This document shows positions 1-64,000 of a stretch of DNA of 64,000 nt, one piece after another; positions within the stretch are counted from its first letter, which is position 1; each line of letters opens with the position of its first letter. A program made the translations under genes and the position numbers. The notes under the pieces were generated by a model that was given only the letters and a program-made list of their open reading frames with translations, ran no database searches and was not told the origin of the DNA. Source of the stretch: Raillietiella orientalis (lineage: Eukaryota); contig JAYWIR010000147.1 in NCBI GenBank assembly GCA_036172245.1, positions 1 to 64,000 on the forward strand. Direction: 5' to 3'.

Positions 1-1624
1 ATGATGGTGGGGGCGTTTGTATTGCCGCCTCCTGTTCGGGAGGCGGCTGGTCGTTGTCCATCAGCGGTGGTGGCGTTTCGGCAACGACCGGAACGTCTGC
101 AGCCGGACTGAGGTCGATAGGAAGGACCGACCGGATGCTGTCCATGGAGGGATCCCGCGACCTCGCGGACATCGCCTCCTCGCTATCCGAGAGCATCTCG
201 TCCTCAGCCTGAGGGGGAGCGACGCGCATAGGGTTGCGCGACTTCCGGCCCGCCTTCCTCTTCGGGAGGGCTACGGTGGGAGGGTTCCCGGCTTCCGCCT
301 CGGACCGGAAGTTTCCGGGCCCTTCACTTCCGCCGGACGTCTGACCGCCTTCTTTGCATCCTTTGGCGTCTGCATTAAGGTGGCCGCGAGTTCCTCGCCG
401 CCTTCGCGAAGTTTTTCTCGTCGCTGCTGCTCGCGTGTTTGTCGCAGGATTCCTGCGGCGGTTCCGCGGCGTTCGCGACGGTTGCGGGAGTGGCGTTCGC
501 CGATCGACGCTCGATCGATGGAACGCGCTCGATTGTAACGCGGCATTCCTTTGTGGACTCGCGCGGCGAAATTTTTGGTTTGCCGACCGCGGGTTTTTTG
601 GGAACGCTCGCGTTCTGATTTGTATTACTATTATTTTTTTTTTGGAGTTTTTGTTTTTTTTGTGTTTCCTTTTTTTTTTTTTTTTCGACACGACTTTCCA
701 GTTTTCCTCGGCGGCAGTTGGCTCAGAAGTCTCCTTTTGAGGCTCCTGCTCCTTGTGCACGACTTCTTCTGAGGTCGGCTGTTGGTCGCTCGTTTTTTGG
801 TTTAATGCCTTCTTCCCCTCATTTGTCGAAGGGGCTGAAGGCGTTGTTGCGGCGTTTTTCGGGCACAAAGCACTAGTGTGGCCCTTCGCGCCGCAGGTTG
901 GGCATATGGCATCCGGGCATCTCTTCTTAAGATGCCCGAATGTGTTGCACAGCCCACAGTATTTTTCCTTCCTCACGTACCAGAGGTCGACGAGCTCGTC
1001 GTTGACTTCAAGCTTGTGGGGAAGTTCTATATTTTCGCGGAGAGTTACGCGTGCGGCCACTCGCCCACTGAATGCGCCTCGATAAGTAAAGGCGTTGGGC
1101 TTTGACCACATCGCGTATATCTCCGCGGATTTGTTGATTTCAGTGCGGATGGCTTCATCGGTCATCCGCACCTTTGTACCCGTGAGGTGGATCACCATAG
1201 AGTGATCCACCGTGTGTGGGAGGAGATTCCGCCCTTCGAACGGAACGGGCGTGCAGAGCAGTTTGTGTGTGAGCGCTGCATCTTTGCAGATCAGCTCCGC
1301 GAACTGCTTGCCGCTCCGAATCGAGAAGCAAAGAATCTCCTCGTCAGAGATTCCCATCCTACGGATGGCGTTTCCAAATTTCCGCGTTGTAAGCGGTGAA
1401 TAAAGATTTCCCACCTTGTAAAGGAGGGCTGGGTTGTAGCCCTCCTTTATGTAGGCCTGCACTTCGGCCGCCACGTCCGGCGGAGCCGCCGCGGCCACCT
1501 TGTTCCACGCCCTCGCCGGAGTGACGGGGGCTGATTTTCTGGTGGGGCATGACCCCACCTCCATAGGTTGGGGAGACGTGGGCCTCACGTCTCCCGTCGC
1601 AGGTACTGCGGCGTCTTCAGGCAT
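1..1624 (-). CDS. LINE ORF1 (gag-like, two CCHC zinc knuckles), apparently open to the window edge
   Basis: ATG at 1624 (MPEDAAVPAT..). Contains CGLCNTFGHLKKRC and CPTCGAKGHTSALC. The frame matches the C-terminal PPPS at positions 2-13, and the ORF track reports no stop in this frame. Confidence 0.75.
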   Translation of the reverse strand, partial: MPEDAAVPATGDVRPTSPQPMEVGSCPTRKSAPVTPARAWNKVAAAAPPDVAAEVQAYIKEGYNPALLYKVGNLYSPLTTRKFGNAIRRMGISDEEILCFSIRSGKQFAELICKDAALTHKLLCTPVPFEGRNLLPHTVDHSMVIHLTGTKVRMTDEAIRTEINKSAEIYAMWSKPNAFTYRGAFSGRVAARVTLRENIELPHKLEVNDELVDLWYVRKEKYCGLCNTFGHLKKRCPDAICPTCGAKGHTSALCPKNAATTPSAPSTNEGKKALNQKTSDQQPTSEEVVHKEQEPQKETSEPTAAEENWKVVSKKKKKRKHKKNKNSKKKIIVIQIRTRAFPKNPRSANQKFRRASPQRNAALQSSAFHRSSVDRRTPLPQPSRTPRNRRRNPATNTRAAATRKTSRRRRGTRGHLNADAKGCKEGGQTSGGSEGPGNFRSEAEAGNPPTVALPKRKAGRKSRNPMRVAPPQAEDEMLSDSEEAMSARSRDPSMDSIRSVLPIDLSPAADVPVVAETPPPLMDNDQPPPEQEAAIQTPPPS

Positions 1625-1735
1625 TTCTGCCTTCCAACGGCCTCCCTTCGAATCCACACAACACCTAGTTTTGGCTTCGCTCATGGGAGCTGACCAAAAA
1701 CGCGTGCGGCACCGGCGTAGGTTTGCCGCATTTTC
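1..1735 (-). mobile_element. L1/Tx1-type LINE, family E, 5' part (continues beyond left edge)
   Basis: Short 5' UTR plus ORF1 homologous to 32861-34465. The 5' end abuts family D ORF1 in the same orientation. Confidence 0.85.
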
Positions 1736-3201
1736 GGTGGAGGCCGGACTCCTCACTGCCTTTTTGCCAGCCTTGGAGGGGTCTGGCTGCAACGATGCAG
1801 CCAGCTCCTCCGCCGCACGCTCGAAGGCGGCGTCATCGATCACGGTCTCGATGACGGACGCTTCCGCCGGTTCGCTCCCCACGCTGCTGACATTTTCAAC
1901 AGTGGGCTGCTCGTCGGTAGCAGCGATTTCTACCTTGAGGCGTTCGGCGGTAACGCGTTGCCCAACGACGTAGCATTCTTTTAAATTCTCGCTAACCTGC
2001 TGTTTCTGATTTTGGTAGGCGAGCTTTTTTTCAATTCTTCGCTCTTTCTTCGACTTTCTTTTTCGCTGTGGCTTCTTGCCATTCCTGCACCTGACCGCTT
2101 TTGTGGATCTTTTCGGCATTCGTTGCCCGGGTGTCGGCTGCGGCCTGGACCACGGGTGTAGGTGGCACAGCTTGAGCGGCAGCCTTCGCAGCCAGCCTTT
2201 TCTGTGGCAGCCGCGCGCGTTTTTTTGTGGTTCCTCGCGGAAACCACGCGCACAGCGGATTCTGGGCACGCTTCCTTTGTGTGGCCTATTGTTTCGCATA
2301 CCTGGCACTGTACGTTGGGGCACCTTCTTTTGAGGTGTTCCGCAGTGTTGTAGGAACCACAGTATTTGGGCTTCCCCGCGTACCAGAGGTCGACGCTTTC
2401 TCCGCCGACCACCAGTTTTTAGGGAAGGGTAGAGTTCTCCCGAACGGTTACACAAGCAGCCGTGAGGCCGCACTGAACTGTGGTATAGTCCTCGAAAGGA
2501 CTAGGCTTGGTCCATACTGCATGGACCGTGCCTTTTTTTCCCAACGCGGCGCGTAATTGTTCTTTCCGCATCCGCGCGGTAACTCCTAAAAGGTGGACCA
2601 CCATACTTTGGTCCGCCGTAATGGGAAGGAGCCTGCGTGTATCCATCACAACGGGGTATTTAAGGAGTCTTTGGGCCAGCTCTGCTTGTTTGCGGGTGAC
2701 CTCAACGTACTGCCCCCCGCTAGGAATGGTCATAGCGCAGAGCTCCTCCTCTTTAACATCGAGAGCGCGCATCCCCTTCGAAAAGGCGCGCTCACTCTCA
2801 GAAGAATACAAATTTCCTACCTTGTAGAATAGTGATGGGTTATACCCCTCTTCTACATAGGCAGATAATTCCGCCGCGCCTGCAGGCGATGGCGCCCACA
2901 CGACGGCGCTCCACGCCCGCGCTGCAGCGGGGACCGGTTTTGTGGGTGCGGACGCCCCTACCTCCTTCGCCACTGAAGGTGACGTTGCCGCCGTCCCCTG
3001 GCACTTTAACTTTCCTAGAGGGGAAGTTGGCGCCGCCACCTGGCACTCCAGTTCTTCAGGAGGCAACGTTGCCACCGCCCGCTGACACGCACTGGTGGTC
3101 GTGTCAGGCATTGCCTGATCGGCCACCACCACACACGAAGCCTACACCTAGGGACGGTTCCCGGCACGAGGAGCACCGAGGAAACAGGTCCGCTCTAACC
3201 G
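1736..3201 (-). mobile_element. LINE family D, 5' part with disrupted ORF1 (ATG 3111)
   Basis: ORFs 2419..3132 and 1981..2412 are homologous to 40453-42114 and include zinc knuckles. Confidence 0.85.
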
Positions 3202-5400
3202 ACCTAAAGCTTCCGATTGCGTGAACCAAAAGCTGCTTCTTTAGCTTGTGGAACATCTGGGTGTCACGGCATCCCTGTTGGTGTACTTTCGCTCCTTTGG
3301 GCGTCGCACGATTAAATCCATAATTTTCCGGTTCTGTTGCGTGTATGGCGTGCCGGTACGGCGAGGAATTAGGCAGGGCGATAGCTTAAGCCCGCTGTTT
3401 TTTAGCATCTACTTTGAATTGGTGCTGGAGGCTTACAGGCTGACGCTAGCCAGCATGCCGTGCTAGTGTCCAGGCACGCCGGCCGTGGCAGCCTATGCCG
3501 ACTACCTCCTTTTTCTGTTGCCCATGTCAACCCCGGCGGCGGCGCTTGAAGATTTTTTTGAATTGATATGTCGTTGTGCGGGCGTAAGAGTAAACAGGAG
3601 CAAGTGCATGGTTGTTTCAGTGCAAGCGACGAGGGAAAGGCAATCTGGCAAGATTTGCCTGGGGATCCTTACGGACAGGTACCTCAGTTTACCTGTCTTG
3701 CCGTTGGGCGACTTTTGCATCTCAGAATCGTGGTTGGACTGACTTCCGAAGACACAGCGTGCACTTGGCACGTTCACAGGAACGGGCCAGCATCTGGAAC
3801 ACCTTCGTTGCCCCCCTCCTCCGCTTTCTGTTTTTTGTTTGTCCACCTCCCCAGGAAGTCGAAGTCTGGGCACAACGCCTTCTACGCAAAGCGTTGTGGG
3901 GCGCTGCAAGGTCCCGTGTTAGACTTAAAGACTTGGTGGCGCCGCGATAGGATGCCGGCTTTGGCATGGTAGACTCAAAAAGCATCCAGCCGCATGTGCA
4001 GTTTCGAATGCTGCGGCTCTGTGTCAAGCTGTGGTGTACGGCGTGGTGCTTATTTGCACGCCTCATACTAAGGCGCTGCACGGAAAGCGAGGGCCTGCTT
4101 TCGTTGCTGCCATAGTTTCGGCACACCAGAATAGGGTTTGGCTTCCCGCTCAGGCAGCTGTCCTCACTGCTGGATGCCCAATGTTGGAACTCCTGCCGCC
4201 CCATGAACAATAATGCATGGCGGCAGGAATCTTTTCATCGTAGGCAGCTTCCGAAGGAACGCGCCCGGAAGATCAGCGACGCCTGCGACTTCTTCTCAGT
4301 CAAATAATGGACTAAGTCATGCATGACAAGAAGCAGTAGGACCGTCTAGCCGTTACACCACTCGTTGCAGCGCTGTCTGCCCTCAGAGCAAGCGACGACA
4401 GTTGCCTACCGGCGAAATGGGAGTTCTCCTGCACAATAGCGGGAGTCAGTAAGCTCCTTGGGGGCTGGACGACATAGGAGCTGGTGGAAACTGCCAGTGC
4501 TCGTAATCGGGCGAAGGGCCTGCTTCAGTGGAGTGAACATTTAAGTGTACCCCCGAAGAGATAGTGGTTTCCTCCATTTGTTTGGACAGCTCCGTGTTCC
4601 CCTCAGAGTGGAAAAAAGATGTGCTGCTCTTTTTACACTGGGGCTTCCACTGTAATCGGCAGCGAAGCATTGTTTTCGGGGCAACTGCTCTGCTGAACTG
4701 TTTGAGGTGCGGGGATATCTAGTTTTTTCAGCATCTTCTGCTGAACTGCGGTGACCTCTGTGAACTGTGGCGAAGGCTTATTTCAGCCATCCTGCCGCAG
4801 GGAGGAACTGCGATTGATGTGCTGCTTCGCTTCTTTAGTAGGAATGGATTTTCGGTAGGCGCGTTTGTGACAACCATGTTTTGGCATTCGCGCCATCGTG
4901 AAGGCCCCCTGAGGCCTGGAGTTGTCAGCGCAGCGAAGGGAGTCTCACCGGTTTGCAGCAGAATCCATGGAATAGGCTGCTAGGTGGCCTCATCTTTGTG
5001 ACGAGGTCAAAGAGGACATCGCCGGCATCCACCGCCGGGTTACAGACTTTAAAGAACGGATTAACCCGGTGATCACTACGTCCTGAGGCCCACCCATACC
5101 CCTTACCCACTCGCTCTGCTAAACTGCCGGTGCCATTACTTTTATCCCAGTGCGATCCAGTGCGATCCCAAAGACCCTTATCCCGGCGTCCCCCATTAAT
5201 ATCTTTTTCTTTTGTTTTTCTTTGTTTGTGTTCCCAGTTCCCCCACACCGTTCTGTGTTATTCTGGCCTGCGTGCTAGCAATTTTCTCTTGATCCCCGTT
5301 CAGTCTTCGGTTGGGAGCATGCTTCTTAGTTGGTTTATTTTATATAATTGTTTTTGTTTATATTATATGAAATAAACTCCCCGGCGTGACCGGGAGAGAA
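3202..5400 (+). mobile_element. LINE 3' part (decayed RT from the KAFD motif, zf-RVT, 3' UTR, 3' terminal motif)
   Basis: GIRQGDSLSPLFF and AYADY motifs; AATAAACTCCCCGGCGTGACCGGGAGAGAA at 5371-5400. Confidence 0.85.
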
Positions 5401-7690
5401 ATCTCCTGGGAGTTCTCCGTGGTGATCACGTGGATCTCCTGTAGGAGCGCCAGGTCGAAGTCACGTAGGCTGGCGGCCGTTTCCCGCGTGTTGCCGTTGT
5501 CGCGCTGCCCGTTTATGTTCCAACAGACCACGCGTTATCGACAGCGACAGGCAAGCCCAGTTGTTATCTTTCGGAAAGTGACAATGCGGCGCCCGTCACC
5601 TGGTCGGGCGGGACGGATGGAAGAATGGGGCCTCCGCGCACCGGTTCTTTCTCCTCCATGGGAGCCGATTCCTCATCGGACCGCAACGGTTTAACGATAC
5701 GGGTCTCACGCACCTACTCCCCCTCTTTCATGGGGGCGAATCGTCGGCTTGGCCGGACGGCAGGTGGGAGAGGTGTTGAAGTCTCTGCTCCCCCTTCTCC
5801 ATAACTATCTTTTTTACAGCAGGACCCGGCGGTGGAAGGAGGAGGCAATGTCCTACCTGATCCCCTTTCTCCATGGGAGTCGCCAGCTGCTCGATAGTGG
5901 TGGGTGGGAAAATCCCTCCCTCCGTTTCCACGCTACCGGCTTCCCCCTCGGCTGCCGGTGCGTCTCCCTCCTTCTTCGTCGGCACGCGCCTCTTGGGACT
6001 CTTGGACTTCCGTCCAGTCTTCTTCGGAGGCGCCTCTGCGGAGGAAGACGCACTTCCGTCATCCGGATTCTGGTCATCTGTCGGTGGTGCCTTGTTCGCG
6101 GCCGGCCTTTTCAAAGCCTTTCGCGCGCCGTTCTCACGGTAGGCGAGATCGGTCGCGGGTTCTTCCGCCCCCTGCTCGAAGGCGGCGTCCTCTATTGAGG
6201 CGAGCGCGTCGCTCGGCTTCCCCTCAGTTTGCACAGAGGGTTCGTCTAACGTGATTGCTGCTTCGCCGGCAACGAGGCGGAGGATATCTCCCCCAATGGC
6301 GGTCTCGGAGACCTCCACGCTCTTCAAAGCGACCGAACATTCGCAGAGCATACGGCGGCGTTGCCTCCTATTTAATGGAGTTTTCGCGGGTTGCGCTGTC
6401 GGCTCTTCGGTTTTCCAAACGTTTTTGCTTTTCGGCTTCGCCGACCACCAGCCCTCGTTTTCACCAGCGTCGTCGGGAGTTTTCTCGACCGGCGTTCCCT
6501 AGGAGCCTTCGGGCACAAGCTTTTGGCTTTGCCGCTCTGTCGGCTCATTAGACTTTCGCGCTTTCTCCAAGCGCTTCCTTTTTCCTTTTTTCAAGGCAGA
6601 GTGCGCTGGAGGTTCCCACTTTGGTCACACTTTCCGATGATAACCCTTCTCCTCGCAGTGGAAATACTGTATGTGAGGGCACCGTTTTTTCAGGTGCCCT
6701 GCTGCATCACAGTGCGCACAGTACTTGGTCTTGCCCACGTACCAGACGTCGACGACCTCGTTGCCGACGTCGAGTTTGTGGGGCATCCCACCGTTTTCAT
6801 GCACGGTCACCCGCGCTGCAGCCATGCCACTGAACAGTTTTCCGTATGTTTGAAGATGTTCGGCTTGGTCCAGTGCGCGTGCACCGTACCATGTTTTTGC
6901 AACTCTTCCTGCACGCCAGCTTTGGTCATGCAAAAGTTTACACTGGTTAGGTGAGCAACAATGGAGCGATCCTCCGTTACAGGGAAGACCTTTCGGCCCT
7001 CCAGAGTGATGGAAGTGTTTAGCAGGCGCTGAGCCAGGCTTGCATCTTTGCAAGTCAGCTTCACCCGCTGGCCCCCACTCATCACGGAGAGACCTTCCAG
7101 TTCTTTTTCTTTTACATGCAGCCGCTGTAGCTTTCTTTTGAAATTTCGAGCGGTGTTCCCAACAAAAAGGTTGCCATACTTTCAAATCAAGGATGGTTTA
7201 TACCCTTGATACCGGTAAGCACACTGTTGGGCAATGGCTTTAATGGATGGTGCTGCAGCTACGGCGCTCCAGGTCTTCGTCGTTGCCGAGGAAGGATCCA
7301 AAGATGCGGTTGCCCTTTGTTTCTAAAAGGTTGTTGCTCCTTTTTCCGGTGTGGCGTTTGTCCTTGTATCCAAGAAAACGATTGCACTCTTTTGCACGGG
7401 GACAGTTGCTCGCTTTTTCAAGGGTGCGGTAGCCTTCGTTTCCAACGGGACGGTTGCCCCGTTTTTCAAGGGGGCGGTTGCCCTCGTCTACGTGGGGGCC
7501 GTTGCCCCAGCTCTATGAACTGGGGAGAGGAACAGGCATCTCCCCCTTCGATCTCCAACGCGGTGTTCTGTCATTTCTGACATTGGACACAGCAGATGCA
7601 CCACACACAAACACTAACGCAACGAAAGGCTTTACAACAGGCACAGAGGAGCGCGGAAAAAACACGTTTGCCCGCCAAGATGCTCGTTGC
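5401..7690 (-). mobile_element. LINE family A-like, 5' part (disrupted ORF1 and start of the APE endonuclease)
   Basis: ORFs 6625..7185 (CAHCDAAGHLKKRC) and 5728..6351; WNxNG..LLQEIH endonuclease motifs at 5401-5530. Confidence 0.85.
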
Positions 7691-7696
7691 CACGCT

Positions 7697-9061
7697 GTCA
7701 CGCCGGGGCGTTTATTATAAATTCTCTACATTGTGGTACAAAGCCTCACTAGGGCCAACTATAGAGGACCTGCGGGGTTGCCGGTACGCAGACTGTCGCG
7801 ACTCTCCTCGGCAGCGTAAGGGGATAATGGAAAAACAAAAAGAAAAATAAAACATGAAAAACAAAAAGATTTCGGAGGAATGGGAAGGGATCACCGTCCA
7901 CTGGGATTGGGGTCCATCCTTTGCAGGATGCCCTCGAGGTCCATCCGTATAATTCCCAGGTGGGGCCATCTGGTCGCAGTATGCAGGTAGCGGAGCGCAA
8001 GTACGACGGCATATTTGTCGTGGCTAGGTCTTCTGACGTCGCTCCAGCATGTCACCATCCCGCGGACGCTGCAAAGTGCAGCCAGGGCAGCGGCGGGTCG
8101 CAGGGCATCCTGCACGAACAGAAGCCAAAAAACGTCTCTTGGCTGGCTGCCCTCCTGGATCCGTAGGGAGGAACGAAGACGTTCCCACAGGGGTCGGGGG
8201 GCAGCACAATCAACAAGGAGGTGGGGGAGTGTTTCCCGCTCCCCACACCTAATGCAGGCCGGATCTACTCGACCCCTGGTCCAGTGGTGGCGGCGTTCTT
8301 TGCAGGGTTGGCCCCAATGCAACAGGAGAAGCGCTCACTCCTACCACTTTAGGGGGAGGGTCCTCGAACCAATGAAAACCGGGGGCCAATCCGGTCATCC
8401 GGCTACATGCCGAGCAGCTCGCCACATCTTGTAAGTCCTCTCGTCTGCACACTAGGAATAGTTGCTTCCGCCAGTTCCCCGATGGAACAGCCGCTCATGA
8501 ACTTCTCCTTGCCTGCAATGCGGCAGGAGACTTGCCACTTAGGCTGGCGGCTGCTGGAGAGCGCCCTTCTCCAGAATGGCATCGCCGTAGCTGGGGAATT
8601 GTCTCTGCCCACGTGCTTCTCGCGGGATACCGGAGTATCTTCCCCAGAGTGCTGCGGAAATAGGCGCCGCGTCGCAGGCACTTGCACATCTCTTCGTTTT
8701 TTTCATTGGTCTTCGCCCACATCCCAGCTGTCTCCTCCAGCCATGCAGAGGAGTTGGCGTGGCTGCACACCATCCAGCCGTTTTCCTTAGCCAGAGTTGC
8801 CATGCGTACCAGGAGAAGTCCGCATTTCTTGATCTCCGAGCCACGGCATAGAAGATGAGACGCGAGACCCTCCGTCCCGGATACCCTCACTTCTATGGGA
8901 GGAAGGGAGCAAGTCGCCTCTCCTCCTCCAATTTCCATCGCGGTGTCGTCAGGCATTTCTGACATGGGATGCCGGCGCTCCCACACACCAGACAAAACTA
9001 CGAACATCCTTTTTGCTAACTAGAGCGCGGTGCGATGACAAACCACGTCCGCTTCCTAGAA
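7697..9061 (-). mobile_element. Internally deleted or chimeric LINE: family A 5' end (about 8890-9061) fused to an ORF2 C-terminus and 3' end
   Basis: ORF 8495..9007 reads from the ORF1 N-terminus (MSEMPDDTAMEIGG) into post-RT ORF2 sequence. zf motif CIRCGERETLPHLL. Truncated 3' motif at 7697-7716. Confidence 0.75.
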
Positions 9062-9075
9062 GGACACGGGGAAGT

Positions 9076-10956
9076 TCTCACCTAGTCACGCCGGGGCGTT
9101 TAATAATAAACACTGTACATTTTCCGTGCTAGGCCCCGCTAAGTCCAATATTTCATAGGACGAGTCAGAAAGCTGGTTCACTGACCGGCTTGATTCTCCT
9201 CTGCAGCGGAGGGGCTAGGGGCTAAAGCAACAAGTTAAATGAATGAAACAAAGAAAAAGAAACATTTTTCAAAAGCCAGGAAGGGATTACAGCCCGATGC
9301 TGGAAAACAGGATTTTCCAGGATTCCCACGAGTTTTCTCGTCATGGCTTATAGATGGAACCAGCCGATCGCAATTCGCAGGTAGCGACCAGCGTGATCGA
9401 TGAAGTCCATATCCCTTCTTCCTCTGTTGGCTGTGCTTAACCCAGCTACAATCCCTCAGAGTCAGCAGTGCGCTGCCAGGGTTGATGCTGGTTGCAGGCC
9501 GTCTCGCACGAAGTGGAGTCTCACAACTTCTGTGGGGTTACTGCCAAACGGTATCCGGAGGGTCGTAGCAAAACGTTCCCACAGGGTCCGGAGGGCAGCG
9601 CAGTACAGTTACAGGTGGGGGAAGGATTCCTTCTCCCCGCGCACTGTACAGTTCTCTCCCACGTTCCTCAACGTCCACTGGTGGCGGCGCGCGTTGCAGG
9701 GAAGCCCTCAGTGCAACAACAGGAGAGCAGTTTCCTGCCACTTTAGGGGGAGGGTGGTTGCGTGTCTAAATCACAAAGGCCACTTTAGGTCATCCAGTGA
9801 AATGCCAAGCATCTCGCCCATCACTGGATTCCGAGCGGGAGAACGCTTGGAGTCGCGGCGTCAGCCAGTTCCCTCATGGTCCACCCACTTCTCCTTGCCC
9901 GCTATCCGGCAGATAACTTCCCTCCTCGGTTTCCGGCCGCTATGAAGCGTCATTCTCAGAAAGGGCAGCGCCGTGGTCAGTAGGATCGTCTCCTCCCGCG
10001 TGCTTCTAGAGGGACCCCCGATCATGTTCCGCAGCTTACCGTCGATGTAGATGCCGGTACAAAGGCGTTTGCAAGATTCTTCAATAGGCTGCATTAACTT
10101 AGCTCACGAGCCAACTGTTTCTTCCATCCATGCGCTGGAGATGGCGCAGCTGCAGGCCATCCACCCGTTCTCTTTTGCCAAGATGGTCATGCGTCCCGGA
10201 GAAAGCCGCATTTTCTGCTTTTCCGGCTGGAGCACAGAAGAGACGTTAGTCCTTCAGTACGGGACAAACGTCTGGCAATGAGGTGGGTCAGAACGCACCA
10301 AAGGATGCTCCACATTTTTGCTGCGATGGCGAGGGTGTGCCATCGCAGCTGTTTTGTTACGCGATCTTGCGTCAGGACGCTAAAATCTACGTCCCGACGG
10401 GGAGCTCAGAAATCCTCCATAAGCACAAGAGGCCTTCCACCGCCGCACAGAAGGATGCGCAGGAGGTTTTTTGTTCTCTTTTTCATCTCATGGGTTACGA
10501 GCAAACAAAAGCAGGGAGCGATTCAAGGGGACGGGAAACGCGTTCCACACCGCTGCCCATTCCTGCAAGTAGAACTTGCCTTCCAGGAACAGGCCGATCG
10601 CCGACTCCACTTTCTGGAGACGACCTGATCAGGCTTCTGACTGGCAGAATTCGTCCACTGGAACGCCGAAGTACTTCAAGTACCTCTTCTTGGATATCCA
10701 CAAGCGGAACCAATGAGATCATCCTGCCCACGTTGCACCAACCGTAACCAGCGGCGGATTCGCCCTGTTCGTCCGTAGTCCTGTACCGCGGTTCAGCAAG
10801 TCGAAAAAATCCTTGACTGCCAAAGCCGAGTCTGACATGCCTAGCAGGAGCAGAGGATCGTCAGTATACGCCGACACGGCCAGCGCACCTGGGCACGAGC
10901 TTGGTAGTGCAGCCAATGTCAGCCTGTATGCTCTCAACAGCAATTCGAAATAGGTG
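9076..10956 (-). mobile_element. 5'-truncated LINE 3' part (RT C-terminus, zf-RVT, 3' end)
   Basis: AYTDD motif, CTVRGEKESFPHL, 3' motif at 9076-9103. Confidence 0.85.
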
Positions 10957-12514
10957 GCAGCAGGCTCCTAAGCTGCTCATGTTCTGGAACGTGGTAGAGA
11001 CGGTGGCGCTACCACCTTTTCAATGTTCTTAGTATCACAGGAAATAGGCTCTTTCTTGTACCCGAATGGGGAAACGCTGTGGAAGCAACTTTGTTCAAAA
11101 CTTACGAATGCATGCATGCAAACGTGAATGGCCCGAGGGACACGCAGAAAGCCACAAGGTCACTATAATCAAGTTTCAAAACCTCTCCCAGAGGAAGGCA
11201 GCCTCATAAAACCACATCACGTCATTTTGCGTTCAGAGGTTGCAGACATATCCACCAAACAGCGCCGATCTGGGGCATTGGAGATAAGGAAATGTCGGCA
11301 ACAACCGCGTGATTTTAAGTGAGCTACGGCCGTATCATCTTCACGGACGCAATAATACTACGATTTTGAACATCCACGTTCTCGGGAAGGAAATGTTGTA
11401 GACAGAACACCCAGAAGTACTCTTGTAAACCCAAGAGTAGAGGTCCTACTCTAGAACGAAGATGCATGCCAGTCATACGACGTTGCTTTCTTCGACTTCC
11501 GAGGATGACTCACGTGCAGCCCGAACGCACCCCGATTTGGTGCTTTCTCCTCTACCTCGCCTACATCGGCTGCACTCCCTTCCCAGAAAGGAGGCGAATC
11601 CACTTACTGACTCCATGCATGCGCCTGATTTCTGTAGAACTCTTGAGCGCCCCCGTGTGCCTAACGCGCTCAGCTCCTCCACCACAATAGCACTCTGGGG
11701 ACGTCAGCTGCATGGCAAGAGTGCGACCGCTAGTCGCACTCATGCGTCAGTCATCGGCGAACCCCCTTCTTCCCGGATACCACAGCGCATCGTCACCACC
11801 GTCTTGCCTCCTGGCGAACTCTTTGCTCCCTTTGCGTCGAGATCAGCACTTAGGGCATCAGCAAACCTAGTTCGCGCCCTCACCTCCCACGCGTGTCCTC
11901 GTGACACGAAACCGGAGATGCGTCACCCTACTGCCTGCCAGGAAAGATTCGGTGCCTAGCGAGCGCATCCCCTGACACCTGAATGAGCAATCCCCAGCGT
12001 AGGGAGACAGCGGATTGCGCTCGCTTTCGCCTCTGGCAGGGTGGACGCAAGACTCGAAACGCTCGCCCGGTGGATGTCTATAAAAAGTCCACTCGGCGCG
12101 CATGCCGCATTACCGTCGGCAGTTCACCTAATCGGTCGTGCGATCTCCTCAGCTGCGGGTTATGCAACTGCTTCAGCGGCTCGCTTCCTTACGAGGAGGA
12201 GGCAAACTGGAAAGCAAGTGATCGTAGCAAACACGCGCAACCAGGTGGTAACGTTTTCAATGTGTGTGCGGCACTTTCACTGAAACCACGTTTTTTCGCA
12301 CCCAGTTTCGAGTTTCGTTGCCATAGCGAGGTCACGATTGTTGGCCTTTCCGAGCGTGTAGCCTCCTCTACCTAGGCCGTTTTTTGGCCCCATTTTTGGC
12401 CGCTCCCAAGACGGAAACACAAATCCTTGAGTGCAAAGACTTGTCTTCTTGCGTACATGCCCCTCGGAGTTCGCGTTCATCGCCTAGATCTCGCCCTCAG
12501 GCCTCAAGGTCGTG

Positions 12515-14086
12515 ATGGCATCGGAGGTGGGTGACAGTGATCTCTGCTCGTGCAACTAGCGACTGATTTTTAGCAACGGACAACAGAGAATTCCATGCGA
12601 ATCGAGGCTCCTGCCGATTTCCCGCTTCTGTGCACATTGAAGAGAACCATCCGCAGCTTGTCTGTGCAGCACAGAAAGAGGCAAGCGGACATCGATGGAC
12701 TGCAGAGAAGCTCGAAGTTGCTGCACATATTATCCAGAAGAACGGTGAGAAAGCAGGAAGTCAGATCGGTATGTGGACTGCCGCCGGATGTGAGACGGAG
12801 GAGCGTTGCGGCGGCTGCTCTCACTCGTAAATAAGGATGTTCCAGGGGTTCGCAATAAAGGATGGAAGCCCCTCGGGGCATGGAACAAACCACAGAAAGA
12901 AGGCAGAGGATGCCCGCGCCACACCGAGGGAGGAGAACTGGAGGCAGCGAAGTCTGCGCATGATCGAGGACAACCTGGTGGAGGAAACGTGAATATATGG
13001 AGCTGAGAAGGTGGCGGTTGCGAGTTTCTGTCGTTGTTGTTCAGAAGTGCGGTCGTGGAAGAGTACGAGAGTAGCCTCCATGAGTTGCAAGAGAAGCGCT
13101 TGGCATGCGCGGGGAATCTCTCTCGAGTGCTCCAGGAGGAGATGGATCTGAACGTTGCCTACAGCGGCTTGCTGAAGAAGATCTCGGAAATCTCTAACGT
13201 TAAGGCGGAACAGTATGAGTTGTTTGCCCAAAGGGGAAGATTCTGGTAAGTCCGCTGCAGGCTGTCACTTGAATGGCTTTCAGCTTGTTGCAGGAACACA
13301 GGTTGTGGGAGAAAGAGTTGGCGGTCTGGATTTCCAGATTTCAAATGGCTGCCAGTTTAAGAATGGACACTTCGCTGTGGACGCATATGAGATTTATGCT
13401 CACATTGATCTCGCGCATTAAGGTTTCCACTGTGGGACACTTGAAACATAGTCTGTCAATCATTATTGATACTCAAAAGACATACAAGAATAAATTCACC
13501 CCATTTTTGGAAAAAGCATTAGCCGTGGATAAGATACAGCATCTCAGAACCATATGGCAAGCTATGGATGAAAATTCGCGGAGGTTAGCACGTCTTCTCC
13601 ATAACTTCTTCAACACATTCTTCACAGTAATATTTGGGGGATGCAATTGGCTACTGAGATCCAACTGTCGCAGAAAATTGTCGAAGAAAACAGAATTGCA
13701 TCCAGGAGGATGACTAGTTTGGAGAAAACGAATGAACAGGTGAGGGCAATCATGGCTGTTTTTCCAGATTTAAGTCGATGACATCTTTGCGTCCTTAGAG
13801 AGGCGACAGGAACGATAGCCTCCTGGAGGAACTGGAGCACTTGAGGAATGTCCTTTCTTCGACACTTGGGAGACGATGGCGGCTGAGCCGTTCCTTGGTC
13901 GGTCTGCACGAATACAACCAGCTCATGCTGAGAATGTTCCATGCCTTGAGTGCTTGCAGAACTCCAAGGTGGGTGTGCCTTCCGCCGCTGGTTCATGCGC
14001 TTACGGTCTCCGGCAGGATAAAGAGCTCGTCGCGGAAGTATGCTGGCATAACCGCTGATGCGGGAGCGCTGCGCGAGAAACTGTAG
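12515..14086 (+). CDS. Predicted spliced host gene, about 399 aa, helical/coiled-coil-like, function unknown
   Basis: Exons 12515-12526, 12574-12768, 12846-12988, 13045-13245, 13284-13626, 13674-13739, 13799-13968 and 14017-14086. Seven GT..AG introns of 38-77 nt join the track ORFs 12595, 13034, 13273 and 13841 into one frame. The termini are uncertain. Confidence 0.65.
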
Positions 14087-14379
14087 AGATTTGCCGGACG
14101 AGAAGCCGAGCACGAGAATGAGGTATCACGAGATGTTCGATCACTTCAGAACAGCTTTCCAAGGATACCTTCGGAGCAGCTCCTCCATCAATAAAGTGAA
14201 ATGACGGCTGAACCTTAAACCGAAAGGTGAATTGTTTTCTCGGACCAACTGGCCCAAGCTGCTCGGTGACAATTCATTCGCTATCGTGCCACCGAAATGG
14301 GAAATTCGAAGGGGAATCTGGCGTCTACGGTGTTGGTTGAATGCTGTGATCTCGAGTTTGACACGTTGATACTTGTTTC

Positions 14380-14716
14380 TCTCAGCTACCGGAAGGTTGT
14401 TTCTCTCAGAGCCGCTACCGGGAGGACCACGGCGCTCGCGGCCGGTGCTGCGGCTTCACCCGATTCAACTTCCTGGTCACAGTAGCGCGGAGCTGGGCAG
14501 AGTTGTCTGTTACGTTTCATATATTTTTGAATTGGCGCGGCGACGCGCGTACGGACGTCCAAGGATGGAATCCCGGTCGGTAGTCGGTGTCTTGGGAAAT
14601 TTCTGCCAAGAGACACCGACGATGTTCCACGCAATCACACTAACGCCAAGAAAAAGAAACTTCCAGAACGGGAAAGCTCGTAGCGCAGGAAAAACACGTC
14701 CTCGGCGGTTCGGCGT
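14380..14716 (-). mobile_element. Decayed LINE 5' end
   Basis: GGACGTGTTTTT 5' motif and a degenerate ORF1 start context (GGCAGAAAT..GACACCG). Confidence 0.5.
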
Positions 14717-15328
14717 TTTCACCTGGTGAATCCGGAACGTTTATTATAAACCTTCCGTACTTGCGATACAAGGTCCCGCCACGGAAAAAAGGGCGACGGA
14801 GCTGCCGTATGGTCGGTGCGGAGACTGACTTGACACTCCACATGAGCGGAGAGGGATGGGAAAAACAAAAATAAAAATAAAGGAAACTGAAAACACAAAA
14901 CCATAGTTCTTTGGACGGTCAGGAAGGGATCACTGTCAGCTGCGTGGAGTAACCATCCTTTGCAGGATGCCCACGAGGTATTTGTGCAGATTTCCCAAGT
15001 AAGGCCATCAGTGTGCTATTCGCAGTAAGCAAGCTGCATACTCCAAGACAACACTTCCGTTAACATCTTCTGCTTCGACGGATTTTACTCCAAGCCGCTA
15101 CAATAACGCGGATGCAGCTGAGCGCTGCTACCACGATGGCTGGCTACAGGGAGTCCCGCAAGAAGTAAAGCCAAGTAACGTCTCTGGGAGGGCTACCTTC
15201 CACGATCCCTATGGTAGTACTGCAACCTTTCCAAAGAGTGCGGAAGTCAACACAGTCCACTATGAAGTTCCGAAAGTATTCCCGTACCCTACACCTGGCA
15301 CAGTTTGGATTCAATCTTACTTGTGTGC
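14717..15328 (-). mobile_element. LINE 3' fragment (zf-RVT to 3' end)
   Basis: Similar to 34731-35339; 3' motif at 14717-14745. Confidence 0.8.
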
Positions 15329-17316
15329 TTCTAGTGAGTGGACATGGTTTGGCATCACTCTGCGATCTAGTTAGTGGGAAGCTTTTTGGTGGTTTTGTCT
15401 ATTGTGTGGAAGAGCCGGTGTCCCATGGCAGGAATGCCTGAGAAAACCGCGATGGAAATTGGGGAAGGAGAGGTGACCTGCTGTCCTCCACCCATAGAAG
15501 TGGGGGCATGCTCCCCCACGTAATCCAGGGTACATGCCTCATTGCAATCGAGGGCAACCGCACCTTCGCGTAACTCTTCGCCAGCGGCGAGGAGTTGGAG
15601 TACCCGTCGTTAGTGTACCATCCACGGTTGCAGGTGCGGAGCGAAATGCCTACAAGAACAGCGGTTACAAACCGTCTCTGTTCTGAAAGTTAGGCAGTGT
15701 ATTTGATGAGAAAATTGCGCGCTCCTTCTAAATAGAGCTGCCAAGGTTCAATGTGAGGAAGGAAGACCTTGAGGGCCTCTTCGTCCTCAGTGGGGGACAG
15801 GGAGTGCAACTAACCTGAAGGGAGGAAAGTCTGGCGCAGCGCCTAAGGAACACCTCCAATCGGTGGACAACCGCGGGATCTTCCATGTGATAAAGGACCG
15901 CTCCGTCGTGGTCTACCTCACAGGCTTGACACTTCGATTGGGCAAGACTGGAGTCCATGAGGAGTTGGCAAAACACGGTAATGTGCACGAGTATTGGGCC
16001 AAACTTGATGTCTTCCGAACGTACGGAAGGCTTTTCGGTGGGATGTCCGCTGCCCGTGTTACAATATTAAACAATGGTGCGCTTCCGCACAAACTAAACA
16101 TTGACGAAGAAAAAGTCGATGTTTGCTACGTTGAAAAGCCCAAGTAGTGTAGCGATTGCGATGCCACATGACTCTTGAAAAACCGATGCCTCAACATCGA
16201 ATGCCACTTATGCGGAAATAAAAGCCACATTTGTTAAGCGTTCCTTAGGAAAGGCATCCCGCTCTCACCTGATGCCAAAAAGGAAAAGAATAAACCGGGG
16301 GGAGAAGGCTATTCCTTGAAACAGGCAAAGGATGTCAAAAGACAGAAGCCAGTTTTTTAACACTCCTAGTAAACGTCAGTTGCGGAAACACTCTACGATG
16401 CTGGTAATTGCGCAGGCTGGCAGACGGTACAGCCTCCATAAAGACCGGTGAATCCCAAACGAAACGCGTAGAAAAAACCATGCTGCCAAAAACTCGGCGT
16501 GTGTTCGGTGACTTTAGAGCGTGTGGGGGTACTCGATGCCGCCACCGGGAGAGGTTTTTCCTACTTCGCGTTTGCCAAAGCCGCGACGGACAATGCCGAA
16601 CCCTGTATTTGTACAGAGAAAGAACCGCGTTACGCGCTCGACGCGATCGAGGAGGCCGCTTTCCAAAAAACGGTGGAAGAACTCGCGGCTGAGCTGCAAA
16701 GCCGTGATAAGAAATTGCAGAAATCTTAACGAAGGCCGGCTGCGAGGAAGACTACGAAGGTACGTGAGGCCGATCCGGATGCCTTAAGGGCGTCTTCCGC
16801 GGAAGCGCCACCAAAGCAGACGACACGCAATTTCCAGAATCCCAGGAGGCGCATCCGGACCAACAAGGAGAGGGATGAACCGACACCCAAGGAGAAAGCC
16901 GGCAGCGTGATAGAGGAGGTAGAAAATCTCTCAATCTCCGACACCGTGCAGCTGGAGACCCCCATGGAGAAAGGAGAGCAGGTGAGCGAATACCTTCTTC
17001 CTCTGCATGGCCCTACAGACGATTCGGGACCAATGGAAGAGGGGTAAGTGGTGGACGACAAACCCCCTTCTTCTAGCGTCTTGCCCGACCAGGTGGTGGG
17101 AGTCCCATTGCCACTTTCCTAAAACTAGCAACAGTGCTCGCCTGTCGCTGTATGATCCGCGAAACCTGCTGGTTCTTCAACGGGCTGAGTGACGACAGCA
17201 ACAGGTGAGATACGACCAAAACTCTGCGTTAATTCGACGTGGCGCACCTGCAGGAGATCAGAGTGATGACTGCGGAAAACGTCCTGGAGATCACGAAAAT
17301 CTCAGAGGGTCGTATG
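15329..17316 (+). mobile_element. LINE family A, 5' part, heavily decayed ORF1 and start of the endonuclease
   Basis: TTCTAG.. 5' end shared with 35340 and 38410; ORF 15863..16147 is homologous to ORF1. Confidence 0.8.
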
Positions 17317-19394
17317 TTTGTCTCTTGGCTGCGACGGTGCGTTTATTACTAAACTATCCGGGAACAGAGTTCCCGAACAAAGGTCACAGAAGAGACGAAC
17401 TAAGTGAGGTCCCCAAAGCGCAGATCGGCATGACGAAAGTCCGGAAAGGGAAGGATGGGACCACAAATACACTTATAAAAAAATAAAAACAAAGATACGG
17501 GAGGGTAGTGTTTGGTAAGGCCGTTCGTTCTTTCCAGTACCGGCGATGGATGCCGGCGATCTTTCTCCTAAAGGATTCTGGAAGATCGGCCCACTCGGCA
17601 ACGGACGACATGTTCGCGCTAACTGAACCGCTGAGCTGATTAAGGATTGCCAGCTTCTGCAAATTTCGGTGGGCGTTGTCGATGGCACGGATGCAACAGA
17701 GCGTTGCAATGAATGCACATAACGACAGGCCGCCTGGCGTAATAAAGCGGCGCTTCAAGTCTTTTGCGGTGTCCAGCTGGTGCAGGATATTTAAGACCAG
17801 CCTCCGCCACAGTTCTTTAAGGACACCGTAGTCCAAGAGCAAATGGGGGAGCGTTTCCACTTCCCCGCACCGCTTAAAGATCAGGGAGACAACTCCGTAG
17901 GAAACACGTTTCGCCCGCTGGTTGGAGTGGAAACCCTAATGCAATAACAAGATGACGTGCTGTTTTCAGTTCACAGAAAACACAGAAATGTTCAGACACC
18001 AGGAAAGGACAACAAGTTCTTCGGGGAGCACACTCAAGTATTCACACCACCAAAGGATCATCTTCGAGATGTTACGAGGCGTGGCGGCATCTACCAGCTC
18101 ACTAGACTCCCAGACGCCTATGGGTAGTGTTGCTTCTGCAATGGTGCAGGCAAACTTTTACCTCATCGCTTGGCGAATGTCATCTCTTGTCCTCATGGCT
18201 CAGAGAGAGTCCGTGAGAGGCGTGACGGCCAGGCGAGTCCACTTCTCCTGGCTGTTGCACACCTCATCCACCGTGCAGTACATGAAGAGGTGAGCGCAAC
18301 GGAGTTCCAGAAGGGAAACATCCTGGTGCATTGCCCATCCATGCAACGTTTTCTGCAGCCATGCTTCAAAGTTTGTTGGGCAGCAGAAGATCCATTCCTT
18401 GGCTACCAGGAGCTGGTAGAGCGCTTTCATCCGGAAACCGAAGCTACTCGTGTCGAGCTCCGTATGCAACCCGAGCGACAGAAGTCCATCGCTGCCGTTG
18501 CAAAGCAGCAGCAGCAGGCGCGCGGGAGCGCGCCACGTAGTGGACCAAAGGTTGACACACAGGGCCAACATCCGAAGCTGCACCTGAAGCTCGATTCCCT
18601 CCTGCGCCATTATGCCTAAGCCTGCATCCCGACGCGGAGCCGCCAAGTCTTTGAGGCGGTTCGTGGACCCCGCAGGTCCCCACAGAGCGTTCTTCAACAG
18701 GCTGTGCGCCCGGAGTATAGCCCAGAAGGGAAGCGAACAAACAAAAACAGGGAGCGCAAGAGGGGGTCAACGATGGTGTTCTATATCGCGGACCTCCGAG
18801 AGGAGGAACTTGGCATGGTGGAACGGGCTCGGAGTGCTCGTAGGCTTCCGAAGGCAGTTTGAACACACTTCCACTGCGCTGATGTTCCTCAGAGGAATGC
18901 AGAGATATTAAGAGGACGGAGCGGTAGGGATCCCCAGGCGGATCCAGTCGGACTGCCTCGCCCACGCCGCACCAATAGAAACAACCCCGCCCTTCCTTCG
19001 GTATACGCTCATGCCCGCTTCACGGCGAATCACCTCGAAAAAAGTTTCGAGAATGGACGCCGGGGTGGTCGTGGGTAATAAAAGAAGCAGATAGTCGGCA
19101 TAGGCCGCCACGGAAGGCGTTCATGGACAAAAACACGGCAAGCTGGCCAGCGTCAGCAGGTACTCCATCAGAAAAAACTCAAAGAAGATGCTGAAGAGCA
19201 ACGGAATTGAGTCTTCTCTTTGCCTAATGCCTCGCCGCAATAGAACGCCGCACACGTGCCAGCCGCGAAAGGAGGTAGAAAAGACCGCGTGGCGCCAGCA
19301 AGCGTGCAAACAGGCCAAGAGGTGTACAAGAAGGCCGAGGCGTTCCAGGAGCTTCAGGAGGATACCCTCATTCACGCAGTCGTACGCCTTATGC
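17317..19394 (-). mobile_element. LINE family B, 3' part (RT KAFD to 3' end)
   Basis: ORFs 19121..19375, 18908..19111 (AYADY), 18200..18697 and 17384..17860. The 3' UTR matches those at 23076 and 49542. Confidence 0.85.
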
Positions 19395-20780
19395 GCTGGA
19401 GGGTAAACGTGTTTTCTCGGTGCTCCTCGTGCCAGGAAGTCTCCCGTAGTGCAACCGTGGTGTGGTTCGGTGGTCGATCAGGCAACGTTGCCTGACGTGA
19501 CCACCAGGGATGTCCAGGAGGCAGCGGCAACGCCGCCCCCACTGGCGATGGAGAACCAGGGGTCGGCGGCGACGTCGCCCCCAGAGGCGATCGAGGTATG
19601 GGCGTCCGCCCCACAGAATCCGTCCCCGCTTCAGCGAGCGCGTGGAGCGCCGTTGTGTCAGCGCCATCGCCTGCAGCCGCGGCGGAATGGTCGGCCTACG
19701 TAGAAGAAGTGTATAAACCTTCGATTTTCTACAAGGTAGGCAATCCTTATTCTTTAGAGAGCGCGCGCGCATTTCCGAAGGGCATGCGCGCTTTCCATGT
19801 AAAAGAGGAACTCAGCGCTATGACCATCCAAAGCGGGGGTCAGTACGTTGAGGTCATCAGCAAACAAGCCGAGCTGGCCCAACGACTGCTCAAAACCCCA
19901 GTTGTTATGGGGATGCGCAGGCTTTCCCCCTCTACGGCGGACCGCAGCATGTTGGACCACCTGTTAGACGTGACCGCGCGAATGCGCAAAGAACAGGTTC
20001 CAGCCGCTTTAGAACAGTTTGGAACGGTCCACGCGCTGTGGAAGAAAGTTAGTCCTTTCAAGGACTACACGGGGCTGCAACACGGCCTCAAAGCTGCAGG
20101 CGTGACCGTTCGGGAGGGCTGCACTCTTCCCCACAATCTGATGGTCCATGGCGAAACCGTCGACCTATGGTATGTGGGGAAGTCGACATACAGCTGCTTC
20201 TACAATACGTGGGGCCACCTTAAAAAGAGGTCTCCCAATGGGCAGTGCCAAGTATGCGGCTCAATGCGTCACAGGAGGGAGATGTGCCCAAAAGCAGCAG
20301 TGCGAGTGGTTTCGAAGAGAAACCTTAAAAAACGCGCTCGGCTGCTGCAGAAAAGGCTGACGGTGGAAGCTGCAGCGAAGGCTGTGCCACTCGCGCTTTA
20401 GACCCAGGCCGCACCCGAGACCCCAGCCAACAACGCCAAAAAAATTGAGAAAAACGGCCAGAAGCATGGGGGCAAGTAAAAAATCAAAGAAGAACAGGAG
20501 GTTTGAGAAAAATATCGCCTACTAACACAACAAGAAAGAGCAGGGTAGCGCGATAATTAACGAGTGCAGCGTCGTCGTCGGATGCGTTCCTGATGCTGCT
20601 GAACGCTGCCAGAAAGATCTCGCCGATACCGTGGACATCCCCTCTGTTGACTCTGTCAACAGCGAGGGGCGCGAGCCGGCGGCGGAGTCCGTCATCAACC
20701 CCACCATCGATGACGTAGCCTTCGCGCGAGCAGCGAAGGAGCTGGCTGCATCGTTTCAGCCAGACCCCTCCAAGGCCAGT
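19395..20780 (+). mobile_element. LINE family D, 5' part with disrupted ORF1
   Basis: ORF 19598..20401 is homologous to 40453-41430. Confidence 0.85.
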
Positions 20781-21812
20781 TGGAGGACGTATTTTTCCTT
20801 CACTCCTCAAAGGGTAGTAGGAAAGCGCATTCTTGTGTGTGGTGTTTTGTGTACATCGTCGGTGTTCAATGGCCACGACTCCAGAGGACACCGCGATGGA
20901 GGTGGGAGTGGGGGAGGCTAGTTCGCCCTCACAGCTTACTGGGGCAGGGGCAGCCGCCTCGGAATCATCCCCGGCCACGCCGAGGACATGGAGCGTCATG
21001 GTGGCCGCGCCCAGCGCAGAAGCCATGGCGGAGATGGCCGCATACAAGGCCTCCGGGTACAAGCCATCGCTTGTCTACCAGGTAGGCAACTTGTTCGACG
21101 GCCAGACAGCGCGCGCCTTCAGCAAAGCGTTGAAGGACGCGAATGTCACTGAGAAGGATCTGGACGGCCTCTCCGTCCTCAGCGGCGGGCAGCGGGTCGA
21201 GGTGGTTTGCAAAGATGTCACCTTGGCTCACCGCCTAATCCATGCGCCGCTGAACGTAGACAGCCGCAAGATCCTGCCAGTATCAATGGACCGCTCCGTG
21301 GTGGTCCACATGACTGGCATCACCAGCCGCATGACGCGGTCAGCGGTTGGTGAAGAACTGCGAAAGTACGGTGAGGTGCACGCACTGTGGCCGAAACCCT
21401 CCATTTTCGACGGCTTCGATAGCCTTTTTGGTGGGCAGGCTGCAGCGTGGGTCACCGTAAGGGAGAATTGTGGGCTTCTTCACAAACTACAGGTGGCGCA
21501 AGAAAACGTCGACCTGTGGTATGTAGGGAAGCCCCTGTATTGCTGGCATTGTCATACCGTGGGACACCTACGTAAAAGGTGTCCCAATATACAATGCCAC
21601 CAGCGAGGAGGAGAAGACGTAAGCCGTCGCAAGCGTGGCAAGTTCGGAGGAGGAATTCCCACGCTCGGAAGTTGTCGAACCGGCCACCCCCATGGAGGAT
21701 GGTGAACAGGGGGGTTAAGTGCCTCCTGCAGGCGCCGACCCTGAACAGCCCGCATCCATGGAGGAGGGCGAACAGGCGACCCCACCTGTGGGTGACCCGC
21801 ATGACCCGCCGG
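20781..21812 (+). mobile_element. LINE family G, 5' part; ORF1 (ATG 20869) internally deleted near 21600
   Basis: ORF 20833..21705 contains CWHCHTVGHLRKRC; homologous to 49731-51422. Confidence 0.8.
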
Positions 21813-23035
21813 GTTGGAGCTGCAATTCTTCGTCCTGAGTGGATCTTCTTGCTCACCTACCTTTCCTATTGAGTTTCTTCGTATATTTGCCGGTTCCTGG
21901 CTTGGAGAGGTGTTTCCCAGTACGGCAGCGAGGGCGGGCACGGCACGCGTCGAGACCTCCTGCCCCCTGTTAATTGGCTTTTCCTTTGCGATTTCTCCCT
22001 TTTGGGGCGTTGCGGGCGGGGAAGCCTTTTGTATAGCCATGTATTGCTTGGCTCTTTTGCCAAGACTGCTGGGACACTGTTTTTTCTCAAGGGCAGCGGC
22101 CTTTCGTGCGTTGGTCTCTGGAATGCAAAGAGCTTCCGCTGCGGCCCTTTTCTCTGCAAGGACCGAGCAATTTTTTATTTCGAGCCCGGTTTCTTTGCTG
22201 TAGCGGTATTTCGGGGTAGGACATGCGTTTATTCCTTGTCCCTCCTTGCTGCACTGCTCGCACGCGCGAGTTTGTCCTATAAACCACATGTAAACGACCG
22301 CGCCGTTCAAGTGCATCTGCTCGGGCAGAACACGCCTGTTCGCGACGGTGATCCGTGGGAGGATTGTCTAATGTGGACAGAGGGGAAATCCTTTAGAGTA
22401 TTTTGCCTTCTCTATAGAGCGTGCATGGTGGCGAACTTCGCCAGCACACTTACGACATCGCGCTTGGAGATTTCCGGCTCGATTTCGCACAGATGGACGA
22501 CAAACGAGTCGTTTATGACGGAAGGGAGGACTTCGTTGCCACCGATGGACAACGGAGTACGGAGAAGACGCTGCACAAGAGCCGCGTTTTTGTACTGTAT
22601 CTTTGTGCATTCCGTCCTGCCCGCAGGCATGATGGCAAGGAGCTCCTCCTTCCGAACGCCCATCCGGACGAGCTCATCGTTGAGCTCACGCCTGGTCCTC
22701 CCGTTAAGGGGCCCACTGACCTTATAACGGAGTGCGGGCATGTAGCCGGATGCCACATAAGCCTGCAACTCCGCATCGCATGGTCCCGCTTACTAGGAGG
22801 TGACGGGGGCGTAGCTCCTCACCGAAGGCCAGGAAACCGTCACGGAGGATGCGGCCGCATCCATTCGAATTCAAATGGATTCAACGGCTGTTTCCACAAC
22901 ATCATTCTCAGAAGTGGCCATGCTGCACAACGCTGCTTCGTTTACTTCCAAGAAACACACAAGGGCGAGCGGTACCGCACGCACAAAGATGCTCGATCGG
23001 GGACGCGGAAAGACGCAAAAACACGTCGGCACTGT
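21813..23035 (-). mobile_element. LINE family C, 5' part with disrupted ORF1
   Basis: ORFs 22412..22768 and 21552..22316 are homologous to 53718-54959. Confidence 0.8.
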
Positions 23036-23075
23036 GCGAGCGCAAGAGATCGAAACGATCGCGGGGGGACGGTTG

Positions 23076-26000
23076 TTTCTCACCCGGGTGCGCCGAAGCG
23101 TTTATTGTAAACTATCCGGGAACTGGGTTCCTTGACAAAGGAGAAAACAAGAGACGAAGGGGCTGGGATCCACGACACGCAGTTCGGTATGCCGAAAGTC
23201 CGGAACGGGAGGGAAGGGACCACAAATACACTACTATAAAAAAATAAAAAGATGGAGGGCAAGAGACAGGGGTCTTTGGTGAGTCCGTTCCTTCTTTCAA
23301 AACCGGCGATGGATGCCGGCGATCTCTCTCCTTACGCCCTGTGGCAGATGGGCCCACTCGGCAGCCTACAACATGTTTGTGGTGGCTAATGCCGTGGGCT
23401 GACGAACGATGGCCAGCTTCTCCAGCTCTCTCTGGGCCTTTACGATGGCGCGGGTGCAACACATGGTTGCAACGACAGCACCCAAGACAGGCTGCCTGGC
23501 GAGAAGAAGCGGCGCATCAAGTCCCTCGCCGTGTCCCCCTGGTGCAGGAGAGCTCATGCCAGCCCCCGCCAAAGTCGAAGAAGGGCACCGCAGTCTAGGA
23601 GCAGGTAAGCGAGCGTTTCCACTTCCTCGCACCGCTTACAGTTTGGGGAGAGAACTCCCCCGGAAACACGGTTCGTCCTCTGGTTGGAGTGAAAACCCCA
23701 ATGCACCAGCATAATCACGTCCTGCTTCCACGAAAGGGGGAACACAGAAGTGTTCAAACACGAGGGAAGGACCACAAGTTCTTCGGGGGGCACACTCAAG
23801 TGTTCGCTCCACCGAAGGAGTCCCTTCGGTATGTGGCGAGGCGTGGCGGTATCTGCCTGCTCGCAAGTCCTCCAGCCGCCAATAGGTCGTGTTGTTCCTG
23901 CAGTGGTGCAGGCGACCTCTCATCTCGCCGGTTCGCGGCTGTCATCTCTTGCCCTGAGGGCTGACAGTGCGTCGGCGAGCGGCTTGACGGCCAGGCGGGA
24001 CCACTTCTTTTGGCTGTTGCACACCTCGTCCACCGTGCAATACGGGGACAGGTGAGCGCAACGAAGTTCCAGGAGGAAAACATCCTGATGCTTTGCCCAG
24101 CCATGCAACGGTTCCTGCTGCCAGGCTTGAAAGTTCGTTGGGCGGCAGGACATCCATTCCTGGGCTTCCAGGAGCCGGTACAGCGGTTTCAGGGGGAAAC
24201 CGAAGCTTCTCGTGGCGCGCTCCGTGTGCGGACGCAGCGACGGAAGTCCATCGCTGCCTGTGCAGCGCCGCAGACGCAGGCGCGTGGGAGCGCACCACGG
24301 AGTGGACCAAAGGTTGGCGCACAGGGCCAACATTCGAAGCTGCACCTGCATCTCGATTCTCTCGAGCGTCAGGATGCCTAAGCCAGCATGCCAACGCGGA
24401 GCCGCCAAGTCTTTGAGGCGTGTCCTGGACCTCGCAGGTCCCCACAGAGCGTTCATCAACAGGCTGTGCGCCTGTTGCTTCGCCAAGTAGGGAAGCGGGC
24501 AAACAAAAAGCAGGAGGCACAAGAGGGGGGCAACGAAGGTGTTCCATATCGTAGCGAAGCGTGGAACAGGTTCGCCTCCATGCTTAGCCCGGGAACAGCA
24601 TATGTATGTTCTGGGCTGATCAAGATGTTGTCAACCCGTCTTAGAGGTTCTGCACACTTGGAGAGGAACTTGCCGTCTGCATTCACTATTGTGATAAGAC
24701 GCAAGTCTTTCATGCTCCTGAGGTCTCCTCCCTTCGGAAGGAGCCGCACCCTTGCTGAACGAAACGAGGTGGGAACGTCACCTGTCTCGCGAATCACCAA
24801 GGGGAGCTGATGTACCAGGGGGGCAAGCTCTGCCGCGAAAGTTTGATGAAACTTCGCGGGCAGGCCGTCCTCCCCTGGATCCTTCCGTCTTTTGAGCTTT
24901 CCGATGGCCTAGATAATCTCGTCCATCGTGAGAGGCTCGTCGAGGTTCTTTTTCTCCTCCTCCTTGATTGCTGGAGCACCTTCCGGAAGAAAAAGTCGTG
25001 AGACGTTCCGCTCCGGAGGCGCCCTGGCGTATAGAGCGGAGTAAAATTTACAAATAATTCCGCGCTTCTGAGCAGGAGCCTAGTGCTTTCGGCCCTGGTT
25101 GTCCAGCAAGCTGGCAGAACCGGATTGCCAGGCATGCCTCTCCGCTTCCGCTCCATACTCTGCTAACTTGCGGATGTCGGGGGTTCTCGCGTGACGTCGG
25201 GCCTGAAAATAGCACCTTTCATTACGCGGTCTTTCCCTAAATGCCGCAGGTAAGCGATGCAAAGGGAACCGGTCGCAGAACTCCAGGACCGACCGCTTGA
25301 AGCGGTCCCAATCCTGAAGCGTACGCATCCTGAAGTTCCGTATGAACGCGCGGAGATCTTCCGCCGCGTCCGGGAGCTTCAGCCAGTCCCCTGGCCGACG
25401 GCACGCTGACGAGGGGGTCGCTTGTCGCGCGGATGCACTTCGAACACGATTCGGCCATGGTCCGACAGCTCCGATGGTACCTTGCCGCGCCTGCCCACAC
25501 GAGAGCATAGGTGCTGGTCAAGGTGCACGTGATCGATGCTGCGTTCCGTGTCCGTATCTCCGGCCAGCAAGTTGCACGTGTGCATTTGTGCGCACAACTC
25601 GTTGACGCGGTCTTTCAGTGTATCCGGCGCACCTGAAAGGAAGCGCAGGTTGAAGTCACCTGCGTTCAGGTGTGCTTTGCGAACACCTGCTTCAATCATC
25701 CATTCGGGTTCAAGGGCAAGTTAGAATTTCCTTTTTGCCTTTGCCCTCAACAAGTCGTTCCCGCTAGGAGCGTACAGGTTGGTGACGACCAGGTCGATTG
25801 ATTCGGACCAGCTGAGAGTCAGCTGACCGACGCGACCGGCGTCATCAAACCGTAAGACCTTTATTGCGGCCTCGATGTCTGTCCGGAGTAGGAAGGCGAC
25901 ACCGCTTGATTGCGCGGTTCCGCAGCGCCACAGCAGCCGTCCACCCGAGATCCGCTCGATCTCTCGGTCCTGATCTGCAAAGATCACGTGGTTCTCCTGC

Positions 26001-26500
26001 AGCAGCACCAGGTCGAAGGATGCCAGAGTGGCGGCCACGTCACGCCTCTTGCCGTCGTTGCTTAGCCCGTTGACGTTCTAGCAGGCGATCAGCAGTCGAC
26101 GACGGGAGGCGATTCCCCGCATTATTGCTGATAGGGGGCGCTGCAGCACCTGCCGCGAGGCAGGTGTTGGGGATGTCCATGGGGACGGAGGCCTCTTCAG
26201 GGACCTGGGGCACCTGTTCGGCCTATACCCTCTTCATCCCATCCGTGTCGGAGCGTGGGTTTCTCTCGTGCGACGGGTCCCGGGAAATTTCCACGTTCTA
26301 CGCACTTTCGCTGCCGGAAGCTATCTCTTCCCCTTCGTCGGGGAAGACGATCTTCCTGGGCTTTGTGGACTTTCGTCCTGCCTTTCTGCGGGGTGCAGTG
26401 TAGATGGAAGCTGTGCTTCCGGCCTCTATCTCGGGCGTGGAAAAGGGGAAATCCTGAGGGGAAACCGGACGTTTGACTGCCTTGTTGCCAGCATTGGGTG
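23076..26500 (-). mobile_element. LINE: ORF1 C-terminus, endonuclease and RT N-terminus (24553-26500) fused to a family B 3' part (23076-24552); RT core missing
   Basis: LLQENH, NLYAP, GDFN and SDH endonuclease motifs; LRLITIVNADGK. Jumps from LFHAS directly to post-RT sequence at about 24553. Confidence 0.8.
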
Positions 26501-27001
26501 TTTAAATCCTGCTACGCCCGGGGCGTTTATTTAAAAAACTCTGCATACGCGGTACAAGGCCCTGCTAACGGCCATAAAAACGGGTCCTGCGGGGACGTTG
26601 GGACGCATCCCGGCGTAGCGTTCCTTAGCAGTGAATAGGGATGGGGAGAAAACAAAAAGAAAAATAAAACATAAACAAACAATAACAAGTACGAGAGCAG
26701 GGAAGGGATCACTATTCCCTGTGACGATAGACTTGGTAGATCGGCTTCTGGCGGTACTGAAGCGCCCTCAGGAGGTAGAACATCGTCGTGAAAAGAGGGG
26801 TCGTCAACGCACACCTGCGACTCCGGTGAAATTCGAGTATTCCCACAGGGTGCGGTTGGCGTATAGGCCGATTCGCAGGCAGTTCATAGGATCTTCGCTC
26901 CTCTGGTTCTGCCTGGCCCAGGTGCTAGCAGTTTTCTACAGCCAGGCGGCAAAGTTGGCGGAGCCACAAACCATCCAACCGTTCGCCTTCGCATTGGGAC
27001 A
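26501..27001 (-). mobile_element. Short deleted LINE 3' fragment
   Basis: KANGWMVCGSANFAAWL ORF2 remnant, 3' UTR and 3' motif at 26501-26531. Confidence 0.7.
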
Positions 27002-27679
27002 CGAAGCGTCACGCGAGCGCCTATTCGCCCACTAAATGCACCATTCACTCCGTAGGTGTTGGGCTTTCTCCACATCGCGAAAACGCTAGCGAATTTTTCG
27101 AGTTCAACGTGGATGGCGTTCTCATCCATCGTCACTGTTGTCCCTGTTAGGTGGACCACAATGGAGTGGTCCACCGTGTGTGGGAGTAAATTCCTGCCAT
27201 CAAATTGTACGGGCGTGCAGAGCATCTTGTGGGTAAGAGCTGCATCCTTGCAGATGAGCTCCGCCAACTGCCCTCCGCTCCGTATAAAGAGGCAAAGAAT
27301 TTCATGGTCGGCAATGCCCATCTTTTTGATGGCATTGCCGAACTTTCGCGCCCTTAACGGGGAATATAAATTGCCTACCTTGTACAGGAGGGCCGGATTG
27401 TAGCCCTCCTGCATGTAGGATTGTATTTCGGCGGCGACATCGGGCGTTTCCGCCGCTGCCACCGCGCTCCAGGCCCTCGTCGTAGTGGCGGGTTCAGAAG
27501 TAGTGGTGGGGCGTGATCCCACCTCCTTTGGCTTCGAAGACGCGGTCTTCTTGCCTCCCTTACCTGAACCTGCGGCGTTCACAGGCATTTTAGCCTGTCA
27601 ACGGCAGCGAAACACACACGAAACAACAGACAAAGAAAACTCCCTATGTACGGAGCGCACAACAATTATGTCCGCCGTT
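27002..27679 (-). mobile_element. LINE family F, 5' part (ORF1 ATG 27588, truncated)
   Basis: Near-identical to 46672-47348. Confidence 0.85.
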
Positions 27680-30600
27680 TGTCATCCGGATATGCCGAGG
27701 CATTTATTATTCTGATTTTTTACAAAAATTAGATAATAAAGTCTTTAAAAAATGTTTTCTGTGGCGGAACACTGAGTTCACCCACGCTAAGTTGTACTCG
27801 CTACACGGTCTTTAGACCGGCGAGTTTCTCTTCCCAGGCACTGGGGAAGGGGAAAAGCAAATCAAAAAACAAAAAAGGAAATAACAAGGAGGGAAACTGT
27901 TCTATTGAAAGGTGTCGGGTAGGGAAAGGATCACTGGGCGCCTGATTTGGTCCTCCGCATCCTGTTGAGGATGCAGTCAAGTTCGGATTTTATTGTGAAA
28001 GGAAGACGCCACCTTGCCGCCGTCTCTAAAGAGATCGTCGTACAGTGGATGGCGTCCCTCCATCTTTGCCCTCTTCTTCTTGCGTGCCACCTTTGCACAA
28101 TGCCGTGCACGCAGCAGAGGACTGCTAGAAACGCTACGGAGCGCAGGCCGTAACGCAGAAAGGGGAAACGGTAAATATCCTTAGGGTCGCCTACTGGAAG
28201 ATGGAGGATTGGGTCGATGCGACTCCAGAGTCTATCCAGGGCGACACACTCGAGGGTGAGATGCGGAAAGGGTTCTCTTTCACCGCACTCGACACAGCGG
28301 GCATTCACTTTCCCAAGTGTCCAGTGAGACAGGCGTGCTCTGCTTAACAGCCCCAGTGCAGAAATAGCAACGCCGTCTCCTGCCACTTCAACGGAAGTGT
28401 GCCGCAATTCCAAAACGGTGGGGGCCACTTCACCTCTTCCGGAGGTATTGCGAACAGCTCTCCCCAACGCGCAAGTCCGTAAGGCGGGACGCTCGGGGTG
28501 GCAGCGTCCGTGAGCTCCCGAGTCGTCCACACCTTTAAAAGTTTTTTCCTGCCTCGGATGAGGCAGGACACATCCCACGAAGCCCAATCGTTGCTGCTTC
28601 TAGTGTTTTTCAGGGAGGACAGAACGGGGGCAAGAAGGCTGGAAAAAGCCCACAGAAACTTCCGGGGCGTGTTGATAATCTCCTGCAGCGGCTGTCGAGC
28701 GTATGGTCCTCGTCGTAGACAGTTGTATTCCGCCTCGCTCGTGACGTTGATCTTAGCCCACGCGGAGGCTGACTGCTGAAGCCAGGCAGTGCAGTTTGCG
28801 GGGAGGCAGGATATCCAGGTATTCACCCTCATCAGCGCCACCATCTGGCGCAAATGGTTGCCACAGTTGGAGAAGCTGCGCTGGTAGGTCACGAGGATCG
28901 AGGACAATCCTTCGCAGCCGGTCGCTCTTCTGGCGAGAAGCCGTGCCGTTTTGCACCAAGGCGTCATCCATGAGCTAGCCGCAAGGGCCAACTTCCGAAG
29001 TGAAATTTGCAGGTCGTTGCGCTCCAATGTAAGGAGGCCCAAGCCACCATCCCTGCGTGGAGCGCACAAGTCCTTCAATCGGACTCGCGACCTCGCTGTG
29101 CCCCAAAGGGCAGTCCTCAAGAGGGCTTTGGTCCGTCTCTGTATGATGTGAGAAGCGGGGCAAACAAAAAGTGAGGGGCGAAGGAAAGAGGCCGCGAATG
29201 CGTTCCACACCGCGGCCCGCTCCTGCAAGTAGAACTTGCCGTTCCGGAACGGGCCGATCGCCAACTCCACCTTTTGGAGACGGTCGGACCAGGCTTCTAC
29301 AACGCAGAAGTCCCCCAACGGAACGCCAAGGTACTTGAAGCACCTGCCCGTGGGAATCTCCAAGCGGTTCCAGTCCGGCCGTCCGGCCCACACCGTATTG
29401 TTTGAAAGTAGTGGTGATGTTGGAACGATGGAAGATTTCTCTCTGTTCACCTCGAGGCCCGTCAAGCGGCGCAGCAACTAAAAGAAATCTTCGAGCGCGG
29501 ACTCCGGGGTGGAGCCGGGGAGCAGGAGCAGAAGGTCGTCGGCGTAGGCCGACACGGCTGGCGTGGCGGGACACTAGCTTGGCAGGGTTGCCAGAGTCTC
29601 CCTGTATGCCCTCAGCACCAGCTCGAAGTAGATGTTGAAGAGCAAGGGGCTCAGACTGTCACCCTGCCTTATGCCACGTCGAACCGGCACCCCGTACACG
29701 TGCGGGCAGCTAAAAAAGATGTTCCTTTGAGCAAAGCGGTAGCAGGAGTGCAGGTAAGCCCGGTTGACGGCCGGAAATCCCAAGCGTTCCAGGAGCTCTG
29801 AAGGAGTTCCTGGTCGACGCAATCGAACGCTTTACGGAGATCTACTTCGACCGCAAGGGCACCGGGCGCGTCTCTTCAATGAAGGTCATCCCCTCCCTGG
29901 TCAGAAAAGAATCCAGGATTCTCTTGACCTCCCTGGTCTTCGCTTTGTTGCAACTGCCACCATGTACTGGCGAGGAACCGGTTGGCCTCTATCCTTGGTC
30001 CGGGAAGAGCGTATCTGTGCTCCGGACTCACCACGGATTCCGGCAACCGTTTTAGTCGTTCATCGCGAAGCTTGGGAAGCAACTTCGCATCCGCATTCAC
30101 TACTGTGATAAGACGTCATTTGACTACGTTGCGATTGTCTCCTCCTTTCGGCAGAACACGTACTCTAGCTGACCGGAACGATTTCAGGACGTCCCCTTGT
30201 TCTCGGATCAGCATTCAAAGCCGATGCACCAGGAAAGCAAGCTCCGCCACGAAGCCCTGGTAGAACTCCGCGGTCAGACCGTCTTCTCCTGGTGCTTTTT
30301 TCTTTCTGATCTTTCCGATGGCGGAAAGAATTTCCGCCATTGTAAAAGGCTCCTCCAGATGATGTTTTTGCTCCTCCTGTAACGCGAGGGCGCCTTGCGG
30401 TAGCAAGCGCTGCGCCACGGCGCGCTCTGTTGTTCTACACGCGTACAAGGAGGAGTAATAGTCCCGCAGGATGCGGTTTATTCTCGCCGGAGCTGAGCAT
30501 TCCTGGCCTTGGGCGTCCAGCAAGCTGGCCGACTCGGATTGCCAGGTCTGTCGCTCAGCCCCAGCTTTATTCCTCTCCAGGCTGCGAACGTCGGGATTCC

Positions 30601-30827
30601 TAGAGTGAAGACCGGGTTGATGGTATGCTCGGTCGTTCCTCAGCCCTTCCCGGAAGCCAGGAAGGAGACGGTTGAGGGGAAATTGGTCGCAGGACTCGCG
30701 CACTAAGCTCTTCAAGTCGTCTCAGTCCGCGAGCGACTGCAGATGGAAGCCTTGCAGGAACGAGCGAATATGTTGCTCTGCTGCTGCGAGGTGCAACCAG
30801 TCCTCTGGCAAACGCCACGCTGTGGAG
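27680..30827 (-). mobile_element. LINE 3' part, 3.1 kb (linker, RT, zf-RVT, 3' end), disrupted
   Basis: KAPGEDG, DLRKAFD, GIRQGDSLSPLLF, AYADD and CVECGEREPFPHL motifs. Confidence 0.9.
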
Positions 30828-32180
30828 TTTTCACCCGGTGACGCCGAAACGTTTATTAAAAAACACTTTACATTTGCGGTACTAGGCACCGCTTCGGCCA
30901 ATATTTCATGGGACCTGCCAGGAAGCCGGTTCTGAGGCCAGCTTCTCCTTCTCAACAGCGGAGTGGATAGGGGGTAAAAGAAAAAGAAGTATAAATAAAA
31001 TAACAAAAAGAAACTATTTTGAGGGCCGGGACGGGATCACAGCCCGCTAGAGAAGGGGACCATCCTTTCCAGGATGCCCTCGAGGTCCCTCGTCATAGCT
31101 TCCAGATGGGACCAGCCGATCGCCATTCGCAGGTAGCGATCCGCGTGTACGATGGGGTCCCTGTCGCTGCTTTCTCTGTTGGCTGCGCTCCAGGCGGGTA
31201 CAATCCCTCGGAGACAGCAGAGCGCTGCAAAAGTTGAGGCTAATGGCAGGGCGTCTCGCAAGAAGAGGAGTCTCCGTCTCTGGGGCCGACCGGAATAGGG
31301 AGGGTCGTAGCATAACGTTCTTACAAGGGCCGGAGGACAGCGCAGTACACTAACAGATGGGGGAGGGATTCCTTCTCCCCGCACACTGCACAGTTCTGTC
31401 CCACGTTCCCGAACGTCCAGTTATGGCGGCGCGCGTTACAGGGAAGACCCCAGTGCAACAACAACAGCGCCGTTTTCTGCCACTCGAGGGGGAGGGTGGA
31501 AAAGTCTTTGAACAACGGGGGCCACTCCAGGTCATCCGCCTGGATGCCAAGCAGCTCGCCCCATCTTATTCCATGCGGGTGAACGCTTGGGGTTGCGGCG
31601 TCTGCCAGTTCCCTCATTGTCCACCCGCTTAGATCCTTCTCCTTGCCCGCTATCCGGCAAGAGACTTGCCATCTCGGCTTCCGGCTGTTTTGAAGCGCCC
31701 TTCGTAGGAAGGGCAGCGCCGTGGCCAGTGGAGTCTTCTCCGCCCAAGTGCTTTTGGCGGGACACACGATCATGTTATGCAGCGTGCAGCGGGTGTAGAT
31801 GCCGGTGCGCAGGCGGTTGCAGGATTCTCCACTGATGTGTTTCAACTTTGCCCACGTTCCAACTATTTCTTCCAGCCATGCGCAGGAGTTGGCGGGGCTG
31901 CAGGCCATCCACCCTTTCTCCTTTGCCAGGGTGGCCATGCGTCCCAGAAGAAGTCCGGATCTTCTTATTTTCCGGCCGGGGCACAGAAGAAAAGACGCAA
32001 GTGCTTGAGTCCCGGACACACGTCTGGCAAGAAGGCATGCTGGAACGCAGCAAGGGGTGTTCCACATTTTCGCTGCGATGGCCGAAGTGCGCCACCAAAG
32101 CTGTGTTTCCATTCGCTCCATCGTCAGGACGCTAAGACCTCCGTCCCGACGTGGAACGCACAAATCCTTTAAAGGCACAC
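30828..32180 (-). mobile_element. 5'-truncated LINE 3' part
   Basis: ORF 31321..32178 with CAVCGEKESLPHLL; 3' motif at 30828-30857. Confidence 0.85.
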
Positions 32181-32860
32181 GACACGGGGAAGTGTAGATG
32201 CTGATTGCCCAGACTGTGGGCTAAGAGCAACCTTTCCTCACTTGATCGTCGAGTGCGTTGCCCTTCGCGATATGTGGGACCGACTCTCGTCGTTCTTGAA
32301 CATTCCGCGGGGCGACCCGAAGAACATTTTTCGACTCCTGATGCGGGACGCCTTGCTAGCTTCCGGGTGTGTAGCAGTGCTCTGTTGCATACGCGCAACA
32401 CTGGACAAGTGGACCGCGTCAAGCAGAGGACATGCCAGTCGGAATGCCATCCACTGGGCAACCATCTCCTTGGAGGAGGCCTGCTGTTGGCGCCGACTAA
32501 GAAAACACTTACAGGCACTCGTCCGCATCCGTGACCTATGCAGAGGCCTCCTCACGGCGTACCCTGATTCCTTCCCTTCCCTACCCCCCTTGAAGTACAT
32601 TGCCCTCCCAGGCGTTTTCTTTTTTTTTGTTTATTTTTGGTTTTCCCTTTGCCAGTGTAGAGGACCTTATCGGCCTTAGGGTCGGTAAGGACAAGTGCCT
32701 CAAGACAGTCGGGCCATATGTCCCGACTTGAAAAACAAAAACAACAACTACAACAACAACAAAAAAAAAACAAAAACAAATGATGACTTTATGATGAAAT
32801 TTTTTTTGTTTATTTTGAAAAATTTTAATAATAAGAGCACTGGCTCACCCGGATGAAAAA
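32181..32860 (+). mobile_element. LINE 3' fragment (zf-RVT to 3' end)
   Basis: TRGSVDADCPDC; ORF 32242..32679; variant 3' motif at 32830-32860. Confidence 0.75.
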
Positions 32861-34730
32861 CCTGCGACGGAAGGAGTGAGGCCCACGTTTCCCCAACCCA
32901 TGGAGATGGGGTCATGCCCGACCACAAAATCAGCCCCCGCCACGCCGGCAAGGGCTTGGAATAAAGTGGCCGCGGCGGCTCCGCCGGAAGTGGCTGCAGA
33001 ACTGGAAGCCTACATCAAAGAAGGCTACAACCCAGCCCTGCTGTACAAGGTAGGGAATTTATAGTCACCGCTAACTACGCGGAAATTTGGTAACGCCATC
33101 CGTAGGATGGGCATTACAGAGGAGGAGATTCTGTGCTTCTCGGTACGAAGCGGAGGGGAGTTCGCGGAGCTCATCTGCAGAGATGCAGCGCTCACGCACA
33201 AATTGCGCTGCACGCCCGTTCCCTTTGAAGAAGGGAATCTTTTCGCACACACGGTGGATCATTCGATAGTGATCCACCTAACAGGAACACCGGTGCGGAT
33301 GAGCGACGAAGCTATCTGCACTGAAATTAACAAGTTCGCTGAGATTTACGCGATGTGGAAGAAGCCCAACGCCTCCACATATAGAGGCGCATTAAGTGGG
33401 CGACTTGATGCTCGCGTAACTCTTCGCGAAAACGTTGAAATTCCCAACAAGCTGAGGATTAACGACGAGCTCATTGATCTCTGGTACGTAGGGAAACAAA
33501 AATACTGCGGGCTGTGCAACAAGTTTGGTCATCTCAAAAAGAGATGCCCGGACGCCACATGACCAACGTGCGGCGCTAAGGGTCACACAAGCGTGGTGTG
33601 TCCGAAAAACGCCGCTACAACTTCTGAAACCCCTATTTTAAAAGAAGGGAAGAAGGCAGAGAAAAAATCAAACAGCGACCAACAGCCAAACTCAGAAGAA
33701 GCCGAACAAAACGAACAGGAGACTCAAAAGGAGACTTCTGAACCAACCGTGGGCGACGAAGGCTGGAAACTAGTCGCAACCAAGAAAACCAAAAATCAAA
33801 ATTTGAATAACGAAAAACCAAAAAAACCTTTCAATGAGAACGCGAGCAAACCGAAAAAAACCGTGAACGGAGCAAAAAAAATTACGCCGCGCGAAATCAT
33901 AATGGAATGCCGCGTTAACATCGAGCGCGTTCCGTCGATCGAACGTCGATCGGCAAACGCGACTACCGCAACCGTCGCGAACGCCGCGGAACCGCCGCAG
34001 GAATCTTGCGACAAGAACGCGAGCGGCAGCGACGAGAAAAACTTCGCAAAGGCGGCGGAGGTACTCGCGGCCACCTAAATGCAGCCGCGTAAGGCTGCAA
34101 AGAAGGCCGTGAGACGTCCGGCGGAAGCCAAAGGACCGGAAACTCTCGAGTCTTAGGCGACAGCCGGAAACGCTCCAACCGTCGCCCTCCCGAAAAGGAA
34201 GGCGGGCCGGAAGTCCCGCAACCCTATGCGCGTCGCTTCCACACAGGCTGAGGAAAAGGAAATGCGCTCGGGTAGCGAAGAGGGGATGTCCGCGAGGTCG
34301 CGGGATTCCTCCGTGGAAACCGCCCGGTCCGATCTTCCGATCGACCTCAGTCCGGCTGCCGACGTTCCGGTCGTTGCGGAAACGCCGTCCATGAAGGCGG
34401 ATATCAACCAGCCTCCTCCCGAACAGGAGGCAGCTACACAATCGCCACCACCATCATTAGCATGATGCGTGGAATCGCCTCTTGCTGGCAGCTGCGTATA
34501 TCCTGTTGCAATGTCAACGGGCTGCGTAGCGAAAGCAAGAGGCGTAGCGTGGCCGAAACCCTGCGATTCTTCGACCTGGAACTTCTCCAAGAGGTTCACG
34601 CCCTCAGGGGAGAGGACATCCAGGAGATCGAAAGGCTCACAGGGGGAAGGCTACTCTGGCGATCCGGTGGAGAAAACTCCCGCGGAGTAGCCTTCCTGCT
34701 GAAGCCAGCAGTCGCAAAGGCAGTGCACAG
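32861..34730 (+). mobile_element. LINE family E: ORF1 with premature stops (to 34465) and start of ORF2 (34462)
   Basis: Homologous to 1-1624; NVNGL..LLQEVH endonuclease motifs; ATGATG stop/start overlap. Confidence 0.85.
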
Positions 34731-35339
34731 TTTTCACCCGGTCAAGCCGGGGCATTTATTTAAAAACTAACAGTATTCGCGGTACAAGGCCCCACTACGG
34801 CCAATAGTCCTATGGAGCTGTCTGGTGGTCAGTGCACAGACCGACATAACACTCCACGTCCACGGATGGGGTTAGGGAAAAAACCAAAATAAAAAAAAAT
34901 ACAAAGTAGAAACACTTGTCATTGAGGGGGCCGGGAAAGGTTCACTGTCCGTTTTGTGAAGCTTCCATCCTTTGCAGGATGCCGACAAGGTCCTTCTGCA
35001 GATTTCCCAGGTGGGAACAACGGGATGCTAATCGCAGAAAGCGAGCTGCATACTCCACGGCATTCCTTCTGTTAGCATCCGCTGCTTCATCGGATCCACT
35101 CCAAGCGGCCACAATACCGCGTACGCAGCAGAGAGCTGCTATAACAGCGGCTGGCTGCAGGGCGTCCGGCACGAAGAGGAGCCAAAAAACGTCTCTGGGA
35201 AGACTACCTTCCAAGATCCCTAAGGTGGAACCGAAACGTTCCCACAGGGGCCGGAGGACAGCACACTCAAGTAGAAGGTGCGGGAGGGTTTCCCGCTCCC
35301 CGCACAGGGCACAGTTTTCGTTCACACTTCCTTGTGTCC
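34731..35339 (-). mobile_element. LINE 3' fragment (zf-RVT to 3' end)
   Basis: CALCGERETLPHLLLEC; 3' motif at 34731-34760. Confidence 0.85.
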
Positions 35340-37798
35340 TTCTAGAAAGCGGAGGTGGTTTGGCATTGCTCAGCGATCTGGTTAGCTTGAAGGTTTTCGG
35401 TGGTTTTGTCTGGTGTGTAGGAGCACCGGTGTCCCATGGCAGAAATGCCTGACGACACCGCGATGGAAATTGGGGGAGGAGAGGCGACTTGCTCTCCACC
35501 ACCCATTAAAGTGGGGACGCCCGCTTTCACGGAATCCGGGGCACTTGCACTATCGGAATCGGGAGCAGCCGCCCCTTCGCCACCCTCTCGCCAACGGCGA
35601 GGAGTTGGAGTGCCGTCGTTGCTGCACCATCCCCGGCTGCAGTAGCGGAGCAGACTGCCTACAAGAGCAGTCTGCTCAAACCGTTGCTGATCTATAACGT
35701 AGGCAGTGTGTTGGACGAGAAAATTACACGCTTCTTTGAAATGGAGCTGCAAAGACTGAATGTGAGGGAGCAACACATCGAGGGCATATCCGTCCTTAGT
35801 AGGAGACAGCAAGTTGAGCTGACATGCAAAGAGGCAAGTCTGGCGCAGCGCCTGCTAAACACCCCTATTACGGTGGACGGCCACAGGATATTCCCTGTGA
35901 CGGAGGACCGCACCGTCGTGGTCCACCTCACGGGCGTATCACTCCGAATGAACAAAACCAGCGTCCATGAGGAGTTATTAAAGCACAGTAGAGTGCACGC
36001 GTATTGGGCCAAACCCAAAGTCTCCCAAACGTACGGAAGGCTATTCAGTGGGATGGCCGCTGCCCGCGTCACACAACCGGAGAATGGTGGGTTTCCCCAC
36101 AAACTAAATATCGGCGAAGAAAAACTCGATGGTTCCTACGTGGGAAAGCCCAAATATTGTGGCCATTGCGATGCTACAGGGCCCATAAAAAAACGGTGCC
36201 CTAACATCCAAAGCCACTTATGTGGAAACAAGGGCCACATCCGCAAGGTGTGCCTAAGAAATTCCGTTCCCTCCCGCTACCAAATAGGCAAAAAGGAAAC
36301 GCGCGGGAGAGACGAATACCATGAAGCAGGCCTTAAGGGGTCAGATCCCAGTCGCTAAGGCATCCCAGCAAACGTCGGTTGAGAGCACTCCCGACGACTG
36401 TGGCGAGGGCGAAGGCTGGCAGACGGTACAGCCCAGAAGAAAGCTCTGGAGTCCCGAACGAAGAGCGGGGAAAACAAAAACGCAGCGCGAAAAACCGTGC
36501 CGACGAAGAGCGAGGGGGACGCACCGGCAGCCGAGGGGGAAGCCGGCAGCGTGGGAACGGAGGGAGGAATTTTCCCACCCTCCGCCACCGAGCAGCCGGC
36601 CACCCCAATGAAGGAGGGGGAGCAGGTAGGGCATTGCCTCCCCCTTCCACCGGTGGAGCCTGCGGAGAAGATAGTCATGGAAGAGGGGGAGCAGACAGCT
36701 GAGAACCGCTCCCCCCTGCCGTCCATCGCAGTCGAGAAATCGGCCCACATGGAAGAGGGGAAGCAGGTGCGTGAAGCATGCTCCCTTCAACCGTTGCGTT
36801 CCGCCGAGGAATCGGCCCCCATGGAGGTGGGAGAACCGCTGGGCGGTGCCCCCATGCCTCCATCCGTCCCGCCCGACCAGGTGGCGGGAGCCCCATTGCC
36901 ACTTTCCCAATATTAACACCTGGACTCGCCTGTCGCCGTAGGATCCGCATAGCCTGCTGGAACGTCAACGGGCTGCGCGACGACGGCAACAGGCGGGTTA
37001 CGGCCGACACCCTGCGCGACTTCGACCTGGCGCACCTGCAGGAGATCCACGTGATCAGCGCGGAGAACGCCCAGGAGATCGAGAGGATCGCAGGGGGTCG
37101 TCGGTTTTGGCAATGCGGCGCTCGCAACGCCTGTTGCGTGGCCTTTTTTATGGAGACAGCAGTAGCCGCCTTCGTAAAGGACGTACGCTTCGACAACGAC
37201 AGTCGGGTTGGCCAGCTCATCCTCAGGTGGTCCGACTTGATCGACCTAGTCGTGACCAATGTGTATGCTCCGAGCAGAGGATACGGGTACAGGGAACGTT
37301 CCCGGTTCCTCGAAACCCTGAAGCGCGACTGGCTGACGGATACAAACGTACGCAAAGTGCATCTGATCGGTGGGGATTTCAACATCCGCCTGCTCTCATT
37401 TTTGCCTTGCGGGCAAAAAGACGCAGCCAACGAGCTCTGCGCTGCTATGCGCACGCGTAACTTGTTGGGGGACCTACCGGAAATGGTCTAAAGCGTAGAC
37501 CACGTCTTCCTTGACGCCGACCTGTGCTTACGGGTCGGCAGACGAGGGAAACTTCCGTCGACGCTATCGGACCATTTCCGGTTGATATTCGAGGTTATGC
37601 CTCGCGACGAAGGACCACCATCCAGGGCGTGGCGTCTGCCCGGGGACAGGATGCGCATCTTAGGTGCGGCGGAACATCTTTGCCAAGTACTGGGAGGCGT
37701 CATCCTCCGGAATCTCCAAGACTGGGACCGCATGAAGGCCTCGGTCCGCGATTTCTGCGAGAAGTTTCCTGACCACCGCCTGCCCCGGGGATTTGGTG
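35340..37798 (+). mobile_element. LINE family A, 5' part: disrupted ORF1 (35436-36916) and APE endonuclease
   Basis: WNVNGL, LQEIH, NVYAP, GDFN and SDH motifs. Confidence 0.9.
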
Positions 37799-38409
37799 TT
37801 GCCACACGGATACGCCCTGTGCGTTTATTGAAACTCTACAAAAACGTGGTACGAGGCCCCACTAACGGCCGCACAACACCGGAACTGCTGGGACGCCGGG
37901 ACGCAGCCCTGCGTGACGCTCTTCGGCAGTGGAGGGGACTTTGGGAGAAAACAAAAAAAGAAAAATAGAATAAAAAAAAACAAAAGTAGTTTGGAGGCAG
38001 GGGAAGGGATCACTATGCACTAGGAGGAGGGCTTATCCTTCGCAGGATGCTCTCTAGGTCCTTCTGCGTTTGTCCCAGATGGGGCCATCTGGCAGCTCTT
38101 CGCATGAAGCCCACAGCATACGGGATGACTTCCCTCTCGTTGGCATCCACTCCTTCGTCGCAAATGTTCCTCAAGGCCGCTACGATGCCCGGATGCAGCA
38201 GAGGGCTGCAAGGGCTGCGGCGGGCTGCAGGGCGTTTCGCACGAAGAGGGACCGAAAAACGTCTCTGGGCGCGCTGCCCATTGGGAGCCCGAGGGTCGTT
38301 TCGAACAGTTCCCACAGGGACCGGATGGCAGCACACTCAACTAGAAGGTGAGGGAGCGATTCCCGCTCCCCACACCTGGCACACTCAGGGCTTACACTTC
38401 ATCGCGTAG
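37799..38409 (-). mobile_element. LINE 3' fragment (zf-RVT to 3' end)
   Basis: CARC zinc-finger remnant, RWPHL..DLESILRRI C-terminus, variant 3' motif at 37799-37829. Confidence 0.8.
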
Positions 38410-40129
38410 TTCTAGGGAGCGGACGTGGTTTGGCATCGCTCCACGGAATGGTTAGTGGGAAGCTTTTCGTTGGTTGTCATGTGTGTGGGAGTACCGGTGT
38501 CCCATGGCAGACATGCCTGAGGACACCGCGATGGAAGTTGGAGGAGGAAAAGCGACATGCTCTCCTCCACCAATGAAAGAGAGGGCATCCGCACCCACGG
38601 AATCCGGGGCACTTGCCCCATCGGAATCGGGGCAACCGGCCCTTCGCGAGCCTTTTCGCCATTGACGAAGAGTTGGAGTGACGTCGTTGCTGCACCATCC
38701 CCGGATGCAGTAGCGGAGCAGACTGCCTACAAGGACAGCGGCTACAAGCCGTCTCTGATCTATAAGCTAGGCAGTGTGTTTGATGAAAAAATTGCACGCT
38801 CCTTCGAAATGGAGCTGCAAAGGTTGAACGTGAGGGAGGAAGACCTTTTAGGCCTATCCGTCCTTAGTGGGGGCAAGCGAGTTGAGCTGACATGCAAAGA
38901 GGCAAGTCTGGCGCAGCGACTGCCGAACAACCCTATTACGGTGGACGGCCGCAGGATCTTCCGTGTGACGGAGAACCTCTCTGTCGTGGTACACCTCACA
39001 GGCGTATCACTCCGAATGGACAAAACGAGCGTTCATGAGGAGTTGTCGAAGCATAGTAGTGTGCACGCGTATTGGGCAAAACCCAATGTCTTCCGAACGT
39101 ACGGAAGGCTATTTAGTAGGATGGCCGCAGCCTGCGTCACCCTACCAGAGAATGGTGGGCTTCCCCACAAACTGAATATCGGCGAAGAAAAAGTCGATGT
39201 TTGGTACGTGGGTAAGCCCAAGTATTGTGGCCATTCCGATGCCACAGGGCATCTAAGAAAGCGGTGCTCTAACATCCAATGCCACTTATGTGGAAATAAG
39301 GGCCACATCCTTAAGGTGTGCCCAAGAAGTGAAATCCCGCCCCCATCCGCTGCAAAAAAGGCAAAGGGGAAACGCACTGGAGATACGCATAAACAGAAAC
39401 AGGCTGTAAACACCCAGATGTTAGTCCCTAAGCCCTCACAGCAAACCTCGTTTAAGAACACTCCCGACGACGATGGTGACGGCGAAGGCTGGCAGACGGT
39501 ACAGCCACGAAGAAAAACCGGCAGTCCCGAACGAAACGCGTTGAAAACAAAAACGCAGCGCGAACAACCGTACCGCGAAAAGCTCCGCGCGTGTGCGGTA
39601 ATATTAGAACGTGTGGAGGCACCCGTTGCCGCCGCCGGGACTGCAATCCCTTCCCTCGCGTCCGCCGAAGCCGCGACGATCGATGGTGAACCCACTGGCG
39701 AAACAGAGGGGGAACCGCGCGCCGCGCTCGACGCGATCGAGAAGGCCGCATTCCAGCAGGCGGTGGAGGAACTCACGGCTGAACTGCAAGGCCGTGAAAA
39801 GAACTCGCGAAAAGCTTTGCGAAGGCCGGCCGCGAGGAGGGCTCCGGAGGCAGGTGAGGCCGATCCGGACGTCAAAACTGCGTCCTCTTCAGCGGAGGCG
39901 CCACCAAAAAAGACGGGACATAAGTCTCAGAAACCCAGGAGGCGCATCCGGATCAGAAAAGGAGGCGCATGAATCGGCCACCGAGGGGGAAGCCGCCAGC
40001 GTGGGAGGCGAGGGTGGGAATATCTCATTCCCCGACACCGTGCAGCTAGCGACCCCCATGGAGGAGGATGAGCAGGTGAGTGAACCCCAATTTCCTCTGC
40101 GAGGCCCCGACGACGAAGCGTCCTCCATG
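38410..40129 (+). mobile_element. LINE family A, 5' part; ORF1 from ATG 38504 with frameshifts (main ORF 38557..39972)
   Basis: 471-aa ORF with zinc knuckles; homologous to 35436-36916. Confidence 0.9.
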
Positions 40130-40359
40130 CCCTTAGCACCAACACGAAGTAGATGCTGAAGAGCAAGAAGCTCAGGCTGTCAACCTGCCAGATGCCGCGG
40201 CGCACTGGCACGCCGCACACGTGCCGGCCGCCGGAACCAATATTGATATACGCGTCGCGCCAGCAGGAGCGCAGGTAGGACCGGAGCACGCACGGGAAAT
40301 CCAAGCGTTCCAGAAGCTCCAGAAGGAGATCCTGATCGACGCTGTCGAACGCCTTGTGC
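40130..40359 (-). mobile_element. RT fragment, left half of the host split by the family D insertion
   Basis: HKAFDSVDQDLLLELLERL..GIWQVDSLS. Confidence 0.8.
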
Positions 40360-40369
40360 GCTCTAGGGC

Positions 40370-40380
40370 GGACGTGTTTT
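40370..40380 (+). promoter_or_regulatory. Conserved 5' motif GGACGTGTTTT, putative internal promoter element (representative copy)
   Basis: Variants lie within about 5-35 nt of at least 12 element 5' ends. Function is inferred. Confidence 0.5.
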
Positions 40381-40452
40381 CTCGGTGCTCCACGTGCCAG
40401 GAAGTCTCCCCCAGTGCAAGCGTCGTGTGGTACGGTGGTCGATCAGGCAGCG

Positions 40453-42114
40453 ATGCCTGACGCGACCACCAAGGATGGCCAGAGGGCAGCGGCGACGCCG
40501 CCCCCAGAGGCGATGGAGAGCCAGGAAGCGGCGGCAACGTCGCCCCTGGAGGCGATGGAGGTGGGGGCATCCGCCCCCACAGAATCGTTCCCCGCTGCAG
40601 CGCGAGCGTGGAGCGCCGTTGTGTCGGCGCCATCGCCTGTAGCCGCGGCGGAATTGTCGGCATATGTAGAGGAGGGGTACAACCCCTCATTGATCTACAA
40701 GGTAGGCAATTTACATACTTTAGAGAGCGCGCGCGCCTTCTCGAAGGGCATTCGCGCTCTCGATGTGAAAGAGGAGGAGCTCAGCGCTATGACCATCCGC
40801 AGCGGGGGTCAGTACGTTGAGGTCATCTGCAAACATGCAGAGCTGGCCCAAAGACTGCTTAAAACCCCCGTTGTGATGGGGACGCGCAAACTCCTCCCCA
40901 CTACGGCGGAACGCAGCATGGTGGTCCACCTGTTAGGCGTAACCGCGCGAATGCGCAAAGAACAGGTTCGCGCCGCTTTGGAACAGTTCGCAACGGTCCA
41001 CGCGCAGTGGACGAAAGTAAGTCCTTCCGAAGACTACACGGGGCTGCAACACGGCCTCACTGCTGCGCGCGTGACCGTTCGGGAGGGCTGCACTCTTCCC
41101 CACAAACTGGTGGTCGAAGGCGAAACCGTCGACCTCTGGTATGTTGGGAAGCCGAAATACTGTGGCTTCTGCAATACGTCGGGCCACCTAAAAAAGAGGT
41201 GTCCCAATGTGCAGTGCCAAGTATGCGGCACAATAGGCCACACGCGGGAGGTGTGCCCACAAGCAGCAGTGCGGGTGGTTTCCAAGAGAAACCTTGAAAA
41301 ACGCGCCCGCCTTCTGCAGAAAAGGCTGGCGGGGAAAGCTGCCGCGAAGGCTGTGCCACCCGCGCCCAAGACCCAAGCCGCACCCGAGACCCCGGCAACT
41401 AACGCCGAAAAAGTTGAGGGAGCCGGTTAGGAGACTGGGTGGCAAGTGGAGACGGCCAAAAAATCAAAGAAGGAGAGGAGGATGGAAAAGAAAATCGCCT
41501 ACCAACAGAAGCAGAAAGATTAGGGTGGCGCGATTATTAAACAGTGCACCGTCGTTGACGAACGCGTTCTCGATGTTGCCGAACGCTGCCGGAAAGAACT
41601 CGCCGCTTCCGACGACCTCCCCTCTCTTGACACAGTCAACAGCGAAAGGAGCGTGCCCGCGGCGGCGTCCGTCCTCGACACCACCACCGATGACGTAGCC
41701 TTCGCGCGAGCCGCGGAGGAGCTGGCAGCCTCGTTGCAGCCAGAACCCTCCAAGGCTGGCAAGATGGCCGTAAGGCGTCCGGCCTCCACTCAGGAGTCCC
41801 ACACTTCCGACCCCGAGGTGGAGGCCGGAAGCGGAGCCTCCGTTTCCACGGCACCGCACAAGAAGGCTGGACGTAAGTCCACAAAGCCAAGGAAGCTCGT
41901 CTCCCCCGTCGAAGGGGAAGAGATGGCTTCCCCAAGCGAGGGTGCCATGAGCGTGGGAACCTCTCGGGACCCGTCGCCCGAGAGACTCCCACGCGCGGAC
42001 ACGGAGGGGATGGATGGGGTGGAGGCCGAACAGGTGCCTCAGGTGCCTGAGAAGGCCGAAACCCCCATGGACATCCCGCCCGCCTCGCAAGAGGAGGGCT
42101 CCCCCACACCTTAA
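40453..42114 (+). pseudogene. LINE ORF1 (two CCHC knuckles), interrupted by an in-frame stop at 41428-41430
   Basis: Track ORFs 40354..41430 and 41653..42114 are in the same frame; CGFCNTSGHLKKRC and CQVCGTIGHTREVC. Confidence 0.85.
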
Positions 42115-42128
42115 TCTTCCCAGCAGTA

Positions 42129-45100
42129 ATGCCGGGAATCTCCTCCCGCCGTCGTCGGCGCATCGCCGTTTGGAACGTGAACGGCATGACAGACGCCGGC
42201 AGCAGACGAGACATGGCCGCCCTTCTCGAATCCTACGACCTTGCGCTGCAGCAGGAGATCCACGTGATCTCTGCAGAACAAGCGCAAGAGATCGAACGGA
42301 TCTCCGGAGGGCGGCTATGGTACATGTATGGGAGAGTGAAAAGTTGCGGTGTCGCCTACCTGCTTCAGCCAGCCGTCGAGGCCGCGGCTCGAGGCGTGCG
42401 GTTCGACGTTCACGGTCGTGTCGGCCAGCTGACTCTAAGGTGGTCCGACTCGATCGATCTGATCGTCACGAACGTGTACGCACCGAGCGGCAAGGACCTG
42501 ATGAACAGAAGGGCGAGGAAAGATTTTTTCCTTGCCGTTCGGCGAGACTGGCTGACCGAAGCAGGCGTGCGAAATGCCCATCTGGTTGCAGGCGATTTCA
42601 ACGTTCGCCTGAAACTAGATGCGCAGAATCCCGAGCGTGACCTGGTCAACGAGGTGTGCATGGCGCTGCACACCTGTAATTTGTTGGCCAGTGCATCGGG
42701 GATGGAAGACAGCATTGAACACGTGATTCTTGACGAGAACCTGTGCCCTCGCTTGGGCAGGCGCGGCAAGTTACCGTGCGAGCAGTACGACCATCGCCCG
42801 CTAGTTCTCGAGATCCATCCGCGCGACAGGGGCCCCCCCTCGTCAGCGTGGCGTCTCCCAGGGGACCGGCAGAAGCTACTGGACGCGGCGGAACATCCCC
42901 GCACGTTCATGCGGAGCTTCAGGCTGCAAACACTCCAGGATTAGGACCGCTTCAAGCGGTCGGTCCAGTAGTTCTGCGACCAGTTCCCTCTGCACCGCCT
43001 ACCTACGGGTTTTGGGACCGGGGTCCGTAACGAACAAGCCTACCTGCAGGCCCGTCGTTACGCCAGGACCCCCGACATCCGCAGGCTGGTGGAATACAAA
43101 GCGGGAGCCGAGAGGCAAGCCTGGCAGTCCGGATCGGCCAGCTTACGGGACGATCAGAACCAGGAGCACTCGGCACATGCCCAAATCCGCTGCCTGCTGC
43201 GGAGTTACGACTCCTCCCTGTATGCCAGGGCACCTCCGGAGAGGAACGTCTTACGACTCCTGCTTCCGGAAGGCGCTCCAGCGATCGGGGAGGAGCAGAG
43301 AAAGACCCTCGACGAGCCTTTCACGATGGACCAGATCCTCTCGGCCATCGGAAAGCTCAAGACGCGAAAGGCTCCAGGAGAGGACGTTCTGCCCTCGGAG
43401 TTTTATCAAACTTTCGCGGCTAGGCTTACCCCCCTGGTACAGCAACTCACCTTGCTGATACGCGAAACAGGTGACGTTCCCGCCTCGTTTCGTTCGGCAA
43501 AGGTGCGGCTCCTCCCTAAGGGAGGAGATCTGAGAAGCATGAACAACTGGCGTCCCATCACAATCGTGAATACGGACGCCAAGTTGATAGCCAAGATGTA
43601 AGCAGAGCGTCTGGGACGGGTTGCCAACATCTTCATTAGCCCGGAACAGATATATGCTGTTCCCGGGCAAACCATGGAGGCAAAACTGTTCCACGCTTCC
43701 ACCTGGCTAGAGCTCCAACATGAAAGGAGCTTCGTGCGCAGCCGGAATTCCGGTGCTTGCGCCATAAGGGAGTTGGATGGTCGGGTGGGGGAGGGAGCCC
43801 TTGCGGTCGCAATCGACTTGCGGAAAGAATTCGATTGCGTCGACCAGAATCTCCTTCTGGAGCTTCTGGAGCGCTTGGGCTTCCCGGCCTCATTAGTGGC
43901 CTATCTGCGCTCCTGCTGGCGCGACGCGCTCATCAATCTTACTTTCAGCGGGCAGACCGTGCACGTCGTGCCGGTGCGGCGTGGGATCCGGCAGGGAGAC
44001 AGCCTGAGCCCCTTGCTCTTCAGTACCTACTTTGAGTTGGTGCTGAGAGCGTACAGGGGAACTCTGGCGCACCTGCCGCACGACTGTGCCGGTACGCCCG
44101 CCGTTTCAGCATACGCAGACTACCTTCTGCTGCTGCTTCCTATGTCCACTCCGGCTGTGGCGGTCGAGGAGTTCTTCGACCTGCTGCATTGGGGACCGGA
44201 CTTACGGTGAACAGGGCGAAGTCGTCCGTGATGCCAGTTTTTGCGGCGTGGGCAGGGAAGCAGGACTGGGTCCGTTTGGGGATCCCCACGGTGAGGTACT
44301 TCAAGTAACTTGGTGTGCCGTTGGGGGACTACTCCCCTGCGGAAGCGTGGTCCGGCTGCCTCCAAAAAGTAGAGACGGCTATCGGCCTGTTCCGAGGCGG
44401 CAGGTTTTTCCTGCCTGATCGGGCCGCGGTTTGGAACACGCTTGTGGCTCCTTTCCTCCGCCTCCTGCTTTTTGTTTGCCTTCCTACAGAGAGAATGAAA
44501 AAGCGGAAGAAAGGACCTCCTCCGTATCGCCCTTTGAGGCAACGGGAGGGCCCGAGTCCGCCTAAAGGACTTGTGCGTTCCACGTCGGGATGGTGGTCTG
44601 GGCTTCCTGACGCTGGAGCGGCTGAAGCTTCAGTTCCAGTTCCGCTTGTCGGCACTCGTTCCAGAGTTGTGGTGAACCTGTTGGTGCTTACCTGCACGTC
44701 TCCTTCTCCAGCAAGCCACCGGCAAGACGGGACCGACGTCGTTTCTTGCACTCCGTCGCCGCGTCATCCGATGGGGACTCCACCTACGGAGGGTGGCTGC
44801 GCTGTATCCCAAAAACCCAGGATTGCCCACCTGTCGCCCTTTGAACGGTAGTGCCTGGCTGCAGGAAACCGTTCGAACGTGGGGACAGTTCGGCATGCAA
44901 CGCTCCCAACAGGAACGAAAGTTCCTGTTTGGGGGTTACAGAAGTTGCACGCTTCGCGAGATCCTGGAGGATCCAAAGAAGAGAGCGTGGGCAGAAGAAC
45001 CCCCTCGCTGCTGCGCTGTCCTCCCTAGTGGAACATCAGGACAGCGATGTTGCGGCGAAGTGGGAGGTTAGAATAAAAATCTCCGGGAAGGAGAAGAAGC

Positions 45101-45705
45101 AGAGAGAGTGGAAGACGGGCCAGCTAACTGATGCTGCGACCCCGAGTTCGCCTCCCAATGGACTTCGGCGCTGGGGCGCGCTGCTAGATGTTCCCATTGA
45201 ACATCTGAAGTTGCCCCCGGTGCTCATGAACACTTCCGCCCTTTCCTTAAAATGGCAGAAGTCGGCTCTCCTGTTGCAGAACTGGGGACTCCCCTGCAAC
45301 TCCCGCCGACGCCACTGGACCTGGGGAGCGGTGGACCCCAATTGCGTCAGGTGTGGGGAACGTAAGTCGCTCTTCCACCTGCTAGTGGATTGTTGCCCTT
45401 CGGCCCTTTGGTTTCGCTTTGCCGCGGCCATCGGAATCCCCTGCGGCAACCCCAGGGACGCACTGAAAGCCCTCTTCGTTGCCTACGCCCTTCGGCCTGC
45501 GGCCTCGTTGGCAGCTTTGTGCTGCCTACGCAGGATCGTCACCGCTTGGAGCGAGGCTACGGGAGGACAACGCGACCAGGGTGCCTTTTAGCCAGCCTCA
45601 TAGTTCCTGAGGAGGGCGTCCCGATGGCCCCACCTGGATCCAGTAATACAGAAGGAGCTTGCCGGCATCCTGCAAAGGATGCAACGGCACCACCAGCAAC
45701 TGTGA
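42129..45705 (+). pseudogene. LINE ORF2 (APE endonuclease, RT, zf-RVT) with several stops and frameshifts
   Basis: WNVNG, QQEIH, NVYAP, GDFN, WRPITIVNTDAK, GIRQGDSLSPLLF, AYADY and CVRCGERKSLFHLL motifs. Confidence 0.9.
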
Positions 45706-45892
45706 TCCCTTCCCTTACCCTCCCAACTTTTCTTTTCTTTTTTGTTTTGTTTTTTGTTTTTCCCCTTTCCCCCGGCTGCCGTGGTGGACCGTACCGTTCT
45801 GCGAACCGGTGACCTGGCAGGTTCTGTGTTTCTTCGTGCGTGGCTGGAGCAATGGTCCAGCCACCACACGTCTTTGTAAAAGTTTATTTTAC

Positions 45893-45923
45893 AATAAACG
45901 CCCCGGCGAAATCCGGGTGAAAA
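45893..45923 (+). terminator. Conserved LINE 3' terminus: AATAAA, GC-rich hairpin, short A tail (representative copy)
   Basis: AATAAACGCCCCGGCGAAATCCGGGTGAAAA. Variants occur at 14 element 3' ends. Confidence 0.7.
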
Positions 45924-46045
45924 TCGAATGCTTTGTGCAAATTGACCGCGACGGCAAAGGCTCCCTACGAGTCCGTCCTTTCTTCTGCATGATGTTCTTG
46001 GTCAGAGGGGAGCGCGAGGCTCCCTTGACCATCCTGAGCAACGCT
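45924..46045 (-). mobile_element. RT fragment, right half of the host split by the family D insertion
   Basis: Reads GALAVAVNLHKAFD on the minus strand. Confidence 0.75.
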
Positions 46046-47348
46046 TTGTCGCTACTGCTACGATGACCCGGTCGTCGCTGCTCACGCTGGGCTCGCAATT
46101 TTGTTGCGGCGTCGACGTTCGCGCGGCGGCGGGTTGAACAGCTGGCGTGACGTCACATCGCATCCATCCGTCAGCGGAGCGAGTATCGATCGCCGGCACG
46201 CGTTTGATGGCCACGCTGCACGCTATGATTGTTGGGCGTGGCGCGACCTTCCCCTTGCCCTTCACCACTTTCGCCTGTGCGGGCGCGGTAGTTTTAATAA
46301 TTTTTACTTTGCTGGTGACCAGCTGCCAGCCTTCCTCGTCGGCAGTCTTTTCCGAGAGCTCCTGTACCTAGTCCTTTTCCAACTGCGCGACTTTTGTCGT
46401 AGCCGACGGCTGATCCCCTTTTGTGGGGCTGATTGCTGTTTTTGCCTTACCTTCCTTCTTTTGCGTAATTTCCGGCGTTGAAGCGACGTTCATCGGGCAG
46501 ATCACTTTAGTGTGGCCCTTTGCGCCGCACGTTGGGCAAACTGCTTTCGGGCACCGCTTTTTCAAATGCCCGAACGTCTTACAACCTCCACAAATATTAG
46601 GTTTCCCCACAAACCAAATGTCGACGAACTTGTCGCCAATTTGGAGCTTGTGGGGAAGCTGTAAGCTTTCTCGAAGCGTCACGAGCGCGCCTACTCGCCC
46701 ACTAAATGCACCATTCACTCCGAAGGTGTTATGCTTTCTCCACATCGCGAAAACGCTAGCGAATTTTTCGAGTTCAGCGTGGATGGCGTTCTCATCCATC
46801 CTCACTGTTGTCCCTGTTAGGTGGACCACAATGGAGTGGTCCACCGTGTGTGGGAGTAAATTCCTGCCATCAAATTGTACGGGCGTGCTGAGCATCTTGT
46901 GGGTAAGAGCTGCATCCTTGCAGATGAGCTCCGCCAACTGCCCTCCGCTCCGTATAAAGAGGCAAAGAATTTCATGGTCGGCAATGCCCATCTTTTTGAT
47001 GGCATTGCCGAACTTTCGCGCCCTTAACGGGGAATATAAATTGCCTACCTTGTACAGGAGGGCCGGATTGTAGCCCTCCTGCATGTAGGATTGTATTTCG
47101 GCGGCGACATCGGGCGTTTCCGCCGCTGCCACCGCGCTCCAGGCCCTCGTCATAGTGGCGGGTTCAGAAGAAGTGGTGGAGCGTGATCCCACCTCCTTTG
47201 GCTTGGAAGGCGCGGTCTTCCCGCCTCCCTCACCTGAAACTGCGGCGTTCACAGGCATTTCTGCCTGTCAACTGCCGCGAAACACACACGAAACACCAGA
47301 GAGAAAAACTGCTTATCCACGGAGCGCACAACAATTGCCTCCGCCGTT
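46046..47348 (-). mobile_element. LINE family F, 5' part; ORF1 from ATG 47258 with a premature stop at 46368
   Basis: 296-aa ORF with CGGCKTFGHLKKRC and CPTCGAKGHTKVIC. Confidence 0.88.
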
Positions 47349-49542
47349 CGCCTCCTCCTAAGGCGCTACTAGGCAACCGCATCTGCGGCTGCCTAGCCTA
47401 AGCGTCGATGCATTCGGCCTGGGGAAGCGCTGGGTGCCTTGACGATCGTGGTCGATCTCCGCAAGGCGTTCGATTGCATAAATCACGATCTCCTGCTGGA
47501 GCTCCTCAAACGTCTCGGTCTACCCGTGCACCTCGTCGCGTATTTGCGCGCTTGCTGGCGCCACGAGCTCATTTCCATTTCTTTCAGCGGCTGCCACGTG
47601 TACGGCGTGCAGGAGCGGCGGGGCATCAGGCAGGGCGACAGCCTCAGTCCACTGCTCTTTAGCACCTACTTTGAGTTGGTGCTGAGGGCGTACAGGCTGA
47701 CGCTGGCCAACCTGCCGAGCTCTTGTCCAGGAACGCCGTCCGTGGCGGCCTATGCTAACGACTTTCTTCTACTCTTACCCATGACCACACCGGTGTCCAG
47801 TCTTGAGGATTTCTTAAAGCTGATACGCCGGGGAGCGGGCATGAACGTAAACCGGAGCAAGAGCGTGATCGTACCTATTGGTGCGGCGTGGCAGGGGCAG
47901 TTCGACTGGATCCGCCTGGAGTTTCCAACCGCTTCCTCCATGCAATATCTACGCGTTCCGCTAGGGAACATCAGACCAGTGGAAGTGTGGTCGGAGTGCC
48001 TTCGGAAGGCTTTGAATGCCCTGTGCCCGTTCCACCATGGCAGGTTCGTCCTGCCGGAGCGGGCCACGATATGGAACAGCTTCGTTGCCTCCCTTTTGCG
48101 CCCTTTTCTTTTTGTTTGCCCGCCTCCCTACTCGGCCAAGCTTCAGGAGCACAGCCTGTTCAGGAACGCTCTGTGGGGACCTGCGAGGTCCAGGATACGC
48201 CTCAAAGACTTAACGGCTTCGCGTCGGGATGCTATCTTAGGCAAGCTGACGCAGGAGAGAATCGAGCTGCAGGTGCAGCTTCGAATGTTGGCCCTGTGCG
48301 CCAACCTTTGGTCCACTCCGTGGTGCGTTCCTGCGCGCCTGCTTCTGCGGCGCTGCACAGGCAGCGATGGACTACTGTCGCTGCGGCCGCCCACGGAGCG
48401 CCCCACGAGAAGCTTCGGTTTCCCCCTGAAACCGCTGTACCGGCTCCTGGAAGCCCAGGAATGGATGTCCTGCCGCCCAACGAACTTTCAAGCCTGGCAG
48501 CAGGAACCGTTGCATGGCTGGGCAAAGCATCAGGATGTTTTCCTCCTGGAACTCCGTTGCGCTCACCTCTCCCCGTACTGCACGGTGGATGAGGTGTGCA
48601 ACAGCCAGGAGAAGTGGACCCGCCTGGCCGTCACCCCCCTCGAAGACGCACTGTCAGCCCTCAGGGCAAGAGATGACAGCCTGGAACCGGCGAGATGGGA
48701 ATTCGCCTGCACCTTTGCAGGAACAACACGACCTAATGGTGGCTGAAAGACTTGCGAGCTGGCAGACGCCGCCACGCCTCGCCTCATCTCGAAGGGACTT
48801 CTTCGGTGGAGGGAACACTTGAGTGTGCCCCATGAAGAACTTGTGGTCCCTCTCTCCTGTTTGAACACTTCGGTGTTCCCCCTCTCGTGGAAGCAGGACG
48901 TCATCATGCTGGTGCATTGGGATTTTCTCTCCAACCAGCTGACGAACTGTGTTTCCGGGGGAGTTGTCTCCCCAAACTGTAAGCGGTGTGGGGAAGTGGT
49001 AACGCTCCCGCACCTCCACCTGGACTGCGGTGCTCTTCTAGGACTCTGGCGGAGGCTGGTTTCAGCTTTCCTGAACCAGGGGGACACCGCGAGGGACTTG
49101 AAGCGTCGCTTCTTCTCGCCAGGCGGCCTGTCTTGGGTGCTGTCGTTGCAACCGTGTGTTGCACCCGCAACATCGTAAAGGCCCATAGTGAGTTGGAGAA
49201 GCTGGCCATCGTTCGTCAGCCCACGGCATTAGCCACTACAAACATGTTGTCGGCTGGCGAGTGGGCTTATCTGCTACAGGGCGTAAGGAGAGAGATGACC
49301 GTCATCCATCGCCGGTTTTGAAAGAAGGAACGGACTCAATAAAGACCCCTGTCTCCTGCCCTCCATATTTTAATTTTTTTATAGTAGTGTATTTGTGGTC
49401 CCTTCCCTCCCGTTCCGGACTTTCGGCATACCGACCTGCGTGTCGGGGATCCCACCTCCTTCGTCTCTTGTTTTCCCCTTTGTCCAGGAACACTGTTCCC
49501 GGATAGTTTACAATAAACGCCCCGGCGCACTTGGGTGATAAA
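47349..49542 (+). mobile_element. LINE family B, 3' part (RT to 3' end)
   Basis: ORF 47439..48746 (DLRKAFD, GIRQGDSLSPLLF); 3' motif at 49512-49542. Confidence 0.9.
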
Positions 49543-51512
49543 CAGCCGACCCCCCGCGATCGTCTCTATTTCCTGGGCGTCTCCCGCGGTGATAACGTGG
49601 ATCTCCTGCAGCAGGGCCAGGTCGAAGTCACGCAGGGTGCCGGCCGTATCTCGTCTGTTGCCGTCGTCGCGCAGCCCGTTTACGTTCCAACTGGCCACGC
49701 GGATCCTAGGGCGACAGGCGAGCCCAGGTTTTATTCCTGGGAAATTGGTTCTGCAGCGTCCGCCACCTGTTAGGGCGGGACGATAGGTGGAGGGGGAGGG
49801 TCAGGTGCTGGAGGCACCTGGTCCCCCTCTTCCATGGGTAACGGCGCGTCAGCCGGTTCACCCTTAGGTGGGGTCGTGCCTCCCTGTTCTCCCTGCTCCA
49901 TGAGCATGGCCTGCTCGACGGCTTCCGTACGTGGGAATTTCAACTCCTGGTTTCTCACGCTGGCGTCAGCTTCCGGCTTCTCGTCCTCGCTCGTGGAGGG
50001 GAGGCGCCTCCTCGGTTTTTGGGACTTCCGTCCCGTCTTCCGGGTGGGTGCCTTTGAGGAGTGGGATGCACTTCCGGCCCCCAGGTCGTACACACTTTCG
50101 GGGTCCTTCTTGGGCGGAGCAGCCCTGCGCACTGCATTGCGTGAGGGGTTCTCACGCACGCCCAGAGTGACCGCGAGCTCCTCCGCTGCCTTCCCGAAGG
50201 CGGCGTCCTCGCCGTCGGAGTGCGCGTCGCCCGGCTCACCCTCTGTTTACACAGTGGGTTCGTCGTCCCGAACCTCGGGCGCGGCGGAAACGGCGAGGGG
50301 AGGCTCGTCGCCCCGGGTGGCAACCTCAGGAACGCTTACGCGATTCAGTGCTACCGAGCACTCCTGGAGTTTTTTTGACAGCCGCGCGGCTTTATTCTTT
50401 TTGCTGGCCGTGTTCGTTTTCTCCGTTTTCTTTAGTGGTTCTTTCACCACTTGTTCCTCCTTCCTGGCCTTTATCAGTTGCCTTCCCTCTTCCACTCCCG
50501 CGTCTTCCGCGGTTTCATCCAATGACGCCTGGGTGAGAGGAAGAGGAGATGGCGGCTCGGGCCGGCCAGTTTCTCGCTTAGGTCTTTTGACCTTGTTGAT
50601 TTTTTTGGCCTGCGCCTTTTTGGCAGCAGGTGGCAACGGGGTAGGGCGTTTAGGGCACACACGACGCACGTGTCCCTTAACCCCGCACAAGTGGCACTCA
50701 ATGTTCGGGCAACGCTTGCGCAAGTGCCCTACTGCATTGCAGTAGTCACAATAGCGGGGTTTCCCCACGTACCAGAGGTCGACGGATTCTTTCGCGACTT
50801 CCAGTTTGTGAGGCAACCTAGCACTTTCATTGACAGTGACATGCGCTGCAGCCTGGCCTCCAAAATGGCTAGAAAGCCTTCGAAGATGGTGGGCTTTGGC
50901 CATAACGCGTGTACATCTCCGTATTTCATCAATTCGTAATTCACCGCCGAGCGCGTCATCCGATTTGTGATTCCGGTTAGATGGACCACTACGAAGCGGT
51001 CCATGATAACCGGTAGGATTTTCCGGCCATCCACATTCAGCGGGGTGTTCATCAGGCGCTGTGCTAAGGCTACATCTTTGCAGACGACCTCCACGCGCTG
51101 CCCCTCGCTGAGTACGGCGAGGCCGTCAAGATCCTCTTCTCTTACAGGAACGTCCTGTAGTGCCTTACTGAAGGCTTGGGCGGTGCGACCATCAAACAGG
51201 GGTCCTATTTTGAAAACCAGAGATGGTGTTATATCCTGATGCCCTGTAAGCCGCTTGCTCCGCCTAGGTTTCCGCGCTCGGCGCGGCCACCATGGTGCTC
51301 CACTTCCTCGGCGTTGGCGAAGATGATTCCGAAACGGATGCCCCTTATCCAGTAAGCCGTCGGGAAGGACTATCCTTTCTCACGCCTACCTTTATCGTGG
51401 TGTCCTCTGGCAGCGATGCCATCGGACACCAACGATGTGAAAAAACACACACTTTCCAAGAAGAAACCGCTTCCCGGTACTTGTTGACGGAGAAACCGAA
51501 AAACACGTCCTT
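49543..51512 (-). mobile_element. LINE family G, 5' part: disrupted ORF1 (51422 to 49731) and start of the endonuclease
   Basis: CDYCNAVGHLRKRC and CHLCGVKGHVRRVC; WNVNGL..LLQEIH. Confidence 0.88.
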
Positions 51513-52110
51513 CCGTAACGAAAGGGCGTATTTGCACGCCCATCGTTTTTCGAGGACCCCTGACATCCGTCGCTTGACAGAGTACAAAGCCGAGGCCGAG
51601 CGTCAAGCCTGGCAATCCAAGCCGCCCAGCGTGCTGGACGACCTACACCAGGAATACTCGGACCCGGCATGGATACGTCGCTTCGTGCGTTAATTTTACT
51701 TCTCCCTTCACGCCAGGGTACCTGCGGAGTGGGACGTGTCGCGGAGCTTTCTCCCAAATGGAGCCTTGGCCATAGGGAAGGGAGAGAAAGAAAGCTTCGA
51801 CGAGCCTTTTACGACCGGAGAAATCATCACCGCTATTAAAAAGCTTAAGAGGCGTAAGGCGCCAGGGTAGGACGGCCTGCCGGCGGAGTTCTTAAAGAGC
51901 TTCGCGTCAGATCTGACCCCCCTGGTGCTCCAATTGACACGGCTGATACGAAACGAAGGCGATGTTCCCGCCTCGTTTTGGTAAGCCAGAGTGAGGCTCC
52001 GTCCTAAGGGAGGAGACCTTAGGAAATTGAGCAACTAACGTTCGATCACGATTGTGAACACGGACGCCAAGTTGCTGGCTGGACTGTGGGCTGCGCGGCT
52101 GGGACAGATG
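51513..52110 (+). mobile_element. ORF2 linker and RT N-terminal fragment
   Basis: RNERAYL..AERQAWQS..KAPG..TIVNTDAK. Confidence 0.75.
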
Positions 52111-52142
52111 GAATTCCCGGTGCGCATCAAGCCCATTTTGTG

Positions 52143-53582
52143 TTAAAGCTCTAGCCAGGTGGAAGAGTGGAACAGGTTCGCCTCTCTTCTCCGCCTCGGA
52201 ACAGCATACGTCTTTTCCGGGCTGATGGACGCGTTTGCAACCCGTTCCAAGCGCTCAGCCCAAACCTTAGCTATCAACGTGGCATCCGCATTCACTATTG
52301 TGATGAAACGCCAGTTGTTCATGCCCCTCAGATATCCTTCCTTAGGGAGAAGCCGCACCTTTGCCGAACGAAACGAGGCGAGAACGTCACCTGTATCGCG
52401 TATCAGCAAGGTGAGTTGATGTACCAGGGGGGTAAGCTCAGCCGCGAAAGTCTGATAAAACTCCGCGGACAGGCCGTCCTCCCGTGGAGCCTTTCGTCTC
52501 TTGAGCTTTCCGATGGCCGAGATGATCTCGCCCATCGTAAAAGACTCGTCGAGGGACTTTTTCTCCTCTTCCCCGATCGCAGGAGCGCCTTCCGGAAGCA
52601 GGATTCGTGAGAAATCCCGCTCGGAAGGCGTTCTTGCGTACAGGGAGGAGTAAAAACGCCGCAGCAAACCGCGGATCTGAGCGGGTGCCGAATGCTCCTG
52701 GCCCTGATCGCCCAGCAAGCTGGCCGATCCTGACTGCCAGGCTTGCCTCTCGGCACCCGCTTTGTATTCCGCCAGCCTGCAAATGTCGGGGGTCCTGGCG
52801 TAACGACGAGCCTGCAGATAGGCTCGTTCGTTACGTACCCAGTCCCCAAATCCCGAAGGTAGGCGGTGCTGAGGGAACTGGTCGCAGAACTTCTGGACCG
52901 ACCGTTTGAAACGATCCCAATCCTGAAGTGTCTGCATCCTAAAGCTCCGTATAAACGTGCGGAGATGTTCCATCGCGTCCGGGAGCTTCAGCCAGTCCCT
53001 TGGCAAACGCCACGCTGACGAGAGGGGGCCCCTGTCGCGCGGATGGATTTCAATCACGATTGGTCGATGGTCGGACAACTCGCACGGCACCTTGCAGCGC
53101 CTGCCCACACGAGTGCACAGGTGCTTCTCAAGGAACACGTGATCGACGTTCTTCTCCATCCCTGGTACACTGGCCAACAAATTACAAGTGTGCACCGCCG
53201 CGCACACCTCGTTGACCAGGTCCCGCTCGTGATTCGGCCATCCGGTTTCAGACGAACGTTGAAATCGCCTGCAACCAGATGAGCATTCCGCACGCCTGCC
53301 TTGGTCAACCAGTCGCGATGGAAGGCAAGGACAAATTCTTTCCTGGCCCTCCTGTTCGTCAGGTCCGCTCCGCTCGGGGCGTACACGTTCATAACGATCA
53401 GGTCGATCGAGTCGGGCCAGCTGAGAGTCAGCTGGCCGACACGACCGTGATCGTTGCACCGCACGCCCCGAGCCGCGGCCTCGACGGCTGGCCGAAGCAG
53501 GTAGGCGACACCGCAACTTTTCGCTATCTGACTTCTGTACCATAGCCGCCCTCCGGAGATGCGTTCGATCTCCTGCGCTCGT
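52143..53582 (-). mobile_element. Family D-like ORF2 fragment (endonuclease to RT N-terminus)
   Basis: ORFs 53054..53464 and 52143..53543 closely match 42285-43720. Confidence 0.85.
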
Positions 53583-54940
53583 ACAGTGCAGAGGTGTTCA
53601 CGCGTCTATCAGCGTTAACGATCGGGCATCTTTGTGCCTGTGTTTTCGCTCGCACTTGTATATTCTAGTGCAATCTGCAAAGTAGCATAGTGCTACAAGT
53701 CCAGTACACAGGAGAGTGTGAAGGAGCAAGCCACTGGATGCACTTCAACTGTACTTGAAGTGGCCGCATCTTCCGTAATGGTTTCCTCACCCCCGATAAG
53801 GAGTTACGCCGCCGTTACCTCCCAAAGACCAGAACCCTGCGATGCGGAGTTCCAGGCATATGTGTCATCTGGAAACATGCCTGCACTCCGTTATAAGATC
53901 AGTGGGCCCCTTAACGGGAGGATCAAGCGTGAGCTCAATGATGAGCTCGTCCGGATTGGCGTTCGCGAGGAGGAACTCCTTGCCATAATGCCTGCTGGCA
54001 GGATGGAATATACGAAGATTCGGTGCAAGAACGCAGCATTCGTGCAGCGCCTTCTCCGTACGCCGTTGACCATCAATTGCAAGGTAGTCCTTCCTACCGC
54101 GATGGAAGACTCTTTTCTCGTTCAATTGTGCGACATCGAACCGGAAATCTCCGACCGCGATGTCGTAAGCGTGCTGCCGATGTTCGCCACCGTGCACGCC
54201 CTGTGGAGGAGGCCGAACCCTTCGAAAGATTTCTCCTTTCTCCACATCGGACAAGCCTCCGCGCGGATCACCGTCGCCAACAGGCGTGTTGTGCCTGAGC
54301 AGCTGCAGGTGAACGGCACGGTCGTTCACCTGTGTTTCATAGGTTAGACTCGCGCGTGAGTGCAGTGCGGCAATGATGAGCACCTAATCAAAGGGTGCCC
54401 ATCTCCGAGATGCCGCTATTGCAAAGATTCCGGGCACGAAATGAAAAAGTGCCCTGTACTTGCAAGAAAAGCAGCCGAAGCGGAAATTCGTCGGGTTCAA
54501 GAGACCACTGCACCAAAAGCCGCAGTGGCAAATAAAAAACGTCGTCCGCAGAAACTCGGAAAAAGCCACGAGCGATCCGCGGATAAAAAGAAAGCATCCC
54601 CGCCCGCAATGCCTAGAAAGGGGAAAGTCACGGCGGGGAAGCCAATTAAAAAGGGGCGCGTGGGTTTGCCGCGTGCCGTGCCCTCCCTCGCTGCCAAACT
54701 TGCAGGCACCTTTCCGAGCCAGGAACCAGCAAATCTCCGTAACACCCTGGAGGGAAAGGTAGGCAAACAGGATGATCGCAACAGTGCGAAGACTTCTTGC
54801 TTCGTTCCGTTGTCCCTTCGGAGTTCCGGACAGCCCCACTGCAGCGCAGGCCCCTCTGCAAAGGCTACGAAATCCGTAAAAAGCAGCGTTGCGACAAGGA
54901 AAACACACTGCGTGCAGGCGCCTCATCGCCCACTCGGCAG
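53583..54940 (+). mobile_element. LINE family C, 5' part with disrupted ORF1
   Basis: ORFs 53718..54347 and 54360..54959; knuckle CRYCKDSGHEMKKC. Confidence 0.82.
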
Positions 54941-55252
54941 TTTTCCCCAAGTCCTATGAGGGGAGGTGTAAATTTATTTTTCTAAAATTTTTCTATAAAA
55001 ACATTCACACTACAATCTCATCCATACCATTTGCACATTTTTTTTTTTACCACTATGAAGTCCTTGGGTTCTCACAAGTTCTGCACTAAGGATGGGTTTT
55101 TAGATGTTTGCTCCCGGGAGTCGTTCTCTATCCTCTTCAGGATGAATCGATACCTCCAGGCTTGGATTTTTCCGCAATTCCTAATCCCGATTTCCCTCTT
55201 CAGGAGCCCTTGTAGAATCTCCATCTGTGTTGCGACTCTCCTGGATATTCTC

Positions 55253-58200
55253 TTACTTCTCCACCGCACAAGTATGGCGGTGATGAAGAGAGCGATGGTC
55301 ATCGTCACCATGGGATTGTAACGGAACATTACCATCCCCCTGAAACATCCCGGCGAAGATCTCCATTACGGACCTGGTGGTGAGTCCCATGATCCTTTTC
55401 AGGATCAGCCAGTCATGAAGCAATGTGGGACACGTCAAGACGTGAAGTCTCGTGTCGATGTCTCCACATGCTGTGCAGTCTCGATCTTCCCTTATTGCGG
55501 TGTAGTGCTGCAATCGGGACCCACTCTGGATTCCTGCATGATAAAATATCAGGATGTCATCCTGGGTGCCCGGTGGAAGGTCACTCCTACAGAGCGTCGT
55601 GCCAATCGCTAACAGGTTGATCCGGTCCCTCCCGTAGCGAATGGCGGCTTCCTGCAGGGCACTAATATCACTGTGTTCTTCTTGAATTATTCTTCGGAGG
55701 TTTGTTTTGTTAACCATGGACCACGCAAAGTCGTTGTGGTTGAACCACACTTCGCGAGTCATGTGGGTAAACCTTCCTAACACCATCTCTATATACCTAA
55801 GTATACGAGTGTGATGTAGGTACATTCCTCGTTCCCACTCCTGGATTCGTTCAAGGGTAGCTCTGGACCGCTGCTGGATCCAGCTTCTCGTGTCCGGCGG
55901 GACAGGAAGCATCCAAGGGATCACCAGGATGGACTCGTCCTGCCAGAGTTCGCTACTTCTCGGCACGATCTCGATTTTTTGCTTTCGCACCTGCCGTTGC
56001 TTCCTCGTCCAGGTTGGGTCGATTTTTTTCCATTCGCCTGCTCGGCCTAGCAGCGCAGTCATCAGGCCTTTCTAGTTGTTTAACAAGAACGCGTAGGCTC
56101 TGTGTGCAGCATACGGCCAGTCAACCCAGTGAGTGGCAATGTCCAGGATGTGTCGCGTATCCATGATTTCTATGGAGTGTGCAAGCGAATTCATCGCGGA
56201 ACTGTCTTCTTTCCTGGGACGACACAGGGGTTTTAGGCGGACTCTTGGGCGATAGTGGCCCCACAGTGTTTTCCTCTGCAGCTTGTCGAACTCCCTCGTG
56301 GTGTCCTTGTTCATCCTCGCGAAGGCCGCCCCGAAGAGCACTTTTGGAAGGAGTACTCCGTTTTATATGTTGGCCTTGCGCTTCATTCCAAGGTCAGTTC
56401 GGGTGTACTTGGCAGCTTCCTTGGCCGTTTTCCCTAGGATCTCGGTCCACAATAGCTTCGACACGGAGACGTCTCCAATGTAGACACCCAGGTACTTAGC
56501 CTTGTCCACCGTTCGGAATCCTCTCCCCGCTAGAGCGGAAAGATCGAGGATTCCAACGGGCAAGAGTTGGCTTTTCTGAGCGTTGATCTTTTGACCCAGG
56601 CATTGATCCATCAGGTCTACCACATCCAGAAACGCTTGTTGATTTCTCTCTACCTTGATAAAGGAGAGTAGATCATCAGCGTATGCCAGATGGGTAGACG
56701 CTAGCCATCGATTTTTATGCCTTGGAGTCGTCCGCTTTTCTCGATAAAGGACGACAACGCCTCCATGTAGATGAAGAACAGCATCGGACTAAGCGAATCG
56801 GAATGTCGGACTCCCCGTTCCATCCGGATTGCTGCCGTCTCCTGGCCGTTGATTTTGATTCGGCAGCACTGGTTCTGGAGTACCACCCTCACGAAGTTGC
56901 TGAAGTGTTCCGGAAGGCCTAGCTTCTCCAAAACCTTCAGCAGCATCCCATGGCCGATGGAGTCGAAAGCCTTCTCCATGTCAGTGAACACAAGCGCCAC
57001 GTTCTCGCCGACGTATCGGCTGAGTCCGACGGTGGCCTTGGCACACTTGACATTGTCCGACATGTGACGTCCAGGGACTGCACACGTTTGGACATGAGAG
57101 ATGAGCTTCGTCATGACCTTGCCTAAGCGGTTGGACAAGATCTTCGCCAACCACTTGGCATCCGAGTTCAGGATCGAGATTGGCATCCATTGAGCGACCT
57201 GCGTGAGGTCGTTTCCCTTTAACAACAATCTCATCCGACTCTCGTAGAACGACTGTGGAAGTCTTGTTTCTTCGCGGATGCAGAGGGTCAAGTGGTGGAG
57301 CAAACACAGGTAGGCATGCAGGTACCGCTGATAGTGAGTGATGGGTACGCTGAAAGGGCCCGCTGCCGCGTCCTTGCGTAGTTGACCAAACGCAGTCTTC
57401 ACCTCGTCTTCGGAGAATTCCGCCTCCAGTCTGTTCAGCTGGAGATCGTCGGTCCTCTTCTCGGGGTAGCTCAGAAAGGCCTGTTGGTTAGAGCGACAGA
57501 GATGTTGTCGCGTAAAGTGTTCCGTGTAATGCCTGTGAAAGGCATCCACGATGTCCTCAGACGACTGTCGCTTTTGACCGTCGTACTGGATGCAGAAGAT
57601 ATCTGTTGCCAGATTTCTATTCTCCAGCACGCCGACTTCCCCTTTGATGTTCTTGAAGACGTACCGACCCTCGTACTGAACAAAGTACTTTGAGAGTGAG
57701 CGATCTTGGAGGTTCAGCTCCCGGTACGCCTCCTGCCTCAAGCGCCTATCTCCGAACTGCATGTTTGCAAACAGGTGTATCCTGTGTTTCAGGCTGTCCC
57801 AGTCGGCGACTCTTCGGATTGTTGTTTCCTTCAGAATTGTCTCCAGGACAGCCAGATGTCCGGGATGGGTGTCGAACTAGGCGGCCTTGCTGATGAGCGC
57901 CGCCCTGGTTCCTTGCCTCCGTCGAAGGATTCTCCGTTCTTAGGGAAGACCGCACCAGGGGGTGATCAGACACCGTGGTAATAATGTCTCGAAAACCCTG
58001 GATGCGATTCCCAAGTTCGGTGCTGTGCAGGACGTGGTCGATCGGCTTGTGACTTGCAGTTTGCCACACCAGTCCGAACTCTTCGGATAACCGCCGATAC
58101 GCCGTCCTTCCTCTGGCGTCTTCGTAGTGAGAGATCTCATCCAATATGTTGAGATAGCCAGCAACAATCACGACTTCCTTGAAAGCAACCTTTTCACGGA

Positions 58201-58603
58201 GTGCTGCATGCAGCGCCTCCGCACAACGATGTTTTAGCCTGTGCGGCCCGTACACGTTCAACAGGATGAGGTGAACAGTAGCGGACCAGGCCAGTCGCAC
58301 GCCGATGATTCGTCCGGGCTGGGGACAGAACACTTCCAGAATAGTGGGGGCTAAGTGGTTCTTGATTAGGACCGCCACACCCTGCGTGTTCCGTTCTCCC
58401 TCGCTGACAAGCATCTGCCCGTTTAATCGCCGTTCCATTTGGTGACGAATCTCGAGACCCATCTTGTGGGTCTCCTGCAGGCACACTATGTGTTGTTGTG
58501 CGATGGTCCGCACAATCCTTTTTTTTTTTCCCTGCTCGACCACACCGTTCACATTCCAGGAGGCGATGGTTAGCCTCCTGGTTGTCGATAGGGAAGAGGC
58601 CAT
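55253..58603 (-). pseudogene. Family H ORF2 (APE endonuclease, RT, zf), disrupted
   Basis: SWNVNG, CLQETH, NVYGP, IDH, SDH, WMPISILNSDAK, DMEKAFD, AYADD and CTACGDIDTRLHVLTC motifs. Confidence 0.88.
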
Positions 58604-58619
58604 AAAAGGGGAAGTCGTA

Positions 58620-60377
58620 TTTCTTGGCCCTCCTGAGCTTCTTCTGTCTGAGAGAACGTGCTCTTCCAGACAATGAAGAAGCAGCGGGCTTCTCGCTGCC
58701 GGCGTCACTCTCTGCTCCGGTGAGGTTGGTTACTTCCGCCTCCTCCGTAGAGTGTTCCGCTCGCGCGATCAATTTTCGAGATAGCGCCTCTATCTCGACC
58801 TTGGCGCAGAAGTTCGCCTTTACGTCGAGAAGCTGTTCCTCTAGCTTTTCGCGCTCGGTGACCTCCACAACCTTTTTGACCTTCTCCTGTGCATTGCAGA
58901 TCTTCTGCAAGATTTTCTCCTGCTGGGGACCGCTCTGCACCTCTAGGACTTCATTAGCCAGTGATGCCAGCTCCTCCGTAGATTGCAGAGCCTTCTGCGA
59001 CACAAGAGTGGCTTCGGCTATTTCTTTTTCCGCGCCTTTCTTCGCTACCTCCATCTTCTCGCCTTCTTGCTCTTCACCTTCCAGGATAAGAGGGGTTTCT
59101 TGCTCCTTGACGAGCGTCCTCCTCTTTCCTTTCTTCCCTACCTGTATGAAGCCGTCTTCCGATACCGGGACGGCTTCTTTCACCTTCTTCGGCCTTGCTG
59201 CCTTTTGAGGATGTTCCGCCTCCTTAGTGTTTCTCTCTCTCACGGGACAGAGACAACGAATCCTTCTGCAGTTCGCAAACTCCGGACAGCTCCATTTGAC
59301 ATGTCCGTGTTTCTTGCAGAAGAAGCACACCTCCGGCTGCGGGCAGTTTCGGACTTGATGTCCTACTTTGCCGCAGCGGAAACAACGACACGTTGGGCAA
59401 GCGCCGGCCCTGTGGCCGAACTGCTTGCACCCGGTTTAGAATATCGGCTGTTGCCGGTAACGCACGTTCACTCCCTGGGATTGTTCGTCAAGAACGGCTA
59501 ATCCAGGGATCACAGCTCCCTCTTTCAACTTCATTTTGGCGATCATGTCGCCAGAAAATATATTTCCAGAGAAGTTCTGGAATTCAAGGTCCAGAACTTC
59601 CCCATACTGCTCCAAAAATTTCCACACCGTTAGTTGCGGTGTGAGGATGGAGATGCCGTTCAGAAAGACGGTTGTGTATGGCATCTCGCCAACACCACAA
59701 ACCATCCTCCCTTGTATATTGATCCCCTTCTGGATCAATCGCTCTCTAATATTTTCACAGTCTGTGAAGACTGTGAACCCATTATTTGCCGGTAAGATCG
59801 CCTGTATGCGATCAAAATTGATATCCGTTTTATCGAGGCACAGATACACCTCCCTGATATCATTAAATTTCATCAGCCCAGTCTTGAAAATGATAAGCTT
59901 TACATTCGGCCTTAATTTTACGATTGGCCGATCCACCTTTTCGCCTTTGCCGCATAGCGGCTTCCCGAATTTTCTTGGTGGGTGGACGCTCTCTTGTCCA
60001 GCCGCCACCGACTTATAGGAAAAGGGCTGCGACGCCGCAGCGGAACAAGATGGCGTCTCGCCCTTAGCCGCATGGACGCCCGCGGGTCCTGCCTGGTACG
60101 CCGCCGCCGCAAACGAAACCCTCGACGTCGCCACCATTGCCCCCGCGGGCGGCACCCTCGGCATCGCCGACGCAGGCGCGACCTTCCCCGCCGCGGGCAC
60201 GACCTCCGCCGTCATCGCCGCGGGCACGACCCTTGGCATCGCCGCTGCCAGCGTAGCAAAGCCCGCCGCGGGCGCGATCCTCGGCATGCCAGCCACCGCC
60301 TCGCCGTTGCCGCACGTTACCTCCATGGCTTCCATGAAGGACGACGGTCTCTCCGCTCTTCCTCTAGGTGCCTGCAT
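58620..60377 (-). pseudogene. Family H ORF1 (RRM-like region and three CCHC knuckles), frameshift near 59435
   Basis: TVFLNGISILTPQLTVWKFLEQYGEV; CKQFGHRAGAC, CFRCGKVGHQVRNC and CFFCKKHGHVKWSC. Confidence 0.75.
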
Positions 60378-60599
60378 CCTGGCAGCTGATCTTGCTGCAC
60401 GGGACGACTGCAGGTCTTCCGCCGTGATCTCCTTGGCGTTTCTTTTGTAGTTTCGTCTGGAAACTGTCCATCTCTGGGCACACACGAGCACAATCAACTG
60501 ATTAGGTCGTCGTGCGCACAACACTTCCAGCCGAGAAGCAAGTTCACCGAATCGGCAGGACAGGAGCAATCTCCCGACTGTCAAGTAGGTGACTCCGTT

Positions 60600-61221
60600 G
60601 TTGTTTTTTAAAGGCGTAGCGAAAGCTGCGCCCCTAGAGAACGCAGCGAAAATCCCGGAGGTTTCCGCAACTGCTGTCGCGGAAGCCACCGAAAATCGCG
60701 AAGGCGAATGGAAGGTTGTGGAGAGGAGGAAAGAAAAATCTTCCAAAAAAGCTTCGCAACATCCATTTGTGATCTCTTCCAAAGGAAAAAGCAGTCGCGC
60801 GAAAACGAAAACACGCGCGCCTTGTTACTCTTCCCAGGAAAAAGCCAGCGCCTTCATCGCGTGCAAGTCCGCTTCTCTGACCGCCGAGAAGTCCTTTACG
60901 GTGCAATCGGACGGACGCAAGCGCACGTCGATCGTGCGAGCATCAGACTCTGCAAAGGAGTCCGATAGCGTAGCTCAACGACGCGTTACTCGCGCGGGAG
61001 CGAGCGCCCGCAGAGCTGAAGCCCTGAGGCGTGACACACTTGCCGCGGAAGGGCGAGTGCTCATCCCGGAACTGCAGTAAGAAAACGTGTTTTTTCGGTG
61101 CTGTCGAAAACCTTTTTTTTATTTGCGAGTGTTTGCAGTATTTTGTGGAGCGGTTGTTCATGGGCAGCAATGCCCGAGGACACCGCCAACACGGCGGAGG
61201 GGGGCCAGCAAGCCTCGTCCT
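60600..61221 (+). mobile_element. ORF1 C-terminal fragment followed by another LINE 5' end (about 61065-61221, ORF1 start MPEDTA at 61170)
   Basis: EGEWKVVERRK resembles the EGWxxV motif of other ORF1s; AAACGTGTTTTTT 5' motif at about 61083. Confidence 0.55.
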
Positions 61222-62357
61222 CCCAACCAACTCAGAGTAGGTGCTGAAGCCCAGGGGACTGAAGCTATCTCCCTGCCTATGCGGCGCCGTACCGGCACAC
61301 CATACACCTTGTGACCGCTGAAAGAGACGGTAATCATCGAATTTCGCGAGCAAGAGCGCAGGTAGGAAATCAGGGAGGGTGGCAAGCCTATGCGACCCAG
61401 GAGCTCCAAGAAGAGTTCCTGGTTCTACACAGTCGAACGCCTTGTAGAGATCGACTGCGAGCGCTAAGGTCTCCTTTCCCGCCCGGGGGTCCCTTCCCAG
61501 CCCGGCTGGCGGCACCAATGTGGGTTTGCCGACTATCCCTATCCCTTTCTTCTTTCTTCTTTGCAGGTGCACCCATGTGCTTGCGAGGAAGAGGTTGGCA
61601 TCCATTCTTCGCCCGGCAACAGCATAAGTCTGCTCCGTGCTAATTACGGATTCTGCCACCTGCCCCAGACGCGAAGCGCATAGCCCTGCTATCTGCTTGG
61701 CGTCCGTATTCACCATCGTGATCGGACGCCAGTGCTTTAAATCCTTGAGATTTCCCCCTTTCGGAAAGAGCCTCACTCTGGCTGACCGAAACGTGGCGGG
61801 AACAACGCCTTCGTCACGGATCACCCTGATCAACTTAAGCAGCAGGGGTGCCAGCTCTTCCGCCTAGCTCTGAAAAAACTCCGCGGGCAAGCCGTCTTCC
61901 CCTGGAGCTTTCCACCTCTTGATCCTTTTGATACCGTCGAGAGTTTCGCCGGTGGTAAAAGGCTCAACGAGGCTTTCGATCTCCTCCTCCCCTATTGCAG
62001 GGGCGCCATCCGGAATCAAGCGTCCAGAGTCGTTTCGATCCAAGAGCTCCCTGGCGTAAAGGGAGAAATAGAAACTCCGCATGAGATGCCGTACCGACGC
62101 CGGGAACCAACATTCCCGGCCCTGGTCGCCGAGCAAGCTGGCCGACCCGGATTGCCAGGCTTGGCGTTCGGCCCCGGCTCGGTACTCGGCCAGGCGACGG
62201 ACATTAGGGGTTCTCTCGTAATTACAAGCCTGTGAATAGGCCCGATGGTTGCAAGGACCCTCGCCGAATTTGGGGGGCAGGCGGTCCAGGGGGAAGTGCT
62301 TGCAGAACTCCCGGACTGATTCCTTAAAAAGGTCCCAGTCCTGGAGATTCCGGAGCG
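61222..62357 (-). mobile_element. ORF2 fragment (linker to RT core)
   Basis: LQDWD, KAPGEDG, WRPITMVNTDAK and DLYKAFD motifs. Confidence 0.85.
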
Positions 62358-64000
62358 TCGAGCGGACGTGTCTTTTCAAGGCTCCTGAGTTTCATTTCCG
62401 TTGGTGCTTTTGCGTGGTGTGGGTTGAGGATTAGGCAGAAATGCCTGATACCACCACCGGTGAAGATCCGGGGGCGATGACCTCATTACCCCGGAGCAGA
62501 TGGAGGTGTAGGCTTCCGCATCAGTGGAGGCTCCCGCCAGCACGGATGCGCCCCCGGCCTTACTCAGAGCTTGGATCGCCGTGGCTGCGGAACCTATGCC
62601 AGAGGCTATGGCGGAAATGCGCGCTTACCTGGAGGAGGGGTATAACCCACCCCTTCTATATAAGGTAGGCGGTCTATATTCTCCCGAGAACGCGCGCGCC
62701 TTCTCACAGGCGATGCGCGTTCTCGGCGTACAGAAAGAGGAGCTTCTGGCTATGTCCGTCAGAAGCGGGGGTCAATTTGTGGAAGTTATCTGCAAGGAGG
62801 CAACTCTTGCGCAGAGACTTCTGCGAACCCCCGTAAGTATGGGCAGCCGGAGGCTTCTCCCAATAACTGAAGACCGGTCGGTGATCATTCACCTGACCGG
62901 TATCACGTTCCGGATGACGAAGGAGGCCGTCCGGAACGAATTAGAAAAATTTGCAACTGTCCACGCGCTGTGGGTCAAGCCTACTCCTTTTGTCGATTAC
63001 GACGGGGTGCTTGGCGGCTGGGTGCAGCGCGAGTGACGGTTCGCGAAGGATGTGAGTTACCCCACAAACTCACTGTCAACGGTGAATCCGTTGACGTGTG
63101 GTACGTGGGGGAACCCAAGTTTTGCGGCTGCTGCAGCAGCTTCGGTCACCTTAAAATGAGGTGTCCGAGCGTGCAGTGCCGGCAATGCAAGCAAGCGAGG
63201 CACATCCGTCTGCTGTGTCCACAAAACATAGTCTGCGCCGTGTCCGCAAAAAACGCGAGAAAGCACGCGGCTAAAAAAAGAAAGAAGCTGGCAGCTCGTA
63301 CTGCTGCTAAGGAGGTCACCTCCGCCTCCAAGGCGAAAGCCAGCCCCGAGGCCTTGGCGAAAAAAGTCGAAAAGGTCGAGGGCGAGGGTCAAGAGCCAGG
63401 GTGGCAGAAGGTCGACCCCAAGAAAAACTCCCATAAGAAGGGAAAGAACCTGGCAAAACAAAGCGAAACCGCTCCGCGATGCGATAAAACCAAAAGCTCT
63501 GCGTCTTCGTAAAGCAGATTCCCGCCATCGACGAATGCGGCGCTAAAGAACTCGCTGCTGTCCCTGCTCTACCCTATGTTGACAAAGTCAACAAGGAGGG
63601 GAGCGAGGCGGCGGCGTCCGTCATCGAGCCCACGCTCGATGATGTCGCCTTCGAGCGCGCCGCGGAAGAACTGGCTGCCTCGTTGCAGCCGGTTGCCCCC
63701 AAGGCTGGCAAGAAGGCCGTCAGTCGTCCGGCTTCCCCTCAGGAGTCGGCCACTTCCGACCCCGAGGTGAAGGCCGGAAACACAGCATCCATCTCCGCGG
63801 CACCCCGCAGAAAGGCAGGACGAAAGTCCACAATGCCCCGGAAGATCGTCTCCCCCGACGAAGGGGAAGAGATGGCTTCCGGCTGCGAGGGTGCGATGAG
63901 CGTAAGAAACTCCCTGGACCAGTCGCCCGAGAGAATTTCACGCTCGGACACGGAGGGGATGAAGGGAATGGAGGCCGAACAGGTACCTCAGGCGCCTGAA
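62358..64000 (+). mobile_element. Family D-related LINE, 5' part; ORF1 from ATG 62441 with frameshifts, runs off the right edge
   Basis: ORFs 62524..63036 and 62970..63512 with CGCCSSFGHLKMRC; GGACGTGTCTTTT 5' motif. Confidence 0.85.

Follow-up and report, generated by a model that had tools for sequence, protein, structure and literature searches.

The 64-kb stretch of DNA analysed here (the window) is probably a LINE-only island that arose through many rounds of nested retrotransposition by at least six related LINE families with APE endonucleases, each inserting at its own fixed sequence in the ORFs or the inter-ORF region of its relatives, as judged from the sequence of this single window. 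The true ends of these elements recur at the same nucleotides in diverged hosts, each site has a fixed orientation, and TSDs of 11-15 bp accompany the insertions in the junction alignments. These LINEs thus seem to have their habitat chiefly within one another.

Composition of the window

Diverged L1/Tx1-type LINE copies (65-95% identity), nested in one another as a mosaic, make up almost the whole window; they encode APE endonuclease (EN), reverse transcriptase (RT), zf-RVT, and CCHC domains (Pfam Exo_endo_phos, RVT_1, and zf-RVT; zf-CCHC in ORF1) and carry both an APE-type endonuclease and a reverse transcriptase in ORF2. Structure comparison matched their EN to the L1 EN and ExoIII structures. 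Frameshifts occur in every copy of this guild of families, whose longest ORF is 484 aa. Nested clusters of an element's own kind are present, a feature shared with Zepp/ZeppL, and a three-level order, in which a G copy contains an H copy and the H copy an X copy, was seen three times (1.7-7.7, 15.3-20.8, and 46.4-51.5 kb). Hits between families are reciprocal: the element N lies inside one copy of the W family and itself contains another. The most complete element is D (54938..61070, minus strand), a distant LINE with a CCHC ORF1, an APE EN, and an RT, which shares 24-39% amino acid identity with the guild and has a comparable 3' end (AAATAAA..CCCC..GGGGAAAAC). Among named proteins, the nearest are LINE RTs from ticks, frogs, fish, and plants, which reach about 30% identity at most (24-30%), and the sole close relative is P0012 (68%), from a 2.9-kb JGI metagenome contig, with an intact 619-aa RT ORF. 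A metagenome scan with the RT alignment gave one distant locus (L001, 43% over 44 aa, GC 63%), and a sea-turtle protein (P0011) scored high only from the summing of four repeats of about 32% identity.

Element ends and recurrence of junctions

True 3' ends were recognized by the profile AATAAA-N2-CCCCGGC-N4-6-CCGGG-TGAAAA, without poly-A, and true 5' ends by the profile ..GGACGTGTTTTT..GCTCC, which gave 14 3' ends (13 strong matches and 1 weak) and 15 5' ends in the window; each of the 14 3' ends closes with a TGAAAA-like tail that has no more than 4 A. Host flanks were placed on the coordinates of the full-length copy E40 (40372-45923), and automatic insert detection by split alignment was confounded by nesting. 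RNAalifold gave a 3' hairpin of 6 pairs with an energy of -0.22, and 1 of the 6 shows a compensatory change; with so little covariation, no structure is claimed. By eye, no complementarity between 3' tails and targets was seen.

We counted 21 antisense junctions, about 5-7 sense junctions, and 4 head-to-tail joints of a 3' end with a 5' end. The antisense junctions form 28 pairs within 15 nt, compared with a mean of 1.16 and a maximum of 8 in 20,000 random draws, so the central claim of an earlier note on this DNA, that true ends recur at the same nucleotide in diverged hosts, is confirmed (28 coincident pairs against about 1.2 expected). The note gave about 19 antisense and about 5 sense junctions; the antisense bias is pseudo-replicated, since counting by site gives 8 antisense versus 3-6 sense. 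The TSD of 14-15 bp that it gave is exact only for the KAFD site (15 bp, 13/15 identical); TSDs are 13 bp at WTxGS and about 11-13 bp at AQEI, ~2660, and ~1400.

Simple nesting does not yield the five convergent joints between internal parts of elements, nor the three joints of 3' ends in which 0-2 nt separate one element from the next. Recombination between inverted copies was ruled out for the convergent joints on logic, as it leaves no strand switch within a repeat.

Sites in the RT and zf-RVT domains

Four junctions lie at the xKAFD motif of the RT, namely 5' ends at 3196 (minus), 19396 (plus), and 40372 (plus), which fall on one nucleotide by alignment, and the 3' end of E40 at 45923; the copy at 47463 is not at this nucleotide. 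E40 (40372..45923, plus) is a full-length, frameshifted X-family LINE of 5.55 kb with Pfam EN and RT, sitting antisense in an RT gene between the copies of its 15-bp TSD (40357-40371 and 45924-45938), and its host consists of the RT downstream of KAFD (H40a, 40129..40371, minus) and an upstream part that resumes after E40 (H40b, 45924 to about 46364, minus). Two other X-family 5' parts have their 5' ends antisense at KAFD: X19 (19396..20776, plus), in H19, is broken at ~1400 by c20, and X3 (1737..3196, minus) lies in H3. Both of these hosts run from KAFD to their 3' end, which for H3 (3206..5400, plus) lies antisense directly behind the AQEI codons of G5 and for H19 (17318..19390, minus) at GGRL of Y15/G17. 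H3 and H19 come from different families (66-69% identity), each with its own target, AQEI for H3 and GGRL for H19, and X sits at the same nucleotide in both. The KAFD hosts do not form one clade among unhit copies (AU test, p-AU 2.5e-4 over 2.1 kb and 7.8e-4 over 210 nt), and the inserts X19 and E40 are 85% identical, compared with 72% for their hosts H19 and H40. Twin priming (5' inversion) was ruled out as a source of the antisense X/H joints, since E40 is complete, with its own 3' end and TSD.

At the WTxGS motif of zf-RVT the clustering claimed earlier stands, with six mapped junctions instead of five: 5' ends at 15331 (plus), 35342 (plus), 38412 (plus), and 9059 (minus), a 3' end at 9075 (minus), and c31 at 32180/32181. 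Three W-family copies start here: Y15/G17 (15331..17317, plus), which extends from WTxGS of h15 to GGRL; Y35 (35342..37809, plus), which starts at WTxGS of h35, is broken at ~2660 by N, and probably resumes beyond N at 51505-52110; and Y38 (38412..40107, plus), a 5' part at WTxGS of N. The hosts h15 (14716..15330, minus; WTxGS to 3' end) and h35 (34731..35341, minus) are 3'-terminal stretches of about 600 nt. The hosts' own 3' ends lie at differing targets (h35 antisense in G34 at E40 ~2026, h38 at ~2659, h15 elsewhere). The 3' end of F6 (9075..10958, minus) lies at WTxGS; next to it is a host remnant of 13 nt (9060-9074, the reverse complement of GGACACGGGGAAG), and the 5' end of a W-type 5'UTR (Y9, 8878-9059, minus) adjoins the remnant from the other side; since F6 and Y9 flank this host/TSD remnant, the site was hit twice, in tandem. 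A member of the F6 family, c31 (30828..32180, minus; 76-79% identity), is 5'-truncated at E40 ~4197, and yet it joins its host c32 (32181-32859, plus) exactly at the canonical WTxGS nucleotide; one member of this family has its 3' end at the non-canonical sense position 2483. The WTxGS hosts are not one clade among unhit copies (p-AU 6.9e-10), and the inserts Y35 and Y38 are 84% identical versus 70% for their hosts h35 and h38. In the sister hosts h15 and h35, host and insert divergence are alike (73% vs 76% for the h15|Y15 and h35|Y35 pairs), and comparison of the W-family insert tree with the host tree did not resolve the insert topology (p-AU 0.42). In the W family itself the motif reads TGGACGTTSRGGAACGTG and in the H family RVSGGV, and both differ from the WTxGS target.

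Sites in the endonuclease and elsewhere

The GGRL motif of EN holds three 3' junctions, at 17318 (minus), 23077 (minus), and 49541 (plus), all from inserts of a single family (74-91% identity). Besides H19, these are H23 (23077..24555, minus), a 3' part ending at GGRL of G23, of which a 37-bp host remnant with the motif is left (23040-23076), and H'' (47424..49541, plus), whose KAFD is uninterrupted and whose 3' end joins the 5' part of N at GGRL. Host polyphyly gave p-AU 4.5e-4 against all 7 other rows, 3 of which have a site status that is not known, and a marginal p-AU of 0.043 against the 4 copies known to be unhit. The AQEI motif of EN has one 3' junction at 5400 (plus) and two 5' junctions at 23037 (minus) and 53594 (plus). 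Its hosts are G5 (5401..7676, minus), which reaches from its 5' end to AQEI, G23, and c53 (52110-53593, minus); Y23 (21824..23037, minus) lies antisense in G23 and its sister Y53 (53594-54795, plus) in c53. Together with a 33-bp host piece, Y23 and Y53 show 75% identity on both sides of the junction and have the same internal end. G23 is occupied at both AQEI and GGRL, c53 at AQEI only, G17 and N at GGRL only, and four copies at neither. The earlier counts of four junctions at KAFD and three each at GGRL and AQEI agree with ours.

Further antisense sites lie at E40 coordinates ~2660 (37799 and 51517, both minus), ~2030, ~2560, and ~3430, and sense sites at ~1400 (20776, plus; 26505, minus), ~1443, and 2483. 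The ~2660 site in Y35 holds N antisense (37799..51517, minus), a 13.7-kb span with a decayed 12-13-bp TSD, whose 3' part (37799-38398, equal to h38) and 5' part (49542-51517) we take to be one element; N itself contains Y38 at WTxGS and H'' at GGRL. At ~1400, T (26505..27001, minus) has its 3' end in sense at E40 ~1394 of c26 (24556-26497, minus), c20 (20776 to about 21640, plus) has its 5' end inside X19 at the same site, and the TSD is about 12-13 bp (CCTCCAAGGCYRG). The 5' end of c62 (62357..64000, plus) is antisense at ~2560 of c61 (61226-62356, minus).

Family-by-site association and independence of events

Inserts at the same site are monophyletic with 100/100 support in all eight elements with a 5' junction at KAFD, WTxGS, or AQEI, and the site labels need 2 changes on the insert tree, the fewest possible, a value equally low in 2 of 200 shuffles, which confirms the proposed association of family with site. 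The suggestion that the targets are the most constrained motifs failed where it could be scored, with nucleotide conservation percentiles of 60th for AQEI, 77th for GGRL, 29th for ~2560, and 14th for ~2660; this test was underpowered (4 of 9 sites, none exceptional, with KAFD and WTxGS outside the scored set).

Repeated junctions could also be identical by descent, if segmental duplication or the amplification of higher-order repeats had multiplied single nesting events. Some alignments do cross junctions (19176-20776 vs 40141-41756 at 82%; 14857-17013 vs 37942-40107 at 73%), Y23 and Y53, with similar identity on both sides, may be one event duplicated later, and h15|Y15 and h35|Y35 could be copies of one composite. 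However, hit hosts are polyphyletic at WTxGS and KAFD and marginally so at GGRL, identity shifts by 8-14 points across the junction, the 3' ends of the hosts themselves lie at different targets, c31 occupies the WTxGS nucleotide despite its truncation, and second-level inserts differ from copy to copy. Duplication predicts that the copies of a junction form a single clade and show the same divergence on either side of it; this was not the general pattern, and it may hold for Y23/Y53 and perhaps h15/h35. Because of the AU tests, and because host identity is below insert identity, we regard the recurrent junctions as independent events.

Discussion

We propose that the endonuclease of each family would nick one strand at a defined phosphodiester in an asymmetric recognition sequence of about 13-18 bp, for example GCACAAGGCGTTCGA at xKAFD, GGACACRRGGAAGTGT at WTxGSV, GGGGGNCGGYTGT at GGRL, or the QEI codons. 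Target-primed reverse transcription would then start the cDNA on the element's 3' end, with its AATAAA, GC-rich motif, and TGAAAA tail without poly-A, and a second nick 11-15 bp away would yield the TSD. The orientation at each site would be fixed because the recognition sequence is asymmetric, and if targets existed only in LINEs throughout the genome, insertions would pile up in LINE islands, disrupting the host copy.

A looser, regional or homology-assisted targeting, in which RNPs are drawn to LINE chromatin such as a centromere, or in which element RNA forms R-loops on homologous LINE DNA and the exposed sense strand would be nicked at preferred spots to give antisense inserts, appears unlikely to us. 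It would suit the 21 antisense junctions; green-algal Zepp/ZeppL are described in the cited passages as targeting existing copies and centromeres (PMC8226300, PMC3446292); and with no 3' tail-target complementarity visible, another guide is conceivable. However, nucleotide-exact, family-specific junctions exceed a loose regional preference, and the sense sites at ~1400, ~1443, and 2483, with the split of 8 versus 3-6 by site, are at odds with it. Very unlikely is the spread of ready-made junctions by composite masters, that is, host LINEs with an antisense insert that are transcribed and retrotransposed as units. The recurrence of the three-level order at three places and the sister hosts h15 and h35, with a divergence similar to that of their inserts, are in its favor, but the monophyly of host parts that it predicts is rejected, each of the full-length inserts E40 and N has a TSD of its own in its host, the model calls for an RNA longer than 11 kb, and X occupies one nucleotide in two host families with different targets. 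Least probable is segmental duplication, which we reject as a general cause, although a few pairs may be duplicated single events.

For site-specific LINEs, telomeres and multicopy RNA genes are known as the safe harbours that let them survive. Under site-specific nested retrotransposition, it is coding sequence in other LINEs that would serve as the harbour here, and several families would use it reciprocally, with exact sites that differ between them. The earlier idea that sibling families have partitioned these niches is supported in part. It is tempting, and at present rather doubtful, to see a closed community in which retrotransposons live as obligate parasites on each other and each endonuclease evolved to cut sibling coding sequence that its own family carries in changed form (W copies are without the WTxGSV target, and H copies read RVSGGV), driving arms races of target escape and retargeting and self-renewing LINE-only islands of possible use to the host, for example as centromeres. 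If the system is genome-wide, it would offer a natural series of related APE endonucleases that differ in their 13-18-bp specificities, of use for studying the evolution of LINE targeting and for retargeting, as well as a tractable case of competition and hyperparasitism between transposons. It would also provide a concrete route for the renewal of LINE-only islands such as algal Zepp-type centromeres. Our literature search, with supplements outside its scope, found no paper on family-specific target sites inside LINE coding sequence.

Several known systems share parts of this behavior. Cnl1 of Cryptococcus forms subtelomeric LINE arrays of its own copies (bioRxiv 10.1101/2021.08.11.455996), and the piling up of LINEs in such arrays is similar here. 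As characterized in the cited text, however, Cnl1 is a single, telomere-associated family, with no multi-family site system described there. Elements of the Zepp type carry poly(A) tails, unlike those of the window, which end in TGAAAA. Zepp/ZeppL form L1-type LINE clusters in Coccomyxa, Chlorella, and Chlamydomonas through nested insertion "that targets existing copies" (PMC8226300, PMC3446292), and the window resembles them in being a LINE-only island formed in this way. In the cited passages, by contrast, the algal clusters comprise one family per species in tandem 3'-end arrays, with no defined target nucleotide within the element.

Sequence-specific nicking is documented for the R1Bm EN (PMC1919474), and "Transposons" are named among the targets of target-specific non-LTR elements in the portion of the literature cited (PMC4640811). 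Like Tx1/R1-clade LINEs (Tx1L, Keno, Mutsu, Dewa, R1, TRAS/SART), the elements of the window combine an APE EN with an RT, insert at a fixed nucleotide of a multicopy target in a fixed orientation, and produce short TSDs. Unlike them, they target the coding sequence of sibling LINEs rather than RNA genes, microsatellites, telomeres, or a DNA transposon, and no fewer than six families coexist at one locus, with six or more different sites and reciprocal hits. In behavior, the LINEs of the window are like sequence-specific Tx1/R1-clade elements.

Composition of the window and element ends

The 64-kb window, with a GC content of 51-61%, is full of ORF fragments riddled with stops that carry Exo_endo_phos, RVT_1, zf-RVT and zf-CCHC domains. 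Self-comparison resolved dozens of fragments in both orientations, 64-95% identical, whose alignment ends fall repeatedly on the same coordinates. The full-length X-family LINE E40 (40372-45923, + strand) is collinear from the 5' UTR through a CCHC ORF1, an APE endonuclease (EN), the RT and a zinc-binding C-terminus to the 3' end, and it serves as our coordinate reference; the frame begins at 40357, and its coordinates 1-15 are the target site duplication (TSD). The most complete element is a distant LINE, D (54938 to ~61070, - strand), with two CCHC knuckles, EN and RT, which shares 24-39% amino-acid identity with the other LINEs of the window. Its 3' end, AAATAAA..CCCC..GGGGAAAAC, resembles those of other elements, and ~27 nt beyond it lies a short 5'UTR-like piece (54905-54795). 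The segment 10959-14704 (~3.7 kb) resembles neither the LINE copies nor any other part of the window, and could belong to a highly divergent family or be a non-autonomous passenger; its GC content is lower, and the LINE 5' motif GGACGTGTTTTTCC stands at its minus-strand start, 14704.

All elements have in common a 3' module of AATAAA, 2 nt, CCCCGGC, a 4-6-nt loop, CCGGG and TGAAAA, and poly-A is absent from their 3' ends. A 3'-end profile built on eight ends gave 13 strong matches and one weak match in the window; RNAalifold found a compensatory change in one of the six pairs of the hairpin, which supports it weakly. The 5' ends share ..GGACGTGTTTTT..GCTCC, with 15 profile matches in the window, and pairwise comparison of sister copies revealed four further 5' ends (1614-, 27679-, 32860+ and 53594+). 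The same motif is common to 5' UTRs of different families (e.g. 40372-40480, 19396-19500, 62357-62450 and 1615-1705), in which a small hairpin, AGGCAnnnnTGCCT, follows ~80-100 nt downstream. The 5' ends of the elements F1 (1614) and c46 (47348) lie 15-25 nt past another element's 5'UTR hairpin, which hints at an additional, sense target. The youngest pair in the window, 27002-27679 and 46672-47348 (95% identity), has an identical 5' start nucleotide (AACGGCGGA..); one member directly abuts another LINE's 3' end, and the other is preceded by a 76-nt piece (47349-47424) with a 5'UTR-type hairpin (TAGGCA..TGCCTA).

Recurrent insertion sites

For every element end, the adjoining 120-130 nt outside it were placed on E40 and the alignments then read. 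At the RT motif xKAFD, the 5' ends of the X-family elements X3, X19 and E40 lie antisense at one nucleotide, and E40's 3' end is 15 bp from the 5' junction, giving the TSD TCGAACGCCTTGTGC / TCGAATGCTTTGTGC; in the copy at 47463 KAFD is uninterrupted and the joint is 40-110 nt upstream of it. The zf-RVT motif WTxGS holds, again antisense, the 5' ends of the W-family elements Y15, Y35 and Y38, as well as the 3' end of F6, followed by a 13-nt remnant, GGACACGGGGAAG (host sense), and then Y9 with its 5' end; c31, a 5'-truncated copy, adjoins its host c32 at 32180/32181, precisely at the WTxGS position. Antisense junctions also meet at the EN motif GGRL (3' ends of the GGRL-family elements H19, H23 and H'') and at the EN motif AQEI (3' end of H3, 5' ends of Y23 and Y53, overlapping by 11-12 bp). 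At ~2660, the flanks of a 3' end (37799) and a 5' end (51517), both antisense, overlap by ~12-13 decayed bp; we therefore take 37799-51517 (- strand) to be one element, N, probably nested in Y35, which resumes at 51505. Sites at ~2026, ~2560 and ~3430 have one antisense junction each. On the sense side, the 3' end of element T and the 5' end of c20 meet at ~1400 with a TSD of ~12-13 bp, further junctions lie at ~1443 and 2483, and two or three fall in 5' UTRs. Four joints are head-to-tail, a 3' end being followed after 0-14 nt by a same-orientation 5' end.

The totals of 21 antisense and ~5-7 sense junctions are near those of the earlier note; its TSD length of 14-15 bp is exact at KAFD and holds only there. 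Among the 21 antisense junctions, 28 pairs lie within 15 nt, whereas 20000 draws of random placement gave a mean of 1.16 pairs and a maximum of 8. When both ends of one insert were merged, 18 events gave 19 pairs against 0.85 expected. The recurrence of junctions is real and far above chance.

The antisense bias that the note also proposed is not compelling, with 8 antisense against 3-6 sense when counted per site, the junction counts being pseudo-replicated by site. Nor did its idea that the most constrained motifs are hit find support in the conservation percentiles of the target windows (AQEI 60th, GGRL 77th, ~2560 29th, ~2660 14th); five sites, KAFD and WTxGS included, had too few aligned copies for this nucleotide comparison. 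It is established that KAFD forms part of the RT's catalytic motif and that the Glu encoded within AQEI matches the one in the catalytic QE(T) of the L1 endonuclease.

Association of families with sites

A tree built from the initial ~1250 nt of 15 elements placed the KAFD inserters (X3, X19, E40), the WTxGS inserters (Y15, Y35, Y38) and the AQEI inserters (Y23, Y53) each in a clade of their own with 100/100 support. Site labels required two changes on this tree, which is the minimum and was reached in 2 of 200 label shuffles. The three GGRL inserters are 74-91% identical across their final 400 nt and 75-91% across the final 1400 nt, whereas their identity to every other element is 58-67%. F6 and c31, both WTxGS inserters of one family, are 76-79% alike. 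The exception to this link is the 3' end of c31, which adjoins c29 at 2483 in sense orientation and without a remnant. The hosts are varied: X elements were found in the AQEI-type H3, the GGRL-type H19 and in H40. Nesting is also reciprocal, with the GGRL family in the W-family Y15/G17 and in N, W in N, and N in W (Y35). At their own motifs the W family has WT(L/F)(R/G)NV and the H family RVSGGV, both unlike the hit sequence GGACACRRGGAAGTGT, which suggests, from the sequences of 2-4 copies, that families may be without their own target.

Independent insertion or duplication

Two pairs of junctions may stem from copying. For Y23 and Y53, taken with a 33-bp piece of host, similarity is about 75-77% on either side and both end at one internal position, so the two may be a single event duplicated later. 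Likewise, h15|Y15 and h35|Y35 could be copies of one composite, the hosts being sisters and similarly diverged (73% vs 76%).

As a general cause, segmental duplication, which the earlier note had named as its refutation, was rejected by AU tests, site-state combinations and identity across joints. In the WTxGS host tree (spanning the ~600 nt between the site and the 3' end; four hit and nine unhit copies), c32 grouped with the unhit c29 (100/99) and h15 with h35 (100/99), h38 (the 3' part of N) stood apart, and forcing the four hit hosts together was rejected (p-AU 6.9e-10). In the KAFD host tree, H19 joined the unhit H'' (100/100) with H3 outside; a single clade of H3 and H19 was rejected on 2.1 kb (p-AU 2.5e-4), and one of H3, H19 and H40 on 210 nt (7.8e-4), where H40 grouped with E40 and the unhit c29. 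A clade of the GGRL hosts G17 and N was rejected against all seven other copies, three of which are of unknown site status (4.5e-4), and its rejection was marginal against the four known-unhit copies (0.043). Host G23 has inserts at AQEI and GGRL, 24 bp apart, c53 at AQEI only, G17 and N at GGRL only, and four copies at neither; therefore, AQEI, GGRL or both were struck more than once.

Identity also differs across the joints: at WTxGS, the inserts Y35/Y38 are 84% and their hosts h35/h38 70% identical, and at KAFD the values are 85% for X19/E40 vs 72% for H19/H40, and 75% for X3/X19 vs 62% for their hosts. The hosts themselves occupy different positions (H3 at AQEI, H19 at GGRL; h35 at ~2026, h38 at ~2659, h15 beside another 5' end). 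By our own count, the minimum number of independent events is 2-3 at KAFD, 2-3 at GGRL, 2 at AQEI, 2 at ~1400, and at least 3 at WTxGS plus the tandem pair F6/Y9.

Discussion

Our preferred account, which we consider likely, is that several LINE families, each sequence-specific, insert into one another at family-specific nucleotides. The insertions have the anatomy of target-primed reverse transcription (TPRT) by sequence-specific APE-type LINEs, with exact 3' junctions, 5' junctions placed exactly 11-15 bp away even in a 5'-truncated copy, and a fixed orientation at each site. Inspection by eye showed no complementarity of 3' tails to their targets, so the putative determinant of the site is the endonuclease or else a different DNA-binding portion of ORF2p. 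An ecological reading, with partitioning, safe harbour and target escape, is plausible on the basis of one window.

Some joints lie outside simple nesting. At five convergent joints (40107/40129, 52110, ~21640-21824, 54795 and 61226), the 3'-side breaks of + and - fragments meet and link internal positions of oppositely oriented fragments, which nested TPRT cannot produce; we read them as candidate later deletions. Around the joint at 52110, the sequence forms an inverted repeat of 1.3 kb (51514-52835, 67% identity) centred on it. There are also several same-strand internal deletions (24555/24556, 27001/27002 and ~46364). Three 3' ends lie within 0-2 nt of another element, possible products of template jumping or of tandem hits. 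At 27679, 30828, 7687, 14716 and 32859, a 3' end is followed after 0-14 nt by a same-orientation 5' end or internal point of another LINE; of this kind, the joint at 9075 alone has an explanation, a remnant TSD separating two tandem hits, and template jumping is possible at the others.

Among named proteins, the closest are LINE RTs from animals, plants and fungi, at 24-30% identity. The sole close relative is an intact 619-aa RT ORF (P0012) on a 2.9-kb metagenome contig, 68% identical to c53 and closely resembling E40 around DLRKAFD; since this ORF is intact, live relatives of the group probably exist in an environmental sample. A literature search of main texts found no description of several families with their own sites in LINE coding sequence, and the accessible portions of the Chlamydomonas v6, CENH3 and Chlorella centromere papers gave no intra-element target site. 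Target-specific non-LTR elements belong chiefly to the early-branching, Tx1 and R1 groups and insert into rRNA, snRNA and tRNA genes, spliced-leader exons, microsatellites, telomeres and "transposons" (PMC4640811). Cnl1 differs from the present case in that its arrays, as the accessible part of its description has it, are subtelomeric and made of a single family.

Follow-up and report, generated by a model that had tools for sequence, protein, structure and literature searches.

In the 64-kb stretch of Raillietiella orientalis DNA analysed here (positions 1 to 64,000 of contig JAYWIR010000147.1; hereafter the window), copies of one non-LTR retrotransposon family, which we call family A, meet related LINEs antisense at one and the same nucleotide. 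We consider it probable that family A belongs to the site-specific APE-type LINEs, inserts in antisense and works like R1 or Tx1, with the zf-RVT-like codons of its own relatives as its target. What the analysis adds is the family A site, a test of host-versus-insert divergence and a tandem joint with a bare copy of the target.

A window filled with LINE copies

The window has a G+C content of roughly 56% and consists almost entirely of diverged non-LTR retrotransposon copies, whose mutual identity ranges from 57 to 95%. We compared 226 stop-to-stop open reading frames (ORFs) of at least 110 aa from the window with Pfam, and many of them have matches to Exo_endo_phos, RVT_1 and CCHC knuckles. 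These include an APE endonuclease (PF03372) at 57749–58729 on the minus strand (E value 6e-12) and a reverse transcriptase (RT; PF00078) at 56704–57876 on the same strand (E value 2.9e-16). Exo_endo_phos lies upstream of RVT_1 in the element set of the window, as in APE-type LINEs, and three copies (A2, T30829 and E1) are 5'-truncated with an intact 3' end, as LINE copies are expected to be. One family A copy, A_b, has an APE of its own (36775–37488, plus strand; Pfam E value 5.6e-6), and no RT was seen in any family A copy in the window, because every one of them is interrupted before the RT.

For the zf-RVT domain (PF13966) there is a single match, at 34945–35505 on the minus strand, which is sub-threshold (20.8 bits against a curated cut-off of 27.5; E value 6.3e-4). 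In tblastn, residues 999–1054 of a database protein of 1164 residues that is annotated with PF13966 gave a match with 39% identity (E value 4e-5), and a CxxC...H...C pattern is visible in alignments of the zf-RVT-like region. The database proteins closest to the RT ORF in a protein search are 25–34% identical to it, and many of them have APE, RT and zf-RVT domains; this search found no copies from the same species, with all relatives at or below 34% identity, and the family A 5' motif had no match in a metagenome scan. The best explanation is that family A would be an APE-type LINE of the L1/Tx1-like kind, with an ORF1, an Exo_endo_phos endonuclease, an RT and a Cys-rich zf-RVT-like tail. It is this tail that we take to point to L1/Tx1-like elements rather than to R1.

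Five joins at one nucleotide of related LINEs

Four full-length family A 5' ends lie in the window, at 9061 on the minus strand and at 15329, 35340 and 38410 on the plus strand, with the consensus TTCTAGrrAGCGGAsGTGGTTTGG. A 19-mer from this end has three matches in the window against 0.03 expected, and the fourth 5' end, at 15329, was located by alignment. Each of the three plus-strand 5' ends is preceded by the complete, antisense 3'-terminal part (roughly 610 bp) of an A-like LINE. We refer to these parts as hosts: H_a (14717–15328), H_b (34732–35339, which carries the weak zf-RVT match) and H_c (37803–38409), all on the minus strand and all running from the target site to the 3' end. Read on the plus strand, each begins at the reverse-complemented 3' end (TTTCACCyGGTsA..GCCGG..CGTTTATT), with outer flanks that differ. 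The inserts that follow, all on the plus strand and all starting at the family A 5' end, are A_a (15329–17319), A_b (35340–37802), which reaches into the APE region, and A_c (38410–40121), which has an open ORF1 of 483 aa (38521–39969).

A fifth join is made by T30829 (30829–32179, minus strand), a 5'-truncated copy of the type of A2 (9076–10956, minus strand, also 5'-truncated); the two are sisters with a clade support of 100/99. T30829 tracks A2 up to 32179, where its 5' break adjoins host sequence, H_d (32180–32859, plus strand), which runs from the target site to the 3' end and belongs to another clade together with E1.

All of these joins (5/5) fall on one alignment column and are antisense to a related LINE. 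Each join splits a Trp codon (T|GG) that shortly precedes the CxxC of the zf-RVT-like domain. In host sense, copies without an insert have ...CAC T|GGAC... here, and uninterrupted relatives continue as ...CAC T|GGACnnnnGGnAnnGT...TGY..TGYGG (HWTxGxV..CxxCG); the site is empty in five related copies in the window. The interrupted sites read CTAGAA|GGACAC (H_b and the bare target copy described below), CTAGAA|GCACAC (H_a), CTAGAA|CTACGC (H_c) and GGCACA|CGACAC (truncated copy and H_d). Since the partners are four full-length family A 5' ends and one truncated copy, the fixed point is on the host side. An earlier note on this DNA, made from the letters alone, had placed the 5' ends at 15329, 35340 and 38410 behind antisense host sequence in one register upstream of the CxxC, and had a truncated element joining the same site at 32180/32181; host-sense alignments bear out both statements, with the three ends in the same column and the switch from T30829 to H_d at 32179/32180. 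A site-specific LINE is expected to have its 5' junctions at one target nucleotide, and this is where they are found, in at least three host lineages and in four separate joins, the bare target copy included.

Joins made more than once

Raw distances separate the history of the hosts from that of the inserts. H_b and H_c differ at 206 of 602 positions (0.342), compared to 192 of 1158 (0.166) for the A inserts that they adjoin (z = 7.9), and the corresponding values for a and c are 0.379 for the hosts and 0.239 for the inserts (z = 6.0). For a and b, hosts (0.282) and inserts (0.256) are alike (z = 1.2), which serves as an internal control that both regions decay at similar rates. As the hosts are far more diverged than the inserts for both b/c and a/c, the joins were formed repeatedly. 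Differences between H_b and H_c amount to 0.28/0.24/0.40 at the three codon positions (P = 0.007), a coding signature from which it follows that the hosts diverged as coding elements; those between A_b and A_c are nearly flat (0.13/0.19/0.17), and comparisons of family A with other families have a strong codon periodicity on the A strand. Thus the hosts had already gone separate ways as coding elements before they came to carry closely related A copies.

The four A copies make up a star clade whose terminal branches measure 0.22, 0.077, 0.081 and 0.13, and the 3' units group as (H_d, E1), D, (A2, T30829) and (A1_3p, H_c, (H_a, H_b)), with the hosts in the first and last of these. The joins at c, at d and at the bare target copy were made separately from those at a and b, which amounts to at least three or four formations, and junctions a and b may be one event. 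The independent, repeated targeting that the earlier note had argued for thus stands for c and d, on the discordance between hosts and inserts and on the place of H_d in another clade, but not for a against b. Its expectation that the hosts at 15328, 32181, 35339 and 38409 belong to different subfamilies is supported, as they fall into three lineages: H_a with H_b, H_c, and H_d with E1.

Interrupted inserts and a probable nest

At the APE-start site, an antisense R-type 3' end interrupts A_a, which ends precisely at this recurrent position of R-type 3' ends. A_b ends at reference coordinate ~2671; its probable continuation, the plus-strand piece K (51512–52105), picks up at reference coordinate 2680 and has the full-length 5' end of a minus-strand element, V, as its boundary. 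Because these inserts end at recurrent insertion sites of other families or resume further on, they are interrupted and not truncated. The layout suggests that 37803–51511 is one minus-strand element (H_c...V) inserted in A_b and carrying A_c. This suggests a reciprocal nest, with H_c..V inside A_b and A_c inside that, and family A and the H_c/V-type family seem to have inserted into one another in quick succession. Under the site-specific reading, the absent 3' part of A_c has to be explained by a later deletion. In the window, the nests around Z, D'', M and the piece at 24556–26497 could not be fully closed, and several joints need deletions.

We also considered the A pieces as antisense passengers of a host-strand unit with variable 5' truncation. 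This was rejected, as A_a ends at an R-type site and A_b resumes at K, and it is also ruled out by the long ORF that A_c keeps and by the inter-family codon periodicity on the A strand.

A bare target copy between two elements

At 9062–9075 lies a copy of the target, exactly GGACACGGGGAAGT in host sense (plus strand; codons (W)TRGS), bare between two minus-strand elements. It is flanked on the left by a family A 5' end in reverse complement, ...CCTAGAA ending at 9061, and on the right, beginning at 9076, by a LINE 3' end in reverse complement (TCTCACCTAGTCACGCC..CGTTTAAT), which is that of A2. The boundary between the 14-mer and the A2 tail is ambiguous by 1 nt, so that the spacer measures 13–14 bp. 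The element on the left, A1 (8885–9061, minus strand), is the first 177 bp of a family A element, with TTCTAGGAAGCGG as its 5' end, and falls in the A star clade. It is joined directly, by an internal deletion or as a chimera, to the 3'-terminal 1.2 kb of an H-clade element (7688–8884, minus strand) in which the target site is uninterrupted.

Allowing up to three mismatches, the 14-mer has 14 matches in the window against 7.08 expected, a count reached by 1 of 100 shuffles; allowing up to two, it has three (9062, 32180 and 35326), all of them at junctions (3/3). It is identical to H_d at 13 of 14 positions and to H_b at 12 of 14. The earlier observation that an A 5' end is separated from the following element's 3' end by no more than a 14-mer of the host site is confirmed in both sequence and coordinates, with the spacer at 13–14 bp. 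Nor is the 14-mer an invariant part of the family A 5' UTR, a possibility raised at the same time, as it also adjoins the truncated T30829, which has no UTR.

The further proposal, that the 14-mer is the product of a second insertion into a regenerated target, fares less clearly. The R1 literature and the R/Q analogue in the window (both below) are in its favour, but no matched duplication is seen round one A copy, and the 5' end of A2 adjoins 3.6 kb of non-repeated DNA and not host. Tandem joints can also arise another way here, since at least five other head-to-tail joints in the window, in which an intact 3' end is followed by a full-length or 5'-truncated neighbour, are without a target copy. 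Among these are the joints from T30829 to E1, where the 3' end of the former directly adjoins the truncated 5' end of the latter, from E1 to D' and from H_d to Y; those from A1 to X and from H_a to X' have only 6 nt between the elements. The putative 14-bp duplication of family A is seen at a single tandem joint. The origin of this joint is less certain than the site specificity, with re-insertion favoured over template jumping.

Ten A-like 3' ends in the window were examined (9076, 7688, 14717, 26513, 27682, 30829, 32859, 34732, 37803 and 45922). None of the ten is followed by extended host flank, and one (A2) is followed by target sequence, the 14-mer only. Junctions of 3' ends at one nucleotide, with the host continuing beyond, were thus not found in the window, and the relevant ends may lie outside it. 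Of 14 non-self matches in the window to the region upstream of the site, none has a boundary at the site, and so the four 'other halves' of the hosts are absent from the window, where we also found neither a closed A insertion nor an A copy with matching duplicates on both sides. A slight likeness to the target in the flank to the left of 30829 led us to try it as a target copy; it was discarded, since this stretch belongs to the APE region of E1. Both types of junction occur within the A2/T30829 clade, which may be the tail of family A: T30829 breaks off at the site on its 5' side (32179/32180), and A2 has its 3' end at site +14 (9076).

A proposed site-specific mechanism and its alternatives

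In the mechanism that we propose, target-primed reverse transcription would place family A, always in antisense, at a single short sequence of related LINEs, GGACAC(R)(R)GGAAGT. This sequence falls in the codons for W-T-x-G-S, directly ahead of the CxxC in their zf-RVT-like domain. The corresponding site of family A itself, GGACGTTsrGGAAC, may escape targeting. The endonuclease, whose specificity we infer from the joins within the window, would nick the host-sense strand after ...GAAGT (site +14) and thereby prime cDNA synthesis, and a cut of the other strand inside the Trp codon (T|GG) would yield a duplication of 13–14 bp. A second insertion into the regenerated target would then have left this duplication between the two copies, as the bare 14-mer at 9062–9075. 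The expected 5' flank of an A copy is antisense ...ACTTCCnnGTGTCC, and an A2-type 3' end should be followed by ACTTCCnnGTGTCC and then by AGTGGTGGCGG-like antisense upstream host.

Family A could be site-specific and the 14-mer still stem from a template jump, which we regard as unlikely. The RNA of A1 would have begun 13–14 nt upstream, in the target flank of its donor, and the RT would have switched to the 3' end of an A2 RNA within one integration, giving a chimeric head-to-tail cDNA. The architecture of the tandem joint does resemble that of template-switch chimeras, the window has its at least five head-to-tail joints without a target copy, and an A2 5' end in non-host DNA is what one would expect if the whole chain were one insertion elsewhere. 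However, the spacer is as long as a staggered cut would make it, as in R1, and the 36-bp R/Q spacer provides a parallel in which both junction types define the duplication independently.

Somewhat less likely still is that no endonuclease specificity is involved and that A cDNA ends were captured by recombination or microhomology at nearby LINE copies, or brought there by rearrangement within the LINE island. Deletions and broken pieces abound in the island, a 3' junction at the site was not found in the window, and the truncated join has a possible microhomology of 3–4 nt (CAC), all of which would suit capture; yet the four full-length joins are without microhomology (CTAGAA against host ...CCACT), the same nucleotide and orientation recur in hosts that are only 58–72% alike, and sister families have true closed insertions. 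We give very little weight to a single mobile unit made of the antisense ~610-bp piece and A, in which an inverted LINE tail serves as the leader of A and the joint is inherited. Such a unit would account for a piece that is always complete, starts exactly at the reverse-complemented 3' end and has differing outer flanks, and for equal host and A distances between a and b; it is at odds with the discordant distances for b–c (z = 7.9) and a–c (z = 6.0), with the coding signature in host divergence, with H_d lying in another clade and being joined to a truncated copy, and with the bare 14-mer. Moreover, the joint between the 3' end of H_a and the 5' end of X' repeats that between A1 and X, so that H_a behaves as a real element tail. 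A co-mobilised unit of host piece plus A is contradicted, and rejected, for c and d but not for a versus b.

Sister families at other coding sites

Two sister families of the window have the whole pattern. Family D (40345–45938) sits as a closed insertion, in antisense, within the KAFD codons of the RT, with a duplication of roughly 16 bp (GTCGAACGCCTTGTGC / ATCGAATGCTTTGTGC) and an empty site in E1. R-type 3' ends join an antisense APE-start site at 17318, 23077 and 49541, and a fourth R-type 3' end, at 5400, is 25 nt away from the site of the other three. The 5' end of Q2 also joins the APE-start site, but 33–36 bp further on, which is its overlap with the R-type 3' junctions. In the tandem pair R3-[36 bp]-Q, a bare 36-bp target copy (23041–23076) lies between the R3 tail and the Q 5' end, and this spacer equals the overlap of both junction types. 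As the overlap defines the duplication independently, the pair has the same architecture as the 14-mer joint, with the duplication known.

Relation to known target-specific LINEs

The known targets of site-specific LINEs are rDNA, small RNA genes, telomeres, microsatellites and a few DNA transposons; Tx1L, in the Tx1D transposon, is an example from the Tx1 clade. Excerpts from one account assign target-specific APE LINEs to the Tx1 and R1 clades and count repeats and transposons among their targets (PMC4640811). On the site-specific reading, family A is like the Tx1 clade in being an APE-type LINE with sequence-specific integration into repeats. It is unlike that clade in that the targets are the ORF2 codons of related LINEs themselves, and in that the sister families of the island each use a different site (KAFD, APE start, APE middle).

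For Drosophila R1, passages from the literature describe a fixed site, a 14-bp target-site duplication and tandem copies spaced by just 14 bp, explain the tandems by a later copy entering the duplicate next to the 5' end of a resident one, and state that 5'-truncated copies keep the same 5' junction site (PMC2718515). Set beside these passages, family A resembles R1 in its fixed site, in the 13–14-bp spacer of its tandem and in a truncated copy at the same 5' junction. The target of R1, an APE-type non-LTR retrotransposon of arthropods, is in contrast the host 28S rRNA gene, whereas that of family A is the coding sequence of sibling LINEs, entered antisense, and the putative family A duplication is seen at the tandem joint and not around a single copy.

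Zepp clusters are described, in the passages drawn on here, as growing by nested insertion into existing copies, which produces tandem arrays of 3' ends (PMC8226300, PMC3446292). The head-to-tail chains in the window fit this picture of Zepp/ZeppL L1-type clusters of green algae. Unlike the window, those clusters are described with one family per genome, and the same passages mention neither a fixed codon-level site nor an obligatory antisense orientation. A full-text literature search, whose scope excluded supplements and the original Zepp papers, brought up no description of LINEs that are directed in antisense at set codons of their siblings.

A wider reading, which we put forward tentatively as a real possibility, is that family A is one of a guild of sister LINE families. 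Each would have an endonuclease specific for a different short coding motif of its relatives (Trp/CxxC of the zf-RVT-like domain, RT KAFD, two APE sites), always antisense, and the families, by nesting in and inactivating each other, would together give rise to islands made up of LINEs and kept clear of host genes. If true, the landing pad would be a conserved codon block of an element's own relatives, used in antisense only, which would be a different niche. Insertion there would be harmless to host genes, and each event would also break the ORF2 of the host copy. Such targeting would provide a sequence-level mechanism for the growth of LINE-only islands such as Zepp-type clusters, and the guild would be a natural source of diversified APE endonucleases, each with its own recognition site, that could be studied.

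Junction sites of family A and the R/Q family

At the aligned target columns, the sites hit by family A, the LINE whose 5′ ends join zf-RVT-like codons of related LINEs in antisense, have the sequence GGACAC(R)(R)GGAAGT, intact or decayed; the same columns in unhit relatives differ from it. Those of the 5′-truncated sister copies A2 (9076-10956, minus strand) and T30829 (30829-32179, minus strand), presumed tails of family A, read GGACGTTsrGGAAC, with 7 of 14 matches to the bare 14-mer spacer at 9062-9075. Such differences, among the few sites compared, could reflect sequence-dependent targeting together with self-avoidance.

The antisense codons at the start of the Exo_endo_phos endonuclease (APE) are the target of another LINE family, R/Q. 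Three R-type 3′ junctions in the window fall at one point (17318, 23077 and 49541), and a fourth, at 5400, lies 25 nt off it. These 3′ junctions overlap the 5′ junction of Q2 (53520-53565) by 33-36 bp, and in the tandem pair R3-Q the spacer at 23041-23076 is a bare 36-bp target copy, exactly that junction overlap.

Head-to-tail joints and nested or composite copies

At five joints in the window (30827/30829, 27681/27682, 32859/32860, 7681-7688 and 14716/14717), an intact LINE 3′ end adjoins the 5′ end of the next element, full-length or 5′-truncated, in head-to-tail order, with 0-6 nt and no target copy between them, an arrangement that may point to template switching or to a Zepp-like stacking of tails. 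As a separate observation, two other families, W and Y2 (20776/20777 and 1665-1737), each have a full-length 5′ end that follows, in the sense direction, the point where a D-type ORF1 module stops (reference coordinates 1412 and 1445); another piece, at 26497, begins at the same coordinate (1406).

Because the family A copy A_b stops at reference coordinate ~2671 (37802/37803) and the plus-strand piece K resumes at 2680 (51511/51512), the intervening 37803-51511 looks like a single minus-strand element, running from host piece H_c to the full-length 5′ end of V and placed in the APE region of A_b with no evident duplication. It carries a further family A copy, A_c, and each of the two families, A and V, appears to have inserted into the other. 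The A_c ORF1 (38521-39969, plus strand) is open over 483 aa and matches no Pfam family at E ≤ 0.001; the ORF1s of other families have CCHC knuckles.

In A1 (7688-9061), the first 177 bp of family A run straight into the final 1194 bp of an H-clade element; its tail groups with the hosts rather than with A2 and T30829, and the copy is either internally deleted or a chimera.

A non-repeated segment

The 3.6-kb segment 10957-14598 is not repeated anywhere else in the window. It does not resemble the LINEs in tblastx, and none of its ORFs has a Pfam match. Its G+C content is lower, and its neighbours are A2, which meets it with a truncated 5′ end, on one side and a 118-bp X′-type 5′ fragment on the other.

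Follow-up and report, generated by a model that had tools for sequence, protein, structure and literature searches.

Organization of the locus

The 64,000-nt stretch of Raillietiella orientalis DNA analysed here (contig JAYWIR010000147.1, positions 1 to 64,000; henceforth the window) is a eukaryotic stack of nested LINEs with APE and reverse transcriptase (RT) domains, and consists almost entirely of nested LINE fragments. The full-length member of the lineage with which we are concerned, family D, is a dead copy of 5564 bp on the forward strand (D3, 40360..45923). Its 5' UTR (40360-40452) is followed by ORF1, which runs from an ATG at 40453 to about 42111 with two in-frame stops and contains two CX2CX4HX4C knuckles (41161-41256). 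These were recognized by direct reading as CGFCNTSGHLKKRC and CQVCGTIGHTREVC, and a Pfam search for ORF1 zinc knuckles at E<=0.01 gave no match. ORF2, also on the forward strand, extends from an ATG at 42129 to about 45591 and comprises the APE endonuclease, the RT and a C-terminal CX2C...HX4C motif, with damage amounting to four in-frame stops and two frameshifts. Pfam matches in D3 are to Exo_endo_phos (E=1.2e-5) and RVT_1 (E=8.6e-10), the APE segment is similar to ExoIII and L1-EN chains, and motif A of the element's own RT reads RKEFD (43824-43838). The APE domain is open over 42129-42941, and another open APE frame, of 466 aa, lies at 52143-53543. The 3' terminus (45893..45923) combines an AATAAA (45893-45898), a 5-bp hairpin in which CCCGG (45902-45906) is paired with CCGGG (45913-45917), and a final GTGAAAA. 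The same tail is common to all eight aligned element 3' ends; none of the five hairpin pairs shows covarying, compensatory changes, and Rfam and tRNA scans gave no match.

D3 is bounded on both sides by reverse-strand parts of a host LINE, H3. The downstream half of the host RT, beginning HKAFDSVDQDLLLELLERLDFP, lies at 40122..40359 and ends at another junction at 40122, and the upstream half, ending in GAFAVAVNLHKAFD, lies at 45924..46065. Two further copies of family D retain only their 5' portions. D2 (19395..20776, forward strand; D nt 1-1397) is 85% identical to D3 and breaks off at a CCAAGGC site in ORF1, where a different LINE, X2, begins with its 5' end; its host, H2, is preserved from the HKAYD codons to the 3' region (17063..19394, reverse strand). 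D1 (1737..3201, reverse strand; D nt 1-1434) is 77% identical to D3 and likewise gives way to the 5' end of a further LINE, X1; its host, H1, is preserved from the PKASD codons through the C-terminal part of the RT and the C-terminus of ORF2 (3202..4921, forward strand). The ORF1 proteins of D1-D3 are 71-77% identical among themselves and at most 59% identical to others, and in a tree of 17 ORF1 copies the D clade has a support of 0.999. A 145-nt 5' fragment at 61081-61226 (+) was considered as an additional D end and rejected: only its first 20 nt are D-like, its left flank is different and its remainder does not resemble D.

A fixed antisense insertion site in RT codons

All three 5' ends of family D, at 3201 (-), 19395 (+) and 40360 (+), adjoin the RT xKAFD codons of another LINE in antisense orientation. 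Read in the host sense, the flanks are ACCTAAAGCTTCCGA (from 3202, +), GCATAAGGCGTACGA (from 19394, -) and GCACAAGGCGTTCGA (from 40359, -). The junctions of D2 and D3 are in exact register, and that of D1 is fixed to about 5 nt because it starts with CGGT where D2 and D3 have GCTC/GCTG. At the opposite end, D3 terminates with ...CCGGGTGAAAA at 45923 and the host continues as GCACAAAGCATTCGA (45924-45938, reverse strand). The window holds three D insertion events, with both ends present in one only, and all four of the resulting junctions, of which three are at 5' ends and one is at the 3' end of D3, occupy the KAFD site in a single orientation. The first-pass annotation of this DNA had proposed that D inserts antisense at one fixed RT xKAFD position; its junction sequences agree with ours, and the repeated antisense landing of D inside the RT codons of sibling LINEs is confirmed. 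If three independent insertions were free to fall at any position and in either orientation of a homologous host about 5.5 kb long, the probability of their sharing one base and one orientation would be approximately (1/11,000)^2, and chance does not explain the shared site. Among the matches listed from 314 sequencing-run contigs, mostly shorter than 400 nt, none has a loose end at 40360 or 45923; these contigs come from what appears to be a DNA run, in which a fraction of 0.15 of the sampled words occurs, and no RNA run was listed as containing them.

The left flank of D3 (40345..40359, reverse strand) provides a 15-bp repeat unit which in the host sense comprises the last base of a Leu codon, His-Lys-Ala-Phe and the GA of Asp, and its counterpart is the right flank at 45924..45938. 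As the annotation had stated for this full-length copy, the two agree at 13 of 15 bases, and both differences (AAG/AAA and GCG/GCA) are synonymous transitions. When one copy is deleted the host reads ...GAFAVAVNLHKAFDSVDQDLLLELLERLDFP, an uninterrupted RT motif A, from which it follows that the repeat is a true 15-bp target-site duplication (TSD), its length being measured on this single two-ended copy. The imperfection of the TSD had been attributed either to decay or to recombination between two D copies in different hosts. The former is enough, since a mismatch of 2/15 (about 13%) is near the 15% divergence between D2 and D3. Recombination across D3 between two different host families is not supported, as the upstream half of H3 is closest to D (79%) and U29 (76%) and the downstream half has these two as its closest relatives as well. 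If the two hosts belonged to one family, recombination between them is a possible source of the mismatches.

Independence of the insertions

BLAST aligns the D-host composites across their junctions (1737-3426 with 41789-40135, and 19176-20776 with 40141-41756), as would be expected if a single ancient D insertion had formed a composite that was then spread by segmental duplication. However, the host parts are more diverged than the D parts: identity is 60-63% between hosts (n ~238) against 74-85% between D copies (n ~1400), with z = 4.5-7.8. These values answer the concern, raised in the annotation itself, that a single duplicated locus had given rise to the host flanks; it had not. Substitutions are also concentrated at third codon positions in both parts. 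Between D1 and D2 or D3, 35-38% of third positions differ as against 14-19% of first and second positions, and the corresponding figures for H1 and H2 are 57% and 30-33%. This excess indicates that selection was acting while the D copies and the hosts diverged, as active lineages in their own right, and that decay after a duplication is not the cause. Furthermore, the hosts fall in different families, with H2 nearest to the uninterrupted copy U47 (47463-49796; 76% identity over 2.3 kb) and H3 grouping with D and U29; indeed, H3, at 77%, is the closest relative of D within the window. We therefore consider descent from one duplicated insertion highly improbable, and the three D-host junctions represent independent events.

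Occupied and free sites

A motif scan finds eight RT KAFD sites in the window. Three are occupied by D (3206+, 19390-, and 40355-/45934-), and five are free: RKAFD in copy U29 (29819..29833, -), RKAFD in copy U47 (47463..47477, +), RKEFD in D itself (43824, +), EKAFD in a distant LINE family (56959..56973, -) and YKAFD in copy U61 (61429..61443, -). The earlier list of uninterrupted sites holds for those at 29833, 43824, 47463 and 61443, and had overlooked the EKAFD at 56973. That five of the eight sites are free counts against a target-specific reading.

The residue preceding the Lys is H, H and P at the occupied sites and R, R, R, Y and E at the free ones. From such differences it had been suggested that D discriminates (H/P)KA from RKA or avoids itself, that is, that it prefers HKAFD (or PKAFD) targets over RKAFD, thereby leaving itself and some of its relatives untouched. 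The codon CAC is found in both TSD copies of H3, and the His is therefore older than the D3 insertion. A change from R to H is also not explicable by CpG decay, which we considered as the origin of the His in occupied sites and rejected, given an observed/expected CpG ratio of 0.97 and transitions about as frequent as transversions. On the other side, R-reading sites make up none of the three occupied and three of the five free sites, which over eight sites gives a Fisher p of 0.20. The variable residue is encoded at the outermost end of the TSD, and the Pro of H1 falls within the uncertain part of the D1 junction. As for self-avoidance, the E of RKEFD comes from a single dead D copy, and the closest intact relative of D, P0002 (68% identical), reads RKAFD. 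Neither form of the suggestion is upheld by these data, and we regard a preference of D for HKAFD or PKAFD as doubtful.

Insertion sites of the other LINE lineages

The LINE families of the window have common 5' and 3' terminal motifs, and it might be supposed that KAFD-coding DNA is a general hot spot, by virtue of its structure, of fragility, or of a sequence favored by any LINE endonuclease, and that its use is not a property of D. Against this, no end of a non-D family is found at KAFD within the window, and five of the eight KAFD sites are unoccupied. The members of a second clade, I/J/c, have all three of their 5' ends at a fixed antisense site of their own in the C-terminal part of ORF2, just upstream of its zinc-finger codons (host parts 62-72% identical, insert parts 77-84%), so that targets are lineage-specific. 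Families k, n, E and l are each located elsewhere than KAFD. A general hot spot hence seems quite unlikely, and the KAFD site belongs to the D lineage. Strict site specificity is at the same time not general in the nest, as is evident from the mixed contexts of other families: family X occupies three different kinds of place, and six junctions are head-to-tail. Head-to-tail arrays of 3' parts are confined in the window to families other than D, and tandem copies of clade I/J/c sandwich a TSD at 9063-9078.

Affinities of family D and comparison with known systems

With an apurinic-like endonuclease upstream of the RT, D has the organization of APE-type LINEs. CCHC zinc knuckles in ORF1 are a feature of L1-type I and Tx1 ORF1 proteins, and the knuckles of D conform to this feature of Tx1. 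In phmmer comparisons the D relative P0002 scores 140 bits (E=1e-39) with human L1 ORF2p and 64 bits (1e-15) with R2, and its BLASTP match of 174 bits is to a fish ORF2 in the cluster 'transposon TX1 149 kDa protein'. As similarity scores, these values show placement of D in the L1/Tx1 superclade only. Two word-index protein searches gave no match, an exhaustive HMMER search recovered 5142 proteins at E<=0.001 and just two at E<=1e-30, and a protein atlas search returned generic RVT_1 clusters only. A set of 23 metagenome loci matching the pattern of the D 5' end was rejected as chance, BLAST having matched the pattern alone in three and nothing in 20.

Target-specific LINEs have known targets in rRNA, snRNA and tRNA genes, microsatellites, telomeres, DNA transposons and LTR elements. 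Within the Tx1 clade, Tx1L inserts into the piggyBac-type Tx1D, the crocodilian Tx1-Mar into Mariner-N4_AMi, Tx1-8_Crp and Tx1-4_AMi into LTR retrotransposons and Tx1-9_AMi into Harbinger, and Keno, Kibi and Koshi are further target-specific members (PMC4494074, PMC4640811). To the extent that the available text of these sources describes them, such elements resemble D as APE-type LINEs directed in a fixed orientation to one sequence of another multicopy mobile element, a likeness that extends to the ORF1 CCHC knuckles and to TSDs of about 15-16 bp (16 bp for SINEU-3 mobilised by Tx1-Mar; PMC4494074); the nearest named relatives of D are moreover Tx1-labelled. Tandem copies around a TSD, here those of clade I/J/c, are another shared feature. 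However, going by the same text, the target of D, unlike those of the Tx1 families, is no DNA transposon, LTR element, RNA gene or microsatellite but the catalytic RT motif codons of sibling LINEs, its own closest relatives included. The window also differs in that several sister lineages each have another fixed site in one another.

A parallel in nesting is offered by Zepp/ZeppL, L1 LINEs of green algae which enter copies already present and give rise to nested clusters made up of LINEs alone (PMC8226300, PMC3446292), the nested insertions leaving 3' ends arrayed in tandem and in the same orientation (PMC8226300). The window is similar, judging from the available portions of these accounts, in insertion into the same kind of element, in LINE-only clusters and in head-to-tail 3' arrays. 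Yet all D junctions are antisense and D itself forms no such tandem arrays, and the available Zepp descriptions (PMC8226300, PMC3446292) do not include a base-precise antisense site in RT codons. Nor do the AATAAA tail of D and its animal, Tx1-like nearest named relatives point to green-algal L1. Cnl1 of Cryptococcus is a LINE reported to prefer insertion within itself and to form nested arrays (PMC9942834); in the portion of that account available, its nests are tandem, in sense orientation and near telomere repeats, whereas D is antisense, occupies a fixed coding position and generates a 15-bp TSD. Our search of the available literature recovered self-nesting LINEs (Zepp, Cnl1) and Tx1 families directed at other transposons, and no report of a fixed site in LINE RT codons.

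Proposed mechanism of insertion

We propose that D, an APE-type LINE of the L1/Tx1 superclade, is probably target-sequence-specific and enters, by target-primed reverse transcription and always in antisense, the DNA in which related LINEs encode motif A of their RT (xKAFD). A first nick would be made in the sense strand of the host after TTCGA, within the Asp codon (GA|Y), and the 3' end so created would serve as the primer for copying the D RNA into cDNA, starting at its short A-tail. A second nick in the opposite strand, 15 bp away (GTGC|AAAT in H3), would then account for both the exact 5' junction of the full-length copy and the duplication of 15 bp. The anatomy of the junctions suggests TTCGA|Y and GTGC|A as the likely nick positions. 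By analogy with the R1 and Tx1 clades, the endonuclease of D itself may recognise the KAFD sequence.

It is conceivable instead that nucleic-acid homology guides the targeting, either through annealing of a read-through D RNA carrying the flanking KAFD sequence or through recombination or gene conversion among LINE copies. D always lies in one type of flank, and a read-through RNA would include the target sequence; co-transcribed target sequence is reported to strengthen specific integration of R2 and R1-type elements (PMC4494074). Both TSD mismatches are synonymous, as if the flanks derived from two once-active hosts. However, the AATAAA, situated 25 nt from the 3' end, and the short terminal A run suggest a processed and not a read-through RNA, and the terminal bases of D have no complementarity to the target. 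The junction is base-precise although the hosts are only about 60% identical, and the two halves of H3 have the same nearest lineages. Homology is thus an improbable guide, and target-specific cleavage followed by target-primed reverse transcription is the reading that we prefer.

Implications

R1 and R2, which are specific to rDNA, homing endonuclease genes and inteins all aim at conserved, multicopy or unchangeable sequences of host genes. These targets are in cellular genes, whereas that of D lies in the catalytic codons of another selfish element. The target may have been favored because an active host LINE is unable to alter these codons, and because the site is multicopy and harmless. 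R2 has itself been compared with homing endonuclease genes (PMC4640811).

A more tentative possibility, to which we give somewhat less than even weight, is that the LINEs of the window form a guild of siblings which partition one another's coding sequence into private, base-precise sites: the motif A KAFD codons for D, the region upstream of the ORF2 zinc finger for I/J/c, and the APE-RT linker for others. This would amount to a LINE-on-LINE hyperparasitism with a logic like that of homing endonucleases, and it would build LINE-only islands. In such a guild the specificity of D would have held through a divergence, under selection, of more than 20% between its subfamilies. As the motif contains the catalytic aspartate, an active host LINE could not mutate the D site without dying.

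If the target-specific reading of D is true, the window offers a clear example of a retrotransposon that parasitises other retrotransposons and kills them, and the growth of LINE-only nested islands is explained. D would also provide a natural endonuclease with a recognition site of about 15 bp, which is testable on oligonucleotides. The D lineage would live inside its own relatives, at the codons of their catalytic "KAFD" motif.

A fixed antisense junction at the RT motif A codons in other LINEs

The 5' ends of three copies of family D, a LINE with APE endonuclease and reverse transcriptase (RT) domains, each adjoin another LINE from its RT motif A (xKAFD) codons onward, in antisense orientation to the host. 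On its own strand the full-length but dead copy D3 (40360..45923 +) starts at 40360 with GCTCTAGGGCGGACGTGTTTTCTCGGTGCTCC, and the copies at 19395 (D2, 19395..20776 +) and 3201 (D1, 1737..3201 -) open with the same stretch, with substitutions. The adjoining sequence, in host sense, is GCACAAGGCGTTCGAC in host H3 (40122..40359 - and 45924..46065 -), GCATAAGGCGTACGAC in H2 (17063..19394 -) and ACCTAAAGCTTCCGAT in H1 (3202..4921 +), which translate as HKAFDSVDQDLLLELLERL..., HKAYDCVNEGILLKLLERL... and PKASDCVNQKLLL*LVEHL..., respectively. As the 3201 copy begins with CGGT and the other two with GCTC/GCTG, its junction is placed only to about 5 nt. D3 ends at 45923 with ...AATAAACGCCCCGGCGAAATCCGGGTGAAAA, after which the host resumes on the minus strand with ...GAFAVAVNLHKAFD; the presence of GCACAARGCRTTCGA in both host halves identifies a 15-bp target-site duplication (TSD) with 13/15 bases identical, which is not extendable on either side. 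The first-pass annotation had proposed site-specific antisense insertion of D with such a duplication, and re-reading all three D ends and the 3' end of D3 returned its junction sequences as written and upholds the proposal. Of eight KAFD sites in the window five are free.

The two mismatches in the TSD had been ascribed either to decay or to recombination between D copies in different hosts. Decay is sufficient, 2/15 being about 13% as against 15% between D2 and D3; the two halves of H3 have the same nearest relatives, D and U29 (an uninterrupted copy). Both mismatches are synonymous, which is mildly odd at n=2 and leaves it possible that two hosts from a single family recombined.

The suggestion that D discriminates (H/P)KA from RKA finds no support, with arginine at 0/3 occupied and 3/5 free sites (Fisher p=0.20); the codon before KA sits at the outermost end of the TSD and, in D1, among the uncertain junction bases. 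The histidine at the D3 site is older than the insertion because CAC is present in both TSD copies, and CpG decay as a source of histidine at the occupied site was rejected, given a CpG observed/expected ratio of 0.97. Self-avoidance by D likewise finds no backing: its own RKEFD is known from one dead copy, and an intact protein relative, P0002, reads RKAFD.

Independence of the three insertions

Had a single composite of host and insert been duplicated, both parts should be equally diverged. Instead, pairwise identity among the D copies is 74%, 77% and 85% (about 1400 bases aligned), and among the hosts 60%, 60% and 63% over the first 238 host bases (z = 4.5, 5.6 and 7.8 for the differences). 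In ORF1, between D1 and either D2 or D3, 35-38% of third codon positions differ versus 14-19% of first and second positions, and between D2 and D3 19% versus 11-13%; the hosts show a like pattern (for example 57% versus 30-33% between H1 and H2). This third-position excess indicates that much of the divergence predates insertion, having accumulated in active lineages subject to purifying selection. The master copies of D1 and of D2/D3 differed, and the hosts represent different LINE lineages. H2 is 76% identical to the uninterrupted copy U47 over 2.3 kb, and H3 is nearest to D itself (77%) and U29 (76%). The concern raised in the earlier annotation, that the flanks might be one duplicated locus, is answered alike by identity, codon positions and family relations, all of which speak for independence. 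The junctions record three separate retrotransposition events in three different hosts, the target preference having been retained across a divergence of more than 20% among D subfamilies.

Lineage-specific landing places

In an ORF1 tree of all 17 copies in the window that carry this frame, D1-D3 group together (support 0.999), copy n being their sister. All D 5' ends in the window are at KAFD (3/3); that of n (62363+) adjoins, in antisense, the APE-RT linker of host U61. Another clade, of copies c, I and J (support 0.996), has its 5' ends at one other fixed place (3/3; about 15331+, about 35347+ and 38410+), where they (TTCTAGnnAGCGGAnGTGGTTTGGCAT) adjoin the ORF2 C-terminus of K-type hosts, antisense and in one register, about 25 nt upstream of the codons for the CX2C zinc finger (regions 14715-15900, 34730-35900 and 37800-38950). 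Here too the hosts are the more diverged, at 62-72% identity compared with 77-84% for the inserts. With D at KAFD and c/I/J at this other place in every case, at least two clades have lineage-specific targets. At 9063-9078(-) a 13-nt target remnant lies between another element's 3' end and a 5' end with the I/J/c 5'-terminal motif, which is the arrangement of 'tandem copies sandwiching a TSD' described for Tx1-Mar-mobilised SINEU-3 (PMC4494074). A further copy, k, has its 5' end (51513-) in antisense against the 'GFGTGV|RNE' codons, which belong to the N-terminal part of the RT in the copy at 51505-52086.

Proposed mechanism of insertion

Reconstructed from the full copy, the plus strand at D3 before insertion reads ...CTG|TCGAACGCCTTGTGC|AAATTG.... 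The D3 3' end is joined to the host sense strand, whose 3' end is ...GCRTTCGA, and the first nick would therefore be TTCGA|C on that strand, within the Asp codon of KAFD. The cDNA would begin on the short A run of the D RNA, and the second nick, GTGC|AAAT, would lie 15 bp from the first in the opposite strand. The 5' junctions of D2 and D3 are full-length, with zero extra bases. In the R1 and Tx1 clades the encoded endonuclease sets the target (PMC4494074, PMC4640811), and by analogy the APE endonuclease of D would read the target sequence; RNA-target pairing possibly contributes. Overall, we regard sequence-specific targeting by the D lineage as probable.

Affinities and termini of the D element

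The 40360-45923 element contains Exo_endo_phos and RVT_1 domains (Pfam), and direct reading of its ORF1 reveals two CX2CX4HX4C knuckles. When the open 466-aa APE-RT frame from one D copy (minus strand, 52143-53543) served as query in an exhaustive HMMER search, 5142 proteins were recovered at E<=0.001 and only 2 at E<=1e-30: P0002, an intact 619-aa RT from a metagenome contig with 68% identity over the matched stretch, and a turtle 'unnamed protein product' matched repeatedly, four times in all. The next matches include fish proteins and the cluster 'transposon TX1 uncharacterized 149 kDa protein'. The scores of P0002 against human L1 ORF2p (E=1e-39), R2 (1e-15) and a Tx1-named fish protein (174 bits) argue for assigning D to the L1/Tx1 superclade, a placement at superclade level only. 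Relative to a fish Tx1-like RT, a BLASTP gap marks an insertion of ~20 residues directly upstream of motif A in the D lineage (43740-43810 in the D RT; residues 195-222 of P0002).

The D 3' end consists of AATAAA, a 5-bp hairpin and GTGAAAA, a tail common to 8/8 aligned 3' ends from several families, among which no compensatory changes in the hairpin were found. Families 40-60% different in ORF1 have in common both a 5'-terminal motif (..GCGGACGTGTTTT.., e.g. 40370-40391) and this 3' tail of AATAAA, short hairpin and GGTGAAAA (e.g. 45893-45923), which may be promoter and RT-recognition ends.

Architecture of the nest

In tblastn searches with the conceptual proteins of the D element nearly all of the window, on both strands, resolved into pieces of ORF1, APE endonuclease, RT and ORF2 C-terminus, and it is a tightly packed nest of APE-type non-LTR retrotransposons. 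Its G+C is ~57%, and tRNA and Rfam scans of the 64 kb gave no matches. With CpG observed/expected at 0.97 and transitions about equal to transversions in the D copies, decay is unlike that of vertebrate repeats irrespective of the nearest named relatives; methylation-driven CpG decay is not seen in old copies across the window, though those relatives are vertebrate Tx1-like ORF2s.

Strict site specificity is not the sole builder of this nest. Family X has no single site: copy E lies antisense and upstream of a free KAFD, at a distance of about 100 nt, X1 inside ORF1 of D1, and X3 and g head-to-tail behind other 3' ends. Six such 3'-end-to-5'-end junctions occur in the window, at 7672(-), 9078(-), 14719(-), 23080(-), 27682(-) and 32856(+), each with a 3' end ..GGTGAAAA followed within 0-25 nt by the next 5' end; one of the elements involved, g at 32856, is 5'-truncated. 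Such junctions could reflect either insertion into one target more than once or template jumping from end to end.

The C-terminal part of D ORF1 has itself been struck three times in sense orientation, at 20770-20785(+), 26490-26500(-) and 1730-1740(-). The 5' end of X2 cuts D2 short after CCAAGGC, D4 (26497 to 24556) starts at the same CCAAGGC directly behind another element's 3' end, and D1 is interrupted by X1 37 nt beyond that point; this may represent a further fixed site that leaves a TSD of ~7 bp. An open frame of 824 codons (2-2473(-)) runs from the C-terminal half of D1 ORF1 across the D1|X1 junction into the 5' UTR and ORF1 of X1 and off the window; its chance at this base composition is about 1e-13, so either the D1 and X1 copies are young or the frame has been kept. 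An orphan 145-nt LINE 5' fragment (5' UTR and first codons) occupies 61081-61226(+), flanked by the 5' side of m, a distant family, and by the broken U61 RT; it is a piece without a body of a kind that 5' truncation cannot yield.

Comparison with known LINEs

As described in PMC4494074, Tx1-clade LINEs hit other transposons at fixed sites: Tx1L targets Tx1D, Tx1-Mar targets Mariner-N4_AMi, Tx1-9_AMi targets Harbinger, and Tx1-8_Crp and Tx1-4_AMi target LTR retrotransposons. Other papers describe Zepp inserting into copies already present and so building up 3' ends in tandem arrays (PMC8226300, citing Higashiyama 1997; PMC3446292), Cnl1 inserting within itself in tandem orientation (PMC9942834), and Celine, a poplar centromeric LINE with unique TSDs and without a fixed site (PMC11288735). 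No LINE that lands antisense at one fixed position within other LINEs' RT codons was found in the collection of literature searched. Within that literature, then, Tx1-clade targeting of other transposons and Zepp/Cnl1 self-nesting are known already, and the fixed antisense site in other LINEs' RT codons is new. To this the present analysis adds a negative result on H/R discrimination, the independence of the insertions as judged from divergence and codon position, the proposed nick geometry, and a second clade-specific site.
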